Below, one piece after another: positions 1-64,000 of a stretch of DNA of 64,000 nt. The DNA is from Dehalococcoidia bacterium (GTDB lineage: Bacteria; Chloroflexota; Dehalococcoidia; DSTF01; RBG-16-68-14): NCBI GenBank assembly GCA_040902195.1, contig JBBDXS010000003.1:108752-172751 (forward strand), in the 5' to 3' direction. The notes beneath the pieces are model-generated. The model did no database searches. It was given only the letters and a program-made list of their open reading frames with translations, and was not told the origin of the DNA. The position numbers were made by a program, and so were the translations under genes. Position 1 is the stretch's first letter; the number at the start of each line of letters is the position of its first letter.

Positions 1-207
1 CGCTACTACATCGGTTGTACCGAGCGGCCCGAGAAGCGTCTCGGGGAACATAATGCAGGCAAGAGCGCTTCCACGAAGGCATATCGGCCGTGGGAGATGG
101 TGCACAGAGAGGAATTCTCTACACTAATCGAGGCCCGTCGGCGTGAGCGCCACTTGAAAAGCATGAAGAACCGTGCTTATCTTGAGAGGGTTATCTTGGG
201 CGATTAG
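1..207 (+). CDS. GIY-YIG nuclease family protein (small UPF0213-like), 5' end outside window
   Basis: Frame 1 is open from base 1 to TAG 205-207. Translation: RYYIGCTERPEKRLGEHNAGKSASTKAYRPWEMVHREEFSTLIEARRRERHLKSMKNRAYLERVILGD. This shows the YIG...R..EHN...E pattern of small GIY-YIG proteins. Absent from the ORF track because no start codon lies in the window. Confidence 0.7.
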   Translation, partial: RYYIGCTERPEKRLGEHNAGKSASTKAYRPWEMVHREEFSTLIEARRRERHLKSMKNRAYLERVILGD

Positions 208-343
208 CTCAGTGGCTAGAGCGTCCCGATTACATCGGGAAAGCCGCAGGATTAGCGAGAGGGTTATCGTGGGCGATTAGCTCAGTGGCTAGAGCGTCCC
301 GATTACATCGGGAAAGCCGCAGGATTAGCGAGAGGGTTATCGT
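198..343 (+). repeat. Two tandem 73-bp units, each a 5' fragment of a tRNA-Val(UAC)-like gene (pseudo-tRNAs)
   Basis: Units 198-270 and 271-343 are near-identical. Each has gggcgattagctcagtggctagagcg plus the anticodon arm tcccg-ATTACAT-cggga (anticodon TAC), then attagcgagagggttatcgt in place of a T-arm and 3' acceptor strand. The unit tail repeats the last bases of the GIY-YIG ORF. Confidence 0.8.
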
Positions 344-419
344 GGGCGATTAGCTCAGTGGCTAGAGCGCTTCCTTCACACGGAAGAAGTCGCAGGTTCG
401 AGTCCTGCATCGCCCACCA
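344..419 (+). tRNA. tRNA-Val (anticodon CAC)
   Basis: 76-nt cloverleaf. Acceptor gggcgat/atcgccc, anticodon arm cttcc-TTCACAC-ggaag, T-arm gcagg-ttcgagt-cctgc, encoded CCA. Confidence 0.9.
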
Positions 420-431
420 GAAGTCCAATGT

Positions 432-517
432 GCCGAAGTGGCGGAATGGTAGACGCGCTACGTTCAGGGCGTAGTGTCCGCAAGGGCGTGTGGGTTCAAA
501 TCCCACCTTCGGCACCA
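432..517 (+). tRNA. tRNA-Leu (anticodon CAG), long variable arm
   Basis: Acceptor gccgaag/cttcggc, anticodon arm ctacg-TTCAGGG-cgtag, long variable arm, T-loop ggttcaaatcc, encoded CCA. Confidence 0.9.
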
Positions 518-580
518 AACGAAATCGATGGGGCCCGGGGCGGCCGGGTCCCGCACGAATCGGGTACAATCAAGCGTCGT

Positions 581-656
581 GCGCTCGTAGCTCAGCGGAT
601 AGAGCGCTGCCCTGCGGAGGCAGAGGTCGTGGGTTCAAATCCCGCCGGGCGCACCA
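581..656 (+). tRNA. tRNA-Arg (anticodon reads GCG)
   Basis: Acceptor gcgctcg/cgggcgc (one G-U pair), anticodon arm ctgcc-CTGCGGA-ggcag, T-loop ggttcaaatcc, encoded CCA. The anticodon is G-C-G by position count rather than the ACG more usual in bacteria. Confidence 0.85.
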
Positions 657-696
657 CTTCTTTCTCAGGCGATCGAGCGGTCGCCTAAGGCGACAC

Positions 697-727
697 GTCG
701 TGGTTCAAATCCCGCCGGGCGCACCAC
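697..727 (+). repeat. Orphan duplicate of the tRNA-Arg(GCG) 3' end (T-arm + acceptor + CCA)
   Basis: gtcgtggttcaaatcccgccgggcgcacca repeats 626-656 with a single-base deletion. No matching 5' half lies upstream; only a short hairpin gtcgcc-taa-ggcgac is present. Confidence 0.7.
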
Positions 728-818
728 ACCTCCCTCGTCCCAGTGATCTAACGTCGTACATCTCGCACCTCCCTGCTAGGCTGTCGGCAAACGCTACGCA
801 AGGAAAGGAGGCGTCGCT

Positions 819-1724
819 ATGCGCGACTTCTTCGCGGACATCGACTGGAGCCGCTGGGCCGAGACCGCCTGGACGACAAGCGCGAGAGTCATCTTCATCA
901 TCGTCGGGACGTACATCGCGCTCGTCATTATCCGGCGCGCGCTGCGGCCGGCGATCCGCGCGGCCATCCGCGCGCGACAGCCGGGCGAGCCCACAGCCGA
1001 GATGGAGAACCGCGCCGAGACGCTTTCGCATGCGGCGGGGCGCACGATTACCGCGATCGCCGTCTTCCTCGCGTTGCTCACCGTCCTGCCGGAGTTCGGG
1101 ATCAACATCGGCGCGTTGCTCGCGGGCGCGGGCATCGCAGGCGTGGCGCTGGGCTTCGGAGCGCAGAGCCTCGTGCGCGATGTGCTGAGCGGCGTCTTCG
1201 TCCTCGCCGAGAACCAGTACGCGAAGGGTGACACGGTAACCATCGCGGGCGTCACGGGCATCGTCGAGGACGTCAACCTGCGGCGCACGGTGCTGCGTTC
1301 GATCGACGGGACGGTCCACAGCGTGCCGAACGGCACGATCACGATCTCGAGCAATCTCACGCGCGTGCAGCCCGCCGCGAGCGTCATCGTGAGCGTGGCG
1401 TACCACGAGGACCTCGACCGCGTCTTCGCCGTGATCGATCGCGCCGGCGCCGATCTGGCGGCCGACCCGGCGTGGGCCGGCATGGTCGTCGACACGCCGA
1501 AGGCGCTCGGCGTCGAGGAGTTCGCCGACTCCGCGATCCGGGTCCTGGTCTTCGGCACGACGAAGCAGGACAAGCAATGGGACGTCATGCGCGAGCTGCG
1601 CAAGCGGCTCAAGCTGGCGTTCGACGCGGAGGGTATCGAGATCCCGTACCCGCACCGGACGCTGATGACGACGCCGGACGGCCTGCTGGTGAGGCAGACC
1701 GGGGATGGCGCAGCCGCAGTTTGA
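819..1724 (+). CDS. Mechanosensitive ion channel family protein (MscS-like)
   Basis: N-terminal TM helices followed by GIAGVALGFGAQSLVRDVLSGVFVLAENQYAKGDTVTIAGVTGIVEDVNLRRTVLRSIDGTVHSVPNG, the MscS pore/beta-domain signature. Confidence 0.85.
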   Translation: MRDFFADIDWSRWAETAWTTSARVIFIIVGTYIALVIIRRALRPAIRAAIRARQPGEPTAEMENRAETLSHAAGRTITAIAVFLALLTVLPEFGINIGALLAGAGIAGVALGFGAQSLVRDVLSGVFVLAENQYAKGDTVTIAGVTGIVEDVNLRRTVLRSIDGTVHSVPNGTITISSNLTRVQPAASVIVSVAYHEDLDRVFAVIDRAGADLAADPAWAGMVVDTPKALGVEEFADSAIRVLVFGTTKQDKQWDVMRELRKRLKLAFDAEGIEIPYPHRTLMTTPDGLLVRQTGDGAAAV

Positions 1725-1794
1725 CGCGCACGTGAGAGTGCGCGTATGCTGCAACCTGCGCCCGCACATCCTGTGACGCGACCGGAGGCAAACC

Positions 1795-2964
1795 ATGCGC
1801 TTCTTTAGCTTCCATCTCATGCCCTATCCGAAGCTCCCAGCGGACTACGACGGCCCGGCATGGGTGACCTGCCCGAACGAGTTTTTCGACCCGAAGGTGG
1901 GGCACGAGGTCTACAACCGCTACCTCGATGAGCTGGTCTACGCGGACGAGCTTGGCTTCGACGGCGTCTGCGTCAACGAGCACCACCAGAACGCCTACGG
2001 AATCATGCCCTCGCCGAACCTGATGGCGTCGATCCTCGCGCGACAGACGAAGAACGTGAAGATCGCCGTCGTTGGAAACGCGCTGCCGCTCTACGATCCG
2101 CCGACGCGCGTCGCGGAAGAGTTCGCGATGATCGACAACATCTCGGGCGGGCGGCTGATCGCGGGCTTCGTCGTCGGCGGCGGGCCTGAGTACTACTCGT
2201 TCTCGATCAACCCCGCGCACGCTCGCGAGCGCTTTCAGGAAGCGCACGACATCATCATCAAGGCGTGGACGGAGCCGGGGCCGCAGGAGTACATCGGCAA
2301 GCACTACAAGCTGCGCTTCCTGAACACGTGGCCGAAGCCGATGCAGAAGCCGCACCCCGAGGTCTGGATCCCCGGCGTCGGATCGCTCGAGACGATGGAG
2401 TTCGTCGCGAAGCACCACTACGCCTACATGGGCATCCCCTATTTCCACATCGACGTTTTCGATCGCAGCTTCCGCCTGTTCCGTGAGGCCTGCGAGCGCG
2501 AGGGGTACACGTACGAGCCGAAGCAAGCGGGCTGGCTCGCGCCGATCTATGTCGCGGAGACCGACGAGCAGGCGCGCGCCGAGTACGAGGAGCACTTCTG
2601 GTACTTCGTGAAGCGACTGCTCCCCGGCATCAACATCCAGCCGCCGGGCTACACCTCGCTGCGCTCGATGGAGAACATCATGAAGGGCGCAGGCACGTTC
2701 GCGATCGGCCTGAACACGTGGGACCAGGTCGAGGAGGGTGTGTACGCGGTCGTCGGCTCGCCGGAGACGGTGTACAAGAAGCTCGAAGAGAACCTGAGAC
2801 GCCTCGGCACCGGCAACCTGCTCGGCCTGTTCCAGCTCGGCACGCTGCCGGCGGACCTGACGAAACGCAACCTCGAGCTGTTCGCGCGTGAAGTGATGCC
2901 CAGGCTGCGCGAGCGCTTCCCCGAAGGCAAGGCGATGCTCGAAGCGAAGGAGGCGGTAGCATGA
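1795..2964 (+). CDS. LLM-class (luciferase-like) flavin-dependent oxidoreductase
   Basis: MRFFSFHLMPYP...GFDGVCVNEHHQNAYGIMPSPNLMASILA is typical of luciferase-like monooxygenases. A 4-nt ATGA overlap couples it to the next gene. Confidence 0.85.
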   Translation: MRFFSFHLMPYPKLPADYDGPAWVTCPNEFFDPKVGHEVYNRYLDELVYADELGFDGVCVNEHHQNAYGIMPSPNLMASILARQTKNVKIAVVGNALPLYDPPTRVAEEFAMIDNISGGRLIAGFVVGGGPEYYSFSINPAHARERFQEAHDIIIKAWTEPGPQEYIGKHYKLRFLNTWPKPMQKPHPEVWIPGVGSLETMEFVAKHHYAYMGIPYFHIDVFDRSFRLFREACEREGYTYEPKQAGWLAPIYVAETDEQARAEYEEHFWYFVKRLLPGINIQPPGYTSLRSMENIMKGAGTFAIGLNTWDQVEEGVYAVVGSPETVYKKLEENLRRLGTGNLLGLFQLGTLPADLTKRNLELFAREVMPRLRERFPEGKAMLEAKEAVA

Positions 2965-3785
2965 CCGCCGCCGTCGTCGCGGAGGAGCTCGTCGAAACGC
3001 GCATCGGCAAGATCGAGGTGCGCAGGGGCGGATCCGGCAAGCCGATCGTGTACCTGCACTCCGCAGCGGGCGAGGGCGCGGGCCTTGCGTTCCTCGACGA
3101 ACTAGCCAGCACACGAGAACTCTTCGCGCCGATGTTCCCCGGCTTTGGCCTATCCGAGGGCATCGAGCAGATCGATGATATGGAGGACGCCGTCTTCCAC
3201 CTGCTCGACTTGTTCGACCGGCTTGGTTTGCGAGCACCGGACGTCATGGGCCTCTCGCTGGGCGGCTGGCTAGCGGCCGAGCTGGCCACGCGCTACCCGG
3301 ACCGCCTCTCGAAGCTGATCCTCGCGAACCCCGCCGGTCTCTACATCGAAGGCGCGCCGATCAAGGACATCTTCGGCCGTAGCCCGAAAGAGATGGCGCA
3401 GGACCTGTTCGCTGATATGTCGCACCCAGCCGCGCAGATGATGCTGCGCATCAACGACGAGATGTCGAACGTTGCGGCGCTGGGCCAGGCGATCCCGTTC
3501 GAGCTGCTGAAGCCGCAGCTCCAGTCGATGGCGGCGACGGCGCGCGTCGGCTGGAACCCCTACCTGCACAATCCGAAGCTACGCAAGCGGCTCGCGCGGA
3601 TCACCGCGCCGACGCTCGTCATTCGCGGCGAGAAGGACACGCTGATCCCGGCGCCGCACTGCGAGACGTACGCCCGCGAGATCCCGGGCGCGAAACTCGT
3701 CGAGATGTCCGGCGTCGCGCACATGGTCTCAATGGAACAACCGAAGGAGCTCGCGGCGCTCGTGAACGAGTTCCTCGGAAGCTGA
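2961..3785 (+). CDS. Alpha/beta hydrolase fold protein
   Basis: Nucleophile elbow GLSLGGW and a C-terminal GVAHMVSMEQP (His) motif. Length and layout are typical of the family. Confidence 0.8.
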   Translation: MTAAVVAEELVETRIGKIEVRRGGSGKPIVYLHSAAGEGAGLAFLDELASTRELFAPMFPGFGLSEGIEQIDDMEDAVFHLLDLFDRLGLRAPDVMGLSLGGWLAAELATRYPDRLSKLILANPAGLYIEGAPIKDIFGRSPKEMAQDLFADMSHPAAQMMLRINDEMSNVAALGQAIPFELLKPQLQSMAATARVGWNPYLHNPKLRKRLARITAPTLVIRGEKDTLIPAPHCETYAREIPGAKLVEMSGVAHMVSMEQPKELAALVNEFLGS

Positions 3786-3916
3786 ACAGCCTGGCAATAA
3801 TCGGTTGACGGGCCGCTTCCGCGATCTTGTATCATGGAAACCGCGCGTTCGCGCGATACGAGGTGGTGGTCGGCGCGCCGGCGGGAGCGCGATGACCTGC
3901 GCCGTCTGGAGCAACC

Positions 3917-4477
3917 ATGTTCGGCCGAGCCGGGTCCCTCGCCCTTGCCCTGCTCGCCGGCCTGCTGATGCTGGCCGTCGCGTGTGGCGACGACAACGGC
4001 ACGACATCGGGGGCGACCGCGACGGTATCGACCGATGAGGCCGGGACGCCGTCGCAGGATATACGCAACGAAGACCTGACCGCGCAGCCGGGCCTGAGCG
4101 ACTTCCTGTCGACGTCCGGCGGCTCGGTCAATCCGGAGCGAATGTTGTACGCAGACCTGACAAACGACGCAGTCGACGAAGCCATCGTGCCGGTAGGATC
4201 CGGCGGCGAGGGCGGCGATATCGCCGTGTTCGTCTATGGCTACGAGTCGGGAGGCGTGACGGAGCTGCTGCGCGCGTTGCCGGAGGACCAGTCGACAATC
4301 GCCACGGAGCTACAAGACGGCGCGCTCGTCACGTCCGAGCCTGTGTACGCGGACGGCGACCCCTTCTGTTGCCCAAGCCAGCTTCGCGTGAAGACGTACG
4401 GTTGGGACGGCAGCGCGCTCGTCGTCGACGACGAAGAGCTGGAGCAAGAACCAACACCGAAAGGGATCGACTACTAG
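3917..4477 (+). CDS. Putative lipoprotein, unknown function
   Basis: Signal peptide with lipobox LAVAC-G (MFGRAGSLALALLAGLLMLAVACGDD). No recognisable domain. Confidence 0.5.
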   Translation: MFGRAGSLALALLAGLLMLAVACGDDNGTTSGATATVSTDEAGTPSQDIRNEDLTAQPGLSDFLSTSGGSVNPERMLYADLTNDAVDEAIVPVGSGGEGGDIAVFVYGYESGGVTELLRALPEDQSTIATELQDGALVTSEPVYADGDPFCCPSQLRVKTYGWDGSALVVDDEELEQEPTPKGIDY

Positions 4478-4479
4478 GC

Positions 4480-4971
4480 ATGGCGACGCCTCTCGGGCAC
4501 AGCATCGTCGGCTACGCCGTTGCCCGCGCGGCAGGCGTTCGTTCGCGCGGCGGCATCGCGCTCGCGATCGGCGCGGCGAACTTGCCGGACGTCGACTTCC
4601 TGGCGGGCTACATCTCGAACGGCGACGTGCTCTCGCTCCACCGCGAAGTGATTACGCACCGGCCGGTATTCCCCCTGCTCGCGGGCGGCCTTGCGGGGCT
4701 AGCGGCGACAGCGCTTGCGCTGGCGCGCGGCGAGCGGCCCGGCGTGGGCAACGTCGTGCGGCCGGCCGCCCTCGTGTCGGCGCTCGTGAGCACGCACGTG
4801 CTCATGGACCGGCTGCCGGTCCCGTATGATGTCTTACCAAAGCGCAACGGCTCGACAGCGGAGGTCTTCCTCACGGAGGCATGGAACGCCGTGGTCGATA
4901 TGGCGACCTACGGCACCTTCGTCGTGCTCGCCCTCGAGCGCAACGGCAACGGCCGCAAAGCAGAGGCGTAG
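4480..4971 (+). CDS. Membrane-bound metal-dependent hydrolase-like protein (YdjM/DUF457-like)
   Basis: Start moved to the ATG at 4480 (MATPLGHSIVGYAV...). The upstream Arg-rich extension in the track overlaps the previous gene. Hydrophobic, with GH..G and PDVD motifs. Confidence 0.5.
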   Translation: MATPLGHSIVGYAVARAAGVRSRGGIALAIGAANLPDVDFLAGYISNGDVLSLHREVITHRPVFPLLAGGLAGLAATALALARGERPGVGNVVRPAALVSALVSTHVLMDRLPVPYDVLPKRNGSTAEVFLTEAWNAVVDMATYGTFVVLALERNGNGRKAEA

Positions 4972-5027
4972 AGCAGCCCAGCAGGGGTTCCCTGGCCACA
5001 TTACCGTTGTGGCCGCAGGCAGGCGGC

Positions 5028-5049
5028 GGACAGAGCTGAAGCTCTGTCC
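5028..5049. terminator. Candidate bidirectional stem-loop between convergent genes
   Basis: ggacagagc-tgaa-gctctgtcc (9-bp stem, 4-nt loop) lies between the stop at 4971 (+) and the stop at 5076 (-). There is no clear U-tract. Confidence 0.35.
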
Positions 5050-5075
5050 TACAGCGCCTCGCCTAATCAAACGTC

Positions 5076-5831
5076 CTACTTGTAGATCTGTCCGCCGTCC
5101 ACGACGAGGACGTGGCCGGTAACCATGCGCGCGTCGTCCGAGCAGAGGAAGACGAGCGGACCGATCAGGTCGTCCGGCAACATCTCGCGGCGAAGCGCGC
5201 GCTCCTGCGCTATGCGCTGGTAGCGCTCCTCCGGCACGATCGTCATGTCGCTGCTGCGCACGAGGCCCGGCGCGAGCGCGTTCGCGCGCACGCCGAACGG
5301 CCCTGCCTCGCGCGCGATGGTCTTCGTGAGGTTCTCGAGGGCGGCCTTAGCGGCGCTGTAGTGCGCGCGGCCTTCCGGCGCGAGAAACGTGTTCACCGAC
5401 CCCATGTTCACAATCGCGCCGCTCCGCTGCTCCTTCATCGCAGGCAGCACGGCGCGACAGGCGAGCTGCACGCCGGTCAGGTTGACACGCAGCACGAGGT
5501 CCCACTCCTCCGGCGGGATCTCGAGGAACGGCTTGCGTTCCAGCCTGGCGTAGACCGCCGCGCAGGTGACGAGGATGTCGATGCGTCCGAAGCGCTCCAG
5601 CGTCTGGCGCGCCATCGACTCCGTCGACTCGACGCTCGCGACGTCGGTGTGGAGCGCGAACGCCTCGCCGCCGGCGTCCTCGATCGCCGAGGCGACCTGT
5701 CGCGCGGGCTCGTCCGCGATGTCCGCGACCGCGACGCGCGCGCCTTCGCCAGCGAGGCCTTTTGCGAACGCGGCGCCGATCCCGAGCGCACCGCCCGTGA
5801 CGATGGCGACCTTACCGGAGAGACGGTCCAT
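5076..5831 (-). CDS. SDR family oxidoreductase (FabG-like)
   Basis: TGGALGIG cofactor motif, NMGS, and the YSAAK catalytic Tyr-x3-Lys. Confidence 0.85.
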   Translation of the reverse strand: MDRLSGKVAIVTGGALGIGAAFAKGLAGEGARVAVADIADEPARQVASAIEDAGGEAFALHTDVASVESTESMARQTLERFGRIDILVTCAAVYARLERKPFLEIPPEEWDLVLRVNLTGVQLACRAVLPAMKEQRSGAIVNMGSVNTFLAPEGRAHYSAAKAALENLTKTIAREAGPFGVRANALAPGLVRSSDMTIVPEERYQRIAQERALRREMLPDDLIGPLVFLCSDDARMVTGHVLVVDGGQIYK

Positions 5832-5925
5832 GGGAGCAGTATAGAACCTGAGAACCTTAGAACCATGGGACCAAACTCAGCATGCGCCTGATTCCGCGGT
5901 TCCAAGGTTCCCTGGTTCTGCGGGG

Positions 5926-7416
<1,491 letters not shown>

Positions 7417-7485
7417 GTCGACGCGATTCTAGCATGGCCCGTCGCGCTTGAGCGCGCAGCACCGCCTCGATAGGATGGTGGCGCT

Positions 7486-7665
7486 GTGTCACTCGTTGCG
7501 CACGTCGCCGTGTTGGGGGTATTGCTGCTCGATCTCGCGTTGGGCGGCGCGGCCGTCGAGCGGCTGGGCGGCAGGATCGCGATGACGGGTTTCGAGTTTG
7601 CGATCATCCTGGGGTATGTCCTGTTCGTGCTCCAGTGGCTGCCCTGGCGGCGCGACGACGGCTAG
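7486..7665 (+). CDS. Possible small membrane protein (59 aa)
   Basis: GTG start. VSLVAHVAVLGVLLLDLALGG...FEFAIILGYVLFVLQWLPWRRDDG gives two hydrophobic helices. Below the ORF-track size cutoff. No clear RBS. Confidence 0.3.
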   Translation: MSLVAHVAVLGVLLLDLALGGAAVERLGGRIAMTGFEFAIILGYVLFVLQWLPWRRDDG

Positions 7666-7738
7666 GAGTACACGCATCAAGCCCTGAGTAGTTCGAAGCT
7701 CGAAGTTTTCTTCGCTCCGGCCGAACATAAGCAGTCAA

Positions 7739-7767
7739 GTTGACACCTCGTAAGTCGGCTGTTACCC
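7739..7767 (+). promoter_or_regulatory. Candidate sigma-70-type promoter with a ~200-nt leader before the 7975 gene
   Basis: TTGACA (7739-7744), 17-nt spacer, TACCCT (7762-7767). Confidence 0.3.
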
Positions 7768-7974
7768 TCGATTTCGTTCGACTGTGGATAGGGATGTCGC
7801 GGCCGAATCTAACGTAAGAACGGTCTGACGTTCCGGGCACGGCCCGCCACACGCGGCGGCACATGTGCTGAGGAGCCGGAGTCCCAGGGCCGCGGTCCGC
7901 CCCTGTAGGCGGACGACAATAACTGCCTAGCGACCGGTGGGGGCGCTGGCAAGGAAGGCCACGAGGGACGACCG

Positions 7975-9165
7975 ATGAGGCTCGCCCCCGACCCCGTTCC
8001 GTCCCCGCCTAAGGCGGGACGATTCCTCTCCCGAAGCGTCAGGCCTCTGCTGCTCGTACGCCTTGTCGTGCTCGTCGCAGTGGTCGCGGCCGGGCTTACG
8101 GTTGGCTACCTGTTCGGCATGCCGGGCCGCAACGACGACGCCTCGGCGGAACGGCCCGCACTTCCGGAAGCAAACGCCCCTCTGGTTGTCTACACCGAGT
8201 TCGCATCCAGCGCGGACGCGCTCTGGGTCGCCGATCCGGACGACCCGAGCGACCGCACACAGCTCGCGCTGGTGCCGCACGCCGCGAACTACGGCATCGT
8301 CGCGAGCCTGTCGCCCGACGCCCCGCGCGTCGCCTACACCGTGCTGCCAACCTCGGCCGCCGATCCCGCGCCCGACGTGCCGGCGCAGCTCTGGGTGCTC
8401 GATCTGGCGTCGGCCGACGCGAGCCTCGTCGCGGACGGCATCGATCTGCTCGTCGCGCCCGTGTGGTCACCGAGCGGCGACGCTGTTGTCGTGCGGCGCA
8501 GCACGTGGAGCGATGACGTCGGCGGCCATTTCGAGCTGCTGCGCGTCGCGCTCGATGGCACGTCGAACACCCTCGTCTCGTCCAGCGACGGCCTGTTCCC
8601 GATCGACTTCACGCCGGACGGCGGCGCCGTTTACTACGCTTCGATCGGCGCTGGCGGTACCGATCTGCTGCGCGCGTCGCTCGCAGGCGCGGCAGCCGCG
8701 AGTGAGACCGTCGCGCACCTAAGCGACGGCTTCGCGCGCGATTGGGAGCTTTCGCCGGACGGCTCGGCACTCGCGTACCTGGTCGACGGCCCGGCGGGCA
8801 TCGCCTTCGAGGCGAAGATCCTCGATCTCGGGTCGGGTGCTGCGGGCCAGGCGATCGCGGGCGAACCTCTCGAGGCGTTCAGCCCGGCGTGGACGCCGGA
8901 CGGAACGCTGACCCTCGGACGGACCGAAGGCGCGGCGCAGGTCGAAGGCGGCGCGGCGTTGTCGCTGCCTAAGCCGAACGGCGGGTTCGACGCGCCGCTG
9001 TCGTGGTCGCCGGACGGCGCGCACCTCGCGTTGCGCGCGTTCGAGGGCGCGTCGGTCTCCGAGCCGGGGGCGAGCCGCGTCGTCATCGCGAACGGCAGCA
9101 CGCGACACGTCCTGGCGGACACCGGCGACCTCACGGTGCTCGGCTGGCTGAAGGTGTCGCCGTGA
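7975..9165 (+). CDS. Membrane-anchored PD40/TolB-like beta-propeller protein
   Basis: N-terminal TM helix (LLLVRLVVLVAVVAAGL), then repeated SPDG/TPDG/WSPDG motifs characteristic of PD40 repeats. Confidence 0.6.
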   Translation: MRLAPDPVPSPPKAGRFLSRSVRPLLLVRLVVLVAVVAAGLTVGYLFGMPGRNDDASAERPALPEANAPLVVYTEFASSADALWVADPDDPSDRTQLALVPHAANYGIVASLSPDAPRVAYTVLPTSAADPAPDVPAQLWVLDLASADASLVADGIDLLVAPVWSPSGDAVVVRRSTWSDDVGGHFELLRVALDGTSNTLVSSSDGLFPIDFTPDGGAVYYASIGAGGTDLLRASLAGAAAASETVAHLSDGFARDWELSPDGSALAYLVDGPAGIAFEAKILDLGSGAAGQAIAGEPLEAFSPAWTPDGTLTLGRTEGAAQVEGGAALSLPKPNGGFDAPLSWSPDGAHLALRAFEGASVSEPGASRVVIANGSTRHVLADTGDLTVLGWLKVSP

Positions 9166-10634
9166 GCTGGCGTTTCGTGCTGCTGGCCGCGTTCGTGATG
9201 GCGCTCTACGCCGGAGCGGCAGCCTCGCCGGCGCCGCGCGCGGAGGGCTGCGCGTTTTCGACTGTGCCGACGGCGTACGAGGCGAACCGGGACCGCGTGG
9301 CGTACCTGCGCGGGCTGGAGCTGGCCGGCTACAACATGATCCTCCCCTCAGACAACTTCTTCGGCACGCCGAACATCGAGATCGGCGCGCGCGACAACCG
9401 TCGTACTGCGGACGATCCGTACATTCCCCCGGTGTTGCTGAAGGCCACGGGCTACGTCGAGAGCGCGATGACGCAAGCGGCGTCCAGCGTGCCGTTCGGC
9501 GCGGTCGGCCCGGCGCTGATCTCGTTCGATTGCGGGCACGGCATCATGCAGATCACGAGCGGCATGACGAGCGGACAGGACGGCGGCTGGCCATCGAAGA
9601 ACCAGGCGCTCGTGGCGACGCATTATCTCTACAACATCGGTCGCGGCGCCGCGATCCTGGCCGACAAGTGGAACGCGGCTCCCGGCTTCCGGCCCATCGC
9701 GGGGACGGACACGGACAGCGACCCGAAGATCGTCGAGAACTGGTACTTCGCGCTCTGGGGATACAACGGCTTTACGGGGCCCGGGGCGAACCGGAGCAAC
9801 CACCCATCGGACCCGATCTACGCCGACTGGCCGCGCACGCCCTTTAGCTGCAACTCCGGCGACAGCAACGGCCACAGTTACGGCAACTACCCCTACCAGG
9901 AAATCGTCTACGGCTGCGCCTCGCGGCCACCGTCCGTGGAGGGCACGCCGCTCTGGACCGCGCCGCCCCTCCCGTTCTCGCTGCCTAACCTGACCAGTAC
10001 GAAATGGGCCGACCCGCTCAGCCTCGATAACTGGAACGCGTGCTCGGGCGGCAGCTTCAACTGCGCAGCGATGGACATCCCTTCGCCGCGTCCGCGGCAC
10101 TACGACGATACGCCGCGGCCGTCGGACGACCTCGCCGCGTACTTGCTCGGCTCGCCGCAGCTTTCCGTGAGCCGAGCGACGTTGGACGTGGGATCGAACA
10201 CGATCACGATCTCGAACACAGGACAGGGCATCCTTTCCTGGCGCGCAAAGCCGGGCCAGGCGTGGGTCAGCGTGAACAAGCAGGGCGGCGTCGCGCTGTC
10301 GAACGACGTGCCGTGCGCCGACGGCGCTCCGTGCACGCGCAGCCCATCGCTCACGATCAACGTCGGGGACGGTCACAACACCGGGTGGGTCGACATCGAA
10401 TCGCTGACCACGGCACAGACGATACGGATCACGCTCGCCAACAACATCTATGATGTCAACTGCGACGGTCAGACGAACCCGATCGATGCGACGTTCATCC
10501 TGCAATACAACGCATCGTTGGTCATGGTGCTTCCCTGCTCTGACAATGCCGATGTGAACCGCGACGGCCACATCGATGCGGTCGACGCAGCACTACTGCT
10601 GCAATACAATGCCGGCCTGATCGGCGAACTCTAG
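9162..10634 (+). CDS. Secreted protein with C-terminal dockerin-type repeats; possible lysozyme-like core
   Basis: The GTG at 9162 overlaps the upstream stop (GTGA) and is followed by a signal peptide. C-terminus: DVNCDGQTNPIDATFILQYNASL / DVNRDGHIDAVDAALLLQYNAGL (dockerin EF-hand pair). GHGIMQITSG resembles an SLT GLMQ motif. Confidence 0.6.
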   Translation: MSWRFVLLAAFVMALYAGAAASPAPRAEGCAFSTVPTAYEANRDRVAYLRGLELAGYNMILPSDNFFGTPNIEIGARDNRRTADDPYIPPVLLKATGYVESAMTQAASSVPFGAVGPALISFDCGHGIMQITSGMTSGQDGGWPSKNQALVATHYLYNIGRGAAILADKWNAAPGFRPIAGTDTDSDPKIVENWYFALWGYNGFTGPGANRSNHPSDPIYADWPRTPFSCNSGDSNGHSYGNYPYQEIVYGCASRPPSVEGTPLWTAPPLPFSLPNLTSTKWADPLSLDNWNACSGGSFNCAAMDIPSPRPRHYDDTPRPSDDLAAYLLGSPQLSVSRATLDVGSNTITISNTGQGILSWRAKPGQAWVSVNKQGGVALSNDVPCADGAPCTRSPSLTINVGDGHNTGWVDIESLTTAQTIRITLANNIYDVNCDGQTNPIDATFILQYNASLVMVLPCSDNADVNRDGHIDAVDAALLLQYNAGLIGEL

Positions 10635-10673
10635 CGAGGGCTGTGATATACTTTCCGGCAGGAGCGGCCCCTG

Positions 10674-11168
10674 ATGCTTGGGCACCTCATCGGTTCCATC
10701 CGCCGCAACCACGCCCTCGAGCACGCGACCATCTCGGTGCTGGCGAGCAAGCTTGGCGACGAGGCTCTGCTCGTTGGCCGGGCGACGCGTAACGGCTTCT
10801 ATCTGTACGGCGATCTGACGTCCGAGAGCGTGCTGGAGAGCACGCGCGAAGCGCTGGGGCGTTTGCGCGGCGGCGAGTCGAACCTGGCGGTCTCGCCCAT
10901 GTGCGGGACGAACCTGGCCGTCGCGGGCGTGCTCGCGGGCCTCTCGTCGCTGCTGGCGCTGGGCAATCGCAGCAGGCGGGAACGTATCCCCAACGTCCTG
11001 CTCGCGTCGATGACGGCTGTGCTTGTCGCGCAGCCTTTGGGACGCCTGGTACAGCAGCACTTCACGACCGACTCCGACCTCTCCGATACGGAGCTGGTGG
11101 GCATCCGGCAGGGCGGCAGAGGCCCCGGGCGCTTCCACAAGGTCGAGACCGCGCGCACCGCGCCCTGA
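10674..11168 (+). CDS. Conserved hypothetical protein (HALEHAT motif, hydrophobic segment)
   Basis: MLGHLIGSIRRNHALEHATISVL...CGTNLAVAGVLAGLSSLLAL. Coding-like composition. No confident family assignment. Confidence 0.45.
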   Translation: MLGHLIGSIRRNHALEHATISVLASKLGDEALLVGRATRNGFYLYGDLTSESVLESTREALGRLRGGESNLAVSPMCGTNLAVAGVLAGLSSLLALGNRSRRERIPNVLLASMTAVLVAQPLGRLVQQHFTTDSDLSDTELVGIRQGGRGPGRFHKVETARTAP

Positions 11169-11180
11169 GACCGATCCCAC

Positions 11181-11257
11181 GTCCCCGTAGCTCAACCGGA
11201 TAGAGCAGCGGACTTCTAATCCGCAGGTTGCAGGTTCGAGTCCTGCCGGGGACGCCA
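11181..11257 (+). tRNA. tRNA-Arg (anticodon TCT); integration target (attL)
   Basis: gtccccg...cggggac acceptor, anticodon arm gcgga-CTTCTAA-tccgc, T-arm gcagg-ttcgagt-cctgc, encoded CCA. An integrase gene lies 190 bp downstream. Confidence 0.9.
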
Positions 11258-11445
11258 GACACCCAACTTCGTATCTGAAGTTGACGGAAGAGCACCCTCC
11301 GATGGCCCATCGCGCCACGCCGTGACCAGCGGATTCGTCCAGCGTTTCCGGACGGTCACAACCAATCCCCTCGTCGTTTGCCCGACCAGCACTGACTGCG
11401 AAAGGAGGCAGTGGAACAATGGTCGCACGACGGAGGTGGAATCAG

Positions 11446-12447
11446 GTGGACAAGTCATCGGTCACACTCGCACGGCTCAGAGAAGCTTACGCCGTGTACA
11501 ACCAAGTGGTGGGTAAGTCGCCCAGAACCATCCACTGGTACAACCAAAAGCTACAGCTTGTTGAGCGGTTCCTCGGGGAGGGCTGCGACCTGGGCGACTT
11601 CACACTGGAATCGGCGCGTGCATATATCGCCGACTTGCAGAACCGCCGGGTACGGTACCAGAACAACGGCTACGTGAAGGACAAGAGCGGCGCGTTGTCG
11701 AGCGCCTATATCCAGGGCTTTGCCCGCGCTCTGCGGGCGTTCTCAACATGGCTAAATCAGGAGGGCTATACCGAGACGAACGTCCTGCAGCCACTGAAGC
11801 CTCCTTGCATCCAGCGCAAGGTCGTCCAGCCACTGACGGACGAGGACGTCCGTCAGATTCTCGGACGCCTCGACCAGAACGACCCCTACGGAGCCCGTGC
11901 CTACGCGATGATCTGGACGCTGCTCGACACCGGCCTCAGGGCTTCCGAGCTCTGCGGCCTGCGCGTCGATAACACGCACATCGAGAAGCAGGGTTTCCTC
12001 AAGGTGCTCGGCAAGGGCAATAAAGAGCGGCTCGTGCCCATCGGAGCGCGCACGATGTCCGTTCTGCTCCGTTGGCGCGACGTGTTCAGGCCGATGTACG
12101 ACGAGCTAGACAGCCCTTACTTTTTCCTCGGCCGAGACGGCGGGCTGATGACCACGATGGCCCTCCAGGAAGTCGTAAAGCGCGCCGGCCGGAACGCGGG
12201 CGTCCCACGCCTGCACTGCCACTTGCTCCGGCACACCTTTGCAACGAACTACCTAGTCATGGAAGTCGGCGACCCGCTCCGGCTCCAGCAGATCCTGGGC
12301 CACACGTCGCTGGAAATGGTCCGGCACTACGTGGCGATGGCCAGCATAGAGCAGAGCTTGTTAGAGAAAAGGCCTTCGCCAATGGATTTGTTCGATAGAG
12401 CCCGGCCTTCCGACAGAACCGCCTACCTCGGAAGAACTCTCAAGTAG
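11446..12447 (+). CDS. Tyrosine-type site-specific recombinase/integrase (XerC/D-like)
   Basis: N-terminal SAM-like core-binding domain (AYAVYNQVVGKSPRTIHWY). Catalytic domain with LDTGLRASEL, HLLRHTFAT and LGHTSLEMVRHY (R..HxxR..Y). Start set to the GTG at 11446 by homology with the paralog, whose equivalent upstream ATG frame is stopped. Confidence 0.9.
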   Translation: MDKSSVTLARLREAYAVYNQVVGKSPRTIHWYNQKLQLVERFLGEGCDLGDFTLESARAYIADLQNRRVRYQNNGYVKDKSGALSSAYIQGFARALRAFSTWLNQEGYTETNVLQPLKPPCIQRKVVQPLTDEDVRQILGRLDQNDPYGARAYAMIWTLLDTGLRASELCGLRVDNTHIEKQGFLKVLGKGNKERLVPIGARTMSVLLRWRDVFRPMYDELDSPYFFLGRDGGLMTTMALQEVVKRAGRNAGVPRLHCHLLRHTFATNYLVMEVGDPLRLQQILGHTSLEMVRHYVAMASIEQSLLEKRPSPMDLFDRARPSDRTAYLGRTLK

Positions 12448-13565
12448 AATTCTTTGGAACGCCCGTAGTCATCGCACAATGCCCTGTCGACATGGTGGCC
12501 CCTAAACGGGCCTATGCTCCAAGCCGCAACGTCGCTTATCCATGCGGTCAGCTCCAAGGGGTCAACCAGGGCCATTCGCGGCTGATATCTTGCAGCAAGC
12601 TGCCTGGCTGATCGGGAGAACTTGGACGTCGTGACCATTACGCCGTAGTCGGCATTCTGATCGATCACGGTAAACATGAATTCTTTCAACTGAGAGAGCC
12701 TGACCGGTTCGGAGCGATGTCGCTTGCATTCCACGAACGTGACAATTGGTAGCTCCGAACCTCTCTGGATCACAATTACATCTTTGCCGTCATCCCAACT
12801 GGCCGGCGTCAGAACGACGTCGTAGCCCAAGCTTCGAAGCAAGGAGGCCACGAGCGCCTCGAACTTGCGGGGGTTGGTCTCCGGTAAGTGGTCAGGCCGG
12901 CGTGACAGATACCTGACTACTTCGGGCTGAATTAGAGTCTCACTATCCGCGAGCGACTTAACAAGTGCCGCGTCTGATTGAATGCTAGCTGTGTCGTCCC
13001 AAACCAATTGAATGTCCTGCGTCTTCAACATGGTCGTCAACCAGCAGTAGGAAAAGCGGAAGATATCATAGTCCGAAAGATCTGGCGCTCTTATGAATGC
13101 CGTGCCACACGATCTTGTAGACGGGTCCCCGAACATGATCGCGTCGAGGTCAAGTTCTATCGTACGTTTACGTACATCAACGAGCGAAGGAAGGCCGTCG
13201 CTAAGGTCTTCGCTATCAGCTGTTCTATAGTCCAATTCAAATGCTGCCTGTCGCATTCGTTCCCAGTCGTCAGAGCAGTCCTTTTCCTCTGGGCCGGTCA
13301 CCTCGAGGGTTAGAACATAAGGGGGCTTGCTTCTCGCTGACTCTTGGTCGGGAAACAGAAGAACGTCATCCCAGAAGTAGCGCAGGCTCAGTTCGTCTTC
13401 GACCGAGGGCCATGGCTGGCCAGGAGTCCGAACCAGTCGCCATAGAGCGACGGATCGGAGCCGCTTCGCCCTCCGCCACCAGGGGCGACCAGGACTCTCT
13501 CGCGCCGCCGTAAAGTCGAGACGACGAGATTGGCCGCGCAATAGCCGCCCAGGGAGGGGTTTCAT
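12423..13565 (-). CDS. Mrr-type restriction endonuclease domain protein with a large unknown N-terminal domain
   Basis: C-terminal FEALVASLLRSLGYDVVLTPASWDDGKDVIVIQ...VTFVECKRH...YGVMVTTSKFS matches the Mrr_cat PD-(D/E)xK core. GGAGGA Shine-Dalgarno sequence 5 nt upstream of the ATG. The 3' end overlaps the integrase 3' end by 25 nt. Confidence 0.7.
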   Translation of the reverse strand: MKPLPGRLLRGQSRRLDFTAARESPGRPWWRRAKRLRSVALWRLVRTPGQPWPSVEDELSLRYFWDDVLLFPDQESARSKPPYVLTLEVTGPEEKDCSDDWERMRQAAFELDYRTADSEDLSDGLPSLVDVRKRTIELDLDAIMFGDPSTRSCGTAFIRAPDLSDYDIFRFSYCWLTTMLKTQDIQLVWDDTASIQSDAALVKSLADSETLIQPEVVRYLSRRPDHLPETNPRKFEALVASLLRSLGYDVVLTPASWDDGKDVIVIQRGSELPIVTFVECKRHRSEPVRLSQLKEFMFTVIDQNADYGVMVTTSKFSRSARQLAARYQPRMALVDPLELTAWISDVAAWSIGPFRGHHVDRALCDDYGRSKEFYLRVLPR

Positions 13566-13611
13566 GGAGGTCCTCCGGGGAGGAGCGGGCCCGGCCAGCC
13601 TTCCGAGTGAG

Positions 13612-13911
13612 CTACCTAAGGCTCGCCGGAAGGACTAACGGTTTGTAGTCCGCCGCCATCAGCAGTTCGTCGACTTCTTCGACTGCGAGGCCGAGACCAA
13701 ATGCGCCGAGGAGAATCACGGCGTCCCGGCTCGGGTTCTCGCGCTCTCCAGAGAGGAGTCTCGACAAGTAGCTCTCGTCGAGCCAGGCGTCCCGGGCGAT
13801 CTGCGACTGTCGCTTGCCGCGCAGTTTCGCTCGGTCGCCGTACCTCTGTAGGAGAGCCGTCAACGTTCCGTTAGCGACTCGCTGAACGCGGGTAGGGTCG
13901 AGTGTTCTCAT
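13612..13911 (-). CDS. Small HTH DNA-binding protein (XRE-like)
   Basis: GKRQSQIARDAWLDESYLSRLLSGERENPSRDAVILL is an HTH. GGAGG lies 6 nt before the ATG at 13911 (the track start at 13917 is a TTG). A paralog is found at 45911-46193. Confidence 0.6.
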   Translation of the reverse strand: MRTLDPTRVQRVANGTLTALLQRYGDRAKLRGKRQSQIARDAWLDESYLSRLLSGERENPSRDAVILLGAFGLGLAVEEVDELLMAADYKPLVLPASLR

Positions 13912-14580
13912 GGTCAACCTCCAAATCTACACACTCATCGAAGGCTGACCTGTTCGACCCGTTGGACTAGGGCCCGCCCCTCCTTTCGCGCACCATTCTG
14001 GATCGACGAGTGCCAGCGCGTCAATGCCCGCCAGGCAATGCCTTCACACCAGCATCAGGTTTACGATCCGCGGTGAGAGGAGTCGACGGTTGAGCGGGAT
14101 GAGACAAGCGGTTCAGGTGCTGCCCCTCCCCTGTAAGGAGGTGATGTAGCGATGAGTGAACAGACAACCGAGTTTCCGGAACCAGAGTTGCCGGAAGATC
14201 CCGAGGCACGTCGCGAGTTAGCCGGCAGTTCGTTGGCCTGATATCGATGTACGTCGAAGATGGCGAGCGAGCGTACCGAGCTATCCGTCAGACACTGCCG
14301 CAATTGCGTGAACTGCTCGACTAGACCGAATCGCACCCAACCTACTCTAACCGTCACTCCTCCTGCCCCATTGATCCGCTCCGATCTACTTCGATACTCA
14401 ATGCCCGTCTTGACAGGCATTCGACCATGCACCTGTAGAATTAGCCCCTGTAGGGTCGGCCTGTACCCTCCCAACGGCAAGGGGAGCAGTAGGCGACGAT
14501 GTTTGTCCATCCCGCCGGCGCAAGCGACGCCCGCGGCAAAGCGGCCGCCACGGCGCTCATAGGCCGACCCGGCGTACACC

Positions 14581-14835
14581 ATGCGTACCGTTACTTACAC
14601 TGTACTGATAACGAAACATCCGAAGGGCTTCGTGGCGACCTGTCCAGCCCTCAACGATTGCACCACGCTCGGCAAAAGCCGGGCCGGTGCGTATAAGGCG
14701 ATCAAGGACCTCATCAGGCGTCGCCTCATCAAGCTCATCGAAAGCGAGCAGCAACCTCCGACCGACCCAGTCGTCTCCGTCAAACACCTGCGTATCGACC
14801 TTCTCGAGATCCACAAGGAATTGGACCTGCGATGA
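14581..14835 (+). CDS. hicB: HicB-like antitoxin / UPF0150 family protein
   Basis: YTVLITKHPKGFVATCPALNDCTTLGKSRAGAYKAIKDLI is typical of the HicB N-terminal fold. No HicA partner was identified nearby. Confidence 0.55.
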   Translation: MRTVTYTVLITKHPKGFVATCPALNDCTTLGKSRAGAYKAIKDLIRRRLIKLIESEQQPPTDPVVSVKHLRIDLLEIHKELDLR

Positions 14836-14852
14836 GCAGGTGTAGGCCACAG

Positions 14853-14889
14853 GTGTTGGCCAAAGGGGTTGGCTTTCAGCGGCCAACAC
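14853..14889. other. Inverted repeat in a 0.45-0.6 kb non-coding stretch upstream of the replication-relaxation gene (oriT candidate)
   Basis: gtgttggcc-N19-ggccaacac (perfect 9-bp arms). The surrounding ORFs in the track have junk-like composition. Confidence 0.3.
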
Positions 14890-15433
14890 CAAGCGCCTCA
14901 AGCCCACGGGCATCGAGCCCTTGGCCTGAGCAAGGGGGAAGCGTCAAAACCCTCATACAGCGGACTCTGTCTCGACCGCGCAATAGCGCCGTCAGTCCAC
15001 CGCAATCGGGTTTCAACCGTCGTCGGCTCGCTCCACTGGGTGGTTCCGCGAACCCGACCACCCCCGCCTCCGCCGGTCTTCGTCGCTTTGCGACTCGCCC
15101 GGTTCCCTCGGGGCTTCGCCCTTCGGCGGACGCGGCGGGCTCGCACGTGCCTGCGGCACTTACTCACCCGCTCGCTAGGCGGAGGTGGTCGGCTTACGCC
15201 GACGACGTGGGGCGCTCGGCATTCCCCCTTGAACCTCCTTCCTTCGCGCCCAAGGGATTGCCCGCTACGCGGGCTCAGATTTCGTGGAACGGCTCATCAG
15301 CCGCCTTGAGGTCGATCGACCGCTCTACGGCGTCTTGGCGGCCCTGGAGGGGCTTTTGAAAAGCGCTACGCCAATAACAACAGTGACCACAACGCGACTG
15401 CCACGCTATCGGCGGGCCAGCTCCCCGCCTGCG

Positions 15434-16258
15434 ATGCAGCTCACGGCTCGTGACATTCGAATTGTGCGCTGGGTCTACGAGATGCGGTTCATGACCCGCG
15501 AGCAGATCCAGCGTTTGGAGTTCTCGCCGTCAACTGCCTCCTATTGCAAGCGGCGGCTGGCCCTGCTCTTTCACAACGGCTACCTCGACCGGAAGTTCAT
15601 TCCCGCGCCGGGCAGCTTTGGTTCCACGCGGGCGATCTATTGTCTCGACAGCAAGGGTGCACAACTTCTTGCATACGAGCTCAAGACCGACATCGACTGG
15701 CGTCCGCGTCACGCCGAGCGAGAGCTGTACTTCCTACAGCACGCCCTGGCTAGCAACGACTTTCGCCTCTGTGCTACCATCGCCTCTCGGCGTCTCGGGC
15801 TCGCGCTCGACTGGACGGACGAGCGGACCCTGCGGCGGAAGGAGATGAAGGACTACGTGGCGGACCCACGGCATGGAGGCCAAAAGCTGGCGGTCATCCC
15901 CGACGGCTACTTCACACTGTCCGATCGCGACAAGAACTTAGCTTTTGCGCTCGAACTCGACCGCTCGACGGTCGAGGAGAAGCCCTTCAAGGCTAAGGTG
16001 CGGGCCTACGGCGAGTGGAAACTCACGGGCGCCTACCAAAGGCGCTTCGGCACGGACAGCCTGCGCATCCTCTTTGTCATCGCCTCCAATCATCGGGACC
16101 GCCACCGCCTCGAGCGCGCCAAGCGCTGGTGTGAAGCCGAAGGCGGGCGGTCTCTCTTCTGGTTTGCCGACTCCGCAGACATCAACGAAGCTACGATTTT
16201 CAACGAGCCGATCTGGCAGATCGCAGGACGCGAGGGCAGCTTCACACTGCTCCAATAG
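15434..16258 (+). CDS. Replication-relaxation family protein
   Basis: MQLTARDIRIVRWVYEMRFMTREQIQRLEFSPSTASYCKRRLALLFHNGYLDRKFIP...IPDGYFTL...FALELDRST is the hallmark of the Replic_Relax family. The alternative upstream start at 15284 would add 50 non-conserved-looking residues. Confidence 0.75.
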   Translation: MQLTARDIRIVRWVYEMRFMTREQIQRLEFSPSTASYCKRRLALLFHNGYLDRKFIPAPGSFGSTRAIYCLDSKGAQLLAYELKTDIDWRPRHAERELYFLQHALASNDFRLCATIASRRLGLALDWTDERTLRRKEMKDYVADPRHGGQKLAVIPDGYFTLSDRDKNLAFALELDRSTVEEKPFKAKVRAYGEWKLTGAYQRRFGTDSLRILFVIASNHRDRHRLERAKRWCEAEGGRSLFWFADSADINEATIFNEPIWQIAGREGSFTLLQ

Positions 16259-16267
16259 GAGGCGGCT

Positions 16268-17131
16268 ATGATCTGGTGGTTTACCTCGACACGACACGAT
16301 CTCGCCATCAAGTCTTGGGTCCGGCAGTGGGTCGGCGGCACGATGCTAGATCGCTGGCTCCAGATTTCCGTTCCGGGCTTCGTCTGGTTCACTCTGTGGT
16401 TTTACCTTGCCCTGGCACTCTACAGCGGGTCGGGAGACAACGGCAGTGGCGGCATTTTCTTCTTCCTCTTCATCGGAACCTTCCCTTGGTGGTTCTGGAT
16501 CGCTGACATGATCATCGACCACTTCCACGTCCAGGCCGACTTGCAGAGGTACGCCTCATCGGAGGATGTCATCATGGCCACACGCTGCGAGTACCAAGGT
16601 GGCCACCCGCAACTTCCTCACGGGCGGTTTGCCTACCTCTTGCTCGAAGGAACGCGCGAAGACCCGAACATCACACTGGGCTTTCCGGCTCCGCCCGGTC
16701 AAACGCCGGACCACTTCAGTATGCCTTTGCTCGATCTTGTGACGCTGGGTCAGAACTCCCAACAGCACGATTCGCCTGCAGGTGATGCCGTGGCCAGCAT
16801 GATCGGCGAGATGGCCAAGAACGCCTCGCTCAAAGAAGCTGCAGGCAAGTTCCTGCGGCCTGAAAGAATCACGCTGGCGGTGCAGTATCAAGGAGTAGCC
16901 GGAAGGAAACACGAAGTCGAAGTCACGAACTTCTTCCACGGCAACGGAGAGATTCGCAACTGGCGCAACTACTTAATCTGCGCACAGGCGGAGGCCGACA
17001 CAGGCATCGTGCCCTTCGGTCCGTGGAAGAGCCTCAAGCCAGGATTGCCAACAGTCGAGGAGGTGCCAAGTGACTATTCTCGGGACGGAGGTCAACGACC
17101 GCCAAGACGTAGTGCTTTCGCCCGAAGGTAG
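16268..17131 (+). CDS. Membrane protein, unknown function
   Basis: Three or four TM helices in the first 90 aa (FVWFTLWFYLALALY, IFFFLFIGTFPWWFWIADMII). The soluble C-terminal domain has no recognisable motif. Confidence 0.5.
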   Translation: MIWWFTSTRHDLAIKSWVRQWVGGTMLDRWLQISVPGFVWFTLWFYLALALYSGSGDNGSGGIFFFLFIGTFPWWFWIADMIIDHFHVQADLQRYASSEDVIMATRCEYQGGHPQLPHGRFAYLLLEGTREDPNITLGFPAPPGQTPDHFSMPLLDLVTLGQNSQQHDSPAGDAVASMIGEMAKNASLKEAAGKFLRPERITLAVQYQGVAGRKHEVEVTNFFHGNGEIRNWRNYLICAQAEADTGIVPFGPWKSLKPGLPTVEEVPSDYSRDGGQRPPRRSAFARR

Positions 17132-18494
17132 ACGTCAGGGCACCTACGTCCTCGGCATCAACGGTACAGGCAAGAGCACGCTTTTGCTCAACATGGCGCT
17201 GCAAGACATCGCGGCCGGCGATGGTCTCTGCCTGCTCGATCCCCACGGCGACCTCGTCGAGGACGTGCTCGCGCGGATCCCGCCCAGCCGCGCCGATGAT
17301 GTCATCCTCTTCGATCCAGCAGACATCGATTACCCCTTAGGCGTCAATCTCTTCGAGTGCTCGGACCGCAACGATCCACGACTAGTCGATCGCGTCTGTT
17401 CGGAGATCGTGCTCACGTTCAAGAAGCTCTTTCCAGACTCCTGGGGACCGCGCATGGAAGACCTCATGCGCCACTCGGTGCTGACATTGCTGGCGACGCC
17501 CGACTGCACACTGCTCGACATGCTTCCGCTGCTAACGGACCCCGACGCCCGGCAGACGTATGTCCGAAGGACGGAAGACCCAGTCATCCGCCACTACTGG
17601 GAGCAAGCCTTCCCCGACAACAAACGTGGCCAGGGCGAGTGGGTCAGCTCCAGCTTGAACAAGATCGGCCGCTTCTTGACCAACCCGGTCATCCGCAACA
17701 TCGTCTCTCAGCCGAAGAGCTCGTTCGACCTCCGAACGCTCATGGATCAGGGCAAAGTCTTGCTAGTTAACTTGTCGAAGGGTCAGCTCGGTGAAGACAA
17801 CTCGGCGCTCTTGGGCTCTGTTATCGTCGGCAAGATCCTCATCGCCGCGCTCTCGCGGGCCGAGATGCCTATCGAGCAGCGCCGGCCGTTCCACCTCATC
17901 GTTGACGAGTATCACTCGTTCGCGACGGAATCGTTCCCGACGCTACAGAGTGAAGGACGCAAGTTCGGCACCGATACGATCGTTGCCCACCAATACCGAG
18001 ACCAGCTCGATCAGCTAAACCGAGGCTCGACGTTGAACGTCGGCAACTTCATCTTGTTCCGCGTCACTGGACGCGACGCCGACGAGCTGTCCACGCAGTT
18101 CGACAACACACCGCCCGAGCCGGACCCAGCTCTGAAGGCTGTGCCCTACCGGGCCGGCCGGGAGGGGATCTATCGGTCAGGTACCGACAAGGCGCTTGTG
18201 AAGGGCAGCAGCCGCAGCTACGGTGACGTGTCCAACGAGACCGCCAACTACTTGGCGAACACGCCGAACTACAAGGCGTATTGCAAGCTGATCGAAGGAA
18301 CCGAACTGACGGAGTACCACATCGAGACTCACCGATGCGAGCTCTCGAAGAACGCGGACATTGCGGAAATGGTGCAGAAGCAGTCGCAGCGCCTAGCCAA
18401 GCCGCGAAGCGAGGTCGAAGCGTTCGTCGCCCAACGCTTCGCCACGGTGCTAGGTCGTAACGGCCGCAAGGACGGCGCGCTCTACGAAGCGTAG
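17070..18494 (+). CDS. P-loop ATPase of the HerA/FtsK/TraG superfamily (type IV coupling protein-like)
   Basis: Walker A GINGTGKST, LLDPHGDL, Walker B FHLIVDEYHSF, and a QYRDQLD tail typical of TraG/TraD-like DNA-transfer ATPases. GAGGAGG lies 6 nt before the GTG. Confidence 0.7.
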   Translation: MTILGTEVNDRQDVVLSPEGRRQGTYVLGINGTGKSTLLLNMALQDIAAGDGLCLLDPHGDLVEDVLARIPPSRADDVILFDPADIDYPLGVNLFECSDRNDPRLVDRVCSEIVLTFKKLFPDSWGPRMEDLMRHSVLTLLATPDCTLLDMLPLLTDPDARQTYVRRTEDPVIRHYWEQAFPDNKRGQGEWVSSSLNKIGRFLTNPVIRNIVSQPKSSFDLRTLMDQGKVLLVNLSKGQLGEDNSALLGSVIVGKILIAALSRAEMPIEQRRPFHLIVDEYHSFATESFPTLQSEGRKFGTDTIVAHQYRDQLDQLNRGSTLNVGNFILFRVTGRDADELSTQFDNTPPEPDPALKAVPYRAGREGIYRSGTDKALVKGSSRSYGDVSNETANYLANTPNYKAYCKLIEGTELTEYHIETHRCELSKNADIAEMVQKQSQRLAKPRSEVEAFVAQRFATVLGRNGRKDGALYEA

Positions 18495-18551
18495 CCCGCC
18501 AGACCTATAGCACGATGAGCCATCTTGTAAGCGCGCCCGGCGTGCTCTATA

Positions 18552-19151
18552 GTGGCGCGCTATATGAGGAACGCTGCAGAGTTAGAGAACGATCGGAACC
18601 CGTTTCTCACAGGGTCCGATCCTCACAGAGACTTCTTTCCATACGAGACGATCAACTATTCCGCGCGAGTTGAAGTATTGGACCGGAGCTGGGCCGCCGC
18701 GCGAGAAACGCGACGCCAACTGATTCGGTTCCGCGAGGACGGAACGGCAACCTTCTTACACTCTGTCTGGGGAGACGGCGTTCTATTCGCCAACTACAGC
18801 GCACCGTCCATGCGCATCATCGACGCAATCCCCACGCGCAAGGGCTACGTCGTTGTGCTCGGCCTTCCTAGGACCTTCTATGCAGGGGAGAAGTTCGAAG
18901 TCGCTATCGAGCGCAAGATCGTAGGGCCCTTTTTTGACGAGCTCAACTATTGGGAATCAATACTGCGTGCACCAACGCAATCCTTGAGTTTGGATGTCAT
19001 CGCACCGCGCGGCGCGAAGTTCCGTGCACCGGAAGTAATACTGCCACCGCGACGGGAGTTCGACGCCGCGATTCGTGGCAAGACGTTTCAACTAAGAATC
19101 AAGAAGCCCGCCGCTCACGAGCCTTATCGCCTCTCATGGCTTAAGAGCTGA
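18552..19151 (+). CDS. Hypothetical protein
   Basis: 199-aa ORF with coding-like composition. No motif recognised. Confidence 0.4.
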   Translation: MARYMRNAAELENDRNPFLTGSDPHRDFFPYETINYSARVEVLDRSWAAARETRRQLIRFREDGTATFLHSVWGDGVLFANYSAPSMRIIDAIPTRKGYVVVLGLPRTFYAGEKFEVAIERKIVGPFFDELNYWESILRAPTQSLSLDVIAPRGAKFRAPEVILPPRREFDAAIRGKTFQLRIKKPAAHEPYRLSWLKS

Positions 19152-19162
19152 AGAGATCCGGG

Positions 19163-19228
19163 TTACTTCCGTGGCTTACGTCGACTTCCGCCGCTACCAC
19201 CACCGCTGCCGCCTCCGCTTCCAGCCAT
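19163..19228 (-). CDS. Possible 21-aa Gly/Ser-rich basic-tailed peptide
   Basis: AAGGAG lies 7 nt upstream of the ATG. The ORF encodes MAGSGGGSGGGSGGSRRKPRK. It sits in an otherwise empty intergenic gap, co-oriented with the Xis-like gene. Confidence 0.25.
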   Translation of the reverse strand: MAGSGGGSGGGSGGSRRKPRK

Positions 19229-19294
19229 TTCAACACTCCTTACAGCTCGATCCTAACTGACGCCTGGCACTGTAGGGTATATACCGTATACTTG

Positions 19295-19501
19295 TCAACC
19301 TCTTCGGCCCTTGTAGGGATCCCTGCTTCGCAATTCGGCATCCCTCAGGTATTCCATGACGGCCTTCCGCGTCGTGACCCAGTTGCGTCCGATCTTCCGG
19401 GCTCTCAGCTTGCCCTGTCGAGCCAGGAGACCAAGGTGCTTAAGACTGAGCCCACTAGCGGCCGCCGCCTCGGAGAGCGAGATGAGCTCCTCGCGGTCCA
19501 A
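19295..19501 (-). CDS. Excisionase-family / MerR-like HTH DNA-binding protein
   Basis: LISLSEAAAASGLSLKHLGLLARQGKLRARKIGRNWVTTRKAVMEYL fits the excisionase-family HTH pattern (..E.A..lg.s...l......G.l.a.kiGr.w.......eyl). Confidence 0.65.
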   Translation of the reverse strand: MDREELISLSEAAAASGLSLKHLGLLARQGKLRARKIGRNWVTTRKAVMEYLRDAELRSRDPYKGRRG

Positions 19502-19717
19502 CGGCCTCCCGGCCCCTTAGAGGGCCTAGAGCAGACTATACGCCAACCTAGGCCCATGGCAACGAGACGGCCCATAGTCACGGGCCACTCTGAAATAGCC
19601 TCCCGGCAGGGGCGGGCGCGCAGCTTATAACGGCGGTGCGGCTGTCCCGTGTTGCCGCGGGCTTGGGCTCGAGAGTCGCGTTGCGGAGGAGGAACGGATA
19701 ACCACCGGACTATGGGC

Positions 19718-19747
19718 TTGCCGACCCCGTACCAAGTAATGTAAGAT
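19718..19747 (+). promoter_or_regulatory. Candidate promoter of the 19776-24303 operon
   Basis: TTGCCG (19718-19723), 18-nt spacer, TAAGAT (19742-19747). GTAAG/CTTAC inverted repeats overlap the -10 element. AGGAGG RBS lies before the ATG at 19776. Confidence 0.35.
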
Positions 19748-19775
19748 ATCCTTACCACCAGTAAGGAGGGCCGAG

Positions 19776-20084
19776 ATGGCCGCGCCAAGTGCCAATTCCG
19801 TCTGCGAAGAACTTCTCATCATCCATCGGGAGTTCCAGGAGACCCTCGGGGAGGCCCACAATAGCCTCTCCGACGGCTGCCGACCACTCAATGACCTACC
19901 CGGCTTCGATAGCACACTCATCCCTTTGGTCATCCGGACATTGGCCCGACGCCTCGGCATCACGCTCCCTCCGAAGGCAAAGATTACCAATCTCTACATC
20001 TCCAACGACGGGCGCCAGCGGCTTACGGTGCGCGAGATCGCAGATGGCTTCTGCAGGAAGTACGGAGGATACTTTAGTGGCTGA
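19776..20084 (+). CDS. Carrier-protein-like small protein (ACP/PCP-like, tentative)
   Basis: NDLPGFDSTLIPLVIRTLARRLGITLP resembles the carrier-protein helix-II motif G-x-D-S-x(13-15)-G-I-x-L-P, with Ser46 at the expected position after an N-terminal helix. Strong RBS. Confidence 0.4.
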   Translation: MAAPSANSVCEELLIIHREFQETLGEAHNSLSDGCRPLNDLPGFDSTLIPLVIRTLARRLGITLPPKAKITNLYISNDGRQRLTVREIADGFCRKYGGYFSG

Positions 20085-20424
20085 TCGAGAAGAGACGCGG
20101 AAGATAATCGCATCGAGGATCCGCGAGGCCCGTCGCTTGGCCGGCCTGAGCCAGGCACAGGCTGCTGGCATTCTCGGTATCCACCGTCCTTCGCTGAGTC
20201 AAGCGGAGGCCGGTCGGCGCAATTTAACGGCCGATGAACTCACACGCCTGGCTCAAGCTTACGACGTTACAGTTTCTTGGCTGGCAGGAAGCGATACTGA
20301 AACACTGAATCCTCATGATGACCGCATACAGCTCGCAGCGCGTGAGCTTAGCAAGCTCCGCCCGGAGGATGTACAGAGGCTGCTGTCCCTACTATCCGCG
20401 ATGAGACAAGAAACTCCGTCATGA
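20077..20424 (+). CDS. XRE-family HTH transcriptional regulator
   Basis: IREARRLAGLSQAQAAGILGIHRPSLSQAEAGRRNLTADELTRLAQAYDVTVSWL is an HTH_3 motif. The GTG at 20077 is preceded by GGAGGA and overlaps the upstream gene by 8 nt. Confidence 0.8.
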   Translation: MADREETRKIIASRIREARRLAGLSQAQAAGILGIHRPSLSQAEAGRRNLTADELTRLAQAYDVTVSWLAGSDTETLNPHDDRIQLAARELSKLRPEDVQRLLSLLSAMRQETPS

Positions 20425-21275
20425 CCTATCGAAGATCATTCGATGCTCTAAGAGCCATTGAGCTGGCAGCGGAAGTGCGTGATGACGCAGGCCTCGACTT
20501 CGTCTCTCCGATTTCGATCTTCGACCTCTGCGAGGTTCTAAACGTCTCTGTCCGTTTCATCGATACCAAGAGTGCCGAGGCCATCTACTGCGCCGGACCA
20601 GGCCTGGCTCCAACGATCATTGTCTCGGCACTCCGCCCGCCTCAACGTCGATTCTTCAATTGCGCACACGAACTCGGCCACCATTTCCTCGAGCACGGCT
20701 TCACCGTTGACGAGTTCCAATCAGGTGCTACCCAACCCACGAACGAGCTCCTCGCAGATACTTTCGCTGCACATCTGCTCATGCCGCGGCTCGGCCTAGC
20801 AAACGCATTTGTGGTCCGAGGTTGGGACATCAAAGAGCCAACGCCCTTTCAGCTACTGGTTGTGGCATCGCACTTCGCCATTGGTATGGACACCTTGATA
20901 ACTCATCTCGAACGAGGCCTCAACCTCCTTACTTCGCCGCAAGCTGATCGCCTCCGCAAAGTCCGGCTCCCCGTTCTACGCGCGGAAATTCTCGATAGAG
21001 CAGAAGCTGCCCGCCTCGTGGTCGTCGACAAGGATTACTCGCTCCCCTCCGTGGACGTCGACGTTGGCGACTTGATTTTGGCCGCACCTGGTAACGCGAC
21101 TTGCAATGGTCCGTCAATCAGGCACGAAGGCAGCTGCAATACGGGTTCGATCTTCCGAGCGATTGCCCCCGGCACTTCCGACATTGCCTCATCTGTCCAT
21201 GGCTTGCCATTGATCGCCCGGGTATCGAGAAAGCCATACATCGGCCTCGCGAAGTATCGGTTCTTGGAGGAATAG
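20421..21275 (+). CDS. ImmA/IrrE-family zinc metallopeptidase
   Basis: HEXXH motif in FNCAHELGHHFLEH plus the downstream ADTFAAHLLMP. ATGA overlap with the XRE gene. This is the classic XRE-ImmA pair. Confidence 0.8.
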   Translation: MTYRRSFDALRAIELAAEVRDDAGLDFVSPISIFDLCEVLNVSVRFIDTKSAEAIYCAGPGLAPTIIVSALRPPQRRFFNCAHELGHHFLEHGFTVDEFQSGATQPTNELLADTFAAHLLMPRLGLANAFVVRGWDIKEPTPFQLLVVASHFAIGMDTLITHLERGLNLLTSPQADRLRKVRLPVLRAEILDRAEAARLVVVDKDYSLPSVDVDVGDLILAAPGNATCNGPSIRHEGSCNTGSIFRAIAPGTSDIASSVHGLPLIARVSRKPYIGLAKYRFLEE

Positions 21276-21279
21276 TGCA

Positions 21280-22089
21280 ATGGCTGCTATAGAAGGTACC
21301 TTCTTTCACGCGACTGGCGGCAACCTATCTGTGGCCTGGAGTCGAGCAGTCACCGAAACTCGGAAGCGAACTCGTAGAGAAGTCAGTCCCCTGCTCTTCT
21401 CATTCGGTGGCCTGGACCAGGAGGCACCTGAAGAGCTTGCTGCGATTCGCACGCTCCTAGACGAGTGCCTCGGCCAGTCAGACATGCAAAGCGTGCAAAC
21501 GGTCGCGAATACCATCTTTCCTCAGGGCATCTGGCAGTTTCACAGAAACGATCGCCATGCTTTTTTCAACGCTTACCTGGACAGCCTGCCTGACTATGTC
21601 GGCATGGCACCCTCCAAGAACAGCCGTGGTCTCTACTTCGCACGGTTGATCGCCTACGGCATTGATCCTAGGACCGGGCGTGGCGACCTCACACATTTAA
21701 ACCAGTTGGAGTTCATTATTCAGCACTGTAACCGCGGCGTGCGACGCTCAATGTTTCAGGCAGCTCTCTTCGATCCCTCCCGCGACCAGACGGCCAGCGC
21801 GCAGCTGGGATTCCCTTGCCTACAGCACGTGACGTTCGTACCAGATTTCCACTCGCAAGCTCTAACGACCAACGCCTTCTACGCCACTCAGCAGCTCTAT
21901 GAGCGGGCCTATGGCAACCTCCTCGGCTTGGCTCGTCTCACCAAGTTCATGGCAAAAGAAACCGACCTTCGACCAGCAGAAGTTAACTGTTATGTAGCTA
22001 TCGAGAAAATGGATAGAAGGCTCAAGACTGGCCGCGCGCTCGATCGCTTGCTTGGCGCCGTCGAAGAAGCAGCCTCCTCGGAGAAATGA
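21280..22089 (+). CDS. Thymidylate synthase-fold (ThyA / dNMP hydroxymethylase-like) protein
   Basis: GFPCLQHVTFVP...LTTNAFYATQQLYERAYGNLLGLARLTKFMAKETDLRPAEVNCYV aligns by eye with ThyA LPPCHAFFQFYV...[45 protein letters not shown]. The catalytic Cys is conserved. Confidence 0.55.
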   Translation: MAAIEGTFFHATGGNLSVAWSRAVTETRKRTRREVSPLLFSFGGLDQEAPEELAAIRTLLDECLGQSDMQSVQTVANTIFPQGIWQFHRNDRHAFFNAYLDSLPDYVGMAPSKNSRGLYFARLIAYGIDPRTGRGDLTHLNQLEFIIQHCNRGVRRSMFQAALFDPSRDQTASAQLGFPCLQHVTFVPDFHSQALTTNAFYATQQLYERAYGNLLGLARLTKFMAKETDLRPAEVNCYVAIEKMDRRLKTGRALDRLLGAVEEAASSEK

Positions 22090-22090
22090 C

Positions 22091-22510
22091 ATGGAAATAG
22101 TTGGCCACGGACTAGATATCGTCGAACTGTCGAGGATCGACCACTTGGAAAAGGAGCATGGCGGCGATTTCCTGCTTGGTTGGTTTACGGAGCATGAGAT
22201 CTCGCATGCTCCGCCAGTAAATCGAGGCGCCTACTTCGCAGGTCAAATCGCGGCCAAGGAGGCCATAGTCAAGGCAATCGGAACTGGCCTAGTTGGCGAA
22301 ATGGCATGGACCGAGATAGAGGTCAACAGGGCGCAATCTGGCGGGCCGCTCGTCGTTCTCACGGGTTCGGTCCTAGAGATGGCTATAGCCCACGGCGTGG
22401 AGAGCTGCCTATTGACGATCAGCCACGGCGGTAACATGGCGATCGCAAGCGCACTCGCGCTCGGAAGGCACCGGGGGCCACGAGGCCGCTCGTTGCCCGA
22501 TGGCCATTGA
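22091..22510 (+). CDS. acpS: Holo-ACP synthase-type 4'-phosphopantetheinyl transferase
   Basis: MEIVGHGLDIVELSRI...FAGQIAAKEAIVKAIGTG...WTEIEV...GGPLVVLTG...LTISHGGNMAIASALAL aligns along the full length of E. coli AcpS. The start lies 1 nt after the upstream stop. Confidence 0.8.
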   Translation: MEIVGHGLDIVELSRIDHLEKEHGGDFLLGWFTEHEISHAPPVNRGAYFAGQIAAKEAIVKAIGTGLVGEMAWTEIEVNRAQSGGPLVVLTGSVLEMAIAHGVESCLLTISHGGNMAIASALALGRHRGPRGRSLPDGH

Positions 22511-22537
22511 CCAGTTCTGCTGTGTAGCCTAGGTTAG

Positions 22538-23290
22538 GTGAAGAGCCAGATGAGCACTTCCACAATGCAGTCTCCAGCCGAGCCCGACAACGGGGCCATA
22601 GACGTTGGACCTGGCTTTCTAACCAGGGTAGAGATCGAGAAGCATTGGACACGGCTCTTTCCATCCACCGAAGACTCAGACGTGCCTCCCCCTCTTGGTC
22701 GACTTAAGCCCGCGTCGGTCGACTTACACCTGGGCGCCGAGTACTTCGTGACTTCCGAAAGGGCTCCGCGGCGGCTGTCGCAGCAGGATGACTACGTCAA
22801 GATCCCGCACGGTGAGTTTGCTCTTCTCACGACTCATGAGGTCGTAAGCGTCCCCAGCAACGTTCTCGCGCTGATAAGTACGCGAGTTAAACTAAAGCGG
22901 ACCGGACTGATTAACATTTCTGGATTTCACGTTGATCCAGGCTTCACCGGTCAAATTTTCTTCTCGGTCTACAACGCCGGTCCTACGGATCTGATGTTGA
23001 AATGGAAGGAGCGAGCTTTCACGATTTTCTTCGCTTCGCTAATAGGGCCTACGATCCCTTACGATGGCCAGTACCAGAACCAGCGAGGCCTGCCGCCAGA
23101 CCTTGTATCGGGACTCGGCGGTCCTCCGCTTAACCTCGTCAAGCTTGACCAGCGGATAGACAACCTCGAGGCTCGGTTCATTTCGAGGCTCGGCCTATAT
23201 GGCGGCCTCGCCTCCGTAGTCTTCTCCGTCCTTCTAGTTCTACTGGGCACAGGCGTGGGTGCGGGCCTGCAGTGGTTTTTCACGCGATGA
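22538..23290 (+). CDS. dCTP deaminase/dUTPase-fold protein with C-terminal coiled segment and TM anchor
   Basis: ASVDLHLG, FALLTTHEVVSVPSNVLALISTRVKLKRTGL and FHVDPGFTGQIFFSVYN parallel Dcd VDVRLG, GRSSLARLGL and RIDPGWSGCIVLEFYN. The C-terminus LYGGLASVVFSVLLVLLGTGVGAGL is a TM helix. Confidence 0.7.
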   Translation: MKSQMSTSTMQSPAEPDNGAIDVGPGFLTRVEIEKHWTRLFPSTEDSDVPPPLGRLKPASVDLHLGAEYFVTSERAPRRLSQQDDYVKIPHGEFALLTTHEVVSVPSNVLALISTRVKLKRTGLINISGFHVDPGFTGQIFFSVYNAGPTDLMLKWKERAFTIFFASLIGPTIPYDGQYQNQRGLPPDLVSGLGGPPLNLVKLDQRIDNLEARFISRLGLYGGLASVVFSVLLVLLGTGVGAGLQWFFTR

Positions 23291-24303
23291 CCTCAAACGC
23301 CCCGCCTCTGCGCCTCCTGCGGATCGAACTGCTGCGCGGATGTCCATTGACATGTGTGCACTGCTCCGCCGAGGCAGGCCCGGGAAGACGTGAAGCAATG
23401 AGGCTGGAGCAGGTCATCGGCCTGCTTTCGGACGCCCGCGAGCTAGGAGCCGACCGTGTGATCTTTACAGGCGGCGAACCGTTGGAATTTTTGGAACTCG
23501 AGGAGTGCCTAGGGTTTGCGCGCAAACTAGGGTTGGACGCGACACTATTCACCACTGGCATATCCAGACGTTCAGGGACTCCCGGAGTTGACCGCGCGTT
23601 CCTGGCGGCGATTCAGCCCTTGACTAATAGTTTTGTACTTTCGCTCTATTCACACAGGCCGGAAGTGCATGATCGAGTAACCGCTAACCGAGGAAGCTGG
23701 AGCCAGACAATGGAAGCGGCTCTACATCTCGCGCAGCTTGGTTCCTCTGTGCACTTCACCTTCCTGCCTCTGACGCAAAACTACAGCGATCTCATGGAAG
23801 TGGCTCGTCTTGCCCGAACGGTTGGCGCGGTTGAGCTTAGAATCATCAAGCTGGTCGCTCAGGGGCGAGCGGCCCGAAACTCACAGCTCACCACGCCTGC
23901 GCCTGCGGCCGTGGCCTTGTCGATAGCTGAGGCCAAACGGGTGGCGTACCCAACGAGGATTCGCGTCGGCGGTGCTGCAGCATTGTATGGCTTCGATACG
24001 GCTTGTGAAGCACCAGTCGGCGAGCTATTCGTGGGCGTGGACGGCTGGATTAGCCCGTGTCCGGCGCACTCACCTGCAGAAGCCGACCCCGACTCGAACT
24101 GCTTCAACGTTGGCCTCCAGCGCGTATGGGAGCACTCGCGAATCCTACGTGAAGTCCGCCGAGCACAAGCGAACGGTTTCCGTTGCGCAGATAGTTGCGT
24201 TGCACGAAGCGCCTTAACGCCACATCCCGACAAATCTCCTTCCAACAGTTTGCTGAGAGGCGCCGCGTTCAGCACTAGGTCCCCGCAGTGGCACGATTCC
24301 TGA
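23287..24303 (+). CDS. Radical SAM protein (possible SPASM/twitch-type C-terminus)
   Basis: CX3CX2C cluster motif in LLRGCPLTCVHCSAE, FTGGEPL, and C-terminal extra cysteines (DTACEAP...WISPCPA...CADSC). The ATG at 23287 overlaps the upstream stop (ATGA). Confidence 0.8.
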   Translation: MTSNAPPLRLLRIELLRGCPLTCVHCSAEAGPGRREAMRLEQVIGLLSDARELGADRVIFTGGEPLEFLELEECLGFARKLGLDATLFTTGISRRSGTPGVDRAFLAAIQPLTNSFVLSLYSHRPEVHDRVTANRGSWSQTMEAALHLAQLGSSVHFTFLPLTQNYSDLMEVARLARTVGAVELRIIKLVAQGRAARNSQLTTPAPAAVALSIAEAKRVAYPTRIRVGGAAALYGFDTACEAPVGELFVGVDGWISPCPAHSPAEADPDSNCFNVGLQRVWEHSRILREVRRAQANGFRCADSCVARSALTPHPDKSPSNSLLRGAAFSTRSPQWHDS

Positions 24304-24922
24304 GCGCGTCCGTCATACCTGTCTGAAACTCGCGCTTCCGGCCTCGCGCCGGATGTCGAACCGCGTCATGCTCTAGCCCAATCGTCCGCAACGCGTCCTC
24401 AGCACGACGACCAACAGCGATCAATCGCGATTCCGGAAACATCTCCATGAGCGCTTCCAACCACGGCGTCCCAATGCTCACCTCGTGAACCTTAACCGGC
24501 GCATTCGCTTCATTCCCGTTGTTGACCGGGTGAAATGGGACCGCGTTCCAAGTTAGGGGCATGGCCTCATCTTTGAGTATTTCGCTCAAGCAAGACCACA
24601 GCGCCGTCGCCGTTGCTTCTCTCCAAAACGTCGCTGACGAGCATGCGTCGTAACCAGATGACGATCCGAACGCCCTCCAGGGATCGCCCCAGTCATCCAG
24701 CAGGATTGAGAGCGAGCAAAATGCGACACCCGAAGTTGCAGCTCCACGGTAACCGGGCGCCTCGCCGACCAGGAGAAAACGGCTAACCTTCGGATCCTTT
24801 GTAGAAAGAAACCGCTCCAGATTGCGAGCGGCCGTTGGGCAATCATAGGGATTGCGAAAGCCGATCGGCAGATCTGCATCCACCAGAGACGCGACGAATT
24901 GCTTGATGGAACGTCGCATCAC
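24275..24922 (-). CDS. Uracil-DNA glycosylase superfamily protein (family 4/5-like)
   Basis: LLVGEAPGYRGAATSGVAF resembles UDG motif A (GEAPG...G.PF). C-terminal AVRHPARG resembles motif B (HPS). Convergent with the radical SAM gene and overlaps it by 29 nt. Confidence 0.55.
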   Translation of the reverse strand: MMRRSIKQFVASLVDADLPIGFRNPYDCPTAARNLERFLSTKDPKVSRFLLVGEAPGYRGAATSGVAFCSLSILLDDWGDPWRAFGSSSGYDACSSATFWREATATALWSCLSEILKDEAMPLTWNAVPFHPVNNGNEANAPVKVHEVSIGTPWLEALMEMFPESRLIAVGRRAEDALRTIGLEHDAVRHPARGRKREFQTGMTDALRNRATAGT

Positions 24923-25135
24923 TTGAGAGTTTGATCGGTCTCTGCATTTAGCGCAAGCTCGGGCGACTGTTCAATGAATCGAACGCCTGAGCTAGCCTAA
25001 CGCGACATGCGTTACGTCGCACAATGTGTGCATCCGCGACACGAATTACACTTGCGACGGCTACTCCTCGTCGCTTCAGTCGAGTCACTGCTGATCCGTC
25101 GACAGGCTTGCGCCACAGCCGGGTCGCTGGAGCAT

Positions 25136-26200
25136 CTACGGAACCGCTGTCGATTCGCCCGCTGGAGAAGGCTCTGGAATTCCCAACGGAGTAGCTGCCG
25201 CTTGACCAGGCGTTGACGTAGCTTTCGTCGACGGCGAAGGCGTCGCATCAACAGCCTGGCACTGCGAAGCACTCGAGCCAACGGACAATAGTGCCACGCT
25301 CTGGACTCGTTTGAAGCCTGGATCAGAGAAGAACACTTCCACGTGGTATCCGCATTCTCCGCCACTTAACTGGGCACCGCAGACTTCCATCGTTCGGTCC
25401 AATTTGCCGGGCTCTCCCTGGAGGCTCCCCAAAAACTGGACGGTCTGACCGGAAGTTCCAAGAGCGATGGCGTACGCGTCCATACCGTCTGGAATGCTGT
25501 TTCTCGGAACTCCAACCGTCACACAGGTTCCTTGATCGTCAAAGGGCGTCGCAGACGCAGCAGGCACTTCGGTCGCGGTATTTTCGGGTGTTGAACCATC
25601 GCTCTGACCTGGATCGTCTGCCCTGCCCACCCCTTCTGGCGTTCCCTCAGCCGGATTCGTGGAGTGTTGTTGCCCTGGCGTCGGCATTTTGCCAGCCTCT
25701 GGCTGGTGAATACCGGCGCTGTAAAACGCTACCGCAATGGCAATTCCTGAGCCCGCTAGAGCCAGACCCGCGATGACAATTGCAGCACATGCCTTCCTCC
25801 TGGCCCCGTCCAATGACGCATTCATAGACGTTTCTGCCGCACTGGTTCGCGAACGCGTAACCACGAGGCACACAGCGACGAGAAGCGGAGGTGTTGCTAC
25901 GAAATTCAACGCCGCTAGGGCGACAGTTGCTTGGATCGGCGGTGGTAGCCATACCCCCAGGACAACGAGGCCACCAGTCGGCGCGAAAACTGCCACCAAA
26001 GCTAGCGTACGCCCAAGCCAAGAAAGCCTTTGACCTAAACGCGAAAGGATTGCGACGAGCTTTTCGCTTCGGAGAACTAGACGGGCACCTTCATATACGG
26101 CGCCTTGAACAAGCTCCCATATTGTTTCCTTGCCCTCAACTGATTCGTCACAGGTGGTCAACCGTAAGGCTCCCCCACCTCCTAGTGGCGCTCGCGCCAA
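25136..26200 (-). CDS. Membrane protein with low-complexity extracellular region, unknown function
   Basis: Several TM helices (LALVAVFAPTGGLVVLGVWL, LLVAVCLVV, AAIVIAGLALAGSGIAIAVAF), then a Pro/Thr/Gly-rich linker and a Cys-containing C-terminal domain. Confidence 0.4.
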   Translation of the reverse strand: MARAPLGGGGALRLTTCDESVEGKETIWELVQGAVYEGARLVLRSEKLVAILSRLGQRLSWLGRTLALVAVFAPTGGLVVLGVWLPPPIQATVALAALNFVATPPLLVAVCLVVTRSRTSAAETSMNASLDGARRKACAAIVIAGLALAGSGIAIAVAFYSAGIHQPEAGKMPTPGQQHSTNPAEGTPEGVGRADDPGQSDGSTPENTATEVPAASATPFDDQGTCVTVGVPRNSIPDGMDAYAIALGTSGQTVQFLGSLQGEPGKLDRTMEVCGAQLSGGECGYHVEVFFSDPGFKRVQSVALLSVGSSASQCQAVDATPSPSTKATSTPGQAAATPLGIPEPSPAGESTAVP

Positions 26201-26468
26201 ATCCCCTTGGCACGGCTATGCAAGGCGTTCTCGGCGGGGGTTCATGCGGGGAGACCCACTGACCAGGCTAGTCCAAGCTGCCCTCAGTGAATCACATTCA
26301 GTCTTTCACTTTGTTCCAGAATTGTCAAGTTGATCTTGACGAGACGTTGCAGTTGACAAGCGCCAGTATAATCATCATAGCGCTAGCTCCTTCAAACAAT
26401 TGACACAACAGGTGCTCTGCAGCGTTGTTTATTGGGTTCGTCTGACCACGGACCAAGGGAGGAGGTTC

Positions 26469-26912
26469 ATGCGCACAGCCACATCGACGAGGTCGGTGAC
26501 CGAAGCGGATCGGCGATTTTGGTGCATCGTCAGAATTCTCCGCGAACTCGCGGAAATTAGCCGCGCCGAGCTTTCCAGGCGAGCCGGAATTCAACCAGGC
26601 TATCTGCTCCACGGCGAGCACGGTCATCGTCCTACGCCTACACGAGAGATCGCACTTTCGATCGCAGACGCTTTGAATTTAGAAGAAGCCGAACGAAACA
26701 ACCTCCTGTTAGCCGGCGGGCTAGCGCCCACGCAAACGTTCTTTCGCCGGCTGGCCGACGAGGCTCTCGATTCGGATCAAGAATGGTGGCAAGTCGTCGA
26801 GAGGTCCACCCTGCCCACCGATGAATTCGCGGCTTGGTTCTTTGACTCCATCTCCCGCGAACTTCACCGGCGCCGAGTTACGAACTTCGCGCTTGACTCC
26901 AGTCAATCCTAG
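26469..26912 (+). CDS. HTH DNA-binding protein (XRE-like)
   Basis: Start at the ATG at 26469 after GGAGG. ILRELAEISRAELSRRAGIQPGYLLHGEHGHRPTPTREIALSIADALNL is an HTH similar in style to the 13612-13911 product. Confidence 0.55.
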   Translation: MRTATSTRSVTEADRRFWCIVRILRELAEISRAELSRRAGIQPGYLLHGEHGHRPTPTREIALSIADALNLEEAERNNLLLAGGLAPTQTFFRRLADEALDSDQEWWQVVERSTLPTDEFAAWFFDSISRELHRRRVTNFALDSSQS

Positions 26913-27166
26913 GAAGGCTCCAGCGCCGCGCCCGAGCCTTCCTCCTCCTTACCCCTTCAAATGCAACGACACACATCGTCGACCAGCGGCAACCTTGAGA
27001 CGTCGCACAATATCTGATGGACGACGCGCTTTCTTAGCCTCAACTAGGCACGACAAGATTTCCTTGTCAGCAAGCCATTCGGCCCATAGGCGTGCTAGCA
27101 ACGGTCTATAGGCTCGAAAGCACCCCCTCTTGTCAAGGGGTCTATAATTGACGTAGACAGCACTCT

Positions 27167-27481
27167 ATGGCGGTAAAGAGTTGGACGGCCGAGCACGGCC
27201 CAAATGACAAGACCGACGTTGTCCTTCACACACAGGAAGGGCAAGTTACGAAGTTTGCCGTGCAATATCTCGCCTTCTTCGAACAATGGACGCCGATCGT
27301 CCGTTACGATACGGCTCACGGCGAGCCGCACCGAGACGTGATGCATCCAGATGGGACGCACGATACCTTGTCCCTCCGCCGCTACGCCTTCGAAGCGGCC
27401 TTCGAGTTGGCTCTCAGCGACATAGACAACAACTGGTTGGCGTATAGAGAACGATATGAAAGAGAACGCAACAATGCATGA
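27167..27481 (+). CDS. Hypothetical protein (possibly TumE/DUF6516-like toxin family)
   Basis: IVRYDTAHGEPHRDVMHPDG resembles the YDN..G..H.H motif I associate with TumE-like proteins. Weak call from memory only. Confidence 0.3.
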   Translation: MAVKSWTAEHGPNDKTDVVLHTQEGQVTKFAVQYLAFFEQWTPIVRYDTAHGEPHRDVMHPDGTHDTLSLRRYAFEAAFELALSDIDNNWLAYRERYERERNNA

Positions 27482-27782
27482 ACACGAACTCGTCAGGCGT
27501 AATCACCGCCTGTTCTCAATCTTCATGAGGCAAGCCTTCCGCGATCCGGCTCTGGTCAACGCGGTGCCGGATAAGGCCGACATCATCCTGTTCCCCGACA
27601 ACGATCCGGAATTGCTAGAGGAAAACCTCAAGTTGTTTCGCAAAGCCCAGGACGACGGCCGGCACCCGCTCGCCGTCCAGATCCGTCTCGTCCCGGAGAC
27701 CCACACTATCCTGATGCCCCAGGTGAAGGTTCTCTCGTCTCCCGATCTCGCCTCGCTCGGTGCGGCTCAACGCACCAAGTGA
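27456..27782 (+). CDS. Hypothetical protein
   Basis: 108-aa ORF overlapping the previous gene by 26 nt. No motif recognised. Confidence 0.35.
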   Translation: MKENATMHEHELVRRNHRLFSIFMRQAFRDPALVNAVPDKADIILFPDNDPELLEENLKLFRKAQDDGRHPLAVQIRLVPETHTILMPQVKVLSSPDLASLGAAQRTK

Positions 27783-27785
27783 CAG

Positions 27786-27938
27786 ATGAGAGCTTCGTAC
27801 TCCACCACCGTCACCGCCAAGGGCCAGATCACCATTCCAAAGTCCATCCGTGAACGGCTTGGCATCCGCCGCGGGACGGGTTCATTGGCAGAGTCCGCAC
27901 CGAGCCGTCCCGGCGACCATAAACGGTCTCCCTCCTAA
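27786..27938 (+). CDS. AbrB/MazE/SpoVT-type DNA-binding domain protein (short, possibly truncated antitoxin)
   Basis: MRASYSTTVTAKGQITIPKSIRERLGI is the looped-hinge-helix signature. Only 50 aa, with no toxin gene following. Below the ORF-track cutoff. Confidence 0.5.
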   Translation: MRASYSTTVTAKGQITIPKSIRERLGIRRGTGSLAESAPSRPGDHKRSPS

Positions 27939-28107
27939 GACTCCTCCCATTTATCCGTCTCCGGTCCGCCCTGTCTGAAGGGCTTCTCCCCTCTTTCCGC
28001 AAGGGTCGAGATAAACGAGCTCGCGCTCGCCCCTGCACAAATTCACCCCTACTCTTTCGCTTCTTCTAAGCGGTGTCAGGAGACACACGCGAAATTCAAT
28101 TCTGGAC

Positions 28108-28425
28108 GTGAAAGGAGAAGCCATGGGTGACGCATCTGCGGAGTACAGCATCAGTCAGGTTATCGAGGTGCACGGCGACGAGCTGCTCGACGAAGCCATG
28201 TCGGAGCTACAGGCATTCCTCGCCGCGCTTGGTGTCAGCGTGCCGAGCGAACGAATTGACGGAGACTTCGACATCGACGCGACTCAAGTCGAAGTGAGCG
28301 TCATCGCAACGGATGCCAACGGACGCCGCGTAGTAGTGAACGGCCGGCCGGTAGGCATCACGGTGCTGCGTTTCGACATCGCCCAGCTCGCCGAACGCTT
28401 CACTGACTGCGACATCGGCTGGTAG
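28108..28425 (+). CDS. Hypothetical protein
   Basis: 105-aa acidic ORF with AAAGGAG upstream. No motif recognised. Confidence 0.35.
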   Translation: MKGEAMGDASAEYSISQVIEVHGDELLDEAMSELQAFLAALGVSVPSERIDGDFDIDATQVEVSVIATDANGRRVVVNGRPVGITVLRFDIAQLAERFTDCDIGW

Positions 28426-28445
28426 CCGGTCGGAAAGGAATTGCC

Positions 28446-28751
28446 ATGCAGCTACTGACTAACGAGTTACGCCAGAAGCTCCCACTCTTGTATGCAGCGG
28501 AACACGACGTAGACCCGCAGATTATCTGCAAGTTCTTCACACCCGACAGCAACTGGACGTGGTACGCCATCGAGTTTGACGGCAACGACACGTTTTTTGG
28601 ATTCGTCGAAGGCTTGGAGAACGAACTCGGCTACTTCAGTCTCTCTGAGCTTGAGAGCGCTCGGGGCCCGCTCGGACTAGCGATTGAGAGAGACCTCTAC
28701 TTTGACCCCTGTCGGTTGTCGCAGGTGAAAGCCAAAGCAGAGAGGAGGTGA
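28446..28751 (+). CDS. DUF2958 domain protein (plasmid/ICE-associated)
   Basis: LLTNELRQKLPLLYAAEHDVDPQIICKFFTPDSNWTWYAIEFDGNDTFFGFVEGLENELGYFSLSELESARGPLGLAIERDLYF matches the DUF2958 consensus as I remember it. Confidence 0.7.
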   Translation: MQLLTNELRQKLPLLYAAEHDVDPQIICKFFTPDSNWTWYAIEFDGNDTFFGFVEGLENELGYFSLSELESARGPLGLAIERDLYFDPCRLSQVKAKAERR

Positions 28752-28957
28752 AGAAGATGCCAGAGCAGAACAACAATCAGCAGCAGAACGGCGACGGTAA
28801 GTCATGGGCACAGTGGAAGCGTGAGCTTTCCGACGCCATCGAGGAGCTGGACAAGGCGTGCGCGAAGGCACGTCAGACCATCTATCAACTGCGGCCATTG
28901 GTGCGGCCAAGGCCCTGGACGGAGCCAGCAACTACTCCGCCTCGTGCGGAGAGCTAG
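28748..28957 (+). CDS. Hypothetical protein
   Basis: 69-aa ORF with a 4-nt overlap onto the upstream gene. Gln/Asn-rich N-terminus. Confidence 0.3.
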   Translation: MKKMPEQNNNQQQNGDGKSWAQWKRELSDAIEELDKACAKARQTIYQLRPLVRPRPWTEPATTPPRAES

Positions 28958-29072
28958 AGGAAAGAGGGCGCAGACTGCCCGCTGCAAAGGGGTACCTGGT
29001 GGCAAGAACCCGAAGGTATGCAACGGCAGCTGCGCCCTACGCCCGACAAGATACCACACTCGGAGAAGCCTC

Positions 29073-29771
29073 ATGTTGGACAGAGCGATTGAGCAGAGTT
29101 GGAGCATCGTCAAGGAGAGCTATCCCAACGCCGTTGTCTTCCAGGAATCCGACGGGTTGTACTTTGTGCGCGGCGCTGACACCGCTGTCCTGGCGAAAGA
29201 GTTCGGCATCGAGTCGAGCAGCCGCTGGTACGCCTTCGCCGATGCGCAAGCCATTGCTTACATGCAGGCATTGGCAGAACGTGGTTACGCTGTTGCCCGG
29301 ACGACGAGCAGCGGCGTCGCGTTGGTGAAACTACGAGGGGACCAACGCTGTGAGATCATCAAGCAGCGCACTAAGGGGCGGTTCCGTGCATTGAGCCCGA
29401 CGCTGTTGGTCGAAGCACGAGAAATAGAGTATGAGACGGGCGACGCGTGGATGAAGCGCCACGGTTACGAAGCGTTGTTCGAGCAATTTCAGACCTGGTT
29501 CAAGAACCAGGACTGGCGCTCGTTTCGTTCCTATGGTGAAGTCTACGTCTACCAAGTTGGTGACTGGTATGAGGTCGATGAGGAGCTCTCGTCGATGCTC
29601 GAAAGCCACATCCTTCTCGCGGCGAAGGCTGCTCTCGCCACAGACAGCAAACTGCCCTGCAAAGTAGTGGAGCCTCGCTCGCGTCGGAACCGCGACGGAG
29701 GCACGACGCGAGTCCCCTCGGCCGCGCAACCGCTGGTTAGGCTTGGCCAAGCGCGCTTCGAGGACTGGTAG
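29073..29771 (+). CDS. Hypothetical protein with MutS domain I-like N-terminus (tentative)
   Basis: Start moved to the ATG at 29073. YPNAVVFQESDGLYFVRGADTAVLAKEFGI resembles the MutS mismatch-binding domain start (yP.aillf..GdFYE.f..DA...a..Lgi). Confidence 0.35.
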   Translation: MLDRAIEQSWSIVKESYPNAVVFQESDGLYFVRGADTAVLAKEFGIESSSRWYAFADAQAIAYMQALAERGYAVARTTSSGVALVKLRGDQRCEIIKQRTKGRFRALSPTLLVEAREIEYETGDAWMKRHGYEALFEQFQTWFKNQDWRSFRSYGEVYVYQVGDWYEVDEELSSMLESHILLAAKAALATDSKLPCKVVEPRSRRNRDGGTTRVPSAAQPLVRLGQARFEDW

Positions 29772-29879
29772 CAGTTTCCTGTCAAGCCCCCAAACTGGTT
29801 GACTTAGCAGCAACAAACAGAAGTCGGCCCGCGCGCCGGTAGTACAATCGCGCTCACTACCCAACAGAAGGAGGAGTGA

Positions 29880-30194
29880 GTGGATGAGATCAAGTGGCTA
29901 CTGGCGTTCCGCTACGCGGACATGAGGAGAGCCGGCGACGCTTATAGAGTCTGCAGGGACCTAGTCTTCGACCTGGACATCGACGCAAGCGCGTATCGCA
30001 TTCAGTTGAACACTGTTCCACACGTCGTCGTCATCGGCGATGGCGAGTTGCTGCCAAGCTTGCGCCAGATGGTAGAGCGCGCATGTGTCTACGGCGTAGA
30101 AGCAGAGTTGCCGGAGGACATCGTGAGCGCCTTGTTCGAGCGTCGAACAGTCGGCAAGATTCCGGGTGCGTTTTGGGAACGTCGCAGTCAGTAA
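29880..30194 (+). CDS. Hypothetical protein
   Basis: GTG start after GAAGGAGGAG. 104 aa. No motif recognised. Confidence 0.35.
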   Translation: MDEIKWLLAFRYADMRRAGDAYRVCRDLVFDLDIDASAYRIQLNTVPHVVVIGDGELLPSLRQMVERACVYGVEAELPEDIVSALFERRTVGKIPGAFWERRSQ

Positions 30195-30200
30195 CCAGTC

Positions 30201-30228
30201 GGGGCAGAGTCTCCTATTCCTCTGCCCC
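30201..30228 (+). terminator. Candidate intrinsic terminator stem-loop
   Basis: ggggcagag-N10-ctctgcccc (9-bp GC-rich stem), 7 nt after the stop at 30194. Confidence 0.4.
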
Positions 30229-30349
30229 TACTCTCTCCTAAACTTGCCGCTCGGCCATCAGAGTTGATGCACTTTCACTAACTGTTGACAAAAGTGAGCC
30301 ATTTCTGCTTATACTGTAGGAAAGTGCTCCAAGTGTTTCGTGGCGGCGT

Positions 30350-31180
30350 ATGTATGAACCATTCTTCGGCCTAAAAGAGAAACCGTTCCGCATCTCGCCC
30401 GACCCGCGATTCTTGTACCTGGCACCGCAGCACCGTGAGGTGCTCTCGAAATGCCAGTACATGATCAGCAACAAGGTCGGGCCGGTTTACGTGTTTGGGC
30501 CCATTGGCTCTGGTAAGACCTCGATCGCTCGACGCATCTACCAGGAGCTTGCTGACGACCCGACATACCGTGTCGCCATGCTGCTCAGTCCTAACCTCAA
30601 GTCACCCAACGCCTTCCTGCGCACCATCATGGACGAGTTCGGGGTGAAGACCGCGCGGGCTTACGACCGCTCGCTGTCCAACTTCAGCAAGTTCCTCATT
30701 GAGGAGTTCGAAGCCAACCGGACGCCCGTCCTGCTCATTGACGAGGCTCAGCATTTGAGAAGAGACATCCTGGAGCTCATCAAGTTCCTGCTCAACTACG
30801 AAACCAACACGCAGAAGCTCCTGCAGATTGTCCTGTTCGGACAGAGCGAGCTCGCCTCGAATATCGGAAAGTACCCAGAGCTTAAGAGCCGGATGTTTCC
30901 GAGCGCACTCGCCGCTCTGAACGCGGAAGACACGGCGGACATGCTCGCCTGGCGTTTTCGCACAGCCGGCGGCGACAGGCATCCCTTCACTCCGCAAGCC
31001 GTGGCCGAAATCTTTCGCCGATCCCTTGGCGTGCCGAGAGAAGTCTGCCGCATCTGCGACATGACGCTGCTTGCCGCGTTCAATCGCAAGTTAGAGAAGA
31101 TCGATCACGCGTTGGTGGCTGAAGTCGCAAAGGACCTCGGCCTCCTACAGCAGGAGCCAGAGGAGGTCAGCCGTGCCTAA
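30350..31180 (+). CDS. ExeA-like AAA ATPase (AAA_22)
   Basis: MYEPFFGLKEKPFRISPDPRFLYLAPQHREVL...VFGPIGSGKTS...LLIDEAQHL is typical of ExeA/GspA-type ATPases. Confidence 0.75.
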   Translation: MYEPFFGLKEKPFRISPDPRFLYLAPQHREVLSKCQYMISNKVGPVYVFGPIGSGKTSIARRIYQELADDPTYRVAMLLSPNLKSPNAFLRTIMDEFGVKTARAYDRSLSNFSKFLIEEFEANRTPVLLIDEAQHLRRDILELIKFLLNYETNTQKLLQIVLFGQSELASNIGKYPELKSRMFPSALAALNAEDTADMLAWRFRTAGGDRHPFTPQAVAEIFRRSLGVPREVCRICDMTLLAAFNRKLEKIDHALVAEVAKDLGLLQQEPEEVSRA

Positions 31181-31523
31181 GGGAATGTTCACGGAGCTGA
31201 TGGAGACCTCTGAGGCGCAAGATAAGCAGACCGTCATCAAGAAAAAGCCGGTCGCACCACCACCAGGTCCCCCACCACAAGATGATCTTCTGCCAGGAGA
31301 AATCGAGGAGATGTCGGTTGGTTATACTGCACACACCTATCGCTTCACGGACGCTGAGATGCGTTGGCTCCGCCGCTTCTGCTTGAGATCCTCTGAGCAA
31401 CTCGACAAGAAAATCACGCACAACGCTCTAATCCGTGTTCTCTTACGGCTCGCCAACGATGAATGGAACAGCGACCCGAATCGGAACCGGCTCCGCGATC
31501 TACTCTCCCGACTCCAGAGCTAA
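31173..31523 (+). CDS. Hypothetical protein
   Basis: 116-aa ORF overlapping the ATPase gene by 8 nt, so translationally coupled. No motif recognised. Confidence 0.4.
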   Translation: MPKGMFTELMETSEAQDKQTVIKKKPVAPPPGPPPQDDLLPGEIEEMSVGYTAHTYRFTDAEMRWLRRFCLRSSEQLDKKITHNALIRVLLRLANDEWNSDPNRNRLRDLLSRLQS

Positions 31524-31701
31524 GCAGTATCCCCACAAATGCAACCGCGGTTGCACTGCTGTCACAGCAATGCTTGCAATCGTTGCTGACGTTTACAGCA
31601 TTGCTTCTATTGCCATCGTTTCCATACCAGCCAGCGCATCAATGGTTGCTGTCCTGGTAATGCAGTTATGGCAGTTGACAGTCCTGAGACGATAGCAGGG
31701 T
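31524..31701. other. Repeat-rich intergenic region, candidate replication origin / operator
   Basis: Perfect 16-bp palindrome TGCAACCGCGGTTGCA (31540-31555), followed by multiple GCAATG/CATTGC and TTGC(T/A) motifs in both orientations. Lies directly upstream of the Rep-like wHTH gene. Confidence 0.3.
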
Positions 31702-32451
31702 ATGAAAGACTTGGTTGTTCGACGACGTAATCGGCTCAAACATCACTACACGCTCGTCTCAAACGTCCTGCTCTTCGGCTACCGAGACCTGACCGATGCC
31801 GAGAAGCTGACGTATGCGGCCATCGACAGCTTCGACTGGCCCGATGAGAAAGGGGAGAGGAAGGGCTACGCCTACCCGTCCGTCGAGACGCTGGCTGACA
31901 GACGTGGCGTGGATCGACGCACCGTTTTCCGACACATGAGCTCCCTTGAAAGTGTCGGCTTGCTCAAGCGAGAGGTTCGGCCGGGGAGACCGAACTTGCT
32001 CTGGATCGAAGAGCCGTCGGAAGAGGAGTCAGAGAAGTACTTATCCACAGTTTCTATGGGGCGTGACACGGATGTCACGGGTGGGGGTGACACAGATGTC
32101 ACACCTTACAAGAAAGAAGAAGGAGAAAAAAACAAAACCGTTAACGGAGAGCACAGCTCTTTGAGGAGAAGGAAGCGACTATCGGCTGAACAGCTTGCCA
32201 AGAGAGAGTGGCTAGCAGGGGAGATGCTTAAGGTCCTCAAAGACGAGCACAGCCTCGGCTTCTATCGGCTAGTCGCGGCGACCGTACCTGAGCACCGAGT
32301 ATTTGGAGCACTTAGCGAGGTGAAGTTAGCTATCGCTGAGCGACGCATAAGAACCACCAGCGGCGCACTCTTCGTATCCTTGATCCGGCTCCACAACGGG
32401 AGGTCGTGGGACAATCTCGGCGCAAAGCGAGTCCGGGATCAGCCGCGGTGA
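31702..32451 (+). CDS. Winged-HTH protein, replication-initiator-like
   Basis: NVLLFGYRDLTDAEKLTYAAIDSFDW...YPSVETLADRRGVDRRTVFRHMSSLESVGLLKR is the pattern seen in plasmid/phage helix-turn-helix replication or DnaD-like proteins. Confidence 0.5.
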   Translation: MKDLVVRRRNRLKHHYTLVSNVLLFGYRDLTDAEKLTYAAIDSFDWPDEKGERKGYAYPSVETLADRRGVDRRTVFRHMSSLESVGLLKREVRPGRPNLLWIEEPSEEESEKYLSTVSMGRDTDVTGGGDTDVTPYKKEEGEKNKTVNGEHSSLRRRKRLSAEQLAKREWLAGEMLKVLKDEHSLGFYRLVAATVPEHRVFGALSEVKLAIAERRIRTTSGALFVSLIRLHNGRSWDNLGAKRVRDQPR

Positions 32452-33749
32452 CGGTATCCTAAGTAGCTGAGTTTCCCAGGCACCTTCAGCGACTCAATAA
32501 AGTCGAGCATTCGTGCCCGAGTCTCGCTCAGTTCAGACTCAACCGAGGGGAAACGCGCTGCAAGAAACCCATAGAGAAGGGCCGCGGCACGAGTCGCATA
32601 GATATTTGGATGCATTCCCTTGGAGAAGCCATACCCTCCACTGGCGTCTTGCTCCTCCTGAAGAAACTGAACGAGCGGTGCTGGCGGTCTGCTCTCCGCC
32701 ACCATGTCATTCAGCGCTCCCAACATTCGAGCTACGTCATACCACGCCTGCGTGTCGAGTATGTTCGCCGCAGATCCGCCAGGTTTCGCAGGACAAGCCT
32801 GCTTTGCGTTCTTGCTCACATTCTGGAAGGACGCCAAGATCCCCTGTTTGGTGGAGGCAAAACCGTTAAGATCTGCTTCCAAGAAGAAGGGCAAATGCGG
32901 GCTAATCAGGTGGCGAGTGGCCCTTCCATCGGCCAGAGCATCAAGCTCGTGGTCCATCTTTGGAACGTACCTTGCCACAACAAAGGTATCGCCTTCACTC
33001 CTCATGATACTCGTACAGTTCTTGATTTCCCATTCAGCCAAACGTTTGAGATCCGTGCGCGAGACCGGCTGCTCCAAGTCATCTAGAATAGTAACGCCGG
33101 CGTCCGTGGTCACCGTACCAACGGGATACTCGCCCGGCATTTCCATAAACGCTCCGCTATCGTCGCGGCAGCTCCGAGTGAAGTCACACCAAGCATCTAC
33201 TTTGCGCTTACCGCCCAGTAAATCCTTCGCTCGCCCAGCGCCAAGCTTTTCATGTGCTCCCTCGTCATCGTAGTGGATCCCAGCCGCGACAATTAGTATT
33301 GAGCGGGCAGCCCACCCTCCAAACATCATGGGAGGTTGGCGCAAAGACGGCCGAAATGCGCCGTTAGTTTCATCCCAGTGCCGCCGCACGACATCAACGA
33401 GTTTGCCGGCGCTGCAACCTCCAGGGAGGTCAGAGTCCAACACTTGCGAGGCCTGCAAGGCCAGCGCGGTAGCGCCCATCGTGTCGGATTCGACCCATTC
33501 TCGCATCAGCGTCAGAAATCGCTTCGTTGCGGCGGGCGTTTGGTCTGCGTCCGGCAATACAAGAGTTCGCTCTAGAGAGTCAATTTCGGAAGCCACCCTC
33601 CACTTGCCTTTGGAATCTGCAAAAAGCTCTTCGTCCTGGCGGGCGCGCTGTTGATTGGCCAAGCGACGCAGGCAAAGGACGATGGTGAAGACGGCCAGGA
33701 TCAGTAGCCAGGCAGCTGAGAGCAGTCCGAAGACCGTTAGGCTATCCAT
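32439..33749 (-). CDS. Membrane-anchored protein, possible alpha/alpha-toroid (prenyltransferase/terpene cyclase-like) repeats
   Basis: N-terminal TM helix. DASGGYGFSKGMHPNIYATRAAALLYGFL and DDSGAFMEMPGE resemble the G-G-(F/Y)-G...Y.T repeat of that fold. Weak call. Confidence 0.35.
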   Translation of the reverse strand: MDSLTVFGLLSAAWLLILAVFTIVLCLRRLANQQRARQDEELFADSKGKWRVASEIDSLERTLVLPDADQTPAATKRFLTLMREWVESDTMGATALALQASQVLDSDLPGGCSAGKLVDVVRRHWDETNGAFRPSLRQPPMMFGGWAARSILIVAAGIHYDDEGAHEKLGAGRAKDLLGGKRKVDAWCDFTRSCRDDSGAFMEMPGEYPVGTVTTDAGVTILDDLEQPVSRTDLKRLAEWEIKNCTSIMRSEGDTFVVARYVPKMDHELDALADGRATRHLISPHLPFFLEADLNGFASTKQGILASFQNVSKNAKQACPAKPGGSAANILDTQAWYDVARMLGALNDMVAESRPPAPLVQFLQEEQDASGGYGFSKGMHPNIYATRAAALLYGFLAARFPSVESELSETRARMLDFIESLKVPGKLSYLGYRHRG

Positions 33750-33890
33750 TCAACAACGGGAGGATCCTTCCCGCCTCCAATGCCGTCATCTGAGAGTTGA
33801 CTTGTCGAGTTTGCCAGCGCCTCGAGCCATGCGCCTTCCTAGGACCTACCACGGGACAATTCCATCGTATTCGATGAGCCCGGATCGCTG

Positions 33891-34505
33891 TCAAGACTCA
33901 TCAGGTTCGGCCTCTTTCGCTTGATTCGCGGTTGCGTCTACTGGCTTAGGCGCCTCACTGTTAGCATCAGCCGCGAAGGAGTCCCTCTCCTCAAGGCGTT
34001 TCACGGCCGTCTCAACCCGCGCCAAAGCGTCGTCATACCAGTCCGTCAACTTCGCGCTCGCGCGAGATAGAGTGTCGGACATCAACCTAGCGTTTACCTC
34101 AAACTCACGAAGATATCTTCGATACTCGGTGGCTTCGTCGCCTTGGCTTGCCAAGCTACGCTTCTCACGATGCAGGTGCAAGCCAACAACGCTGCCGATC
34201 GAGACCGCCTGTCTACGACTATTTCTATTCGTTCCAACGGCTGAGTTGATCCTGTTGCCGAGTGAGTCGAGCTTCGTCTGAAATTGCCGCATAAGCGATC
34301 TCCGCGCCGCCTCCTCTCCGGATTGGAAGAGATCCGCTAGCGCAAACACAAGGAAACTCGCCGCGAAGGTGAACAGAACGCTTGTCGCCAAGGCAACGCT
34401 CTCAGGTCCGGGTTGATGCTTGAAGTGGCCGACGAGAAGCACGGAGACAGCGCCGCCATTGAGGAGGGCAGCGACAAGCAAGAGCCCGGCGGAACGCCAC
34501 GTCAT
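33891..34505 (-). CDS. Membrane protein with coiled-coil C-terminus, unknown function
   Basis: Two TM helices (LLLVAALLNGGAVSVLLVG, ATSVLFTFAASFLVFALADLF), then a charged helical region. Confidence 0.4.
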   Translation of the reverse strand: MTWRSAGLLLVAALLNGGAVSVLLVGHFKHQPGPESVALATSVLFTFAASFLVFALADLFQSGEEAARRSLMRQFQTKLDSLGNRINSAVGTNRNSRRQAVSIGSVVGLHLHREKRSLASQGDEATEYRRYLREFEVNARLMSDTLSRASAKLTDWYDDALARVETAVKRLEERDSFAADANSEAPKPVDATANQAKEAEPDES

Positions 34506-34709
34506 CGCGTGCTCCTATGCCTTCATGCGAAGCCATGCCGGGCCCCGCCAATCAATACTACTACCAGAACGTGGGGGTTAAATATACGTCGAGGAATTCG
34601 TGAAGGTCAACAGTATTATGTCGACGGCAACAATGTCGCGGAGAACTAGGGGGAATCGGGCTGACTGCCGAACTCGTTTCCCCCGGGAACTTTCTGCTTG
34701 ATCAGCGCG

Positions 34710-35075
34710 TTACCGGCGTTCACTCACAAACCAAAACCTCGCTGCAGCATCCGGTATCGCCTCATGGACAGACCGCAATGCACGGACAAGGTTTCGCATA
34801 TCTCTCCAGTCGGCGGACTCAGCGCACTCAAGGTCAGCGATCTGCTCGCGAATAGCTTGAGCAATGTCAAAGAACGAAAGCTCGACCCCTCGACCCGCTT
34901 GATAACCCCAAGCTAGGGCACCAAGCTCACTCGACGACGCCGACGAGTTCCTACAGCGTCGCAAGAATGGTACCAAGGTGGTTGCAACGAAGTCGGGCGC
35001 AGCGTCGGTGGCATAGGTTTGCGCAGCAGCTACCATGAAACCTCCATCTCCCAAATCAGCTATACATGGTGGCAA
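34710..35075 (-). CDS. Hypothetical protein
   Basis: 121-aa ORF in the same orientation as the KAS/ACP genes. No motif recognised. Confidence 0.3.
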   Translation of the reverse strand: MPPCIADLGDGGFMVAAAQTYATDAAPDFVATTLVPFLRRCRNSSASSSELGALAWGYQAGRGVELSFFDIAQAIREQIADLECAESADWRDMRNLVRALRSVHEAIPDAAARFWFVSERR

Positions 35076-35286
35076 CCCTTCGGAAATACAATATATTGGG
35101 GTAATTCTTTTGTCAATAGGAGTATACTGTTGTCATTTTCTGGGGGCAATCACCAGACGCGCTGGTGGCGGCCCCCATCCAACAGCATAGAGGCGACCAC
35201 AGGATTCCTAGTCCCGTGGTCGAAGGCGCTAGGGGCAATCAGGAAGGAGCCTCGGTCACGCTCGGTTGGACATCGGAAGAGCCTAG

Positions 35287-36528
35287 CTAGGCAGCAAAAC
35301 GCGTGAGCACCAAACAAGCATTTTGGCCGCCGAAACCGAAGCTGTTCTTCAACACGACACGAACGGGCAAGGATCTGGCCTTGTTCGGGACGTAATCGAG
35401 GTCACACTGCGGATCCGGCTTTTCGAAATTGATCGTCGGCGGGACGACGTCGCTCTTTAAAGCCATCACAGCGGCAATGGTTTCGATTGCTCCTGTCGCG
35501 CCTAGCGCGTGACCCATCATAGACTTCAGAGATGATATTGGAACACGCGCAGCGCGCTCCCCGAACGCCGATTTGATCGCTCTAGTTTCGGCCACATCAT
35601 TATGGGGAGTGGAGGTACCATGGGCGCTGATGTAATCGACATCTGCTGCGTCAATACTAGCGTCTCCCAGTGCGTGCTCAATGCATCTGGCAGCCTCCGT
35701 TCCGTTTCGTTCGGGGATAACTAAGTGGTGTGCATCGCACGTTTGAGCATAGCCCGAAATCTCGGCGAGAATCGGGGCGCCGCGCGACAGCGCGTGTTCG
35801 AGTTCCTCGATTGCCAGCATGGCCGCTCCTTCAGCGAGCACAAACCCATCGCGACCAGAATCAAACGGCCGGCTTGCGCGCTCAGGCTGGCCATTTCTTG
35901 TGGACAGTGCACGGAGAAGGCAGAACCCGATCATGCCGGAGAATGTCACTCCAGCTTCGGTGCCGCCGGCCAGGACAACGTCCGCTTCGTCATGCCGAAT
36001 GAGACGCACTGCTTCACCAATCGCTTGGGTCGAGGAGACACATGCGGCAACTAAGGTCATGACCGGCCCTTTTGCGCCGGTCAGGATTGCTAGGTTGGAG
36101 GCTGCCGCATCGGGTAATAACTTGAGCAAAGCGAGTCGGTCACTTGTATCCCAGACCTTGTCAATGAATATCTGTGGGTAATTCCCTATGACGCCAAGAC
36201 CACCTCCGCCATTGCCTAGCACGATGCCTAGCCGTTCAGGTTGAACTGCACCTATTGCACCTGAATGATGCAGGGCTTCGTTCGCCGAGGCGATCGCGAA
36301 CTGCGTGAATCGGTCCGTTCGCCCGATCAACTTTTCGCTCATATGGCGCTGCGGCTGGAAGCCTCGCACTTCGCCAGCAATCCGACTAGGTAAATTGGAT
36401 GCGTCGAAGGCAGCTATCTGTCGAACAGCAGAACGCCCGGCGACGCATGATGCCCAAAACGCATCCACGTCGCACCCGAGGGGAGATATGACACCCATTC
36501 CCGTGATTACTACTCGTCGCCTGGTCAT
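35287..36528 (-). CDS. fabF: Beta-ketoacyl-ACP synthase II
   Basis: RRVVITGMGVISPLG. Active-site ACVSSTQAIGEA (Cys), ISAHGTSTPHND (His) and MMGHALGATGAIE (His). C-terminal NSFGFGGQNA. Confidence 0.9.
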   Translation of the reverse strand: MTRRRVVITGMGVISPLGCDVDAFWASCVAGRSAVRQIAAFDASNLPSRIAGEVRGFQPQRHMSEKLIGRTDRFTQFAIASANEALHHSGAIGAVQPERLGIVLGNGGGGLGVIGNYPQIFIDKVWDTSDRLALLKLLPDAAASNLAILTGAKGPVMTLVAACVSSTQAIGEAVRLIRHDEADVVLAGGTEAGVTFSGMIGFCLLRALSTRNGQPERASRPFDSGRDGFVLAEGAAMLAIEELEHALSRGAPILAEISGYAQTCDAHHLVIPERNGTEAARCIEHALGDASIDAADVDYISAHGTSTPHNDVAETRAIKSAFGERAARVPISSLKSMMGHALGATGAIETIAAVMALKSDVVPPTINFEKPDPQCDLDYVPNKARSLPVRVVLKNSFGFGGQNACLVLTRFAA

Positions 36529-36549
36529 TACCGTAGTGGCAAGACTCTC

Positions 36550-36828
36550 TCAACGCCGACAGAGGTACGCAACAATCCTGTCTACCGTTGCGAAGTCTTC
36601 AAAGTTGATGTCCTGAGACGGCATACTGATGTCAAGTTGGCGCTCTATCGCCATAGCTATCTCCAGGGCATCGAGCGAATCAAGGCCGAGGTTTTCAGAC
36701 CCGTCCTGGTTTAGATCGAAGAGCAGCATGTTGTCCGGTACGTCTGCGGGCAAGAGAGCGCCCTCTTTGAGTCTACTAATCTCTTGCTTCAAGAAGACTC
36801 GGATTTCGCTGTCGCGGGTGGTATTCAT
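36550..36828 (-). CDS. Acyl carrier protein
   Basis: LGLDSLDALEIAMAIERQLDISMP is the DSL phosphopantetheine attachment motif. Lies 21 nt upstream of the KAS gene. Confidence 0.85.
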   Translation of the reverse strand: MNTTRDSEIRVFLKQEISRLKEGALLPADVPDNMLLFDLNQDGSENLGLDSLDALEIAMAIERQLDISMPSQDINFEDFATVDRIVAYLCRR

Positions 36829-37104
36829 TCTCCCGTCAATCGGTTCCAGCTGCCGACCAGGAACCCAAGTGCCCTCAGTGGCGTCGAAAAAGCCGAAGTC
36901 GGCCTTTCAGCTTAGAGAGCTCTTCGGGAACCTGTCAAGCTTCGCTTGACAGGTTCGAAAGCGAGATGCTAGGATCCGTCCACCCCAGGCGCGACTCGCT
37001 TGCGTTTCGGTCCCTCCTAGATTGTGGTGGTGGCACTTGTCAAACCAAGCTCTTCAGGCTCTTGACCGTTCGAAAAGCCCGTCGTCTCGTGCAGGCTTAG
37101 ATCC

Positions 37105-37860
37105 ATGGACGCAATAGGGTCGCCTCCCGAGGAGTCAGACGGCGACGCGCTCGTGGCGAACGAGGTGTCCGGATTGGCTCGACCTGGTCGCGAAGAGGTG
37201 TCGAAGTCGAATGACTTGCAGGATTGGCAAGAGGGTTCATGCCACGTACCGGAAGCAATTAGCGGACGCTGGGCTTATCTGAGACCTTACCGTGACTCAG
37301 ACTTTCCCTACTTCTATGCGTGGCGCACGGATCTACGGGAGTACGGGCTCTGGAAGTCCAAGGTTGCTCCGACGGAGGAGGAGTACGCCGCAGAGCTCGC
37401 TACGCTCCGGTCGCGTTCCGTAGTTCTCACCGTGATTGATCGAGTATCGAGCAAACCAATTGGCCTCGCTCAGGCCTACGACTTCAGTATGGAGGACGGC
37501 TGGACATCGTGCTTGGGCTATATTGAACCGGCCTTTAGGGTTCGCGGTCATGGCGCGGAGGCCGGGTTACTCTTTGCTGATTACCTGTTCAGTTCCTTCC
37601 CAATTCGAAAGGTATATGCTGACGTCTTGGAGTTCAATGGGTCGGTCCTGCGCACGCTTCAGGGCATAGGGTTTGTTGTTGAGGGCAGACGATCCGAGCA
37701 CGGCTTCTTCCAAGGCAAGTATTGGGATCTATTCCATTTGGCGCTTACAAGAACGCGCTGGAACGACGTGCGTAATCGACGATTTCGGAACCTGGTTACG
37801 CTGCCGTTCGGATTTGAGCAGGACGGGGTGGATGACACGTCATGGCAGCCGCGCTCCTGA
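37105..37860 (+). CDS. GNAT-family N-acetyltransferase (RimJ/RimL-like)
   Basis: LRPYRDSDFPYFYAW...IGLAQAY...VRGHGAEAGLLFADYLF...VYADVLEFNGSVLRTLQGIGF has the layout of Acetyltransf_3-type GNATs. Confidence 0.65.
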   Translation: MDAIGSPPEESDGDALVANEVSGLARPGREEVSKSNDLQDWQEGSCHVPEAISGRWAYLRPYRDSDFPYFYAWRTDLREYGLWKSKVAPTEEEYAAELATLRSRSVVLTVIDRVSSKPIGLAQAYDFSMEDGWTSCLGYIEPAFRVRGHGAEAGLLFADYLFSSFPIRKVYADVLEFNGSVLRTLQGIGFVVEGRRSEHGFFQGKYWDLFHLALTRTRWNDVRNRRFRNLVTLPFGFEQDGVDDTSWQPRS

Positions 37861-38435
37861 CCCTAGCGTCATTGGCCCTAGGGGCAGTTTTCCTATCGTC
37901 AGCAGTCTGGAAGGCGATGCACCCGAATGCCTTTCGGCGGTCACTAACAGCCTACGGGCTGAGGGGAATCTCACTGTTGGCCGTGGGTGTTCCAGCTATC
38001 GAAGCAATCGTGGCAATGGGTCTACTGGCGGGACCGTGGCGTCAGGAGAGCGCCGCAATCGCGGCTGCTCTGCTCGCGGCCTTCACCGGGGTCATGGCTT
38101 ATGTGCTAGTTACAAAAGGGGCGGTGCCATGCGGGTGCGGTGGCCTGCTTGGATCCGAACCCGTTGGTTGGAGCAGCGTTTTGCGCAATTTCATGTTGTT
38201 GGGTACTGCGTTCTCACTAATGCTCTTGGCCGGGCCGGTACACCTTGCAGGGTTGAATTCCGTCGTTGAGGATCCCTCTTCCGTGGCGAGTATGGTCTGG
38301 ACGGCTGGAGGCGTCGTGATCCTTGGCGCGTCTGTAGCGGTTGGCACTCTTCAATCAGAGAGGGGACGTGGAATTCACCAGCATCAGCTTCGAAAGGAAG
38401 TCGTACATGAACGCTTTACAGCCGAGCGGAACTGA
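37842..38435 (+). CDS. MauE/DoxX-family redox-associated membrane protein
   Basis: Four TM helices. AVFLSSAVWKAMHPNAFRRSLTAYGL plus a CGCGG motif, as in MauE-like proteins. Confidence 0.6.
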   Translation: MAAALLTLASLALGAVFLSSAVWKAMHPNAFRRSLTAYGLRGISLLAVGVPAIEAIVAMGLLAGPWRQESAAIAAALLAAFTGVMAYVLVTKGAVPCGCGGLLGSEPVGWSSVLRNFMLLGTAFSLMLLAGPVHLAGLNSVVEDPSSVASMVWTAGGVVILGASVAVGTLQSERGRGIHQHQLRKEVVHERFTAERN

Positions 38436-39879
38436 CCACTCACCGAGATCGAGTAGGAGAACGTTTCTTACTCGCAGTCTATATTGGCTGGCCGGGATTG
38501 CATCGTTTGTGATGCTCGGCAGGAAGATCACGGTTCCAGTATCGACCGCGTCAGCGCTACCGGCCGAGCTGCAGCCGGGGGTCGCAGAACTAATAGGGGG
38601 AACTTTTCTAGAGCACGCGGCCGGGCTTCCCGATCCAAGTGAGCGTGCCTCGACCCTGAAGATGGTCCTAGATGGCGCGAGGAGTGGGGTACAGGGTCTT
38701 TTGGCCGAAGCAGAGGCTCTCATGCGAGCAGCTGTCGCGGACGATCCGCAGAGCCGAACTGCTCATGCAGGACTCGCACGCGTCCTGCAAGAGCGCTATC
38801 GGACAGAAGGTGCGTCTAACCTGATCGAGGAGGCAGTCAGCGAAGCGACCACCGCCGATCGGATTGGTGCCTTGAATGGTCAGGTAAGATACGGATACTA
38901 CATAGGTCATACGGCGGATCAGCTGCCGGACAGATCGCTGTTTGACGCCTACTTTGACGAGATACTCCCAGAATTCGAGTCGTATACCACGTTGCTAGGG
39001 TACGGAGTTGGCCTCCGACTACTCGGAGACTCCCTAGCGGAGGAGGTTCTACGTTCCGCGCACGAATTGCGGCCGCGCGGGCATTCTGATCCGGCAGTGG
39101 AGGTTGCCCTATTTCTGCTCAGCCAGGATCGCGTCCAAGATGCCCTCGCTGCGGTTTCGACTCCGAATATTGGTGATATCGAGATGCGGAGCGACTTCGT
39201 CCACCTGGTTCGCGGGGTTGCCCTTGAAAGACTTGGACAGGTCGATGCGGCTCGGGAGGAGTATGCGGTCTACGCTCCTAAGACGGTCGGCCGTCCCGTT
39301 CCGCCCGAGTTGTTGATTGAAGGAAGCGACGCACAGCGAATCTTGCTTCCCGTGGCGGGAGGAGCCTGTGCGCACACCGGCGATGAAGCGATTGCGAAGC
39401 TAGCACGGATCATAACGGCCGAAGCCGGGTCGGAAAGCATTGGATCAATGAGGGCTGTTGGCTGGACGGTGCGCACAAGGGTATTTCGAGGAGCGCCCTG
39501 CTGTGGTGGCATCCAAAACGGCGGAGATTGTGTTGCGGACAAGTACTGGACCGTGATGACACAGTCGGGGCAATTCCCCTATTGGGTCGAGCCACCTTCC
39601 AACACGGCCCGTAGTCAAGCAGATGCCACGTACCTGGGGCTGATACCCGATCCGACATCGGGGCAATGTGTCAATGGAACCACCGTATCCAACCGCTGCG
39701 AGGGATATTGCGACCCGCCATGGTACGTGGACGGAGCCTTTCAGGGTGGCCCGGTGTACTTCTACGGGGGCGTCTCGTCATGTCAGGGATCTCAGTTCGA
39801 GTGTGCGGCTGTGCTTGGTACAACATGTAGCGACGGCCTCTTTCCTAACAACTGCTTCAGTAGGGACGGGCCGTGCTAG
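38407..39879 (+). CDS. Secreted helical-repeat protein with a SleB-like cell-wall hydrolase domain and Cys-rich tail
   Basis: Tat-like SRRTFLTRS plus a TM/signal sequence. AIAKLARIITAEAGSESIGSMRAVGWTVRTRVF resembles the Hydrolase_2 (SleB/CwlJ) motif. The last ~120 aa contain over 12 Cys. Start moved to the ATG at 38407. Confidence 0.5.
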   Translation: MNALQPSGTDHSPRSSRRTFLTRSLYWLAGIASFVMLGRKITVPVSTASALPAELQPGVAELIGGTFLEHAAGLPDPSERASTLKMVLDGARSGVQGLLAEAEALMRAAVADDPQSRTAHAGLARVLQERYRTEGASNLIEEAVSEATTADRIGALNGQVRYGYYIGHTADQLPDRSLFDAYFDEILPEFESYTTLLGYGVGLRLLGDSLAEEVLRSAHELRPRGHSDPAVEVALFLLSQDRVQDALAAVSTPNIGDIEMRSDFVHLVRGVALERLGQVDAAREEYAVYAPKTVGRPVPPELLIEGSDAQRILLPVAGGACAHTGDEAIAKLARIITAEAGSESIGSMRAVGWTVRTRVFRGAPCCGGIQNGGDCVADKYWTVMTQSGQFPYWVEPPSNTARSQADATYLGLIPDPTSGQCVNGTTVSNRCEGYCDPPWYVDGAFQGGPVYFYGGVSSCQGSQFECAAVLGTTCSDGLFPNNCFSRDGPC

Positions 39880-39961
39880 AAGGCTAGTAACACCATAGTT
39901 GCCAAGGCCTTTGCGCTCATGTGGTTTGGTGGGGCCACAGGCCATTGCAGTTCGTCAAGCA

Positions 39962-41260
39962 TCACGGAGCGGTTGGCCTCCAAGCTATGTCGGCAACCGG
40001 ATCTGCGGATTCCGGCTGCTCCACGACTTGAAGGCTGTTGGCCTCCAGTACGAAGACCCGTCTGGTGTCGTTATCTATATACGCGATGGCCTTCCCGGAG
40101 GGCGCCCAGAGTACGCGGTACGCGACCACGTCATCAACCTGGCGCAGATCATCTCCTGATGGAGATACCACCCATAGGCCGGCTGGGTTGGCGTATTTGG
40201 CGGAAGAGATTAGGTTGATGAGAATGCGTGTGCCGTCTGGAGACCATTGCGCTGACTGTGCGGGCAGAAACTGCGCCTGGTACTGCATTACCGAGACCGC
40301 TTGACGGCCAACCAAGCTGACGACGGCATAACCTTGGGTAGTTGGCTCCTCTTCGCCCACCGGACCCTCAGACTGAGCGAAATAGACCACGAGTTCGTCT
40401 GTCGTTGGAGACCATGCCGGGGCGTCAACATAGACAGCATCTGGCAAGCCTAGATCAGCGGGGGACAAAGAGTTCGTCGTCTGACTGCTTAGGTCGTATA
40501 TTTCGATGTTGCCAGCAGACCCGTAGGCTATCATGCTCCCGTCTGGGGACCAGGATGACGGCCAAGTCATGGGGCTTTGGCCAACTACCTGATAGTCTGA
40601 GCCGTCTGCACTGATAAGCGTGAGCGAGCCACCGTACGGCGGTTCGTCCAGGAGACCGGTCGACGCATGGCTTGCTGTGGCCAGACGTGACCCGTCGGGT
40701 GACCAACGAGGCCACCCCTCTATGCGGTCGGATGTCTCAGTGAGCTGACGCAGCTGAACTTCGGCATCCACTAAGAAGACATCCCCGCCGCTGACGAAAG
40801 CCAGGCTAGAGCCGTCATGGCTCCATTGAAGATCCGAGACCATCGCTGGCAACGTTGGCAACGCCGATCCCTCAACTCTACCGCCTGCTACGAACGTCAA
40901 GATGGGGTTGCCACTCTCAGGTTGGATTGTCAGGGCCTCGGCCCTGCGGGTAACCGAGCCTCCACCTTTTAGGCCGTTGAGAACCAGGAGGATCGCCCCC
41001 GACGCGAAAGCCAGGACCAGAACGGCGGCAATGGACACAACCCACTGGCGACGGTGCATACGCGGGCGCTGGGCAGTCGAACGAGAAGTAACTCGCGCCC
41101 AGACGCGTCGGCGCGCATCGTTGGGTTCCTCTCCGAGAGCAGCCCGCAACCTATTGGCGAGAGTCAGGAGGCTTTGATCTCGTACGATTACGCTTGCTCG
41201 ATGGGTTGCCCCATCGAGGCTGCTAGCGATGATGTCCGCCTGTCTCTGCTCTTCGTTCAT
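39962..41260 (-). CDS. Anti-sigma factor-like membrane protein with PD40 beta-propeller ectodomain
   Basis: Overlaps the ECF sigma gene by 4 nt. Single TM helix (WVVSIAAVLVLAFASGAILLVL), then repeated WSPDGS/WSHDGS motifs. Confidence 0.6.
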   Translation of the reverse strand: MNEEQRQADIIASSLDGATHRASVIVRDQSLLTLANRLRAALGEEPNDARRRVWARVTSRSTAQRPRMHRRQWVVSIAAVLVLAFASGAILLVLNGLKGGGSVTRRAEALTIQPESGNPILTFVAGGRVEGSALPTLPAMVSDLQWSHDGSSLAFVSGGDVFLVDAEVQLRQLTETSDRIEGWPRWSPDGSRLATASHASTGLLDEPPYGGSLTLISADGSDYQVVGQSPMTWPSSWSPDGSMIAYGSAGNIEIYDLSSQTTNSLSPADLGLPDAVYVDAPAWSPTTDELVVYFAQSEGPVGEEEPTTQGYAVVSLVGRQAVSVMQYQAQFLPAQSAQWSPDGTRILINLISSAKYANPAGLWVVSPSGDDLRQVDDVVAYRVLWAPSGKAIAYIDNDTRRVFVLEANSLQVVEQPESADPVADIAWRPTAP

Positions 41261-41826
41261 TCGAACTTGACACCATCCTCTTCTGCGGTTTCTCGAAGCG
41301 CTCGGAGCGCGCGATAGAGTAGCATCTTAACTGCAGACTCCCTCTTCCCGACCACTTCAGCGATCTCCCTTGTGGTTAATTCGCCGGCGAACTTCAGGGT
41401 CACCACGTTCTTCTGGGCTGGCGTCAAGTGCTCAACAAGCCGCCACAGCGATTCTCTCAGGTCAACGCGACTAAGCTCTTCGGCGGCCGCTGGGTCTGAT
41501 TTCCCAACATGGTCAATGGATCGGACAGAGCGGTGCGAACGATAGTAATTGACAACCTCGTTGTGAGCGATACGAAACAGCCACGCCCTAAACGACGCCG
41601 TGCGTCGACTTTCAAGCGAACGCAAGACTTTGAAAAATGTCTCCGCCGTGACATCTTCCGCTGCCGCCATGCTTGGCACACGTGACCTGACGTATCGAAA
41701 GACCGCCGAAAAGTTACTATCGTACAACGCGGCGAAGTCATCATCGGCTGTTACCGAAGGAACATCTTGCCTCGAGTCGTGAACGGACCGCCCAAACACT
41801 ACTTGTCGCAATATCTCCCTGCCCAA
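41257..41826 (-). CDS. ECF-type RNA polymerase sigma-70 family factor
   Basis: Region 2 FSAVFRYVRSRV...AEDVTAETFFKV...AWLFRIAHNEVVNYYR. Region 4 LTPAQKNVVTLKFAGELTTREIAEVVGKRESAVKMLLYRALRAL. Confidence 0.85.
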   Translation of the reverse strand: MGREILRQVVFGRSVHDSRQDVPSVTADDDFAALYDSNFSAVFRYVRSRVPSMAAAEDVTAETFFKVLRSLESRRTASFRAWLFRIAHNEVVNYYRSHRSVRSIDHVGKSDPAAAEELSRVDLRESLWRLVEHLTPAQKNVVTLKFAGELTTREIAEVVGKRESAVKMLLYRALRALRETAEEDGVKFE

Positions 41827-42058
41827 TAGACGGTTCAGGCACCAGAATGGTAACGTCGTAAGCGGGTTCCTTTCAAGGCGATCTTCGATCTACATGATTA
41901 CGCTACGGAGCCCTTGCGGTCATGCGTGACGGTCAACTAAAATCCCCTCGTCATCCCGCGTCGGGTGACGACGAGAAGACTCGGCGCGCGATGAGCCCTC
42001 CAGGGCGCACTTTCCGAATCTGGAGCGTTCTCGTAGAACGGGCCGAGTACCTGCGAGC

Positions 42059-42103
42059 CTTCTAATCCGCAGGTTGCAGGTTCGAGTCCTGCCGGGGACG
42101 CCA
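42059..42103 (+). repeat. Direct repeat of the tRNA-Arg(UCU) 3' 45 nt (attR of element 1 / attL of element 2)
   Basis: cttctaatccgcaggttgcaggttcgagtcctgccggggacgcca is identical to 11213-11257. The base before it differs from the tRNA, so the 5' half is absent. Confidence 0.85.
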
Positions 42104-42291
42104 GACACTCAATTTCGTATCTGAAATTGACGGAACGCCGCCCTCCGAAGGCTCTTCGCGTGGCTCGATGACCAGCGGATTCGTCCAGCGTTTCCGTGCG
42201 GTCAAAACCAGTCCCCTCGTCGTTTGCCCGACCAGCACTGACTGCGAAAGGAGGCAGTGGAACAATGGTCGCACGACGGAGGTGGTAGCAC

Positions 42292-43329
42292 GTGTACAAG
42301 TCAGTGGTCACGCTGGAACGGCTCAAAGAGGCCTACGCGGTCTACAACCAAGTGGTAGGCAAGTCGCCCAGGACCATCCAGTGGTACAACCAGAAGCTCG
42401 AGCTCTTCGAGCGCTTCCTGGGCGACGGCTGCGAGCTAGCTGATTTCACGCTGGAGTCGGCCCGGGCCTACATCGCAGACCTGCAGAACCGGCGGGCCAG
42501 GTACGAGCGAAACGGGTACGTCAAGGACAAGAGCGGCACGTTGTCGAGCGCCTACATCCAGGGCTTCGCGCGCGCATTGCGGGCGTTCTCGACCTGGCTC
42601 AACCAGGAGGGCTACACCGACACCAACGTCCTACAGCCGCTCAAGCCGCCGCGCATCCAGCGCAAGGTGATCCAGCCGCTCACAGACGAGGAGGTCGGAC
42701 GCATCCTCGGACGGCTTAAGCAGAACGACCCCTATGCTGCCCGCGCTTACGCCATGATCTGGACGTTGCTCGACACCGGCCTCAGGGCCTCCGAGCTCTG
42801 TGGCCTCCGCGTCGAAGACATGCACATCGAGAAGCAGGGGTTCCTGAAAGTGTTAGGCAAGGGCAACAAGGAGCGTCTCGTGCCGATCGGCACGCGGACG
42901 ATGTCGGTCTTGCTCCGCTGGCGCGACGTGTTTCGGCCGATGTACGACGAGCTGGACAGCCCCTACCTCTTCCTGGCCCGGGAGGGCCGGTCACTGACGA
43001 CGACCGCCCTACAGGAGGTGGTCAAGCGTGCTGGTAGGAATTCAGGCGTCCCGCGCGTGCACTGCCACCTCCTCCGCCACACGTTCGCAACGAACTGCTT
43101 GGTGAAGGAAGTAGGGGACCCGCTCCGCCTGCAACAGATTTTAGGACACGAAACTCTTGAGATGGTTCGCCACTACGTGGCCATGGCTAGCGTCGAGCAG
43201 AGCCTGCTGGAGAGGCGAGCGTCACCAATGGACTTGTTCGCAAAAACCATGCCGGGGCGTGACGAACGCGCACGACCACCTGAACTTGCCGGAACAGAAG
43301 CCAATGCTGGTGCAGCTGCCCCAACGTGA
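42292..43329 (+). CDS. Tyrosine-type site-specific recombinase/integrase (paralog of 11446-12447)
   Basis: Collinear with integrase 1 (TLERLKEAYAVYNQVVGKSPRTIQWY...LDTGLRASEL...HLLRHTFATN...LGHETLEMVRHY). The ~190-bp upstream leader is also conserved. Confidence 0.9.
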   Translation: MYKSVVTLERLKEAYAVYNQVVGKSPRTIQWYNQKLELFERFLGDGCELADFTLESARAYIADLQNRRARYERNGYVKDKSGTLSSAYIQGFARALRAFSTWLNQEGYTDTNVLQPLKPPRIQRKVIQPLTDEEVGRILGRLKQNDPYAARAYAMIWTLLDTGLRASELCGLRVEDMHIEKQGFLKVLGKGNKERLVPIGTRTMSVLLRWRDVFRPMYDELDSPYLFLAREGRSLTTTALQEVVKRAGRNSGVPRVHCHLLRHTFATNCLVKEVGDPLRLQQILGHETLEMVRHYVAMASVEQSLLERRASPMDLFAKTMPGRDERARPPELAGTEANAGAAAPT

Positions 43330-43527
43330 TCGATGTCTACGATACGAGAAACGCCAACCAGATACCCGCGAGCAAGACAATAACCAGCAAGACAACGAAC
43401 GCAACCACCCACAGCCGAACGCTGGGATGCAGAAGCAGTGGAATGAGGTCCTCCGCTGGAGGACCAACACCGACCCGATTCGAAATACGCCAACTCCACG
43501 GCATCGTTGGACCTGTTTTAGCGCCCG

Positions 43528-44697
43528 TTACTCCAGCGTGCGGATTACCGCACCGAGACGCTCAGCTGCACCTCGGAAGGCACTCGGATCCCGCGCCAAG
43601 GCAATTCGAATGTACTTCGCACCTTGCCACCGATGATCCCAGAAGAAATTGTAGCCCGAAAGCACATGTACACCATTCTCCTCCAACCTGTTCACGAGCT
43701 CTGCGGCTGACGTCTTGGCATGAATCTTCGCCCAGGAAAGACTCATGAATGGTTCCTCGACGGGCTGGAGAAAAGTCCCATCAAGCTCTTCGTAAAGCTT
43801 CTTGCGATTCGCCGCTATCTGACCTCGGACATGCCGCAGGTCGTCGCCAATCGAGTCGTCAATAAAGCTCGTGAGGAGTGATAATGTGAACGGTGAAACG
43901 TGAAGAATGAAGTCGGTATGAATCTTTGACAGACGACTAGCGATGCCGGTACTGGCCGCCAGGATTCCGATCTTCAACTCATGAGTCGGCCATGTCTTTC
44001 CCGTGTCTTCAATTACTACGTACTCGATTCCCGCATCGTTTAGAAGGCTGTATTGATCCCACTCAAAAGACTCGTCGAAGAATCTGAATGAGCAGTCGAT
44101 GACTAGAAGGGTCCTATTTCTTCGACTAAAGTCTAGTAGCAGCTCAAAATTCTGTCTTGATATCGTCGTACCCGTCGGGTTGTTCGGCGCCACTATCGCA
44201 ATCGCGCGCGTCGATACGTTCTTCAACGCGTCAGGGAAGGCATCCGACGCCAAAGAGCGATCAGGTAAGCTGTGTAGCGCTACCCCGTGCCGCTTATAAA
44301 TGTCGGCTAGGTTGTCGAATGCCGGCTCGATGAGCGTGAGATCGAGGTGGTGCAACCTCAAGTAGTTGGCCACAATCTCAATGGCCATTGACGCGGAATG
44401 ACAGAGAAGATACTTGGTGTGTTCACCGTCCACTGACTGCTTAGCCAGGCCGTAGAAGCTCTGAAGGAAGGCCGCCTCGAGATCCTGCTGATGCTCCCTC
44501 GAGACTGACAAGAACCGTTGGCTCAGGCTTTTGATTATCGCCAACTGCCTGTCGGACCAGAGCTGATGCACGTGGCCGTCGGTCAGATTGAAGGGCTCCG
44601 GCAATGCCGGCAGCTCTTGCTCTGTGAGGTTCCTTCTGCGCCGAGCCAACATACCATACGGATCCCGCCGACCAGCGCCCGTTATTCTATTCTTCAT
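43528..44697 (-). CDS. PLP-dependent aminotransferase class I/II-like protein
   Basis: IAIVAPNNPTGTTI, LLVIDCSFRFF and EDTGKTWPTHELKIG (candidate PLP-lysine context) fit the fold-type I aminotransferase layout. Confidence 0.65.
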   Translation of the reverse strand: MKNRITGAGRRDPYGMLARRRRNLTEQELPALPEPFNLTDGHVHQLWSDRQLAIIKSLSQRFLSVSREHQQDLEAAFLQSFYGLAKQSVDGEHTKYLLCHSASMAIEIVANYLRLHHLDLTLIEPAFDNLADIYKRHGVALHSLPDRSLASDAFPDALKNVSTRAIAIVAPNNPTGTTISRQNFELLLDFSRRNRTLLVIDCSFRFFDESFEWDQYSLLNDAGIEYVVIEDTGKTWPTHELKIGILAASTGIASRLSKIHTDFILHVSPFTLSLLTSFIDDSIGDDLRHVRGQIAANRKKLYEELDGTFLQPVEEPFMSLSWAKIHAKTSAAELVNRLEENGVHVLSGYNFFWDHRWQGAKYIRIALARDPSAFRGAAERLGAVIRTLE

Positions 44698-45416
44698 TGG
44701 CCGCCACCTTCTCTAAAGAATAGCACCGAGAAGGCGATATTAACAAGCAGCAGATTCATTGCTGCAGCGCCAGCACCAAATGAGGCGAATTCTACCGACG
44801 ATGCAGCGCCGCGAGCGGTGGATATCCACATGAACAACAGTATCACTCCGAACGCCAATAGGCCTGGAGCATCTACCACCGCAAAGAACTTCCGATAGTC
44901 CTCCTTGACTGCATCTTTTACAACGTTGAGCTTCGGAATCGTCTCGCTTGAGAGGACGTATGCCAGCAGAAGATCGATGAGTGCTAGCCACGCAACAATT
45001 GATGCTTCGGCTGTAACCCTCAGTATTCCCGATTCTGCGTCCGTCGCGAAGAGGACGTAGACGCCGACAGTTACGCCACCAGTCCCTATGACAAAAAACT
45101 GGGTCACTATGCTGATCGGCCCAGCCCGACCCGGACCGTCCGCGTACGCTCTTGGGAACTTGTATAGATGAAAGAGAAAGCAATACAGTAGAGACCAAAG
45201 AGAAGCCGCAAGTTCCCAAGTCTCGACATATGGACGTGGTCCGTCTACGCCGATGAAGCCGTTGAGTTTGTTGTTGATACTCTGCGAAATTGACAAGTCC
45301 ATAGCTGTTCCTAGGGGCAGGACTAGAACGAGTGCCACCCCAAGCGCGATCATCGCCACGGTAAACCAGTCGATCGGCTTCTTTCCTGCGGGGTTGTTGC
45401 TGACGCTAGACCCCAA
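44694..45416 (-). CDS. Polytopic membrane protein, unknown function
   Basis: About 6 TM helices. 4-nt overlap with the aminotransferase gene. Confidence 0.5.
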   Translation of the reverse strand: MGSSVSNNPAGKKPIDWFTVAMIALGVALVLVLPLGTAMDLSISQSINNKLNGFIGVDGPRPYVETWELAASLWSLLYCFLFHLYKFPRAYADGPGRAGPISIVTQFFVIGTGGVTVGVYVLFATDAESGILRVTAEASIVAWLALIDLLLAYVLSSETIPKLNVVKDAVKEDYRKFFAVVDAPGLLAFGVILLFMWISTARGAASSVEFASFGAGAAAMNLLLVNIAFSVLFFREGGGQ

Positions 45417-45435
45417 GACCTAGCTCCGCCATAGC

Positions 45436-45834
45436 CTACGCCTCCTCGCTGATCAAACCATCATGTACCACTCGGTAGCCACCCGTTCCGCTGACCAACC
45501 ATTGGTTGGCCCTATTGACCGTACCCTCACTGATTTCTAGGATATGTTGAGTTTTTGTCTGCGTTTCTCCCGCCAGCAGAAGGCGCGCAGCGGCCCACCT
45601 GTTAGCTCCCATCTTTATCTCGTGCGCGGTAAAAACGTCGCGGAGAAACCGGAGCAGCAACTCTCTGTCGCTTGACGCAAACGCCAGTGCATCAAGCAGC
45701 GAACGGACACGCGCGGTTCGGAGCTCTTTCTCGATCCGATGCACCGGCTCCGGCAACTGGCATGCCTCCCATACCTCAAGGCCGCACCGCCCTGACACCC
45801 TAAGGGCGCGTGGCCAGTCCCTACTGGGACGCAC
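45436..45834 (-). CDS. TrpR-like / YerC-YecD family DNA-binding protein
   Basis: FLRDVFTAHEIKMGANRWAAARLLLAGETQTKTQHILEISEGTVNRANQWLVSGTGGYRVV parallels YerC (F..D.cT..Ei......R...A..L......y..I....g.S..TIsR..r.L..G..GY). Confidence 0.55.
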   Translation of the reverse strand: MRPSRDWPRALRVSGRCGLEVWEACQLPEPVHRIEKELRTARVRSLLDALAFASSDRELLLRFLRDVFTAHEIKMGANRWAAARLLLAGETQTKTQHILEISEGTVNRANQWLVSGTGGYRVVHDGLISEEA

Positions 45835-45910
45835 TATGGCAAAGACAAGCTATCGGGTCAAGTCGACGGCCGGCGGGGGAGGGGCGGGCCCGGCCAGCCT
45901 TCCGAGTGAG

Positions 45911-46193
45911 CTATCTAAGGCTCGCCGGAAGGACTAACGGTTTGTAGTCCGCCGCCATCAGCAGTTCGTCGACTTCCTCCACCGCCAGCCCCAACCCGAA
46001 TGAACCGAGCAGAATGAGGGCAGCGCGGCTTGGATTGACTCGCTCTCCTGAGAGAAGTCGTGACAGGTAGCTCTCATCGAGCCACGCGTCCCGGGCAATC
46101 TGCGACTGTCGCTTGCCGCGCAGTTTCGCCCGATCGCCGTACCTCTGCAGGAGAACTGTCAGACTTCCCTCAGTGACTCGCTGAACGCGGACA
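45911..46193 (-). pseudogene. Paralog of the 13612-13911 HTH gene lacking its own start codon (5' end replaced by att/tRNA sequence)
   Basis: Translation ...VRVQRVTEGSLTVLLQRYGDRAKLRGKRQSQIARDAWLDESYLSRLLSGERVNPSRAALILLGSFGLGLAVEEVDELLMAADYKPLVLPASLR*. The frame stays open upstream through the att copy to a TAG at 46244-46246, with no ATG, GTG or TTG in between. Confidence 0.6.
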
Positions 46194-46219
46194 GGGTTCG
46201 AGTCCTGCCGAGGACGCCA
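46194..46219 (+). repeat. Third, shorter copy of the tRNA-Arg(UCU) 3' end (attR of element 2)
   Basis: gggttcgagtcctgccgaggacgcca versus the tRNA aggttcgagtcctgccggggacgcca (one internal mismatch). GC content rises immediately to its right. Confidence 0.7.
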
Positions 46220-46306
46220 GACTCCCCCTCGGTCCGCACCCCGCTACGCCTGGGCCCCATTCGCGCCGATACTACCTCTGGGCGTAGCTTCGCCCTGTGA
46301 GGCCTC

Positions 46307-47020
46307 ATGGATCGCCAGAAGCTATCGAAAGTTGTCCTGGACCATATCCGGGAGCGGGAGCGCGAGAGCACCAACTGGAGCAAGTTCCAGCACCGGTTCT
46401 CCCTGTCTCTTGACCGGTTCGGCGCACTCTCCTTCTGGGAGAGGGGCGTCATCGCAGGAACCGCCCTGGTTGTCGTGATGGCGGTCCCGGCGGTGATTTT
46501 CGCCTTTTCGTCTGGGGGCGGCAGCAACGACGCGCCAGCGAGCGCAACCGTCTCGCGGCGCACACCTGTCGTAAGCGAGTTCCCGACCTCTACGCCTATC
46601 ACGAGCGGGCCCACGCCGAAGCCGATCGCCATTGGCGGCTCGCGGCCGACGGCGACGCCGGAGCCAAGTTCCAACCGCGAAGACTGCGCCGCGATCGAGG
46701 GCACCGCGTACCAGAGCGACGAAGAGCGCCAATGGTACGAGGACAACTGCGACGAAAGGGAGCCACCATCGACTGACGAGCCAGAAGGCGGCAACCCACC
46801 ACCGCCGACCGCACAACCGCCAACGCAGCCACCGCCACCGACCCAACCCCCGGCGAACCAGGGTCTCACCGCGGGCGAGGCCGCCGCAATGGGGGCGCAG
46901 TTCCTCGGCGTGAGCAGCGGCTCGTGCAGCGCCAGCCACGCCGGTTCGTACTGGAGCGTCAACTGCGGGTCGACACGGGTGTGCGTCTTCGAGAACCCCG
47001 TCCTCGTCGACTACTGCTAG
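46307..47020 (+). CDS. Membrane-anchored Pro/Thr-rich protein with Cys-containing C-terminal domain
   Basis: TM helix VIAGTALVVVMAVPAVIFAF, PTPKP/PPPTQPP low-complexity linker, C-terminal cysteines. Confidence 0.45.
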   Translation: MDRQKLSKVVLDHIRERERESTNWSKFQHRFSLSLDRFGALSFWERGVIAGTALVVVMAVPAVIFAFSSGGGSNDAPASATVSRRTPVVSEFPTSTPITSGPTPKPIAIGGSRPTATPEPSSNREDCAAIEGTAYQSDEERQWYEDNCDEREPPSTDEPEGGNPPPPTAQPPTQPPPPTQPPANQGLTAGEAAAMGAQFLGVSSGSCSASHAGSYWSVNCGSTRVCVFENPVLVDYC

Positions 47021-47174
47021 CCAATACGAGACGCTTCGCAGCCGGATCGCGATGGGCCTTCGGGGATTCCTCTAGGCCCGTCGGGGAACCCCCGATACCG
47101 CCCCTCCTCCTCTTGATACGACAATGAGTGAAGGGCGATTGCGCCTCAATCGGCCACATTCTAGAGGAGGCTCC

Positions 47175-48101
47175 GTGCTCGGCAAGGGAATGCGCATCGG
47201 CTTTCTGCTCGCCGCGATGGTCGCGACGCTCGTGGTAGCGCGCGACGCCGCCGCCGAGGGCGAAGTTGTTGCTGCCGGCTCCGCGATCGTCGACCTCGAC
47301 GGCGGAGGCGCGGTGAACGTCGTCGTTCAGGGCGTCGACGCACCTGGCCTCGGCGCCTGGTCGATCAACGTGACCTACGACGACGAGGTGGTAGCCGCGG
47401 TCGGCTGCGACCCGCAGAACGGGAGCGTCTGCAACCCGGCGTTCTCGCCGGACACCGTTCGCATCAGCGGCGCGAACGCCAACGGTATCGAAGGCGACGT
47501 GACGCTCGGAACGATCTCCTTCCGCTGTGTCGCCGAGGGCACGAGCCCGCTAAGCGTGGCGATCAACATCCTGGCCGACTCGACAATCGGCAGTCCGCAG
47601 GACATTGAGGCCGCAACGCAGAACGGCGGCATTACTTGCCAGGACGCTGTCAATCCCACCGCGACGCCAACGCCTCCGGCGGCGACGGGCACACAGGCGC
47701 CGATCGCGACATCGACGCCGTCCGCCGGTAGCTTTCCGATAGCAGGCGGCGGCCCGGGGTTCGGCAAGACAGACCCCATGACGTGGATCATCGCTGCGTT
47801 CGCCGGTGCGGGCCTCGCCTGGCTAAGCGCCGCCGTGGCCGGCGTGCGTCTTATGAACGACGGGCCGGGCCGCGCGCCTACACAATCGACGCCGCAGCCG
47901 CCCCGGGTGCCGCCATTTCAGGTAGCGCTGCGGCCGCGCTCCGCGGCCCGGCGCTCGCGCCTCCTCCCGACCCAACGCACGCCTATCCCGCCGCACAGAC
48001 CGGACTGGGCAACGCAGGCACGCGACAGGCTGGATGACATAGGCAAGCCGAGGCGTCCTCGCGACGATGACGCGTTCTCCGATCCTCGAAGAGATTCCTA
48101 G
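47175..48101 (+). CDS. Cohesin-domain protein, membrane-anchored
   Basis: Signal peptide. AVNVVVQGVDAPGLGAWSINVTYDDEVVAAVGCDP...GDVTLGTISFRCVAEGTSPLSVAI resembles a type I cohesin beta-sandwich. TM helix near the C-terminus. GTG at 47175 lies 4 nt after GAGGAGG (alternative ATG at 47190). Confidence 0.5.
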   Translation: MLGKGMRIGFLLAAMVATLVVARDAAAEGEVVAAGSAIVDLDGGGAVNVVVQGVDAPGLGAWSINVTYDDEVVAAVGCDPQNGSVCNPAFSPDTVRISGANANGIEGDVTLGTISFRCVAEGTSPLSVAINILADSTIGSPQDIEAATQNGGITCQDAVNPTATPTPPAATGTQAPIATSTPSAGSFPIAGGGPGFGKTDPMTWIIAAFAGAGLAWLSAAVAGVRLMNDGPGRAPTQSTPQPPRVPPFQVALRPRSAARRSRLLPTQRTPIPPHRPDWATQARDRLDDIGKPRRPRDDDAFSDPRRDS

Positions 48102-48115
48102 CTGATCTAGCGCCC

Positions 48116-49537
48116 CTACGGAGGCGGCGTCACCACCGGCGGCTGCGTGTTCGTCGGTGGGGGCGGCTGCGTCGGCGGCACCGCCGTCGGCGGGGGCGGT
48201 GGCGGGTTCGTCGGCGGAGGTGGCGGCTGTGTCGGCAATGGCGTCGACGTCACAGGTATCGGGGGGAGCGTCGGCGTGAGCGTGGGCGTAGACGTGCGCG
48301 TCGGCGAAGGGGTGCGCGTAATCGTGCCGGTCACCGTCGGCGTAGCGGTGCCCTTGCTCCCTCCATCACCGCCACCGAACGCGCCAGCGCTGCAAAGCGC
48401 GGCAAGCACAATGACCACAACCAGCATTGCGCCGAGGAGCATTGCGAGAAGCGGGCCGCGCGCGTCGCCACTCGCGAAGAGCCCGTTGACCCAACCACCA
48501 AAGCCGCCGCCACCACTTCCGTATGTCGTGGGCGGCGGCGCGATCGGAGCGGGCGGAGGCAAGACGGCCGCGCCCGTGCGCTGCGTTGTGGGTGACGGTG
48601 GAGGGGCAGGACGCGGCTGGGGAGAAGTCATCGCTGCCGCGGCGACGGGGCCGAACGCACCGCCGGCCAGCTCCTCCAGCCGCGCGAGCATGGCCTCCCT
48701 CCAGCCACGAGGCGCCTCGACAGGCTGGAGGGCGGCGTACACGTTCGCCGCCGGCGGGTAGCTCATCCGCGTCCGGCGGCAGATCTGGCAGGTCTGAAGG
48801 TGCTTCAGGACGCGCCGGCGCACGGGCACGGACCATGCCTCCTCACCGACGAGGAAGTCCAGGTCGACGCAGGCGCGACGTCCGCGATGCGTCAGCAGAA
48901 GAGCTGAGAACGAGTCCTCGAGCCCCTGCTGCAACCGCACGAGACGCTGCCGGACCGTCTCCGGCCTGGTACGCAGGACAGCGGCAATCTCTTCGTCGCT
49001 CAGCCCCTGCCGCACCTGGAGATCGAGCGGCTCCAGCTCCTCGGGGCGAGCGGCGCTGGCGACCAGCCAGACCACTCGCGCCAATTCGGGCGCTTCGCTG
49101 GCGACAGCCGGGTCGGCCGCCCACACGGGATCGGGCGTATCGAACGCCTCCTGTGTGCTTTCGGGTTGCGGACCGCGCCGGCGTCGCAGGCGGTCCGATA
49201 TGTCGCGATGCGCCGCGGCGAAGAGCTGCACCTCGAACGATGGGTAGGCCTCGCCGGCCTGGAGCTCCTGATAGACCGCGAGGTAGCTTGCCTGCACAGC
49301 CAGCGCCGCTTCTTCGCGGTCGCGCAGGACGCGCAAAGCGAAGTCGTACACACGGCCGAAGGAGTCGTTGTAGAGCTGTTGAAAAGACGAGCCGCCGCCG
49401 GAACCGCCTGTCCGGCCAGCGTCCCCGATGTGGCCGCCTCCCGCGTCAATGCCACCCACGCCCAAGAGCGAGCTTCCTTTCTCTACTCCTCCGCAGTCTC
49501 CTAGTGTACACATTGCGCCGTCTGATGCCAGACCCAC
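48116..49537 (-). CDS. Sigma-70 family factor fused to a zf-HC2-type anti-sigma region, TM helix and Pro-rich tail
   Basis: Region 2-like FGRVYDFALRVLRDREEAALAVQASYLAVY. Region 4-like LSDEEIAAVLRTRPETVRQRLVRLQ. LKHLQTCQICRRT zinc-finger motif. TM helix LLAMLLGAMLVVVIVLAALC. Confidence 0.6.
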   Translation of the reverse strand: MGLASDGAMCTLGDCGGVEKGSSLLGVGGIDAGGGHIGDAGRTGGSGGGSSFQQLYNDSFGRVYDFALRVLRDREEAALAVQASYLAVYQELQAGEAYPSFEVQLFAAAHRDISDRLRRRRGPQPESTQEAFDTPDPVWAADPAVASEAPELARVVWLVASAARPEELEPLDLQVRQGLSDEEIAAVLRTRPETVRQRLVRLQQGLEDSFSALLLTHRGRRACVDLDFLVGEEAWSVPVRRRVLKHLQTCQICRRTRMSYPPAANVYAALQPVEAPRGWREAMLARLEELAGGAFGPVAAAAMTSPQPRPAPPPSPTTQRTGAAVLPPPAPIAPPPTTYGSGGGGFGGWVNGLFASGDARGPLLAMLLGAMLVVVIVLAALCSAGAFGGGDGGSKGTATPTVTGTITRTPSPTRTSTPTLTPTLPPIPVTSTPLPTQPPPPPTNPPPPPPTAVPPTQPPPPTNTQPPVVTPPP

Positions 49538-50571
49538 CCGGCGCGTCTGATATACTCGCCCCGCTCATGAAGGCAGGCAAGCTCCCGCCCGCGCTCCTCG
49601 AGCGCCTACTGGCGCGTCTTCCGTCCGATCCTCGCCTGCTCTTGGGCCCGGGAATCGGTCGCGACGCCGCCGCGATCGAACTCGGCAACGGGCGCGTGCT
49701 CGTCGCGAAGACGGACCCCGTCACGTTCGCAACGGACCAGATCGGGCGTTATGTCGTACACGTGAACGCCAATGACGTCGCCTGCCTCGGCGCGCAGCCG
49801 CTCTGGTTCCTCGCCACCGCCCTGCTGCCGGAGAGCGCCTCGCCCGACCTAGCGGAGGAGATCTTCGAGCAGATCCGGGCGACCTGCGAAGAGCTCGGCA
49901 TCGTGCCAGTCGGCGGCCATACCGAGATCACGCTCGGTCTCGATAGGCCCATCATCGCCGGCACGATGCTCGGCGAAGTGGAAGCGGACGGCCTGGTCCG
50001 GCCGGACGCGGCGCGTGAAGGGGACCACATCGTGCTCACGAAGAGCATCGCGATCGAGGGCACGGCGCTGCTCGCGCGAGACGCGCCGGACGCGCTGCGC
50101 GCGCGTGGCGTGGCCCACGACATAATCGATGCGGCGGCGCAGTTATTGTCGCGTCCCGGCATCAGCGTCGTGCGCGAGGCGCTCGCCGCCTGCGCGACAG
50201 GCCGCGTACACGCGCTGCACGATCCAACGGAGGGCGGCCTCGCGACGGCGCTGGCGGAGCTCGGCAAGGCGTGCGGCGCATCGGTACTCGTCCGGCGCGA
50301 GGATGTGCCGGTGCTTGACGAAACGGCATCGATCTGCGAAACGCTCGGCCTCGATCCGCTCGGGCTGCTGGCGTCCGGCGCGCTGCTGATCGTGACGCCG
50401 GAGGACGCGTGCGAGGGCATGTGTGCCGCCGTGCACAAAGAAGGCAGCGGCGCGGTTTGCATTGGCGAGGTGGCCCCGCCAGGGGGAGACGTTATAATAG
50501 ACGAACGAAGCCGGGCACCGCTTCCTCGATTTGAGCGGGACGAGTTGGCGCGGTTTCTGGATTCCATCTAA
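49525..50571 (+). CDS. AIR synthase-related (PurM/HypE/ThiL-fold) protein
   Basis: GIGRDAAAIELGNGRVLVAKTDPVTF...VHVNANDVACLGAQPLWF...VGGHTEIT...HDPTEGGLATAL. Start set at the ATG at 49525; the long upstream track ORF is an Arg-rich artefact. Confidence 0.7.
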   Translation: MPDPPGASDILAPLMKAGKLPPALLERLLARLPSDPRLLLGPGIGRDAAAIELGNGRVLVAKTDPVTFATDQIGRYVVHVNANDVACLGAQPLWFLATALLPESASPDLAEEIFEQIRATCEELGIVPVGGHTEITLGLDRPIIAGTMLGEVEADGLVRPDAAREGDHIVLTKSIAIEGTALLARDAPDALRARGVAHDIIDAAAQLLSRPGISVVREALAACATGRVHALHDPTEGGLATALAELGKACGASVLVRREDVPVLDETASICETLGLDPLGLLASGALLIVTPEDACEGMCAAVHKEGSGAVCIGEVAPPGGDVIIDERSRAPLPRFERDELARFLDSI

Positions 50572-50600
50572 CACATCATTTGCAAGGGGTGGGGAAACAC

Positions 50601-51998
50601 ATGACAGACGCGAAGGCAATGACGATCGGGCAGCTACGGCAGTCGGGGTACCAGGTTGCCTCCATCAAGGAGGAGATGCGCCGTAACCTGATCGGGAAGA
50701 TCCAGCGCAAGGAGCCGGTCCTGCCGGGCATTGTCGGCTATGAGGAGTCCGTCTTCCCGCAGCTCGAGAACGCGATCCTTTCCGGGCAAGACATCATCTT
50801 CCTTGGCGAGCGCGGCCAGGCGAAGTCGCGCATGATCCGCGCGATGATCAGCCTGCTCGATGAAGAAGTCCCGATCATCGTGGACTGCGAGATCAACGAC
50901 AACCCGTACGAGCCGATCTGCAAGCGCTGTCGCGACCTGGTTCTCGAGCACGGCGAGGACACCCCAATCGAGTGGCTTTCGCGCGACCGTCGCTACGGCG
51001 AGAAGCTCGCGACGCCGGACAGCACGATCGCCGACTTGATCGGCGAAGTCGACCCGATCAAAGTCGCGGAGGGCCGCTACCTGAGCGATGAGCTAACGAT
51101 CCACTACGGGCTCGTCCCGCGCACGAACCGCGGCATCTTTTGCATCAACGAGCTGCCGGACCTTGCGGAGCGCATCCAGGTCGGCTTGCTCAACATCATG
51201 GAAGAACGCGACGTACAGATCCGCGGCTTCCGCATCCGCCTGCCGCTGGACGTCTTCCTCGTCGCGAGCGCGAATCCGGAGGACTACACGAACCGCGGAC
51301 GGATCATCACGCCACTGCGCGATCGATACGGCGCGCAAATCCGCACGCACTACCCGCGTACGGTCGCGCACGAGATCGACATCATGGACCAGGAGCACAC
51401 GCGCTTCGACGATGACTATCAGGTCACCGTTCCGCCCTACATGAAGGAGATCGTCGCCGAGATTACGCGTCTCGCGCGGCGCAGTCCGGACATCAACCAG
51501 CGCTCCGGCGTCTCCGTCCGCGCATCGATCGCCGACTACGAGAGCCTGCTTGCGAACGCGCTGCGCCGGGCGATCCGTCTGAACGAGAAGGAAGTCGTGC
51601 CGCGCGTGAGCGACCTATCGTTCGTGATTCCAACGCTGAGCGGCAAGATCGAGTTCGACACCGTCGAGGACGGCAAGGAGGACTCGATCATCGAGAAGCT
51701 CGTCCAGGGCGCCGTCGTCGCCGTCTTCAACCGCCACTACAACGTCGTCGACCTCGAGGACGTCGTAGGGCAATTCAAGGCAGGCCTTTCAGCGGAAGTC
51801 TCGGACCTGCTGCCTTCGAAGGACTACGTGAAGCTCGTCAAGCAGGTCGAAGGCCTCGACCGCGCCGTCGCCAAGCTGGAGCCAGGCGAGAGCCTCGCGG
51901 TGATCGCCTCCGGCGTCGAGTTCATCCTCGAAGGCCTGCACCTGAACAAGCGGCTGAACAAGGACCGCGTCGGCGGCCGCACGCAGTACCGCGGCTAG
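50601..51998 (+). CDS. AAA+ ATPase, ChlI/MoxR-like
   Basis: FLGERGQAKSRMIR (Walker A-like), GIFCINELPDL (Walker B), VFLVASANPEDYTNRGRIITPLRDR (sensor/Arg finger). Partnered with the VWA protein downstream. Confidence 0.7.
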   Translation: MTDAKAMTIGQLRQSGYQVASIKEEMRRNLIGKIQRKEPVLPGIVGYEESVFPQLENAILSGQDIIFLGERGQAKSRMIRAMISLLDEEVPIIVDCEINDNPYEPICKRCRDLVLEHGEDTPIEWLSRDRRYGEKLATPDSTIADLIGEVDPIKVAEGRYLSDELTIHYGLVPRTNRGIFCINELPDLAERIQVGLLNIMEERDVQIRGFRIRLPLDVFLVASANPEDYTNRGRIITPLRDRYGAQIRTHYPRTVAHEIDIMDQEHTRFDDDYQVTVPPYMKEIVAEITRLARRSPDINQRSGVSVRASIADYESLLANALRRAIRLNEKEVVPRVSDLSFVIPTLSGKIEFDTVEDGKEDSIIEKLVQGAVVAVFNRHYNVVDLEDVVGQFKAGLSAEVSDLLPSKDYVKLVKQVEGLDRAVAKLEPGESLAVIASGVEFILEGLHLNKRLNKDRVGGRTQYRG

Positions 51999-52008
51999 CG
52001 CGCCGGAC

Positions 52009-53229
52009 ATGCCTCCTCGTCGTTACGCGCTCGTTGGGTGCGGAGTTCGCGGCATCAGCATGTACGCCCGGCCGATCGCCAAGTACTATGGCGACGTCGC
52101 TCACCTCGTCGCCGTCTGCGATAGCAATCGCGCGCGCATGGCCGCCTGTCTCGCGGCGTGCGAGACCGAGCTGCCAACATACACAAGCCTGGACGACATG
52201 CTGCGCGAAACTCATCCCGACGCGCTCATCGTCTGCACGCCCGATTACACGCACCACGACTTCATTATCAAGGCGCTCGAGTCCGGCGCGGACGCCATCA
52301 CCGAAAAGCCGATGACGATCGACAGCGAGAAGTGCCGCGCCATTCTCGCCGCCGAGCAGCGTACGGGCCGTCGCGTCATCGTCACGTTCAACTATCGCTA
52401 TTCCCCGCAGCACCAGCAGATCAGGCGGCTGCTCAAGGAAGGCGCCATCGGGCGGGTCCTGTCCGTGGACTTCCACTGGCCGCTGGACTACATCCACGGC
52501 GCCGACTTCTTCCGGCGCTGGCATCGCAAGATGGAAAACTCCGGCGGCCTGCTGGTGCACAAGGCCACCCATCACTTCGACCTCGTCAACTGGTGGATCG
52601 AATCGGAGCCGGAGGAGGTGTTCGCGCACGGCAGGCGCGCCTTCTACGGCCCGACCCGCGAAGAGCGCGGCGAGCGCTGCCACGGCTGCGACCACGCCGG
52701 AACGTGCGAGTTCTTCTTCGATATGGAGCGCGTCGAGTACATGAAGACGCTCTACCTGAACGCGGAGAGCGAAGACGGCTACTACCGGGACACGTGCGTC
52801 TTTTCAGACGAGATCGACATCCTCGACACGATGTCTCTCAGCGTTCGCTATACCAGTGGCGCCATTTTGACGTACTCGATGACCGCGTACGCGCCCTGGG
52901 AGGGCTATACGCTGGCGTTCAACGGCACGGAGGGCCGCCTGGAAGTCCTCTTCGTAGAGCGCGCACCGGGGCGGGAGCCGGGAGTTGAGATGTCCCTCCA
53001 CGGCCTGCGTACGCCCGCCCGGGTCATCGAGCCCGAGACCGGGCCCGGCGAACACTACGGCGGCGATCGCCTCCTCCGCGACCACCTTTTTCGCGGCGTC
53101 GACTCCGACCCGCTCGGCCTCGCGGCAGGCTCCCGCGCCGGCGCGATGTCGATCCTCACCGGTATCGCCGCCAACCGGAGCATCGCGCTGGGCCGTCCCG
53201 TGAAGATCGACGAGCTGCTGGGGTCCTAA
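52009..53229 (+). CDS. Gfo/Idh/MocA family oxidoreductase
   Basis: RYALVGCGVRG Rossmann start, AVCDSN, and the EKPM motif (AITEKPMT). Confidence 0.85.
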   Translation: MPPRRYALVGCGVRGISMYARPIAKYYGDVAHLVAVCDSNRARMAACLAACETELPTYTSLDDMLRETHPDALIVCTPDYTHHDFIIKALESGADAITEKPMTIDSEKCRAILAAEQRTGRRVIVTFNYRYSPQHQQIRRLLKEGAIGRVLSVDFHWPLDYIHGADFFRRWHRKMENSGGLLVHKATHHFDLVNWWIESEPEEVFAHGRRAFYGPTREERGERCHGCDHAGTCEFFFDMERVEYMKTLYLNAESEDGYYRDTCVFSDEIDILDTMSLSVRYTSGAILTYSMTAYAPWEGYTLAFNGTEGRLEVLFVERAPGREPGVEMSLHGLRTPARVIEPETGPGEHYGGDRLLRDHLFRGVDSDPLGLAAGSRAGAMSILTGIAANRSIALGRPVKIDELLGS

Positions 53230-53603
53230 TGGGCAAGTTGGTAAGCATTGTCCTTGGCGCCTGTGCGTTCGTCATAGGCGTAGTAGCGGGCTTTGTTGGG
53301 ATCTGGGACGCAGCCTTCTCAGGCGTTCTTGCCGGGATTATTTTGGTCCTCCTTGGACTGGGCGACGCTACGAACACCTCACGAAGGGTTCTATATCGGA
53401 CGAGGAGCGCCACGAAGACGGAGGTTGTCGTCGCATCTACGGCGCTGCTGGCTGTGATGACAGCACTTGGGAGCCTCTACATGGGTTGGACGATGAGCGC
53501 GGCTTTCTCCATCATGCCGCTCGTTCTAATCGCCGTGTGGGCAATCGTCTACCGACGGCCGACAGGCAAGAAGGGTCGCAGGCCAAAGGGCTATAATGCC
53601 TAG
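53229..53603 (+). CDS. Small membrane protein
   Basis: Four hydrophobic helices. The start overlaps the upstream stop (TAATG). Confidence 0.4.
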   Translation: MGKLVSIVLGACAFVIGVVAGFVGIWDAAFSGVLAGIILVLLGLGDATNTSRRVLYRTRSATKTEVVVASTALLAVMTALGSLYMGWTMSAAFSIMPLVLIAVWAIVYRRPTGKKGRRPKGYNA

Positions 53604-53634
53604 CGTACGAGACGGATAGAGAAGGGAACGGCTT

Positions 53635-55827
53635 GTGTTCGCGTATCGCTACTCGGAATGGGACGGCTCGCAGGAGATCCCACCTCTCGATCCGGACGAT
53701 CTTCTCGAATCGCTGACCGATGACTTGATGAACTTCGGGGACCTGCAGCACGCGCTGCGGAACCTGATGCAGCGCGGCATGCGCAATCCGATGGGCCAGC
53801 GCATGCAGGGCCTGCGCGATCTTCTTCAGCAGCTCCGCCAGCAACGCCGCCAGACCCTCGATAAGTTCAACCTCGGCTCCGCATTCGAGGACATCGAGAA
53901 CAAGCTCGAAGAGATCCTCGACCTGGAGCGCAACACGCTCGACAGGCGCCTGCAGGAAGCAATGGAGCAGCAGGATGGCGATCAGCCGTCGCCGGACGCC
54001 GGCGAGGCGTCCGACTCAGGCGAGAGCGGCTCGCAGGAGCAGGCGGCGGCGCAGCAAGGCCAGCCTTCGCCGGCCGGGCAGCAGACGCCGTCGTCGCGCG
54101 GCCAGCAGTCGCAGTCCGGCGACCCCTCTGCGCAGTCGCAGTCCGGCCCGTCTTCGAGCGGCGATCAAGCCGAGTTCGCGAAGATGCTCAGCAACATCGC
54201 GGAACGAAAGCGGCAGTTCCTCGAAGCGCTGCCGGAGGACGTGCCTGGCAAGATCAAGGACCTCCAGGAATACGAGTTCATGGACCCGGAGGCGCAGCAC
54301 CGCTTCCAGGAGCTCATGGAACAGTTGAAGAAGGCGATGACGGAAACCTTCTTCAAGGACATGTACCAGCAGATCGACAACATGTCCCCCGAGGACATGG
54401 AGCGCATGAAGAACATGGTGCGCGACCTGAACGAGATGCTCTCGGAGAAAATGGCCGGGGGCGAGCCCGACTTTGAATCGTTCATGGAGAAGTACGGCGA
54501 TCTGTTCGGCCCGAACCCGCCGCAGTCGCTCGACGAGCTGATCGCGCAGATGCAGCAGCAGGTCGCCAACATGCAGAACCTGCTCGATAGCCTGCCCGGG
54601 GATATGCGGCAGCAGCTCCAGGACTTGCTCGGCGACAAGATCGGCGACCCCGAGCTGCAGGCTGAGCTCTCGGAGCTGAGCGGCAACCTCGAGCTGATGT
54701 TCCCGATGCGCGACTTGCGCAATCAGTACCCCTTCCGCGGCGACGAGGAGCTCGATCTCGAACAGGCGATGCAGCTCATGGACCGCATGCAGTCAATGGA
54801 CGAGTTGGAGCGCCAGCTCGAGCGCACGCAGTACGGCGGCGACATGGACGAGATCGACGAGGAGAAGCTACGCGAGATCCTCGGCGAGGAAGCAGCGGCA
54901 ACGCTGGACCAGCTCAAGCAGTTCCTCGAGATCCTGGAGGAGGCCGGCTACATCCGGCGCAAGGGCAACACGTGGGAGCTGACGCCGCAGGGCACGCGCA
55001 AGATCGGGCAGAAGGCGCTCTCCGAGATCTACACGACGCTCAAGAAGGACAGCTTCGGCAAGCACAGCACGAAGAGCACCGGCACGGGCACGGAGCGCGC
55101 CGACGACACGAAGGCGTACGAGTTCGGCGATCCGTTCCACCTCGCGCTCGACAAGACGCTGATGAACGCCATCCAACGCGAGGGGCCCGGCGTTCCCATC
55201 GAGCTGCATCCGAGCGACTTCGAAACCTACCGTTCCGAGCAGGTCACGCAGACCGCGACCGTCATGATGGTCGACCTCTCGTGGTCGATGGCGCTGCGAG
55301 GCAGCTTCCAGGCGGCGAAGAAGGTAGCGCTGGCGCTCAACAACCTGATCCGCACGCAGTTCACGCGCGACAGCCTCTACATCATCGGCTTCTCCGCCTA
55401 CGCGCGGGAGCTGAAGGCGGAAGAGTTGCCGTACGTGCGCTGGGACGAATCTGTCCTCGGCACGAACATGCACCACGCCTTCATGCTCGCCGAGCAGCTT
55501 CTCGCCAAGCACAAGAGCGGCACGCGCCAGATCATCATGATCTCGGACGGCGAACCGACAGCGCACCTGGAGCGGGGTCGGTCGTATTTCGCCTACCCGC
55601 CCAGCCCGATCACGATCCGCGAGACGCTGAAGGAAGTGAAGCGCTGCACCAAGAAGGACATCACGATCAACACCTTCATGCTCGATCGCAACTACTACCT
55701 GAAGGAGTTCGTGAACCAGGTGGCGAAGATCAACAAGGGCCGCGTCTTCTACACCACCCCTGACAAGCTCGGCCAGTACATCCTGGTCGACTACGTCAAG
55801 AACAAGCGCAAGACGATCCAGGGCTAG
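53635..55827 (+). CDS. VWA domain-containing protein with long acidic/Gln-rich coiled region
   Basis: C-terminal MIDAS context VMMVDLSWSM...IIMISDGEPTAH. The central region is low complexity. Confidence 0.8.
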   Translation: MFAYRYSEWDGSQEIPPLDPDDLLESLTDDLMNFGDLQHALRNLMQRGMRNPMGQRMQGLRDLLQQLRQQRRQTLDKFNLGSAFEDIENKLEEILDLERNTLDRRLQEAMEQQDGDQPSPDAGEASDSGESGSQEQAAAQQGQPSPAGQQTPSSRGQQSQSGDPSAQSQSGPSSSGDQAEFAKMLSNIAERKRQFLEALPEDVPGKIKDLQEYEFMDPEAQHRFQELMEQLKKAMTETFFKDMYQQIDNMSPEDMERMKNMVRDLNEMLSEKMAGGEPDFESFMEKYGDLFGPNPPQSLDELIAQMQQQVANMQNLLDSLPGDMRQQLQDLLGDKIGDPELQAELSELSGNLELMFPMRDLRNQYPFRGDEELDLEQAMQLMDRMQSMDELERQLERTQYGGDMDEIDEEKLREILGEEAAATLDQLKQFLEILEEAGYIRRKGNTWELTPQGTRKIGQKALSEIYTTLKKDSFGKHSTKSTGTGTERADDTKAYEFGDPFHLALDKTLMNAIQREGPGVPIELHPSDFETYRSEQVTQTATVMMVDLSWSMALRGSFQAAKKVALALNNLIRTQFTRDSLYIIGFSAYARELKAEELPYVRWDESVLGTNMHHAFMLAEQLLAKHKSGTRQIIMISDGEPTAHLERGRSYFAYPPSPITIRETLKEVKRCTKKDITINTFMLDRNYYLKEFVNQVAKINKGRVFYTTPDKLGQYILVDYVKNKRKTIQG

Positions 55828-55874
55828 GCCGGCCGCGCTTCGATCAATCGATAATGCCCCGCAAGATTGACCCG

Positions 55875-55900
55875 TTGGGGCGCATGGCCATGCGCCCCAA
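55875..55900. repeat. REP palindrome copy 1
   Basis: ttggggcgcatggccatgcgccccaa, a perfect 26-bp palindrome just upstream of (or within the annotated 5' end of) the RayT gene. Confidence 0.8.
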
Positions 55901-55907
55901 CGATATC

Positions 55908-56453
55908 ATGCGCTCCATGCGTTACGACCCGTTCACGCACAACCGGCGTTCGATCCGCCTTCCCGGATACGATTACACGGCCGCCGGGTCGTATTTCGTG
56001 ACGATAAACGCCACACGCGCGCACGGCCTCCTCTTCGGCACGGTTGTTGATGGCGAGGTGGTCCTGAACGAATACGGCGTGTTTGTGCGGGACGAATGGG
56101 AGCGGTCGGCCAGAATACGGCCCGAACTTGAACTCGGCGCCTACGTCGTGATGCCGAATCACCTGCACGGGATCGTGACGTTGGTTGGGGATCGCTTTGT
56201 AGGGGCGCATGGCCATGCGCCCCTACACGCGCCGTCCCTCCACCGCCCACCTCGATCGATCGGGGCGTTCGTGGCCCGTTTCAAGGGCGCCGTAACTCGC
56301 CGTATCAACGCGCTGCGGGAGACGGAAGGCACTCCCGTGTGGCAGCGCAACTACTACGAACACGTTGTCCGGGACGACGAAGACCTCTCGCGCATCCGGG
56401 CATACATCGAGGACAATCCGCGAAATTGGGAGGACGACGAGTATTACAGGTAG
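55908..56453 (+). CDS. rayT: REP-associated tyrosine transposase (RayT, IS200/IS605 Y1 family)
   Basis: RLPGYDYTAAGSYFVTI...YVVMPNHLHGIV (HUH) ...WQRNYYEHVVRDDEDLSRIRAYIEDNP (catalytic Tyr region). The start is uncertain (55854, 55908 or 55917) because REP copy 1 overlaps the 5' end. Confidence 0.8.
   Translation: MRSMRYDPFTHNRRSIRLPGYDYTAAGSYFVTINATRAHGLLFGTVVDGEVVLNEYGVFVRDEWERSARIRPELELGAYVVMPNHLHGIVTLVGDRFVGAHGHAPLHAPSLHRPPRSIGAFVARFKGAVTRRINALRETEGTPVWQRNYYEHVVRDDEDLSRIRAYIEDNPRNWEDDEYYR
56199..56226. repeat. REP palindrome copy 2, inside the RayT ORF
   Basis: gtaggggcgcatggccatgcgcccctac. Translated in frame as VGAHGHAPLH, between the HUH motif and the Tyr motif. Confidence 0.8.
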
Positions 56454-56466
56454 GGGCGCATGTTGC

Positions 56467-56495
56467 GTAGGGGCGGGTTTCAAACCCGCCCCTAC
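56467..56495. repeat. Variant REP-like palindrome
   Basis: gtaggggcgggtttcaaacccgcccctac (12-bp arms). It is preceded by a half-site, gtaggggcgca. Confidence 0.7.
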
Positions 56496-56553
56496 GTTGC
56501 CCCCGCGCCACCCCGGGCCCGATCAATCGATAACCACCTCGCAAGGTCGATCC

Positions 56554-56582
56554 GTTGGGGGCGCATGGCCGTGCGCCCCTAC
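56554..56582. repeat. REP palindrome copy 3
   Basis: gttgggggcgcatggccgtgcgcccctac. The upstream flank cgatcaatcgataa...cgcaag...ga(t)ccgtt repeats the flank of copy 1. Confidence 0.75.
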
Positions 56583-56640
56583 ATTGCCCCCCGCACCGCC
56601 AACGCCTCGATCAACCGGCACGACCGCTCGGGATCGATCT

Positions 56641-56668
56641 GTAGGGGCGCATGGCCATGCGCCCCTAC
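56641..56668. repeat. REP palindrome copy 4
   Basis: gtaggggcgcatggccatgcgcccctac, identical to copy 2. It abuts the stop of the VOC gene. Confidence 0.8.
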
Positions 56669-56675
56669 GTTGCGC

Positions 56676-57098
56676 CTAGCTCCCCTCGATCCAGGCCCCT
56701 TCGTAGAGCTGGAAGAGCACGCCGCCGGAGTCGCGTGGGTGCACGTAGACTTCTTTGTACTTGTCGTAGTTGCGCCCGCCAAACGGCTCGTGGCCGGCCG
56801 ACTTGAGGGCCTCGATGGCGCGGTCGACGCTCTCGACCTCGAAGGTGACGTGGTGGAGGCCGGGGCCGCGATCGCGCAGGAAACGCACGAGGAAGCTGTC
56901 GTCGCCGGACGGCTCGAGGATTTCCCACTGTGGGCCCCCACCCGGCAGGTCGAGCGTCGCGCCATTGTAGCCGGCCCCCGGGTTCTCCCAGCGACCCGCC
57001 AGCTTCATCCCGAACAGGTCGGTAAGCATCGGCAGGCGGTCGTCCAGCTTCGGAACGACCATACAGACGTGATCGATGCGCTTGATTCCCAGATTCAT
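56676..57098 (-). CDS. VOC family protein (glyoxalase / methylmalonyl-CoA epimerase-like)
   Basis: IDHVCMVV...FGMK...WEILEP...GPGLHHVTFEV...GGVLFQLYE shows the paired beta-alpha-beta-beta-beta motifs with metal ligands H/E. Confidence 0.8.
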   Translation of the reverse strand: MNLGIKRIDHVCMVVPKLDDRLPMLTDLFGMKLAGRWENPGAGYNGATLDLPGGGPQWEILEPSGDDSFLVRFLRDRGPGLHHVTFEVESVDRAIEALKSAGHEPFGGRNYDKYKEVYVHPRDSGGVLFQLYEGAWIEGS

Positions 57099-57196
57099 CG
57101 CTTCCTCCTCGCAGACTCGGGGAAGGGCCCCTGGGAGTATACGCGTTGGAAATTATTACGAATAGGAAAATTGGATACTTATCTTACCGATTACGC

Positions 57197-57224
57197 TTGA
57201 CAAGCCCGGCTCCCGTGGTAGAAT
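57197..57224 (+). promoter_or_regulatory. Strong sigma-70-type promoter
   Basis: TTGACA (57197-57202), 16-nt spacer, TAGAAT (57219-57224). Confidence 0.6.
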
Positions 57225-57237
57225 TGTTCCCGTAATC

Positions 57238-57420
57238 ACAATCGCGGGCGTTCAGGGAGGTCGCCCGCCCCTCCCGCAGCGAAGCGGGACTGCCTAATCC
57301 GGTCCCGGACCGGGGGACCCACATCTTGGGGTGAATCTCGCGCGATGCGAGTAGGGCTTTCCGCCTTTCGGCCCGAACCCGTCAGCTAACCCCGGAGGCA
57401 GTACGAAGGGCTCCGTACGG
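57238..57420 (+). promoter_or_regulatory. c-di-AMP riboswitch (ydaO/yuaA class)
   Basis: Conserved blocks appear in order: aatcgc..., ccgggggaccca, ttggggtgaatc, gagtagggc, cccgaacccgtcagctaacc. These correspond to B. subtilis ydaO GCGGGGGACCCA / UGGGGUGAAUC / GGUAGGGC / CCCGAAUCCGUCAGCUAACC. A trailing hairpin gtacg-N8-cgtac precedes the RBS. Confidence 0.8.
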
Positions 57421-57448
57421 CACATGGCTGCAGTAAGGAGGATCCCTC

Positions 57449-57658
57449 ATGGTAAGCGTAACACTGCCCAGAAACTGTCCCCGATGTCGAGGCTCGATGA
57501 TCCCTGAGCGCGACTGGTACGGCGAGTACTCGACGTGCCTGTGCTGCGGGTACGTCTTCGAGGCCGTCTCGAGCCCGCCGATCGATCTCCTCGAGGAGGA
57601 AGAGAACGGCCACCGGCAGCGCCGCCGGCAGCCCTCGCACGGCAAGATCCGCCTGTAG
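57449..57658 (+). CDS. Small zinc-ribbon protein
   Basis: AAGGAGG lies 7 nt upstream. CPRC...(17)...CLCC four-Cys ribbon, acidic stretch EEEENG, basic tail. Confidence 0.5.
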   Translation: MVSVTLPRNCPRCRGSMIPERDWYGEYSTCLCCGYVFEAVSSPPIDLLEEEENGHRQRRRQPSHGKIRL

Positions 57659-57781
57659 CCTTCGGCACGCAGGCCGACCATGCGGCGAAGCGCCGGTTCC
57701 CCGCCCGGCGCCTCGCCGCACTTTGCTTCCCCTAGCCCTTCACACCTAGGCATTCAGCCAACCTTTGGCCGGGCACACGAT

Positions 57782-57799
57782 TTAGGGGATTTCCCCTAA
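57782..57799. promoter_or_regulatory. Palindromic operator-like site
   Basis: ttagggg-attt-cccctaa. Related cccctaagg motifs recur within the next 50 bp, upstream of the second small ORF. Confidence 0.3.
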
Positions 57800-57877
57800 G
57801 GCCCCCTAGGGTATTCCCTTATATGCCCGCCCCTAAGGCTCGGCGTACACTCCTGCAGCAAGGAGGCGAATCGAGCG

Positions 57878-58123
57878 ATGGACAGCCACACCCGCACCCG
57901 CACCCGCACCCGCACCTGCACCCACCGCTGGGTCCTTGGAGAGCCTGAGCGCGGCGGTATCCAGGGCACCTGCCGTCGCTGCGGGGCCCAGCGGACCTAC
58001 CCGTCCGGCCTGGAGCCAATCGAGGAAGAAGCAGGCCCCGACTTCGTCGTCGAGGACTTCGGCCTCGACCTGGCAGAGATGGCGAGCGAGCTCGCCCCCA
58101 CTCGAGGACACGCACTGGTATAG
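57878..58123 (+). CDS. Small Cys/His-motif protein with (Thr-Arg)n repeat
   Basis: AGGAGG upstream. MDSHTRTRTRTRTCTHRW...CRRCG, with an acidic C-terminal half like the 57449 product. Confidence 0.4.
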   Translation: MDSHTRTRTRTRTCTHRWVLGEPERGGIQGTCRRCGAQRTYPSGLEPIEEEAGPDFVVEDFGLDLAEMASELAPTRGHALV

Positions 58124-58222
58124 CCGGACAGATGTTCGGCGTGACCTGTTGTTCGGAACGTTAGGTTATGTTAGCGTCGCCCCTGAGGGACTGCGGGGTG
58201 GCCAAGCGAAGGAGCGAAAAGG

Positions 58223-59011
58223 ATGGAGCCTACTACCCCCGCCCGCCCGAACGTCATACGCGCCAAGGACGCCACCATGCGTCCCGGCTGGAGCCGGACC
58301 ACAGGGCAGCGAATCCGCGTCCTCATCGCCGATGACCATGCGATCCTTCGCCAGGCGCTGCGCCAGCTCTTGGAGCAGCACGCCGAGGTCGAGGTTGTGG
58401 GTGACGCGTCCAACGGCCGCGAGGCCATCTCGGCCACCGAGAAGCTGATGCCTGACGTGGTGCTGATGGACATGGTGATGCCCGGCCTCACCGGTCTCGA
58501 GGCGACCCGCCAGATCCGCAAGCGCTTTCCAAAAACACGCGTACTCATCCTGACCGGCTACATGGAGGACGAGCAGATCATCGGCGCGCTGCGCGCCGGC
58601 GCCTCGGGCTACGTCGTGAAGCGGTCCGACACGGAGGAGCTCCTGCTCGGCATCCAGGCCGTGCATCGCGGCAATACCTACTTCAGCTCGGCCATCTCCG
58701 ATGGCGATGCCGTCAACCAGTACATGTGGCAGGCCAAGAAGGAAGACGGCAAGGTCGGCTACGAACTGCTGACCTCTCGCGAGCGCGAGGTGCTCCAGCT
58801 CATCGCCGAAGGCTACTCGAACCAGCGCATTGCGCAGGAGCTGTTCATCAGCGTCAAGACCGTGGAGGCCCACAAGGCCCACATCATGAGCAAGCTCCAC
58901 GCGCGGAACCGCACCGACCTGATCCGCTATGCCCTACGCAAGGGCCTCGTCGGCATGGACGCCCCACCGGACGTCCGCGAGGACGAGCAGGACACCCGCC
59001 AGGCCGTCTAG
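58223..59011 (+). CDS. NarL/FixJ (LuxR-type) response regulator
   Basis: Receiver domain RVLIADDHAILR...VVLMDMVMPGLTG...ILTGY. LuxR HTH LTSREREVLQLIAEGYSNQRIAQELFISVKTVEAHKAHIMSKL. The start may instead be the ATG at 58277. Confidence 0.85.
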   Translation: MEPTTPARPNVIRAKDATMRPGWSRTTGQRIRVLIADDHAILRQALRQLLEQHAEVEVVGDASNGREAISATEKLMPDVVLMDMVMPGLTGLEATRQIRKRFPKTRVLILTGYMEDEQIIGALRAGASGYVVKRSDTEELLLGIQAVHRGNTYFSSAISDGDAVNQYMWQAKKEDGKVGYELLTSREREVLQLIAEGYSNQRIAQELFISVKTVEAHKAHIMSKLHARNRTDLIRYALRKGLVGMDAPPDVREDEQDTRQAV

Positions 59012-59032
59012 GCCACAGCTGACAGCTTCGAT

Positions 59033-59326
59033 ATGGAGAGCACAGAGAGCATTGCTATGGCTTCGATTACCCCAAGTCCGCCCACGATCCTTGGCCCTTC
59101 GTCGCTGCGTGTAGTCTACCTCCAGCGACTCCAGCGCCTGCTCCGGCTGCGGCGCGAGCACGAGCAGGAACTGAACCAGCAGGGCCTCCGGCTGCTAGAC
59201 CGCTCGCTCTTCGCCGCCTACTGCGCCTGCCGCGACGCGGGCGCCGAGGAGGAAGCGCGCGCCATCTTGCGCCGAGAAGGCATCCACATGGCGCCGCCCG
59301 AACGCGAGCTGCGATCGGCGAGCTGA
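59033..59326 (+). CDS. Hypothetical protein
   Basis: 97-aa ORF between two regulator genes. No motif recognised. Confidence 0.35.
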   Translation: MESTESIAMASITPSPPTILGPSSLRVVYLQRLQRLLRLRREHEQELNQQGLRLLDRSLFAAYCACRDAGAEEEARAILRREGIHMAPPERELRSAS

Positions 59327-59327
59327 C

Positions 59328-59717
59328 ATGACGCAGACGATCCTCGCCGTCGACGACGAGCCCAGCATCCGCCGCCTCCTGCGCATCTCGCTCGAGATGC
59401 AGGGCTACCGAGTCCTGGAGGCGGCGGACGGGGTAACCGCGCTCCGGCTGGCGCGCCAGGAGCGGCCGGACCTGGCCATCATCGACGTGGCCCTGCCCCG
59501 GCTGAGCGGCCTCGACGTCTGCCGCCTCCTCCACGAGGACCCGCTCACCAATCGAACGGCCGTGCTCCTGCTCTCAGGCCTGCTCCCGCCTCTCGAATCC
59601 GAGAGCCTGACACGAGCCGGGGCTCGCGCCTGGCTGGCCAAGCCCTTCACGCCTACAGACCTCCTAGAGCGCGTACAATCGATTCTGAGCGCTCCTACGC
59701 CTCTTCCTACGGGCTGA
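59328..59717 (+). CDS. Single-domain response regulator (CheY-like receiver)
   Basis: ILAVDDEPSIRRLL...PDLAIIDVALPRLSGLDV...AWLAKPF. Confidence 0.8.
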   Translation: MTQTILAVDDEPSIRRLLRISLEMQGYRVLEAADGVTALRLARQERPDLAIIDVALPRLSGLDVCRLLHEDPLTNRTAVLLLSGLLPPLESESLTRAGARAWLAKPFTPTDLLERVQSILSAPTPLPTG

Positions 59718-59871
59718 ATTGCCATCCGGCCTCTCTCGGCGCCGCCCTTCTTAGCCGATAACTGATACACGAACCAGAGACGGGAGACCTCCGAACCGGC
59801 TTCCTTCTCTACGTAGAACTTCGGACTCCGGCGCCGAGTTATCCGGGCGCTGAGGAGGCAAGGAGAGGCCG

Positions 59872-60114
59872 ATGCTCGTTCTTACACGCAAGATAGACCA
59901 GGGAATCGTTATCGCTGGCAACATCTATATCAAGGTGCTCGGGGTGGAACGCGATCGCGTCAAGATAGGCATCTCGGCGCCGTTGGACATTGCCGTCCTA
60001 CGTCAGGAGCTGATCGAGCGCGAAGGGGCTGCGAACGGCGAGCCGGCCGACACGAAGGAGAACGGCCAGCCAAAGTTCGTGGCGCACAAGGAGCAGAAGC
60101 GGGACGCTAGCTAG
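59872..60114 (+). CDS. csrA: Carbon storage regulator CsrA
   Basis: MLVLTRKIDQGIVIAGNIYIKVLGVERDRVKIGISAPLDIAVLRQEL. Confidence 0.9.
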   Translation: MLVLTRKIDQGIVIAGNIYIKVLGVERDRVKIGISAPLDIAVLRQELIEREGAANGEPADTKENGQPKFVAHKEQKRDAS

Positions 60115-61115
60115 CCGACAACTGTAAGCGCTGGTCGCGGACGAGCCGTCCGCACCGTTTTACCGCCGCCCTCGATGACTTTGAGAGGCGGCGGTTCTGT
60201 ATTCCTGAGCTGGAACAGCGCAGAAGGCACCTCAACCGGGCCGTCGAAGGCCATGGACTGGCGGGCGGCCCACCAGAGCGCAGCGACACGCGTCCAGCGC
60301 TGCCCATTCGTGAGCGAGAGGCTGCCGGACGCAACAGAGCTCAGGAACGCGCTCGCCTCCTCGTCGATGGGGTCGACGTCCGCGAGCCTGTGTTCGCGGT
60401 CGCCGGCAAACGCGCTGAGGTCGTGCTCGCCACCAATGACCCGGACGGCGCCGGTCGAGTCGAGGTCGTCGAGGATGATCGTGCGGCCGGGCGCCGCCGC
60501 GACCAGCTGCCGTCCGCCTTCGGCCTCCGCGAGGCTGATCGTGCACTGGACGACGGTGCCTGCGGCGTACTGGAGTGTCAGGAAGGCTGTACAGACTTCG
60601 CCGAGGTCGTCCCGCCGGACGGCGGCGGCGGTCACGCTGCGAGGCTCATCGTTGAGGAGCGCGTCGCACACGGCGAGCTGCTCCGTCGCAAGCTCATCGA
60701 TGCGCTCCTGGCTAGCGGGCTCTGCCAGGCAGAGCAGACGCAGGTAGAGCGGCCTCCAGAACGGCTCCTGCCCTTCGAGGAGGCGGCGCAGAAACGGGAA
60801 GCCCATGCGGTACTGAAACGGCTCCACGAAGCGCAGGAGCCGCCGCTTGCGTCCCGCGAGCAGCGTGAGCCGGGCGGCCTGCCAGGGGCTGAGCAGGAAC
60901 GGCGCCGCGTACAAGACGTGGACGCCGGCCTGAAGCGCCTCCTTCGCGCGCGAGAACGGGTCGTGCGCGCCGGCGACGAGCACGAGGGCATCGATGCCGC
61001 CGGGCAGCTCCTCGGGCGCGGGCACGAGGTCAGCGCGCGTGCGCAAGGCCGAGGCCCAGCGACTGGCAGCCTCGCCCTCGCCTATGATGGCAACGCGGAG
61101 ACGTCGTTCGCTCAT
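60111..61115 (-). CDS. Gfo/Idh/MocA-like protein (degenerate Rossmann N-terminus), function unknown
   Basis: LRVAIIGEGEAASRWASAL start, with length and layout similar to that family. Weak call. Confidence 0.4.
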   Translation of the reverse strand: MSERRLRVAIIGEGEAASRWASALRTRADLVPAPEELPGGIDALVLVAGAHDPFSRAKEALQAGVHVLYAAPFLLSPWQAARLTLLAGRKRRLLRFVEPFQYRMGFPFLRRLLEGQEPFWRPLYLRLLCLAEPASQERIDELATEQLAVCDALLNDEPRSVTAAAVRRDDLGEVCTAFLTLQYAAGTVVQCTISLAEAEGGRQLVAAAPGRTIILDDLDSTGAVRVIGGEHDLSAFAGDREHRLADVDPIDEEASAFLSSVASGSLSLTNGQRWTRVAALWWAARQSMAFDGPVEVPSALFQLRNTEPPPLKVIEGGGKTVRTARPRPALTVVG

Positions 61116-61188
61116 GACTAGACGATAACGCCGCTGGGCGCGAAAGGCCTTCGGGGAACTCCCTTGGGCGGAGCGAGGGGCTCCTGAT

Positions 61189-62307
61189 TTATGCGGCGTC
61201 TTTGAGCTCGCCGCCGAGGGCGGTGCGGAGCCGGCGAATGGCGCGGTGCCGGAGCTGGGAAGCTCGCGATTCAGAGATGCCGAGCGCCTTGCCGATGCTC
61301 TTCAGAGAGTGAGCCCGCATGTAGTACAGGTGCACGATGGTCCGCTCGCGCTCGGGAAGCAGCTCGACCGCTTCCTGGAGCATCTGCCGGACCATCGTAT
61401 CTTGCGCCATGGAGTCGGGGTCGATGCTGGGGTCTCCGTCCGCCATTTCCCAAAGCTTCTCAGTGTTGCCGCTGACGGCCGTGTCGGCCAGTCCGTCCAG
61501 CGAGACGACGCGAATGCTGCTGGTGCGTAGGGTGTTGAGGAAATCTCTGTGGGAGAGGCCCATCTGCTTCGCCACCTCCGCCTTCGTCGGCGAGCGGCCG
61601 AGCGTGGTATGGAGCTGGGCGCTGGCGGAGTCCATATCGCTCGAAAACTTCTGGAGCGAACGCGGGAGCGGATGGGCGGCGCGCAAGGCGTCCAGAATCG
61701 CGCCTCGGATGCGTGGGAGCGCGTATGTAGAAAACTTAGCGCCCCGGTTCGGGTCGAACGAGTGATAAGCCTCGATGAGGCCCTGGACGCCGCAGCTCAC
61801 CATGTCCTCATACTGGAGGATCCCTGCGCCCGCGGAGCCAACGGTGATGCGGTTCACAGCGTGCCGCACGAGCGGCATGTAATCGCGTACGATCTGGTCG
61901 AGCTCTTCTTCGTTTGCTATGCGGCGCAGGCGACCGCGTTGCCTTTGCTGCTTCGAGGTCGGTTGCCTCGCTTGCGCATGCGCCGATTCTATCCCGGTTT
62001 TAGCAGGCGCTGGTTCAGCCTTGACCGTCGTTCGCCTCGCTTGCGCACCCGCAGGTTGAGCCCCAGATCTGGCGGTCGCTCGCCTCGTTTGCGCACGCGC
62101 TGATGTTGCCCCAGCTTTGGCAGTTGCCAAACGAACACCTCGATAAAGATTCAGACGCCACCACGCGCGTGTGGCGCGGTGGCGAGCGGGATTGCTGTGG
62201 ACAGTATCGGGGTGTGGCGGCTCGGCACCTATGCGGAAAACCCCGCAGGCCGCGTGATAAATGTGCTTGATGTTGTCTAGGGAAACTCCGTAGGGGGACG
62301 CAAACAA
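61189..62307 (-). CDS. FliA/WhiG-type sigma-70 family factor with repeat-containing N-terminal extension
   Basis: Region 2 YMPLVRHAVNRI...EDMVSCGVQGLIEAYHSFDPNRGAKFSTYALPRIRGAILDALR. Region 4 LPERERTIVHLYYMRAHSLKSIGKALGISESRASQLRHRAIRRLR. The true start within the first ~120 codons is uncertain. Confidence 0.75.
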   Translation of the reverse strand: MFASPYGVSLDNIKHIYHAACGVFRIGAEPPHPDTVHSNPARHRATRAWWRLNLYRGVRLATAKAGATSARAQTRRATARSGAQPAGAQARRTTVKAEPAPAKTGIESAHAQARQPTSKQQRQRGRLRRIANEEELDQIVRDYMPLVRHAVNRITVGSAGAGILQYEDMVSCGVQGLIEAYHSFDPNRGAKFSTYALPRIRGAILDALRAAHPLPRSLQKFSSDMDSASAQLHTTLGRSPTKAEVAKQMGLSHRDFLNTLRTSSIRVVSLDGLADTAVSGNTEKLWEMADGDPSIDPDSMAQDTMVRQMLQEAVELLPERERTIVHLYYMRAHSLKSIGKALGISESRASQLRHRAIRRLRTALGGELKDAA

Positions 62308-62366
62308 AACGAAACGCCGGCCCCGTGTGCGCGTGGCCGGCGTTCGCCGCCTAATGAGGTTGGGTG

Positions 62367-62999
62367 CTACTTCTTTGAGGCGTCCCAGCGTTCGTTATGC
62401 GTCAGCTCTTCGACAGGCCTGCGAGCGGCCGGGCCGTACTTGCCGATCGGATGGCCGACCGGGATGAGCGCGACCGTCTCAACGTTGTCCGGGATGCCGA
62501 GGAGCTGCTTGACGTCGTTCTCGTGGAGCTTGTGGAGCGTCGTCAGCGACGCGCCGAGACCGAGGCCTCGGGCCGCGAGCAGGAGGTTTTGGACCGCGGG
62601 GAAGATCGAGCCGTAGTACCCGCCCGTCATAGGGCCCGCGGCGGGCGGCCCGCTGCGCGCACAGACCAGAATGAAGACCGGTACCTCCGCCAGGTGGAGG
62701 GCCAGATGCTCGGCGGAGCCATAGACGCGCTTGAACTGCGCACCAAAGCCCTGCTTCTGCGCGTCCGGTATCTGGCCATACGTGCTGTTCCAGGCGTCCA
62801 GGTACCACTCGGCGATCTTCCGCTTCGAATCGCCATCGCGGATGACGATGAACGCCCAGGGCTGAGTGTTGCCGCCGCTCGGCGCCCTGATGGCGGCATC
62901 GAGAAGTTTATGCACCAGCTCATCGGAGACCGGGTCCGGCTTCAGGCGCCGGATCGCCTTCTGTGTGTACATCGCTTCGAACAGGCCGATTTCAGCCAT
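62367..62999 (-). CDS. Nitroreductase family protein
   Basis: Start set at the ATG at 62999 (MAEIGLFEAMYTQKAIRRLKPDPV...IRAPSGGNTQPWAFIVI). The upstream part of the track ORF runs in frame into the next gene region and is Arg-rich junk. Confidence 0.85.
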   Translation of the reverse strand: MAEIGLFEAMYTQKAIRRLKPDPVSDELVHKLLDAAIRAPSGGNTQPWAFIVIRDGDSKRKIAEWYLDAWNSTYGQIPDAQKQGFGAQFKRVYGSAEHLALHLAEVPVFILVCARSGPPAAGPMTGGYYGSIFPAVQNLLLAARGLGLGASLTTLHKLHENDVKQLLGIPDNVETVALIPVGHPIGKYGPAARRPVEELTHNERWDASKK

Positions 63000-63007
63000 G
63001 ATTCCTC

Positions 63008-64000
63008 CTACTCTTGCACGTTCGGCACGAGGCGCAGCAGCTTCGATGTCTCGGACGCCGGACACCAGACCGTTCCCTGCGCGTCCACGACCAGCGTAAG
63101 ACAGCCGGCGTTCGCGCTGGCGATGGTGTACTCGCGGAACGTTTCGCTCGCCGGATCGAAACGAGCGATCTTGTTCGCGCCGGTCTCGCTGATCCAGACC
63201 GACCCGTCCGGAGCGATGGCGAGGCCGTCCGGCCGCGCGTTGGGTGAAGGCAGGTCGTACTCCGCGAACGAGGCTGCGCTCGGGCTGTAACGGCCGAGCT
63301 TGCCCGCGGTGTTCTCGCTGAACCAGACGTTCCCCTGCGCATCGATCGCGATACGGCGCGCGCCCTGGCCCGGCGTCGGTGGATCGAACTCCTGCGGCGG
63401 CCCTCCGGACGTATAGCTGCCGATCTTGTTGCCGAGCGCCTCCGCCCACCAAACGACGCCCTGCGCGTCGACGGCGATGCCGTACGGCTGCGAACCGAAC
63501 GCCGGTACGGCGATCTCCTGGACCGAGCGCGTAGCCGGATCGAGCCGGGCTATCGCGTTGCCGCGCGACTCCGTAAACCAAACGCTACCATCCGGGGCGA
63601 AGGCGATCGAATGGGGCCCGGTGTTCGGCGAAGGGATGGCGAACTCTTCGAACTGCTGCGTGAGCCGGTCGAAGCGCGCAATCTTGCTCACGCCGATGTA
63701 GGTGATCCAGACGCCCTGGTCCGGGCCGATCGCGATGCCGTGCGGCTGGGCGCCCACAGTCGGCACATCCCACTCGATGAACTCCTCGGAGCGTGGATTG
63801 AACATCGCGATCTTGTTCGCGGCGAGCTCGGTGAACCAGAGGCGGCCCTCTTCGTCGACGGCGATGGAGTGTGGGACAGAATCGCGGGTGGGCACATCGA
63901 ACTCTGTGACGCCCTCCGCGGTGGGCGGCCGAGGCGTATCGGCGGCCTGCGATGCTGTCGCTGTCGGTGCGGTCCCAGGCGTGCCGTTCGGCTTGTCAGG
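63008..64000 (-). CDS. Vgb (virginiamycin B lyase)-like beta-propeller repeat protein, 5' end outside window
   Basis: Repeated units ...P.GIA..PDG.VWFTE...NKI.R.DP... (e.g. HSIAVDEEGRLWFTELAANKIAMFNP, HSIAFAPDGSVWFTESRGNAIARLDP). The frame stays open and repeat-like (TEFDVPTRDS) upstream of the track start, up to base 64000. Confidence 0.7.
   Translation of the reverse strand, partial: PDKPNGTPGTAPTATASQAADTPRPPTAEGVTEFDVPTRDSVPHSIAVDEEGRLWFTELAANKIAMFNPRSEEFIEWDVPTVGAQPHGIAIGPDQGVWITYIGVSKIARFDRLTQQFEEFAIPSPNTGPHSIAFAPDGSVWFTESRGNAIARLDPATRSVQEIAVPAFGSQPYGIAVDAQGVVWWAEALGNKIGSYTSGGPPQEFDPPTPGQGARRIAIDAQGNVWFSENTAGKLGRYSPSAASFAEYDLPSPNARPDGLAIAPDGSVWISETGANKIARFDPASETFREYTIASANAGCLTLVVDAQGTVWCPASETSKLLRLVPNVQE

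Follow-up and report, generated by a model that had tools for sequence, protein, structure and literature searches.

An apparently complete integrating element and a probably decayed relative lie head to tail at a tRNA-Arg(UCU) gene of a Dehalococcoidia genome

In a sediment metagenome-assembled genome of a Dehalococcoidia bacterium (Chloroflexota), a low-GC island of 35 kb adjoins a tRNA-Arg gene and consists of a complete 30.8-kb integrating element (element 1), which is probably mobilizable, and a 4.1-kb decayed relative (element 2). As a whole the island is best explained, with a probability that we put at roughly 0.8, by two related tyrosine-recombinase elements arranged head to tail, the first complete and the second a deletion remnant. 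The first-pass annotation of the window (the whole 64,000-nt stretch of DNA that was analysed) had proposed that related elements entered one tRNA gene serially, leaving two of them marked by three direct repeats. Serial integration is still the best reading, with the amendment that the repeats are not equivalent; of the two elements only the first is complete, the third att copy being shortened and adjoining a decapitated HTH gene. Tandem accretion at a tRNA gene is of an ordinary, well-known kind, met here in a little-studied element family. The repeats, homologies, gene content, family architecture and composition shift described below are direct observations.

Composition clearly separates the island from its surroundings. 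Its GC content is 58% against 66-67% in the flanks (58.0% in element 1, 57.4% in element 2, 66.9% and 65.6% in the left and right flanks; p = 4e-19, Mann-Whitney on 500-nt windows), and gene GC3 is 0.66 versus 0.83 (p = 2e-9). Both statistics agree with the lower GC between the outer repeats that had been noted earlier.

Both elements would occupy the 3' half of the tRNA-Arg(UCU) gene, to which the following features belong:

11181..11257, + strand: intact tRNA-Arg(UCU), the integration target (ARAGORN, tRNA-Arg(tct))
11213..11262, + strand: att copy 1, attL of element 1; 50-nt block identical to 42059-42108
42059..42108, + strand: att copy 2, serving as both attR of element 1 and attL of element 2; the 3' 45 nt of the tRNA and 5 nt beyond
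46195..46222, + strand: att copy 3; 25 nt with one mismatch, plus GAC; T-arm to tRNA 3' end only

The intact tRNA was placed correctly by the first-pass annotation, and a DUF6391 gene followed by tRNA-Arg(tct) is an order conserved across Dehalococcoidia loci. Identity between copies 1 and 2 is perfect and begins at base 1 of the anticodon loop (CTTCTAA), so the 45-nt copy of 11213-11257 reported at 42059-42103 is genuine and extends to 50 nt. The third copy is also present, with 46195-46219 matching 11233-11257 at all but one position and the next three nucleotides (GAC) matching too, and 100 shuffles of the window gave no equivalent; the 26 nt initially assigned to it (46194-46219), however, carry two mismatches or a 1-nt indel instead of one mismatch. 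Its anticodon stem-loop part is missing. The classification of Williams 2002 reportedly includes an anticodon-loop class of tRNA integration sites, with identity from the anticodon loop to the tRNA 3' end. Such identity is seen in copies 1 and 2 and in the relative L101 (L numbers denote relatives), here over 45 nt from loop base 1 with the integrase gene adjoining the rebuilt tRNA, whereas the outermost copy starts at the T-arm and holds the T-arm to 3'-end portion only. From the start of the identity block we infer a crossover in or near the anticodon loop. The attP of element 1 would have to hold the 3' 45 nt of the tRNA, so integration would rebuild the gene, whose 3' 45 nt are now supplied by element 1. 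Two hallmarks of accretion are found: at least three direct repeats that derive from the 3' terminus of the target, which itself stands intact on one side of the array, and a related but distinct recombination module in each inter-repeat segment (two PF00589 integrases).

The first two att copies are each followed by a leader and an integrase gene:

11258..11445, + strand: element 1 left arm (leader), ~88% identical to 42104-42291 and conserved in L081, L082 and L085
11419..12447, + strand: tyrosine integrase Int1, 342 aa from ATG 11419 or 333 aa from GTG 11446 (PF00589, E = 1.9e-31)
42292..43329, + strand: tyrosine integrase Int2, 345 aa (PF00589, E = 1.6e-33)

That the same leader (about 188 bp) and paralogous integrases follow both full att copies had been claimed before and is upheld by alignment: the att, leader and integrase block is 82.5% identical over 1185 nt (11213-12394 versus 42059-43240, blastn), and the proteins are 86% identical over the 319 aligned residues (83.4% over the full-length alignment). 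A second homologous block, absent from the first-pass annotation, pairs 13577-13903 with 45876-46203 (86%), and the genes separating the shared blocks are completely different between the two elements. Int2 is apparently intact, with a TAG codon closing its upstream ATG frame; Int1 has >4800 homologues, the named ones mainly from Dehalococcoidia. The element 1 leader contains the integrase ribosome-binding site and, directly 3' of the tRNA, the hairpin AACTTC-GTATCT-GAAGTT, which in element 2 shows a compensatory C/G to T/A change. A 23-nt motif, CGGTCA-N7-TCCCCTCGTC, lies at 11353-11375 in the left arm of element 1. The whole 64 kb has only three occurrences of it, one in each left arm and one in the element 1 right arm, and the right end of element 2 has none; any role of these motifs is putative.

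The two shells are each other's sole homologues in the window and share direct orientation and equal order, as would be expected if the att-integrase-HTH shell of one element had been duplicated within the genome by unequal recombination, with later divergence and cargo swapping. We regard such an origin as improbable. The shells have diverged by 14-18% at the nucleotide level, yet att copies 1 and 2 are identical, and the slot genes of the two elements are unrelated. Identity of Int2 is 86.0% to P0003 and 84.2% to P0004, integrases from other samples, against 83.4% to Int1, and in the integrase tree Int1 and Int2 fall in one clade, where they are not mutual closest relatives and Int2 is nearer P0003/P0004 (the branch separating it from Int1 has support of only 80/80); this argues against duplication in place, as do independent tandems of the family elsewhere. 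Under the reading of two separate integrations, element 2 would be what survives of another element, one that belongs to a separate lineage within the family of element 1.

Element 1 spans 11213-42108 (30.8 kb) and looks complete; its two 50-bp ends are identical and its right arm is conserved. Besides the left arm and Int1 it comprises:

12423..13565, - strand: Mrr-type restriction endonuclease (PF04471, E = 6.6e-22), cargo of a variable slot between integrase and HTH gene
13612..13917, - strand: XRE-family HTH protein, 101 aa, conserved backbone gene (HTH_31 and HTH_3 matches)
15284..16258, + strand: Replic_Relax (MobC-superfamily) nickase/relaxase (PF13814, E = 3.3e-24; phrog_9381, 'replication initiation by nicking')
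16268..17131, + strand: 287-aa protein with two N-terminal hydrophobic helices (hydropathy scan); its 3' end overlaps the ATPase gene start
17070..18494, + strand: TrwB/VirD4-like (HerA-FtsK superfamily) ATPase, 474 aa (PF10412; PDB TrwB 1e9r, E = 2.9e-6)
19789..21275, + strand: XRE repressor-like protein and ImmA/IrrE-like M78 metallopeptidase (PF01381, PF06114)
21280..24922, unstranded: central cargo, with a protein without assignment, PPTase, dCTP-deaminase-like and radical SAM proteins (+) and a UDG-superfamily protein (-)
28446..32451, + strand: conserved right-hand backbone of DUF2958, 316-aa, 104-aa, AAA_22/TniB-like ATPase, 116-aa and HTH_36 proteins
30350-31180, + strand: the AAA_22/TniB-like ATPase of this backbone
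31702-32451, + strand: HTH_36 protein resembling a replication initiator, at the end of this backbone
32439..41826, unstranded: right-hand cargo, with prenyltransferase-like, KAS and ACP, GNAT, MauE, TPR, PD40 beta-propeller and ECF sigma factor proteins
41827..42058, + strand: right arm, with the 23-nt motif at 41930-41952; homologous to the right arms of L101 and the L081 upstream element

In element 2, L095 and L097 different genes fill the slot between integrase and HTH gene, which is nearly empty in L081. The 101-aa protein, whose HTH_31 and HTH_3 matches both lie slightly under the Pfam curated cutoffs, has homologues at the equivalent position in L017, L081, L095 and L097 and is probably a regulator or a recombination directionality factor. 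A gene of 267-287 aa is likewise kept at the position of the 287-aa protein in L081, L095 and L097, and no N-terminal transmembrane helix is predicted by hydropathy scan in the ATPase itself; the 287-aa protein may supply the membrane portion of a coupling protein that is split in two. Similarity of the ATPase to TrwB 1e9r covers residues 25-316 and is weak, its plasmid homologues are annotated as T4SS DNA-binding domain or DUF87 proteins, and a strong match links it to phrog_5156 (E = 1e-44), a phage protein family with no function assigned. The relaxase and coupling-protein roles are predictions from profile similarity. The XRE/ImmA pair is a candidate induction switch. The right-hand backbone block is also present in L098 and L101, and 29839-30239 is 90% identical to L081 at the nucleotide level.

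It appears that element 1 has the make-up of an integrative mobilizable element (IME), with its own integrase and att sites, a predicted relaxase (PF13814) and TrwB-like coupling protein, and no complete mating-pore (T4SS, VirB4) set. Among its ~37 ORFs scanned, the largest of 512 aa, no type IV secretion system or mating-pore genes were found, and about ten had no match of any kind; a pore of a so-far undescribed type could still be encoded by the latter. Element 1 most likely excises as a circle, for which 42058/11258 is the sole junction expected, and would be mobilised through the pore of another element or, alternatively, by an as yet undescribed single-ATPase route. PF13814 serves as MobC in CONJscan, and streptococcal class 8 IMEs similarly combine a PF13814 nickase with a VirD4/TrwB-like ATPase and lack mating-pore genes (PMC5357655). 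Those elements, however, use a serine integrase and measure about 10 kb, against a tyrosine integrase and 24-31 kb here, where the ATPase is also without a membrane domain (perhaps separately encoded) and an extra replication-like module is present. The FtsK/SpoIIIE-domain TraB translocase of actinomycete-type ICEs (AICEs) is not seen, the ATPase matching TrwB_AAD_bind and TraD and not FtsK_SpoIIIE.

IME1 of Dehalococcoides and Dehalogenimonas (bioRxiv 10.64898/2026.09.15.751708) is alike in host class, in integration downstream of a tRNA gene, in GC below that of the host, in size (21-28 kb) and in its first gene, an XerC/D-like recombinase; the variable regulator/nuclease slot is also common to both. 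With the strong phrog_5156 match of the ATPase and several small uncharacterised ORFs, this could suggest that element 1 is a temperate non-tailed (budding or filamentous) virus and not of the conjugation type. We think this unlikely. Further hallmarks of IME1 are a pI-like ATPase, a bifunctional primase-helicase, a large, possibly metallophosphoesterase protein and a terminal Cro/C1 repressor (bioRxiv 10.64898/2026.09.15.751708), none of which was seen in element 1 by Pfam, NCBIfam and PHROGs scans, and a serine resolvase is unseen as well. Element 1 instead ends with an ECF sigma factor, and its ATPase is nearest to TrwB and stands beside a MobC-type nickase.

Relatives of element 1 were found in other Dehalococcoidia contigs at tRNA-Arg(UCU), tRNA-Lys(UUU) and tRNA-Met, sometimes in tandem. 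The canonical architecture is given by L095/L100/L101, in which an intact tRNA-Lys(UUU) is occupied by one complete element, whose attR is a 45-nt block starting exactly at the anticodon loop (CTTTTAA) and whose right arm aligns with that of element 1. The element 1 backbone recurs at tRNA-Arg(UCU) in L017 (amino acid identity of 56% for the integrase, 61% for the nickase and 71% for the ATPase) and at a tRNA-Arg(UCU) 3' fragment in L097, and two elements of the family stand in tandem in L081/L098. In other Dehalococcoidia, two to five att copies are present at the DUF6391-tRNA-Arg(UCU) locus, and those in L002 (five), L003, L036 and L050 start at or slightly before the anticodon loop. A close relative with an empty site was not found, the nearest genomes having ~75% amino acid identity in a flanking gene and a rearranged downstream side.

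These relatives also bear on whether the junctions are real. In a metagenome assembly a foreign or episomal low-GC mobile element might be stitched into the contig by way of the 50-nt repeat that derives from the tRNA and is shared with the chromosome; the source run's short contigs do break at every repeat, the sample holds many further tRNA-Arg contexts, and the int1-Mrr piece is somewhat deeper (33.5 versus 24-28). Such an artefact is nevertheless very unlikely. Identical stretches do not exceed 74 nt and are spanned by ordinary 150-nt reads, and in the one run holding the region contig depth is similar over flanks and island (24-33), which argues against a chimeric join. Cohesin or dockerin-type genes stand on both flanks, homologues of right-flank genes lie near the corresponding tRNA cluster in the relative L003, and L017 has the same element family at the same tRNA.

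More tentatively, these elements may form an undescribed, tRNA-integrating family of 24-31 kb without a T4SS, widespread in Chloroflexota. Its backbone would consist of an integrase, a variable defence slot, the HTH gene, a MobC-like nickase, a split VirD4-like ATPase and a replication module. Integrases ~80% identical would target tRNA-Arg(UCU) or tRNA-Lys(UUU), and those of distant members tRNA-Met, with near-identical attP arms that differ only in the tRNA-derived segment. Movement may follow neither classical conjugation nor the tailed-phage route, e.g. by a single ATPase or by IME1-like budding.

Element 2 spans 42059-46222 (4.1 kb), and beyond its att copy, leader and Int2 it holds:

43528..45834, - strand: slot cargo of a class I/II aminotransferase, a 240-aa protein of no assigned function and a TrpR-like protein
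45911..46193, - strand: 5'-truncated HTH gene copy with no ATG, GTG or TTG start, whose frame enters att copy 3

The HTH gene meets att copy 3 exactly where its homology to the element 1 HTH gene ends, and the conserved right arm of the family is absent. A deletion would account for this, running from codons 4-6 of the HTH gene to the T-arm of attR, with its junction inside a short sequence common to both sides (ACTCGA(A)CCCT of the gene, ACTCGAACCT of the tRNA). Lost with it would be the transfer and replication backbone, the right arm and that half of attR which includes the anticodon loop; an intact integrase, three cargo genes and an HTH gene without a start remain. With its right arm absent and a short att without the anticodon stem-loop, element 2 is probably unable to excise and fixed in place. 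Since it is a remnant, the circles with junctions 46193/42104 and 46193/11258 that the first-pass annotation proposed are unlikely to exist; this view of event order and current mobility is one that we infer.

Element 2 could conversely be a functional mini-element recombining within the 26-nt T-arm block, its circle fusing the HTH gene across attP to the minus-strand frame of the leader (42274 to 42104) and so restoring an N-terminus and start codon. In the simulated junction of att copies 2 and 3 both frames read the att alike (VWRPRQDSNP) and one stop-free open frame results; conservation of the leader frame between elements 1 and 2, the intact Int2 and a similar 26-nt att copy in L006 would fit as well. 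Agreement of the frames has, however, a one-in-three chance, and leader conservation is explained by the integrase promoter, ribosome-binding site and arm motifs. Every full att stops the leader frame in the anticodon loop (LQPAD*), so that it codes nothing across attP in canonical family members, in element 1 the HTH gene possesses a start codon of its own at a long distance from every att, and element 2 is without the right arm conserved in three other elements. We therefore hold a working mini-element to be hardly more plausible than an in-place duplication, and prefer the deletion remnant.

A complete element next to a decayed relative is familiar from the tandem accretion of ICEs, IMEs and decayed islands (reviewed in PMC5704250) and from the ICESt1/CIME model (Pavlovic et al. 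2004 and Bellanger et al. 2011, as cited in PMC5357655). Like ICESt1/CIME, the island has three direct att copies from the target 3' end, related but distinct integrases and decay through deletion of the transfer module. It differs in its Chloroflexota (Dehalococcoidia) metagenome-assembled host, in its tRNA-Arg(UCU) target and in a remnant that retains an intact integrase and has lost half of its outer att, for which reason cis-mobilisation of the composite looks unlikely. It should be noted that L006, a relative, also has a 26-nt att copy covering the T-arm only, and such short blocks might instead be true att sites belonging to a different class of element, and not the outcome of deletions.

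ARAGORN calls a tRNA-Arg(tct) gene whose 3' part has two further copies downstream, and the features that they delimit are as follows.

Sites and genes of the 35-kb island
11181-11257, tRNA-Arg(tct)
11213-11262, att1
13612-13917, minus strand, intact XRE-type HTH gene of element 1 (101 aa)
42059-42108, att2; element 1 is 11213-42108
45911-46193, truncated HTH gene copy of element 2, without ATG, GTG or TTG start
46195-46222, att3; element 2 is 42059-46222

The perfect 45-nt copy that the first-pass annotation had placed at 42059 is there, and the identity extends to 50 nt (11213-11262 and 42059-42108, 45 nt of tRNA plus GACAC), starting with the opening base of the anticodon loop CTTCTAA. The third proposed copy is also present with its one mismatch, though it is best matched as 25 nt (46195-46219 versus 11233-11257) and not as 26 nt, and the same GAC follows. 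A 25-mer search allowing up to 3 mismatches returned exactly these three sites, and no match across 100 shuffles. Directly 3' of att there is a hairpin in both elements (11263-11284, AACTTC-GTATCT-GAAGTT; 42109-42130, AATTTC-GTATCT-GAAATT), one base pair of which is compensatory between the two. Similar hairpins occur in other contigs (L081, L085, L086, L095); the structure may terminate transcription of the rebuilt tRNA or bind a protein.

Behind att1 and att2 alike lies a leader of ∼188 bp and then an integrase gene. The expectation of a common leader with paralogous integrases agrees with our alignments: 11213-12394 and 42059-43240 share 82.5% identity over 1185 nt (blastn), and the Int1 and Int2 proteins, both with a PF00589 catalytic domain, are 86% identical over 319 aligned residues. 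A second homologous block, absent from the first-pass annotation, pairs 13577-13903 with 45876-46203 (86% identity) and in element 1 corresponds to the intact HTH gene, just past the integrase and the Mrr-type nuclease. The 23-nt motif CGGTCA-N7-TCCCCTCGTC has only three occurrences in the window, one in each left arm and one in the right arm of element 1. Arms of other family members keep it too; these are candidate arm-type integrase sites.

GC content and sequencing depth
left flank: GC 66.9%, depth 24.2
int1-Mrr piece: depth 33.5
element 1: GC 58.0%, depth of its body 28.5
element 2: GC 57.4%, depth 28.3
right flank: GC 65.6%, depth 27.8

The lower GC content previously noticed between the outer repeats is thus clear on formal analysis (island versus flanks in 500-nt windows, p = 4e-19), and GC3 of genes is 0.66 in the island versus 0.83 in the flanks. 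The depths come from the only public run with the region, a sediment metagenome, which holds it as short assembled contigs that break at every repeat; neither joints nor usable loose ends were seen in it. Their similarity argues for single-copy chromosomal DNA and not a chimera; a chimeric assembly is unlikely, given depth and synteny.

The two modules could have arisen by duplication in place or by separate arrivals. In the integrase tree Int2 groups with sequences from other samples and not with Int1 (support 80/80), and the cargo of the slot, the variable position between integrase and HTH genes, is unrelated in the two elements. Duplication in place is rejected on these grounds, and the array reads as two integrations, as the proposal of serial integration of related elements into one tRNA gene had it.

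From left to right, element 1 encodes the following.

Gene content of element 1
integrase, Mrr nuclease and HTH protein, at the left end
two small proteins
Replic_Relax protein (PF13814, E = 3e-24)
287-aa protein with two hydrophobic helices
474-aa ATPase, its gene overlapping that of the 287-aa protein
XRE and ImmA-like M78 peptidase pair
PPTase, dCTP-deaminase-like protein and radical SAM protein, in one common orientation
UDG-like gene, convergent with the preceding three
block of DUF2958, AAA_22 ATPase and HTH_36 protein
cargo of ∼9 kb: KAS and ACP, GNAT, MauE, TPR protein, PD40 propeller, ECF sigma factor

PF13814 is MobC in the CONJscan classification (PMC5357655), and the nearest solved relative of the 474-aa ATPase is the coupling protein TrwB (E = 2.9e-6, ∼290 residues). 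The HTH_36 protein resembles phage replication initiators. No VirB4-type or other mating-pore protein was found among the scanned genes of element 1; MobC relaxase and VirD4-like coupling protein with no pore are the signature of some IMEs (PMC5357655). Like IME1, the recently described virus-like elements of Dehalococcoides, element 1 is integrated at a tRNA and has the integrase as its first gene, but most IME1 hallmark genes are absent from it. For lack of hallmark genes, membership both in IME1 and in the actinomycete-type AICE is rejected. Canonical at both ends, element 1 is probably a functional integrative element. Within it, 19776-24922 is a tightly packed operon of XRE, ImmA-like M78 peptidase, an unknown protein, AcpS-type PPTase, a dCTP-deaminase-fold protein with a C-terminal hydrophobic helix, and radical SAM, with the convergent UDG-superfamily gene. 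The operon may act in defence or as a nucleotide/DNA-modification system.

Element 2 consists entirely of Int2, an aminotransferase, a protein of unknown function, a TrpR-like protein and the truncated HTH gene. Its left end is canonical for the family; its right end lacks the right arm, the att half that holds the anticodon loop, and the entire segment from HTH gene to attR. The HTH frame continues straight into att3, and homology to element 1 ends within ACTCGA(A)CCCT, a short stretch shared by codons 4-6 of the HTH gene and the T-arm of the tRNA. A deletion joined within this stretch explains this most simply; microhomology could have mediated it, or integrase action at a secondary site. 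Where every canonical identity boundary lies suggests strand exchange in the anticodon loop; if so, att3 would not be a substrate, and excision would be impossible both for element 2 and for the two elements as a composite. Restoration of an HTH fusion across the attP of element 2 was also considered: the common reading frame is real and was judged coincidental.

These elements belong to a wider family. Int1 has thousands of homologues, and a metagenome scan with it gave 10 loci. The retrieved contexts of the homologues have one common backbone: integrase, variable slot, HTH, 85-aa and ∼170-aa proteins, Replic_Relax, a 267-287-aa protein and a 474-486-aa ATPase, then a variable region, DUF2958 ... 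AAA_22, a 116-aa protein, HTH_36, cargo, right arm and attR. One contig (L017) carries it at the same tRNA-Arg(UCU); in another (L097) it lies behind another integrase at a fragment of tRNA-Arg(UCU). A single element of ∼24 kb (L095/L100/L101), complete, occupies an intact tRNA-Lys(UUU); the 45-nt block of its attR starts exactly at CTTTTAA, and its right arm can be aligned with that of element 1. Two family elements stand in tandem in L081/L098 with a tRNA-Lys-type att between them, the second having an integrase 79% identical to Int1 and a leader nearly identical to that of element 2. At another locus (L086) the element is at tRNA-Met. When L081 9788-9850, which precedes an integrase 79-81% identical to Int1/Int2 and carries the tRNA-Lys(UUU)-type att, is set against window 42059-42130, attP differs from that of element 2 only in the tRNA-derived segment; the tRNA-Lys(UUU)-type and tRNA-Arg anticodon stem-loops differ in one loop base and one stem base.

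The flanking DUF6391 gene marks the host as a Dehalococcoidia/Chloroflexota genome from metagenome assembly. DUF6391 followed by tRNA-Arg(UCU) is kept in most relatives, and in several the locus is a hotspot for integration. Five tRNA 3' copies are found in L002, two each in L003, L036 and L050, and two direct and one inverted in L006. The extra copies start at or just before the anticodon loop in the first four loci; the exception is the second copy of L006, which keeps the T-arm only, like att3. No empty site was found among relatives from a DUF6391 protein scan of genome contigs (≤76% aa identity, with the downstream side rearranged). The five direct copies in L002 (10511-19122) are 1.1-2.7 kb apart, with one large gene and no integrase in each interval, an att-bounded integrase-less cassette array; two of the genes, an S8 peptidase and an arylsulfotransferase-like protein, have dockerin domains.

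Window 1-11257 was also compared with L003, L012, L030 and L041. In L003, homologues of the right-flank genes 46307-47020 and 48116-49537 adjoin the tRNA-Val end of the tRNA-Val-to-tRNA-Arg(UCU) block, consistent with inversion of this ∼11-kb block, and in several other relatives homologues of 50580-51998 and 53635-55827 are upstream of DUF6391 in reverse orientation. The inverted tRNA-Arg-like copy of L006 is 8.7 kb upstream. Inversions may have taken place between att copies.

ICEs and IMEs are well known to accrete in tandem with decayed partners (PMC5357655, PMC5704250, PMC5812530), and our finding, sound and not surprising, leaves that knowledge unchanged. Its main value is for annotation: the 35-kb island is delimited, and a probably active element is told apart from a remnant that is fixed. 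Backbone and att architecture are also defined for an element family recurrent in Dehalococcoidia metagenomes, with defence-type and biosynthetic cargo, and the finding offers a clean natural example of decay of an accreted element and of integration modules that are near-identical yet target different tRNAs.

Other repeats were noticed in the window. Tandem 73-nt units (184-256 and 257-329) share 99% identity, and a third runs into the real tRNA-Val(CAC) gene (344-419). Each unit in 184-419 has the acceptor and D arm of tRNA-Val, an anticodon arm with TAC and a 3' part that is not tRNA-like; ARAGORN makes no call for the tandem units. At tRNA-Arg(GCG) (581-656) the last ∼32 nt (626-657) are repeated 70 nt downstream (697-727, 97% identity), resembling a very small att-type scar, here at a second tRNA of the window. 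Finally, four copies of the perfect palindrome GGGGCGCATGGCCATGCGCCCC lie at 55829-56669 inside 39-74-nt intergenic repeats, which show a likeness to REP-type repeats.

Follow-up and report, generated by a model that had tools for sequence, protein, structure and literature searches.

What is the function of an operon in which a ThyA-fold enzyme, a Dcd/dUTPase-fold protein and a radical SAM enzyme are combined with a phosphopantetheinyl transferase (PPTase) and a carrier-like protein under an XRE/ImmA regulatory pair? The question is raised by a cluster in a 64-kb window of a Dehalococcoidia genome, the whole stretch of DNA that was analysed. Most likely, the cluster is a self-contained, pyrimidine-nucleotide-modifying module under repressor control, with a role in defending the cell against phages or other incoming DNA.

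Operon structure and regulation

Seven genes on the forward strand form the coupled operon described by the first-pass annotation, with the same gaps and overlaps: a carrier-like gene (19776-20084; 102 aa) comes first and is overlapped by 8 nt by the GTG-initiated XRE gene (20077-20424; 115 aa), which shares an ATGA overlap with the ImmA gene (20421-21275; 284 aa). The ThyA-like gene (21280-22089; 269 aa) follows after 4 nt, the PPTase gene (22091-22510; 139 aa) after 1 nt and the Dcd-fold gene (22538-23290; 250 aa) after 27 nt, and the latter shares another ATGA overlap with the radical SAM gene (23287-24303; 338 aa). The eighth gene, encoding a UDG-fold protein on the reverse strand (24275-24922; 215 aa), runs 29 nt into the 3' end of the radical SAM gene. 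A public gene call made independently on the same DNA lists the same genes, except that the Dcd-fold gene starts at 22565 (241 aa) and the UDG-fold gene at 24919 (214 aa).

Upstream of the operon, we read a putative forward-strand promoter at 19718-19747 with a -35 element TTGCCG (19718-19723), an 18-nt spacer and a -10 element TAAGAT (19742-19747). Both elements are weak matches and absent from the list of a generic sigma-70 scan, so that the promoter is assigned by homology of position: TTGACA, with at most one mismatch, lies 10-30 nt upstream of the same TAAGAT-containing palindrome in 37 of 65 operator-bearing homologous loci. The operator itself (19741-19765) comprises the palindrome GTAAG-ATATC-CTTAC (19741-19755) and a third half-site GTAAG (19761-19765), and it overlaps both the -10 element and the ribosome-binding site (AAGGAGG upstream of the carrier-like gene). 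The motif GTAAG-N5-CTTAC is unique within the window. Allowing one mismatch, 65 of 72 loci across many phyla have it at a constant spacing ahead of the carrier gene, and 56 of these 65 also have the third half-site. This palindrome is probably bound by the XRE protein, which matches HTH_3 (1.7e-14) and PADLOC capH (1.3e-16) and is 50-64% identical to the XRE proteins of homologous loci.

Its partner is an ImmA/IrrE-type zinc metallopeptidase with a HELGH motif (Peptidase_M78, 1.7e-12, residues 37-153) and an uncharacterised C-terminal half, which matches PADLOC capP over the peptidase domain only (2.9e-15). ImmA, IrrE and CapP cleave their XRE partners upon DNA damage or in response to single-stranded DNA (bioRxiv 10.1101/2022.04.27.489752; 10.64898/2026.05.16.725639). 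While the CapH/CapP pair is normally divergent from its operon, the XRE/ImmA pair of the window lies inside it, a difference that weighs against the mechanism proposed below. The pair had at first been likened to the switches that control induction of prophages and ICEs. Yet XRE and ImmA are inherited with the ThyA-like gene across chromosomes, plasmids and ICEs, which together with the conserved promoter and operator argues that they are the system's own switch and not that of the mobile element.

Place within a larger operon family

In line with the first-pass annotation, a neighbourhood survey shows synteny in other genomes: of 80 sampled unrelated genomes, 72 keep the head of the operon (carrier protein-XRE-ImmA-ThyA-like) in this order, among them members of the Planctomycetota, Acidobacteriota, Myxococcota, Cyanobacteria, Pseudomonadota, Actinomycetota and Chloroflexota. 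ImmA is present in 74 of these 80 loci, and the carrier gene lies directly upstream of XRE in 72. The family comprises 420 matching genome loci and 1765 protein clusters. In its common form, the head is followed by a 5-hmdU-kinase helical-domain protein (HMUDK_hel), MazG or MazG_C and usually an AcpS-type PPTase, whereas the window has in their stead a dUTPase-like protein with a membrane anchor, a radical SAM enzyme of the twitch type and, in convergent orientation, a SMUG-like glycosylase.

The full eight-gene arrangement was found in a second contig at 58-73% identity, and about six other divergent lineages likewise have extra parts of the window form beside a ThyA-like gene. All eight genes are present in L083, while the other layouts are ACP-XRE-ImmA-C1 peptidase-ThyL-Dcd-rSAM with a convergent UDG (L087), UDG-ACP-ThyL-rSAM-PPTase-XRE-ImmA (L088), CP-XRE-ImmA-ThyL-rSAM with a convergent UDG (L093/L094), ThyL-rSAM (L096) and Dcd, an XRE-ImmA fusion, ThyL, UDG and rSAM (L173). 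The convergent overlap of the UDG and radical SAM genes is also seen in L083, L087 and L093.

As expected from the outset, no PADLOC v2 system model matches the cluster and only the regulators are recognised (as capH/capP); our literature searches likewise found no paper describing such a gene composition. The cluster is not an isolated one-off, but a rare variant within a broad family of switchable operons that has gone unstudied and that centres on a thymidylate-synthase-like enzyme and a small carrier protein.

Enzymes of the cluster

Profile and structure searches support the initial fold assignments with the exception of a deaminase label. The ThyA-like protein has no Pfam match and reaches TIGR03283 far below the cut-off (2.6e-9). 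Its AlphaFold2 model (pLDDT 87.6) finds thymidylate synthases, the CMP hydroxymethylase MilA and a phage dCMP hydroxylase as best Foldseek matches in the PDB (E of ca. 5e-8, TM 0.45-0.55). Within the invariant motif FPCLQH, the catalytic-type Cys180 aligns with Cys146 of ThyA, and Asn213 aligns with Asn177, the uracil-specifying residue of ThyA. The protein has no counterpart of the C-terminal ThyA segment.

The radical SAM enzyme (Radical_SAM, 3.9e-17) has seven invariant cysteines, of which C19, C23 and C26 form the CX3CX2C motif and four further C-terminal ones (C240, C258, C300 and C304) resemble a twitch/SPASM-like auxiliary cluster. By sequence, the closest proteins of solved structure are SkfB (1.2e-6), PqqE and BlsE (4e-4), and its subfamily is rare, with matches at E<=1e-30 in 16 of 1.84 billion representatives. 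The UDG-fold protein scores above the gathering threshold of UDG (5.4e-6; 27 bits against 24.3) and has the invariant motifs GEAPGYRG and RHP. Judged by its AlphaFold2 model (pLDDT 95.7), it is nearest in fold to SMUG1 (Xenopus, human and Geobacter) and SMUG2 (TMq 0.58-0.67); UdgX and family 4 come next.

For the Dcd-fold protein (DCD, 1.1e-15; TIGR02274, 85.5 bits and thus below the cut-off of 92.8), the fold is upheld but deaminase activity is not. The position of the catalytic Glu138 of E. coli Dcd is Ser in the window, or Ala, as in Dut, while the Asp of the VDPG motif is retained; this loss of the catalytic Glu makes deamination or depletion of dCTP unlikely. There is no C-terminal motif-V arm, and the protein may be non-catalytic. 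It ends in a coiled coil and one transmembrane helix, and a hydrophobic C-terminal helix is found in all relatives. Dcd-fold homologues accompany 6 of 80 common-form loci, and five lineages pair them with the radical SAM gene.

Carrier-like protein and PPTase

The carrier-like protein of the window has no Pfam match. A PDB search with a profile of 32 homologues, in which Ser46 (motif GFDS) and Pro37 are invariant, gave ACPs as 27 of 29 matches, each of them weak (E 0.05-1, best 0.05), with Ser46 aligned to their phosphopantetheine serine (DSL). Its positional equivalent on a Streptomyces plasmid matches PF00550 above the cut-off (1.2e-7), and that of L087 carries GLDSL. The PPTase is of the AcpS type (ACPS, 2e-10; TIGR00556, 70.1 bits over a cut-off of 45.35; several holo-ACP synthase models match down to 1e-24). 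PPTase homologues lie within ca. 4 kb of the ThyA-like gene, on either strand, in 49 of 80 loci.

Proposed mechanism

An inducible defence built on a C5-modified uracil nucleotide is the best reading of these parts, though we hold it with a little less than even confidence. We infer the inducing signal, every chemical step and the defence role as follows. At rest, XRE would sit on the operator and keep the operon low; a stress signal, by analogy with CapP, ImmA and IrrE DNA damage or infection-derived single-stranded DNA, would activate the metallopeptidase, which would cleave XRE and derepress the whole operon. The membrane-anchored dUTPase-like protein would then bind or hydrolyse a deoxypyrimidine triphosphate, Cys180 of the ThyA-fold enzyme would attack C6 of a uracil nucleotide such that a one-carbon-derived group is installed at C5, and the radical SAM enzyme would transform the nucleotide further. 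The PPTase would convert the carrier protein to its holo form, which might act as tether or thiol partner in the ThyA-fold step. This part is conjecture, since we know of no documented role for a carrier protein in pyrimidine C5 chemistry, and the lack of a nearby PPTase in around one-third of complete common-form loci counts against the mechanism. The separately transcribed SMUG-like glycosylase would act on 5-substituted uracil in DNA, either excising it from replicating invader DNA and thereby wrecking that DNA or cleaning host DNA.

Thymidylate synthase, dUTPase-like proteins, MazG, dTMP kinase and UDG also belong to the standard equipment for making dTTP and excluding uracil, and that the same parts serve such housekeeping counts against a role in defence.

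Mobile element and defence context

The cluster is cargo of an integrative mobilisable element that also carries an Mrr-type nuclease. The first-pass annotation had correctly placed it on a mobile element, but instead of a single integrative element there are two in tandem at tRNA-Arg. Homologues of the family are found on 22 plasmids, 13 of them conjugative; searches of 2.9 million viral contigs and 50,697 phage genomes yielded none. Glycosylases ca. 50% identical to that of the window lie within ThsB_TIR-Nmad2-TIR-LD_cluster2-MazG_C loci. Of the two hypotheses in the first-pass annotation, we favour an inducible toxic-nucleotide defence over base modification that marks the element's own DNA. 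Pointers to defence are the lack of detection in the phage collections searched and the co-occurrence of family parts with TIR/Nmad2 genes.

The TIR/Nmad2 systems that contain parts of the family resemble DS-4, a system with demonstrated anti-phage activity in E. coli (PMC13092281). DS-4 and the common form share HMUDK_hel and a TS-fold enzyme, but DS-4 uses a canonical PF00303 thymidylate synthase and has no XRE, ImmA, ACP or PPTase; its link to the family is via shared parts, not orthology. As individual observations, not as a measured enrichment, some loci of the family adjoin restriction, toxin-antitoxin, Gabija, DISARM or PARIS-type genes.

Organization of the operon and its mobile element

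All genes named by the first-pass annotation are present at their positions in a six-frame list of open reading frames, and the public gene call for the same DNA, a Dehalococcoidia metagenome-assembled genome, contains an identical gene set with slightly different starts for the Dcd and UDG genes. The operon opens with a carrier-protein-like gene (19776-20084, + strand), which is preceded by a strong ribosome-binding site (AAGGAGG) and overlaps by 8 nt with the XRE gene (20077-20424, +; GTG start), which in turn shares an ATGA overlap with the ImmA gene (20421-21275, +). After a 4-nt gap follows the ThyA-like gene (21280-22089, +), 1 nt further the gene of a phosphopantetheinyl transferase (PPTase; 22091-22510, +), another 27 nt on the Dcd-fold gene (22538-23290, +) and, via a second ATGA overlap, the radical SAM gene (23287-24303, +), whose 3' end overlaps for 29 nt with a convergent UDG-fold gene (24275-24922, -). 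The fold assigned to each product at first pass is backed by Pfam, NCBIfam, PADLOC, structure or, for the carrier-like protein, a profile search with individually weak matches, though the function of the Dcd-fold protein had to be corrected because the catalytic Glu of the deaminase is absent. Upstream of the glycosylase gene, at a distance of 213 nt and on the same strand, lies a gene (25136-26200, -) that is not conserved in related loci and codes for a 354-aa protein with several hydrophobic segments, a Pro/Thr/Ser-rich C-terminal half and no Pfam match.

The low-GC island around the operon is integrated at tRNA-Arg(TCT) (11181-11264), and GC content falls from ca. 0.68 to ca. 0.57 at the element borders. 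The 3' end of this tRNA gene is repeated at 42079-42110 and 46195-46226 (97% and 94% identical, respectively) and a 300-nt stretch including the start of the integrase gene at 42059-42358 (88%), showing that the island consists of two integrative elements in tandem, i.e. element 1 of ca. 30.8 kb with an integrase gene at 11419-12447 and element 2 of ca. 4 kb with a second integrase-sized open reading frame at 42292-43329. The earlier view of an integrative element beside an excisionase-like gene thus holds with regard to integration and to that gene, which does lie upstream, but had merged two elements into one. Genes for a Replic_Relax protein and a TrwB-like coupling protein accompany the integrase gene on element 1, as does that of an Mrr-type nuclease; this nuclease gene (12423-13565, -; 380 aa with an Mrr_cat restriction endonuclease domain, 6.6e-22) adjoins the integrase gene and is likely a second defense cargo gene of the same element. 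An excisionase/MerR-like HTH gene of 67-68 codons sits directly upstream of the system in the window (19295-19501, -) and in two loci from other genomes, L083 (7851-8054, -) and L087 (2476-2679, -). The three elements are related and hold different forms of the system at the same place, which suggests a cargo hotspot in this element family with its Replic_Relax and TrwB-like coupling proteins. The island also holds genes at 32439-33749, 35287-36528 and 43528-44697 (all -) for a FabF-like beta-ketoacyl synthase (35287-36528, both KS domains at ca. 1e-40), a weakly prenyltransferase-like protein and a class I/II aminotransferase, and the left end of the window contains a tRNA cluster (344-656) of tRNA-Val(CAC), tRNA-Leu(CAG) and tRNA-Arg(GCG).

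A repressor and metallopeptidase inside the operon

The XRE protein matches HTH_3 (1.7e-14) and, across residues 9-111 of its 115 aa, the PADLOC model capH (1.3e-16), while the ImmA protein carries a HELGH (HExxH) motif and matches Peptidase_M78 (1.7e-12) and PADLOC capP (2.9e-15); capH and capP are the strongest PADLOC matches obtained. The match of the capP profile is confined to positions 6-116 of 242, the peptidase domain. CapP has a GAF domain and a cysteine-switch loop towards its C-terminus, whereas the C-terminal 150 aa of ImmA match no family in Pfam or PADLOC. CapH/CapP, ImmR/ImmA and DdrO/IrrE are pairs of a repressor and a metallopeptidase through which DNA damage switches on immune operons, ICEs or repair genes. 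With CapH/CapP, the pair studied here shares an XRE-type HTH protein, an M78 Zn peptidase with HExxH motif and an operator that overlaps the promoter. However, CapH/CapP genes are usually divergent and placed upstream of their operon, whereas the XRE and ImmA genes follow the carrier gene inside the operon, co-oriented with and coupled to their overlapping neighbors, and the likeness of ImmA to CapP is restricted to the peptidase domain.

In 65 of 72 loci, the carrier gene is preceded at a fixed distance by a palindrome (GTAAG-N5-CTTAC) that includes the -10 box TAAGAT and is followed by a third GTAAG half-site. Of those 65 loci, 37 have TTGACA 10-30 nt upstream of the palindrome, a position that would suit a -35 box. 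Within the window the motif occurs a single time (palindrome, 19741-19755; third half-site, 19761-19765); its conservation at this place marks the carrier gene as the first gene of the XRE-controlled operon. A generic scan for promoters and terminators missed the operon promoter and gave no convincing terminators. The XRE-ImmA pair had been taken for an induction switch of the prophage or ICE type, but the system is syntenic in non-ICE contexts and has its own conserved operator. A role as ICE master switch is ruled out by this synteny, and XRE/ImmA regulates the system to which it belongs, not the induction of a mobile element. By analogy to ImmR/ImmA, DdrO/IrrE and CapH/CapP, DNA damage or ssDNA would cause the peptidase to cleave XRE and thereby derepress the operon. 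In three distant variants (L087, 3512-5085; L088, 6994-8824; L091, 8554-11707), a papain-family C1 peptidase comes after an ImmA that itself includes a chagasin-like region (Inhibitor_I42), an arrangement not seen in the window that may point to a protease-inhibitor-protease relay.

Distribution of the family and recurrence of the window's variant

Homologs of the ThyA-like protein fall into 1765 protein clusters, and a scan of one genome per species returned 420 loci (ca. 0.2% of species genomes). The family spans Planctomycetota, Acidobacteriota, Myxococcota, Cyanobacteria, Pseudomonadota, Actinomycetota and Chloroflexota. HMM searches of the 80 best loci detected the carrier in 72, XRE in 72 and ImmA in 74 of them, always in the order carrier-XRE-ImmA-ThyA-like, so that the gene-neighborhood survey proposed at first pass finds this head of the operon syntenic in 72 of 80 genomes. 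What follows is most often a protein with an HMUDK_hel domain (75/80 loci; fused to a dTMP-kinase domain in some) and MazG together with MazG_C (68/80), and 49 of the 80 loci have an AcpS-type PPTase gene, frequently on the opposite strand. We refer to this arrangement as the common form. DUF1643 (13/80) and the membrane-anchored Dcd-fold protein (6/80) are less frequent, and the window's radical SAM and UDG genes are absent from all 80 best loci. Relatives of the ThyA-like protein are encoded on 22 plasmids, 13 of them conjugative; searches of 2.9 million viral contigs, 50,697 phage genomes and E. coli genomes gave no relatives, and among the phage protein families of PHROGs only generic ones (repressor, metalloprotease, dCTP deaminase and radical SAM) matched. 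On one plasmid, S. fredii pSfreNXT3a (locus L090), the regions beside the common-form locus (1569-4053 and 9441-12663) hold a second annotated thymidylate synthase (351 aa), a divergent Dcd-TM gene, an AAA ATPase gene and an "ABC-three component system" gene.

The radical SAM subfamily of the window is very rare, with ca. 10 homologs in a word-indexed search and 16 among 1.84 billion representatives at E<=1e-30 in an exhaustive HMMER search. A metagenome scan with its alignment gave 80 loci of which most contain generic radical SAM proteins (<=25% identity) and only four, L093 to L096, are informative. All eight genes recur in the related element of L083 at 58-73% identity, and L087 has the order ACP-XRE-ImmA-C1 peptidase-ThyA-like (29%)-Dcd (57%)-radical SAM (50%) with a convergent UDG gene (52%). 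The loci L093 and L094 read carrier-XRE-ImmA-ThyA-like (41%)-radical SAM (35%), again with convergent UDG (54%), and L088 and L089 read UDG-ACP-ThyA-like (30%)-radical SAM (34%)-PPTase-XRE-[IS]-ImmA-C1 peptidase and, further on, dTMP kinase; L173 combines Dcd, an XRE-ImmA fusion, ThyA-like, UDG and radical SAM genes, and L096 merely ThyA-like and radical SAM. The mosaic island of two tandem elements and the rarity of the radical SAM subfamily might be thought to indicate that unrelated genes without joint function were juxtaposed by chance. This is barely credible given that the genes are translationally coupled, that chance is contradicted by the synteny of the head in 72 of 80 genomes and that radical SAM, Dcd-fold and UDG genes recur beside ThyA-like genes at 27-68% identity in varied arrangements; this recurrence across variant loci means that the parts are functionally linked and not chance neighbors. 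In L085 (7291-8978) and L095 (7095-8939), an overlapping pair of dUTPase-like and radical SAM genes stands alone amid housekeeping genes, without ThyA-like, XRE or ImmA genes, and may be a functional unit in itself.

Several loci of the family adjoin restriction, toxin-antitoxin or other defense genes. Among 133 neighboring proteins, PADLOC matched GajB, DRT, mad3, HEC-01A, AriA and DrmB, a count of families without background from which we claim no enrichment.

A divergent thymidylate synthase fold

The 269-aa ThyA-like protein has no Pfam match at E<=0.1 (PF00303 included) and scores 36.9 bits on TIGR03283 against a cut-off of 174.55. Its AlphaFold2 model, built with 35 homologs as input (pLDDT 87.6, pTM 0.89), has the thymidylate synthase (TS) fold, with the top 50 Foldseek matches in the PDB all being thymidylate synthases, the CMP hydroxymethylase MilA or dCMP hydroxylases including a phage enzyme (probability 1.00, TM 0.45-0.55). 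The motif FPC180LQH is invariant in the 35 ThyA-like sequences, and Cys180 aligns with catalytic Cys146 of ThyA; model and alignment together confirm the ThyA fold with conserved catalytic Cys that had been read from the sequence. Asn213 aligns with Asn177, the uracil-specifying residue of ThyA. As judged from sequence alignment only, R155 corresponds to R126/R127 of ThyA, the position of R166 is Thr in this subfamily, and the protein stops before the GDTHLY segment and so lacks the C-terminal His207 and Tyr209.

Public annotation labels proteins of the family as thymidylate synthase, holo-ACP synthase and dCTP deaminase, and a dUTPase-like protein, a thymidylate synthase and a UDG, joined by dTMP kinase and MazG in relatives, have textbook roles in dTMP synthesis or uracil exclusion. 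Together with the fact that IrrE/DdrO-type switches govern DNA repair genes in Deinococcus, this would fit stress-controlled housekeeping, i.e. an inducible cassette for dTTP supply and uracil exclusion that aids DNA repair or the replication of the element. We consider such a role improbable: the ThyA-like protein has diverged beyond recognition by PF00303 and is without the C-terminal sugar-binding segment of ThyA, and S. fredii pSfreNXT3a has a second annotated thymidylate synthase just a few genes away from the ThyA-like one. Housekeeping would also leave the carrier, PPTase, radical SAM, HMUDK_hel and C1 peptidase proteins, the transmembrane anchor and the patchy, mobile-element-borne distribution unaccounted for.

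Dcd-fold, radical SAM and UDG-fold proteins

The 250-aa Dcd-fold protein exceeds the cut-off of Pfam DCD (58.5 vs. 27 bits) and falls below that of the dCTP deaminase model TIGR02274 (85.5 vs. 92.8 bits). At the position of Glu138 of E. coli Dcd it has Ser, all eight relatives have Ser or Ala, and the same is true of E. coli Dut. All relatives have a coiled coil and one transmembrane helix at the C-terminus. The proposed membrane-anchored Dcd/dUTPase-fold protein therefore retains its fold and its anchor but loses the deaminase label, and dCTP depletion through deamination was rejected for want of the catalytic Glu.

The radical SAM protein matches PF04055 (63.4 bits) with an invariant CX3CX2C motif (C19, C23 and C26) and has four further invariant Cys residues in its C-terminal part; the SPASM domain PF13186 is recorded for 34%-identical relatives only and not for the window protein itself. 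Its matches among solved proteins include BlsE (E 4e-4), which covers the generic radical SAM core only. Models of prokaryotic viperins (pVip) align with residues 15-91 or 15-132 (E 2.7e-7 and 1.1e-6), and we rejected both a viperin and an isomerase as in phage M6, which are of a different class. The system proposed here resembles the prokaryotic viperins and dCTP deaminase defenses in having a radical SAM protein and a Dcd-fold protein in defense-like context, and in the notion that viral DNA synthesis would be poisoned or starved. However, the likeness to viperins is limited to the N-terminal radical SAM core, and unlike the deaminases of defense systems the Dcd-fold protein has neither the deaminase Glu nor a fused kinase.

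The UDG-fold protein matches PF03167 (27 vs. 24.3 bits) with invariant GEAPGYRG and RHP motifs, so that for both this protein and the radical SAM protein the initial call is supported by a family model and, for UDG, also by a structural model (AlphaFold2, pLDDT 95.7). The closest folds are SMUG1 and SMUG2 (TMq 0.58-0.67), followed by UdgX and family 4, while a search of the PDB with the sequence gave no matches. Sequence identity to SMUG1 and SMUG2 amounts to 14-20%, a resemblance in fold only, and motif A reads GEAPG as in family 4 and UdgX instead of the GMNPG with catalytic Asn of SMUG1. SMUG1 removes uracil and 5-hydroxymethyluracil from DNA. Glycosylases ca. 50% identical to that of the window sit in loci of the composition ThsB_TIR-Nmad2-TIR-LD_cluster2-MazG_C.

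Carrier protein and phosphopantetheinyl transferase

The 102-aa carrier-like protein and its close homologs have no Pfam match (PF00550 included). A profile of 32 homologs gives 29 PDB matches of which 27 are acyl carrier proteins, each of them weak (E 0.05-1). Ser46 is invariant in the family, with F44, D45 and L41 at least 90% conserved, and aligns with the phosphopantetheine-attachment Ser in the DSL motif of these 27 acyl carrier proteins. The positional equivalent on a Streptomyces plasmid matches PF00550 (32.3 vs. 20.8 bits) and is annotated as "acyl carrier protein", and the equivalents in other distant loci bear GLDSL or DSL motifs. The presumed partner of the carrier-like protein is an AcpS-type PPTase, as had been proposed: the single-domain protein of 139 aa, which is within the ca. 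120-140 aa of such enzymes, matches ACPS (2e-10) and TIGR00556 (70.1 bits, cut-off 45.35), and scores slightly below the cut-off of the acpS equivalog model TIGR00516 (59.0 vs. 59.8 bits). The ketosynthase encoded at 35287-36528 was rejected as user of the carrier protein, its gene being 10 kb away and missing from all other loci.

A carrier protein and PPTase are a hallmark of tethered biosynthesis, and one may think of a diffusible nucleoside, antibiotic or signal, assembled on the carrier as in the peptidyl-nucleoside pathways, which employ the TS-fold hydroxymethylase MilA and the radical SAM decarboxylase BlsE. Both enzymes indeed appear among our matches, MilA among the best structural ones of the ThyA-like protein and BlsE among the few solved ones of the radical SAM protein, and the system has a membrane-anchored component. 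Yet the match to BlsE extends over the generic radical SAM core only, the clusters are very small, and the conserved set is devoid of genes for adenylation, condensation, ketosynthase, glycosyltransferase and exporter functions. The association with TIR/Nmad2 and the control by XRE/ImmA further point to intracellular conflict, and we regard a diffusible product as decidedly improbable.

The partnership of carrier protein (with PPTase) and TS-fold enzyme is invariant across subfamilies that share only 27-30% identity and differ in gene order. We know of no chemistry that explains a TS-fold enzyme partnered with a carrier protein and PPTase. One possible, though unlikely, route is modification of the pyrimidine C5 on or by the phosphopantetheine thiol of the carrier, e.g. 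by capture of an exocyclic methylene, which would yield a protein-tethered nucleotide for conversion by the radical SAM enzyme into an antiviral nucleotide or DNA adduct. If true, this would add to immunity a novel class of nucleotide biosynthesis, one that depends on a carrier protein.

Relation to known systems and proposed function

The suggestion that no named system has this composition agrees with our searches: PADLOC v2 reports no system for the eight window proteins or for the proteins of the common form, matching only their regulators (capH/capP and RmrA) and, weakly, the N-terminal part of pVip, and we found no description of an ACP-XRE-ImmA-TS-like operon in the searchable literature, though an earlier in silico mention is possible. 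A conserved operon with a switch, not covered by PADLOC v2, is thus present in at least 420 species-level genomes. Among the closest known systems, DS-4 of DefensePredictor (DeWeirdt, Mahoney, and Laub, Science 2026; PMC13092281), is an E. coli operon of TS, adenylate/dNMP kinase, HMUDK_hel, TIR and Nmad2 genes that protects E. coli against phage by an opaque mechanism. As in the window, a TS-fold enzyme belongs to the head of a small operon of nucleotide-modifying genes, and the motifs P-x-R-D and PC of the two enzymes align; the HMUDK_hel domain is shared with the common form. In contrast, the DS-4 enzyme (361 aa) matches PF00303 whereas that of the window does not, DS-4 lacks the regulators XRE/ImmA, the carrier and its PPTase as well as radical SAM, Dcd-fold and UDG genes, and the window is without the kinase, HMUDK_hel, TIR and Nmad2 genes of DS-4, leaving the TS-fold gene as the only common one.

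Phage thymidine hypermodification (Lee et al.; PMC5889632, PMC8989533) employs a dUMP hydroxymethylase, 5-HMUDK, aGPT-Pplase and either a radical SAM isomerase or a PLP decarboxylase. It shares with our family a TS homolog whose target is (in our family, presumably) the C5 position of a uracil nucleotide, dNTP pyrophosphatases as auxiliary enzymes, a radical SAM enzyme in some pathways and, in the common form, HMUDK_hel. Phage pathways are, however, without the carrier protein and PPTase, while our family is not phage-borne in the collections searched and has a presumably cleavable repressor, and the window encodes no HMUDK or aGPT-Pplase by domain search and a radical SAM enzyme of another class. 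TS-fold and HMUDK-type nucleotide modification in conflict is already known from DS-4 and phage hypermodification; what our family adds is its carrier protein with PPTase, a radical SAM enzyme of putative twitch type and a switch within the operon.

These parallels also raise hypermodification of self DNA, in which the induced module would replace or decorate thymine of the element or host as phages do via 5-hydroxymethyl-dUMP and thereby protect it from restriction, e.g. during transfer. The pairing of a ThyA-fold with a radical SAM enzyme recalls the phage pathways (PMC8989533), the HMUDK_hel domain of the common form is named after 5-hmdU DNA kinase, and the system travels on conjugative plasmids and ICEs. 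Nevertheless, we hold it to be improbable as well, for the lack of viral relatives in the collections searched and the presence on 22 plasmids argue against self-modification in the manner of phages, and the variant of the window has no HMUDK, aGPT-Pplase or DNA kinase. Moreover, its radical SAM enzyme is of putative twitch/SPASM type and not an SPL-like isomerase as in phage M6, a SMUG-like glycosylase would be expected to strip 5-substituted uracil, a protective mark should be constitutive and not under a presumably cleavable repressor, and the Mrr-type nuclease on the same element belongs to a family that includes modification-dependent enzymes.

The absence of phage relatives from the collections searched, the TIR-Nmad2 loci, the likeness to DS-4 and the defense genes nearby lead us to favor, tentatively, an inducible defense by C5 modification of a uracil nucleotide. 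In this defense, the ThyA-fold enzyme would modify the nucleotide at C5 with the holo-carrier protein as obligatory partner in a role yet unexplained, and the radical SAM enzyme would process the product further. The dUTPase-like protein would supply or sense the nucleotide, and the modified base, once in DNA, would be the target of the SMUG-like glycosylase. If the operon is a defense system, it would add a defense principle based on modified pyrimidine nucleotides and help to explain the validated but mechanistically opaque DS-4. Handles for experiments are offered by the operator GTAAG-N5-CTTAC, the repressor/protease pair and the residues Cys180 and Ser46, and pyrimidine-modifying enzymes with a glycosylase that recognizes the installed groups could serve as DNA-labeling tools.

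Two of the loci with glycosylases of the window's family, L174 (2214-8468) and L175 (3009-8262), are composed of ThsB_TIR, Nmad2, TIR_2, LD_cluster2, MazG/MazG_C, UDG and, optionally, another ThsB_TIR, with HMUDK_hel nearby in L174. They resemble the unvalidated "MazG/MazG-C/NMAD/UDG" system in the DefensePredictor supplement.
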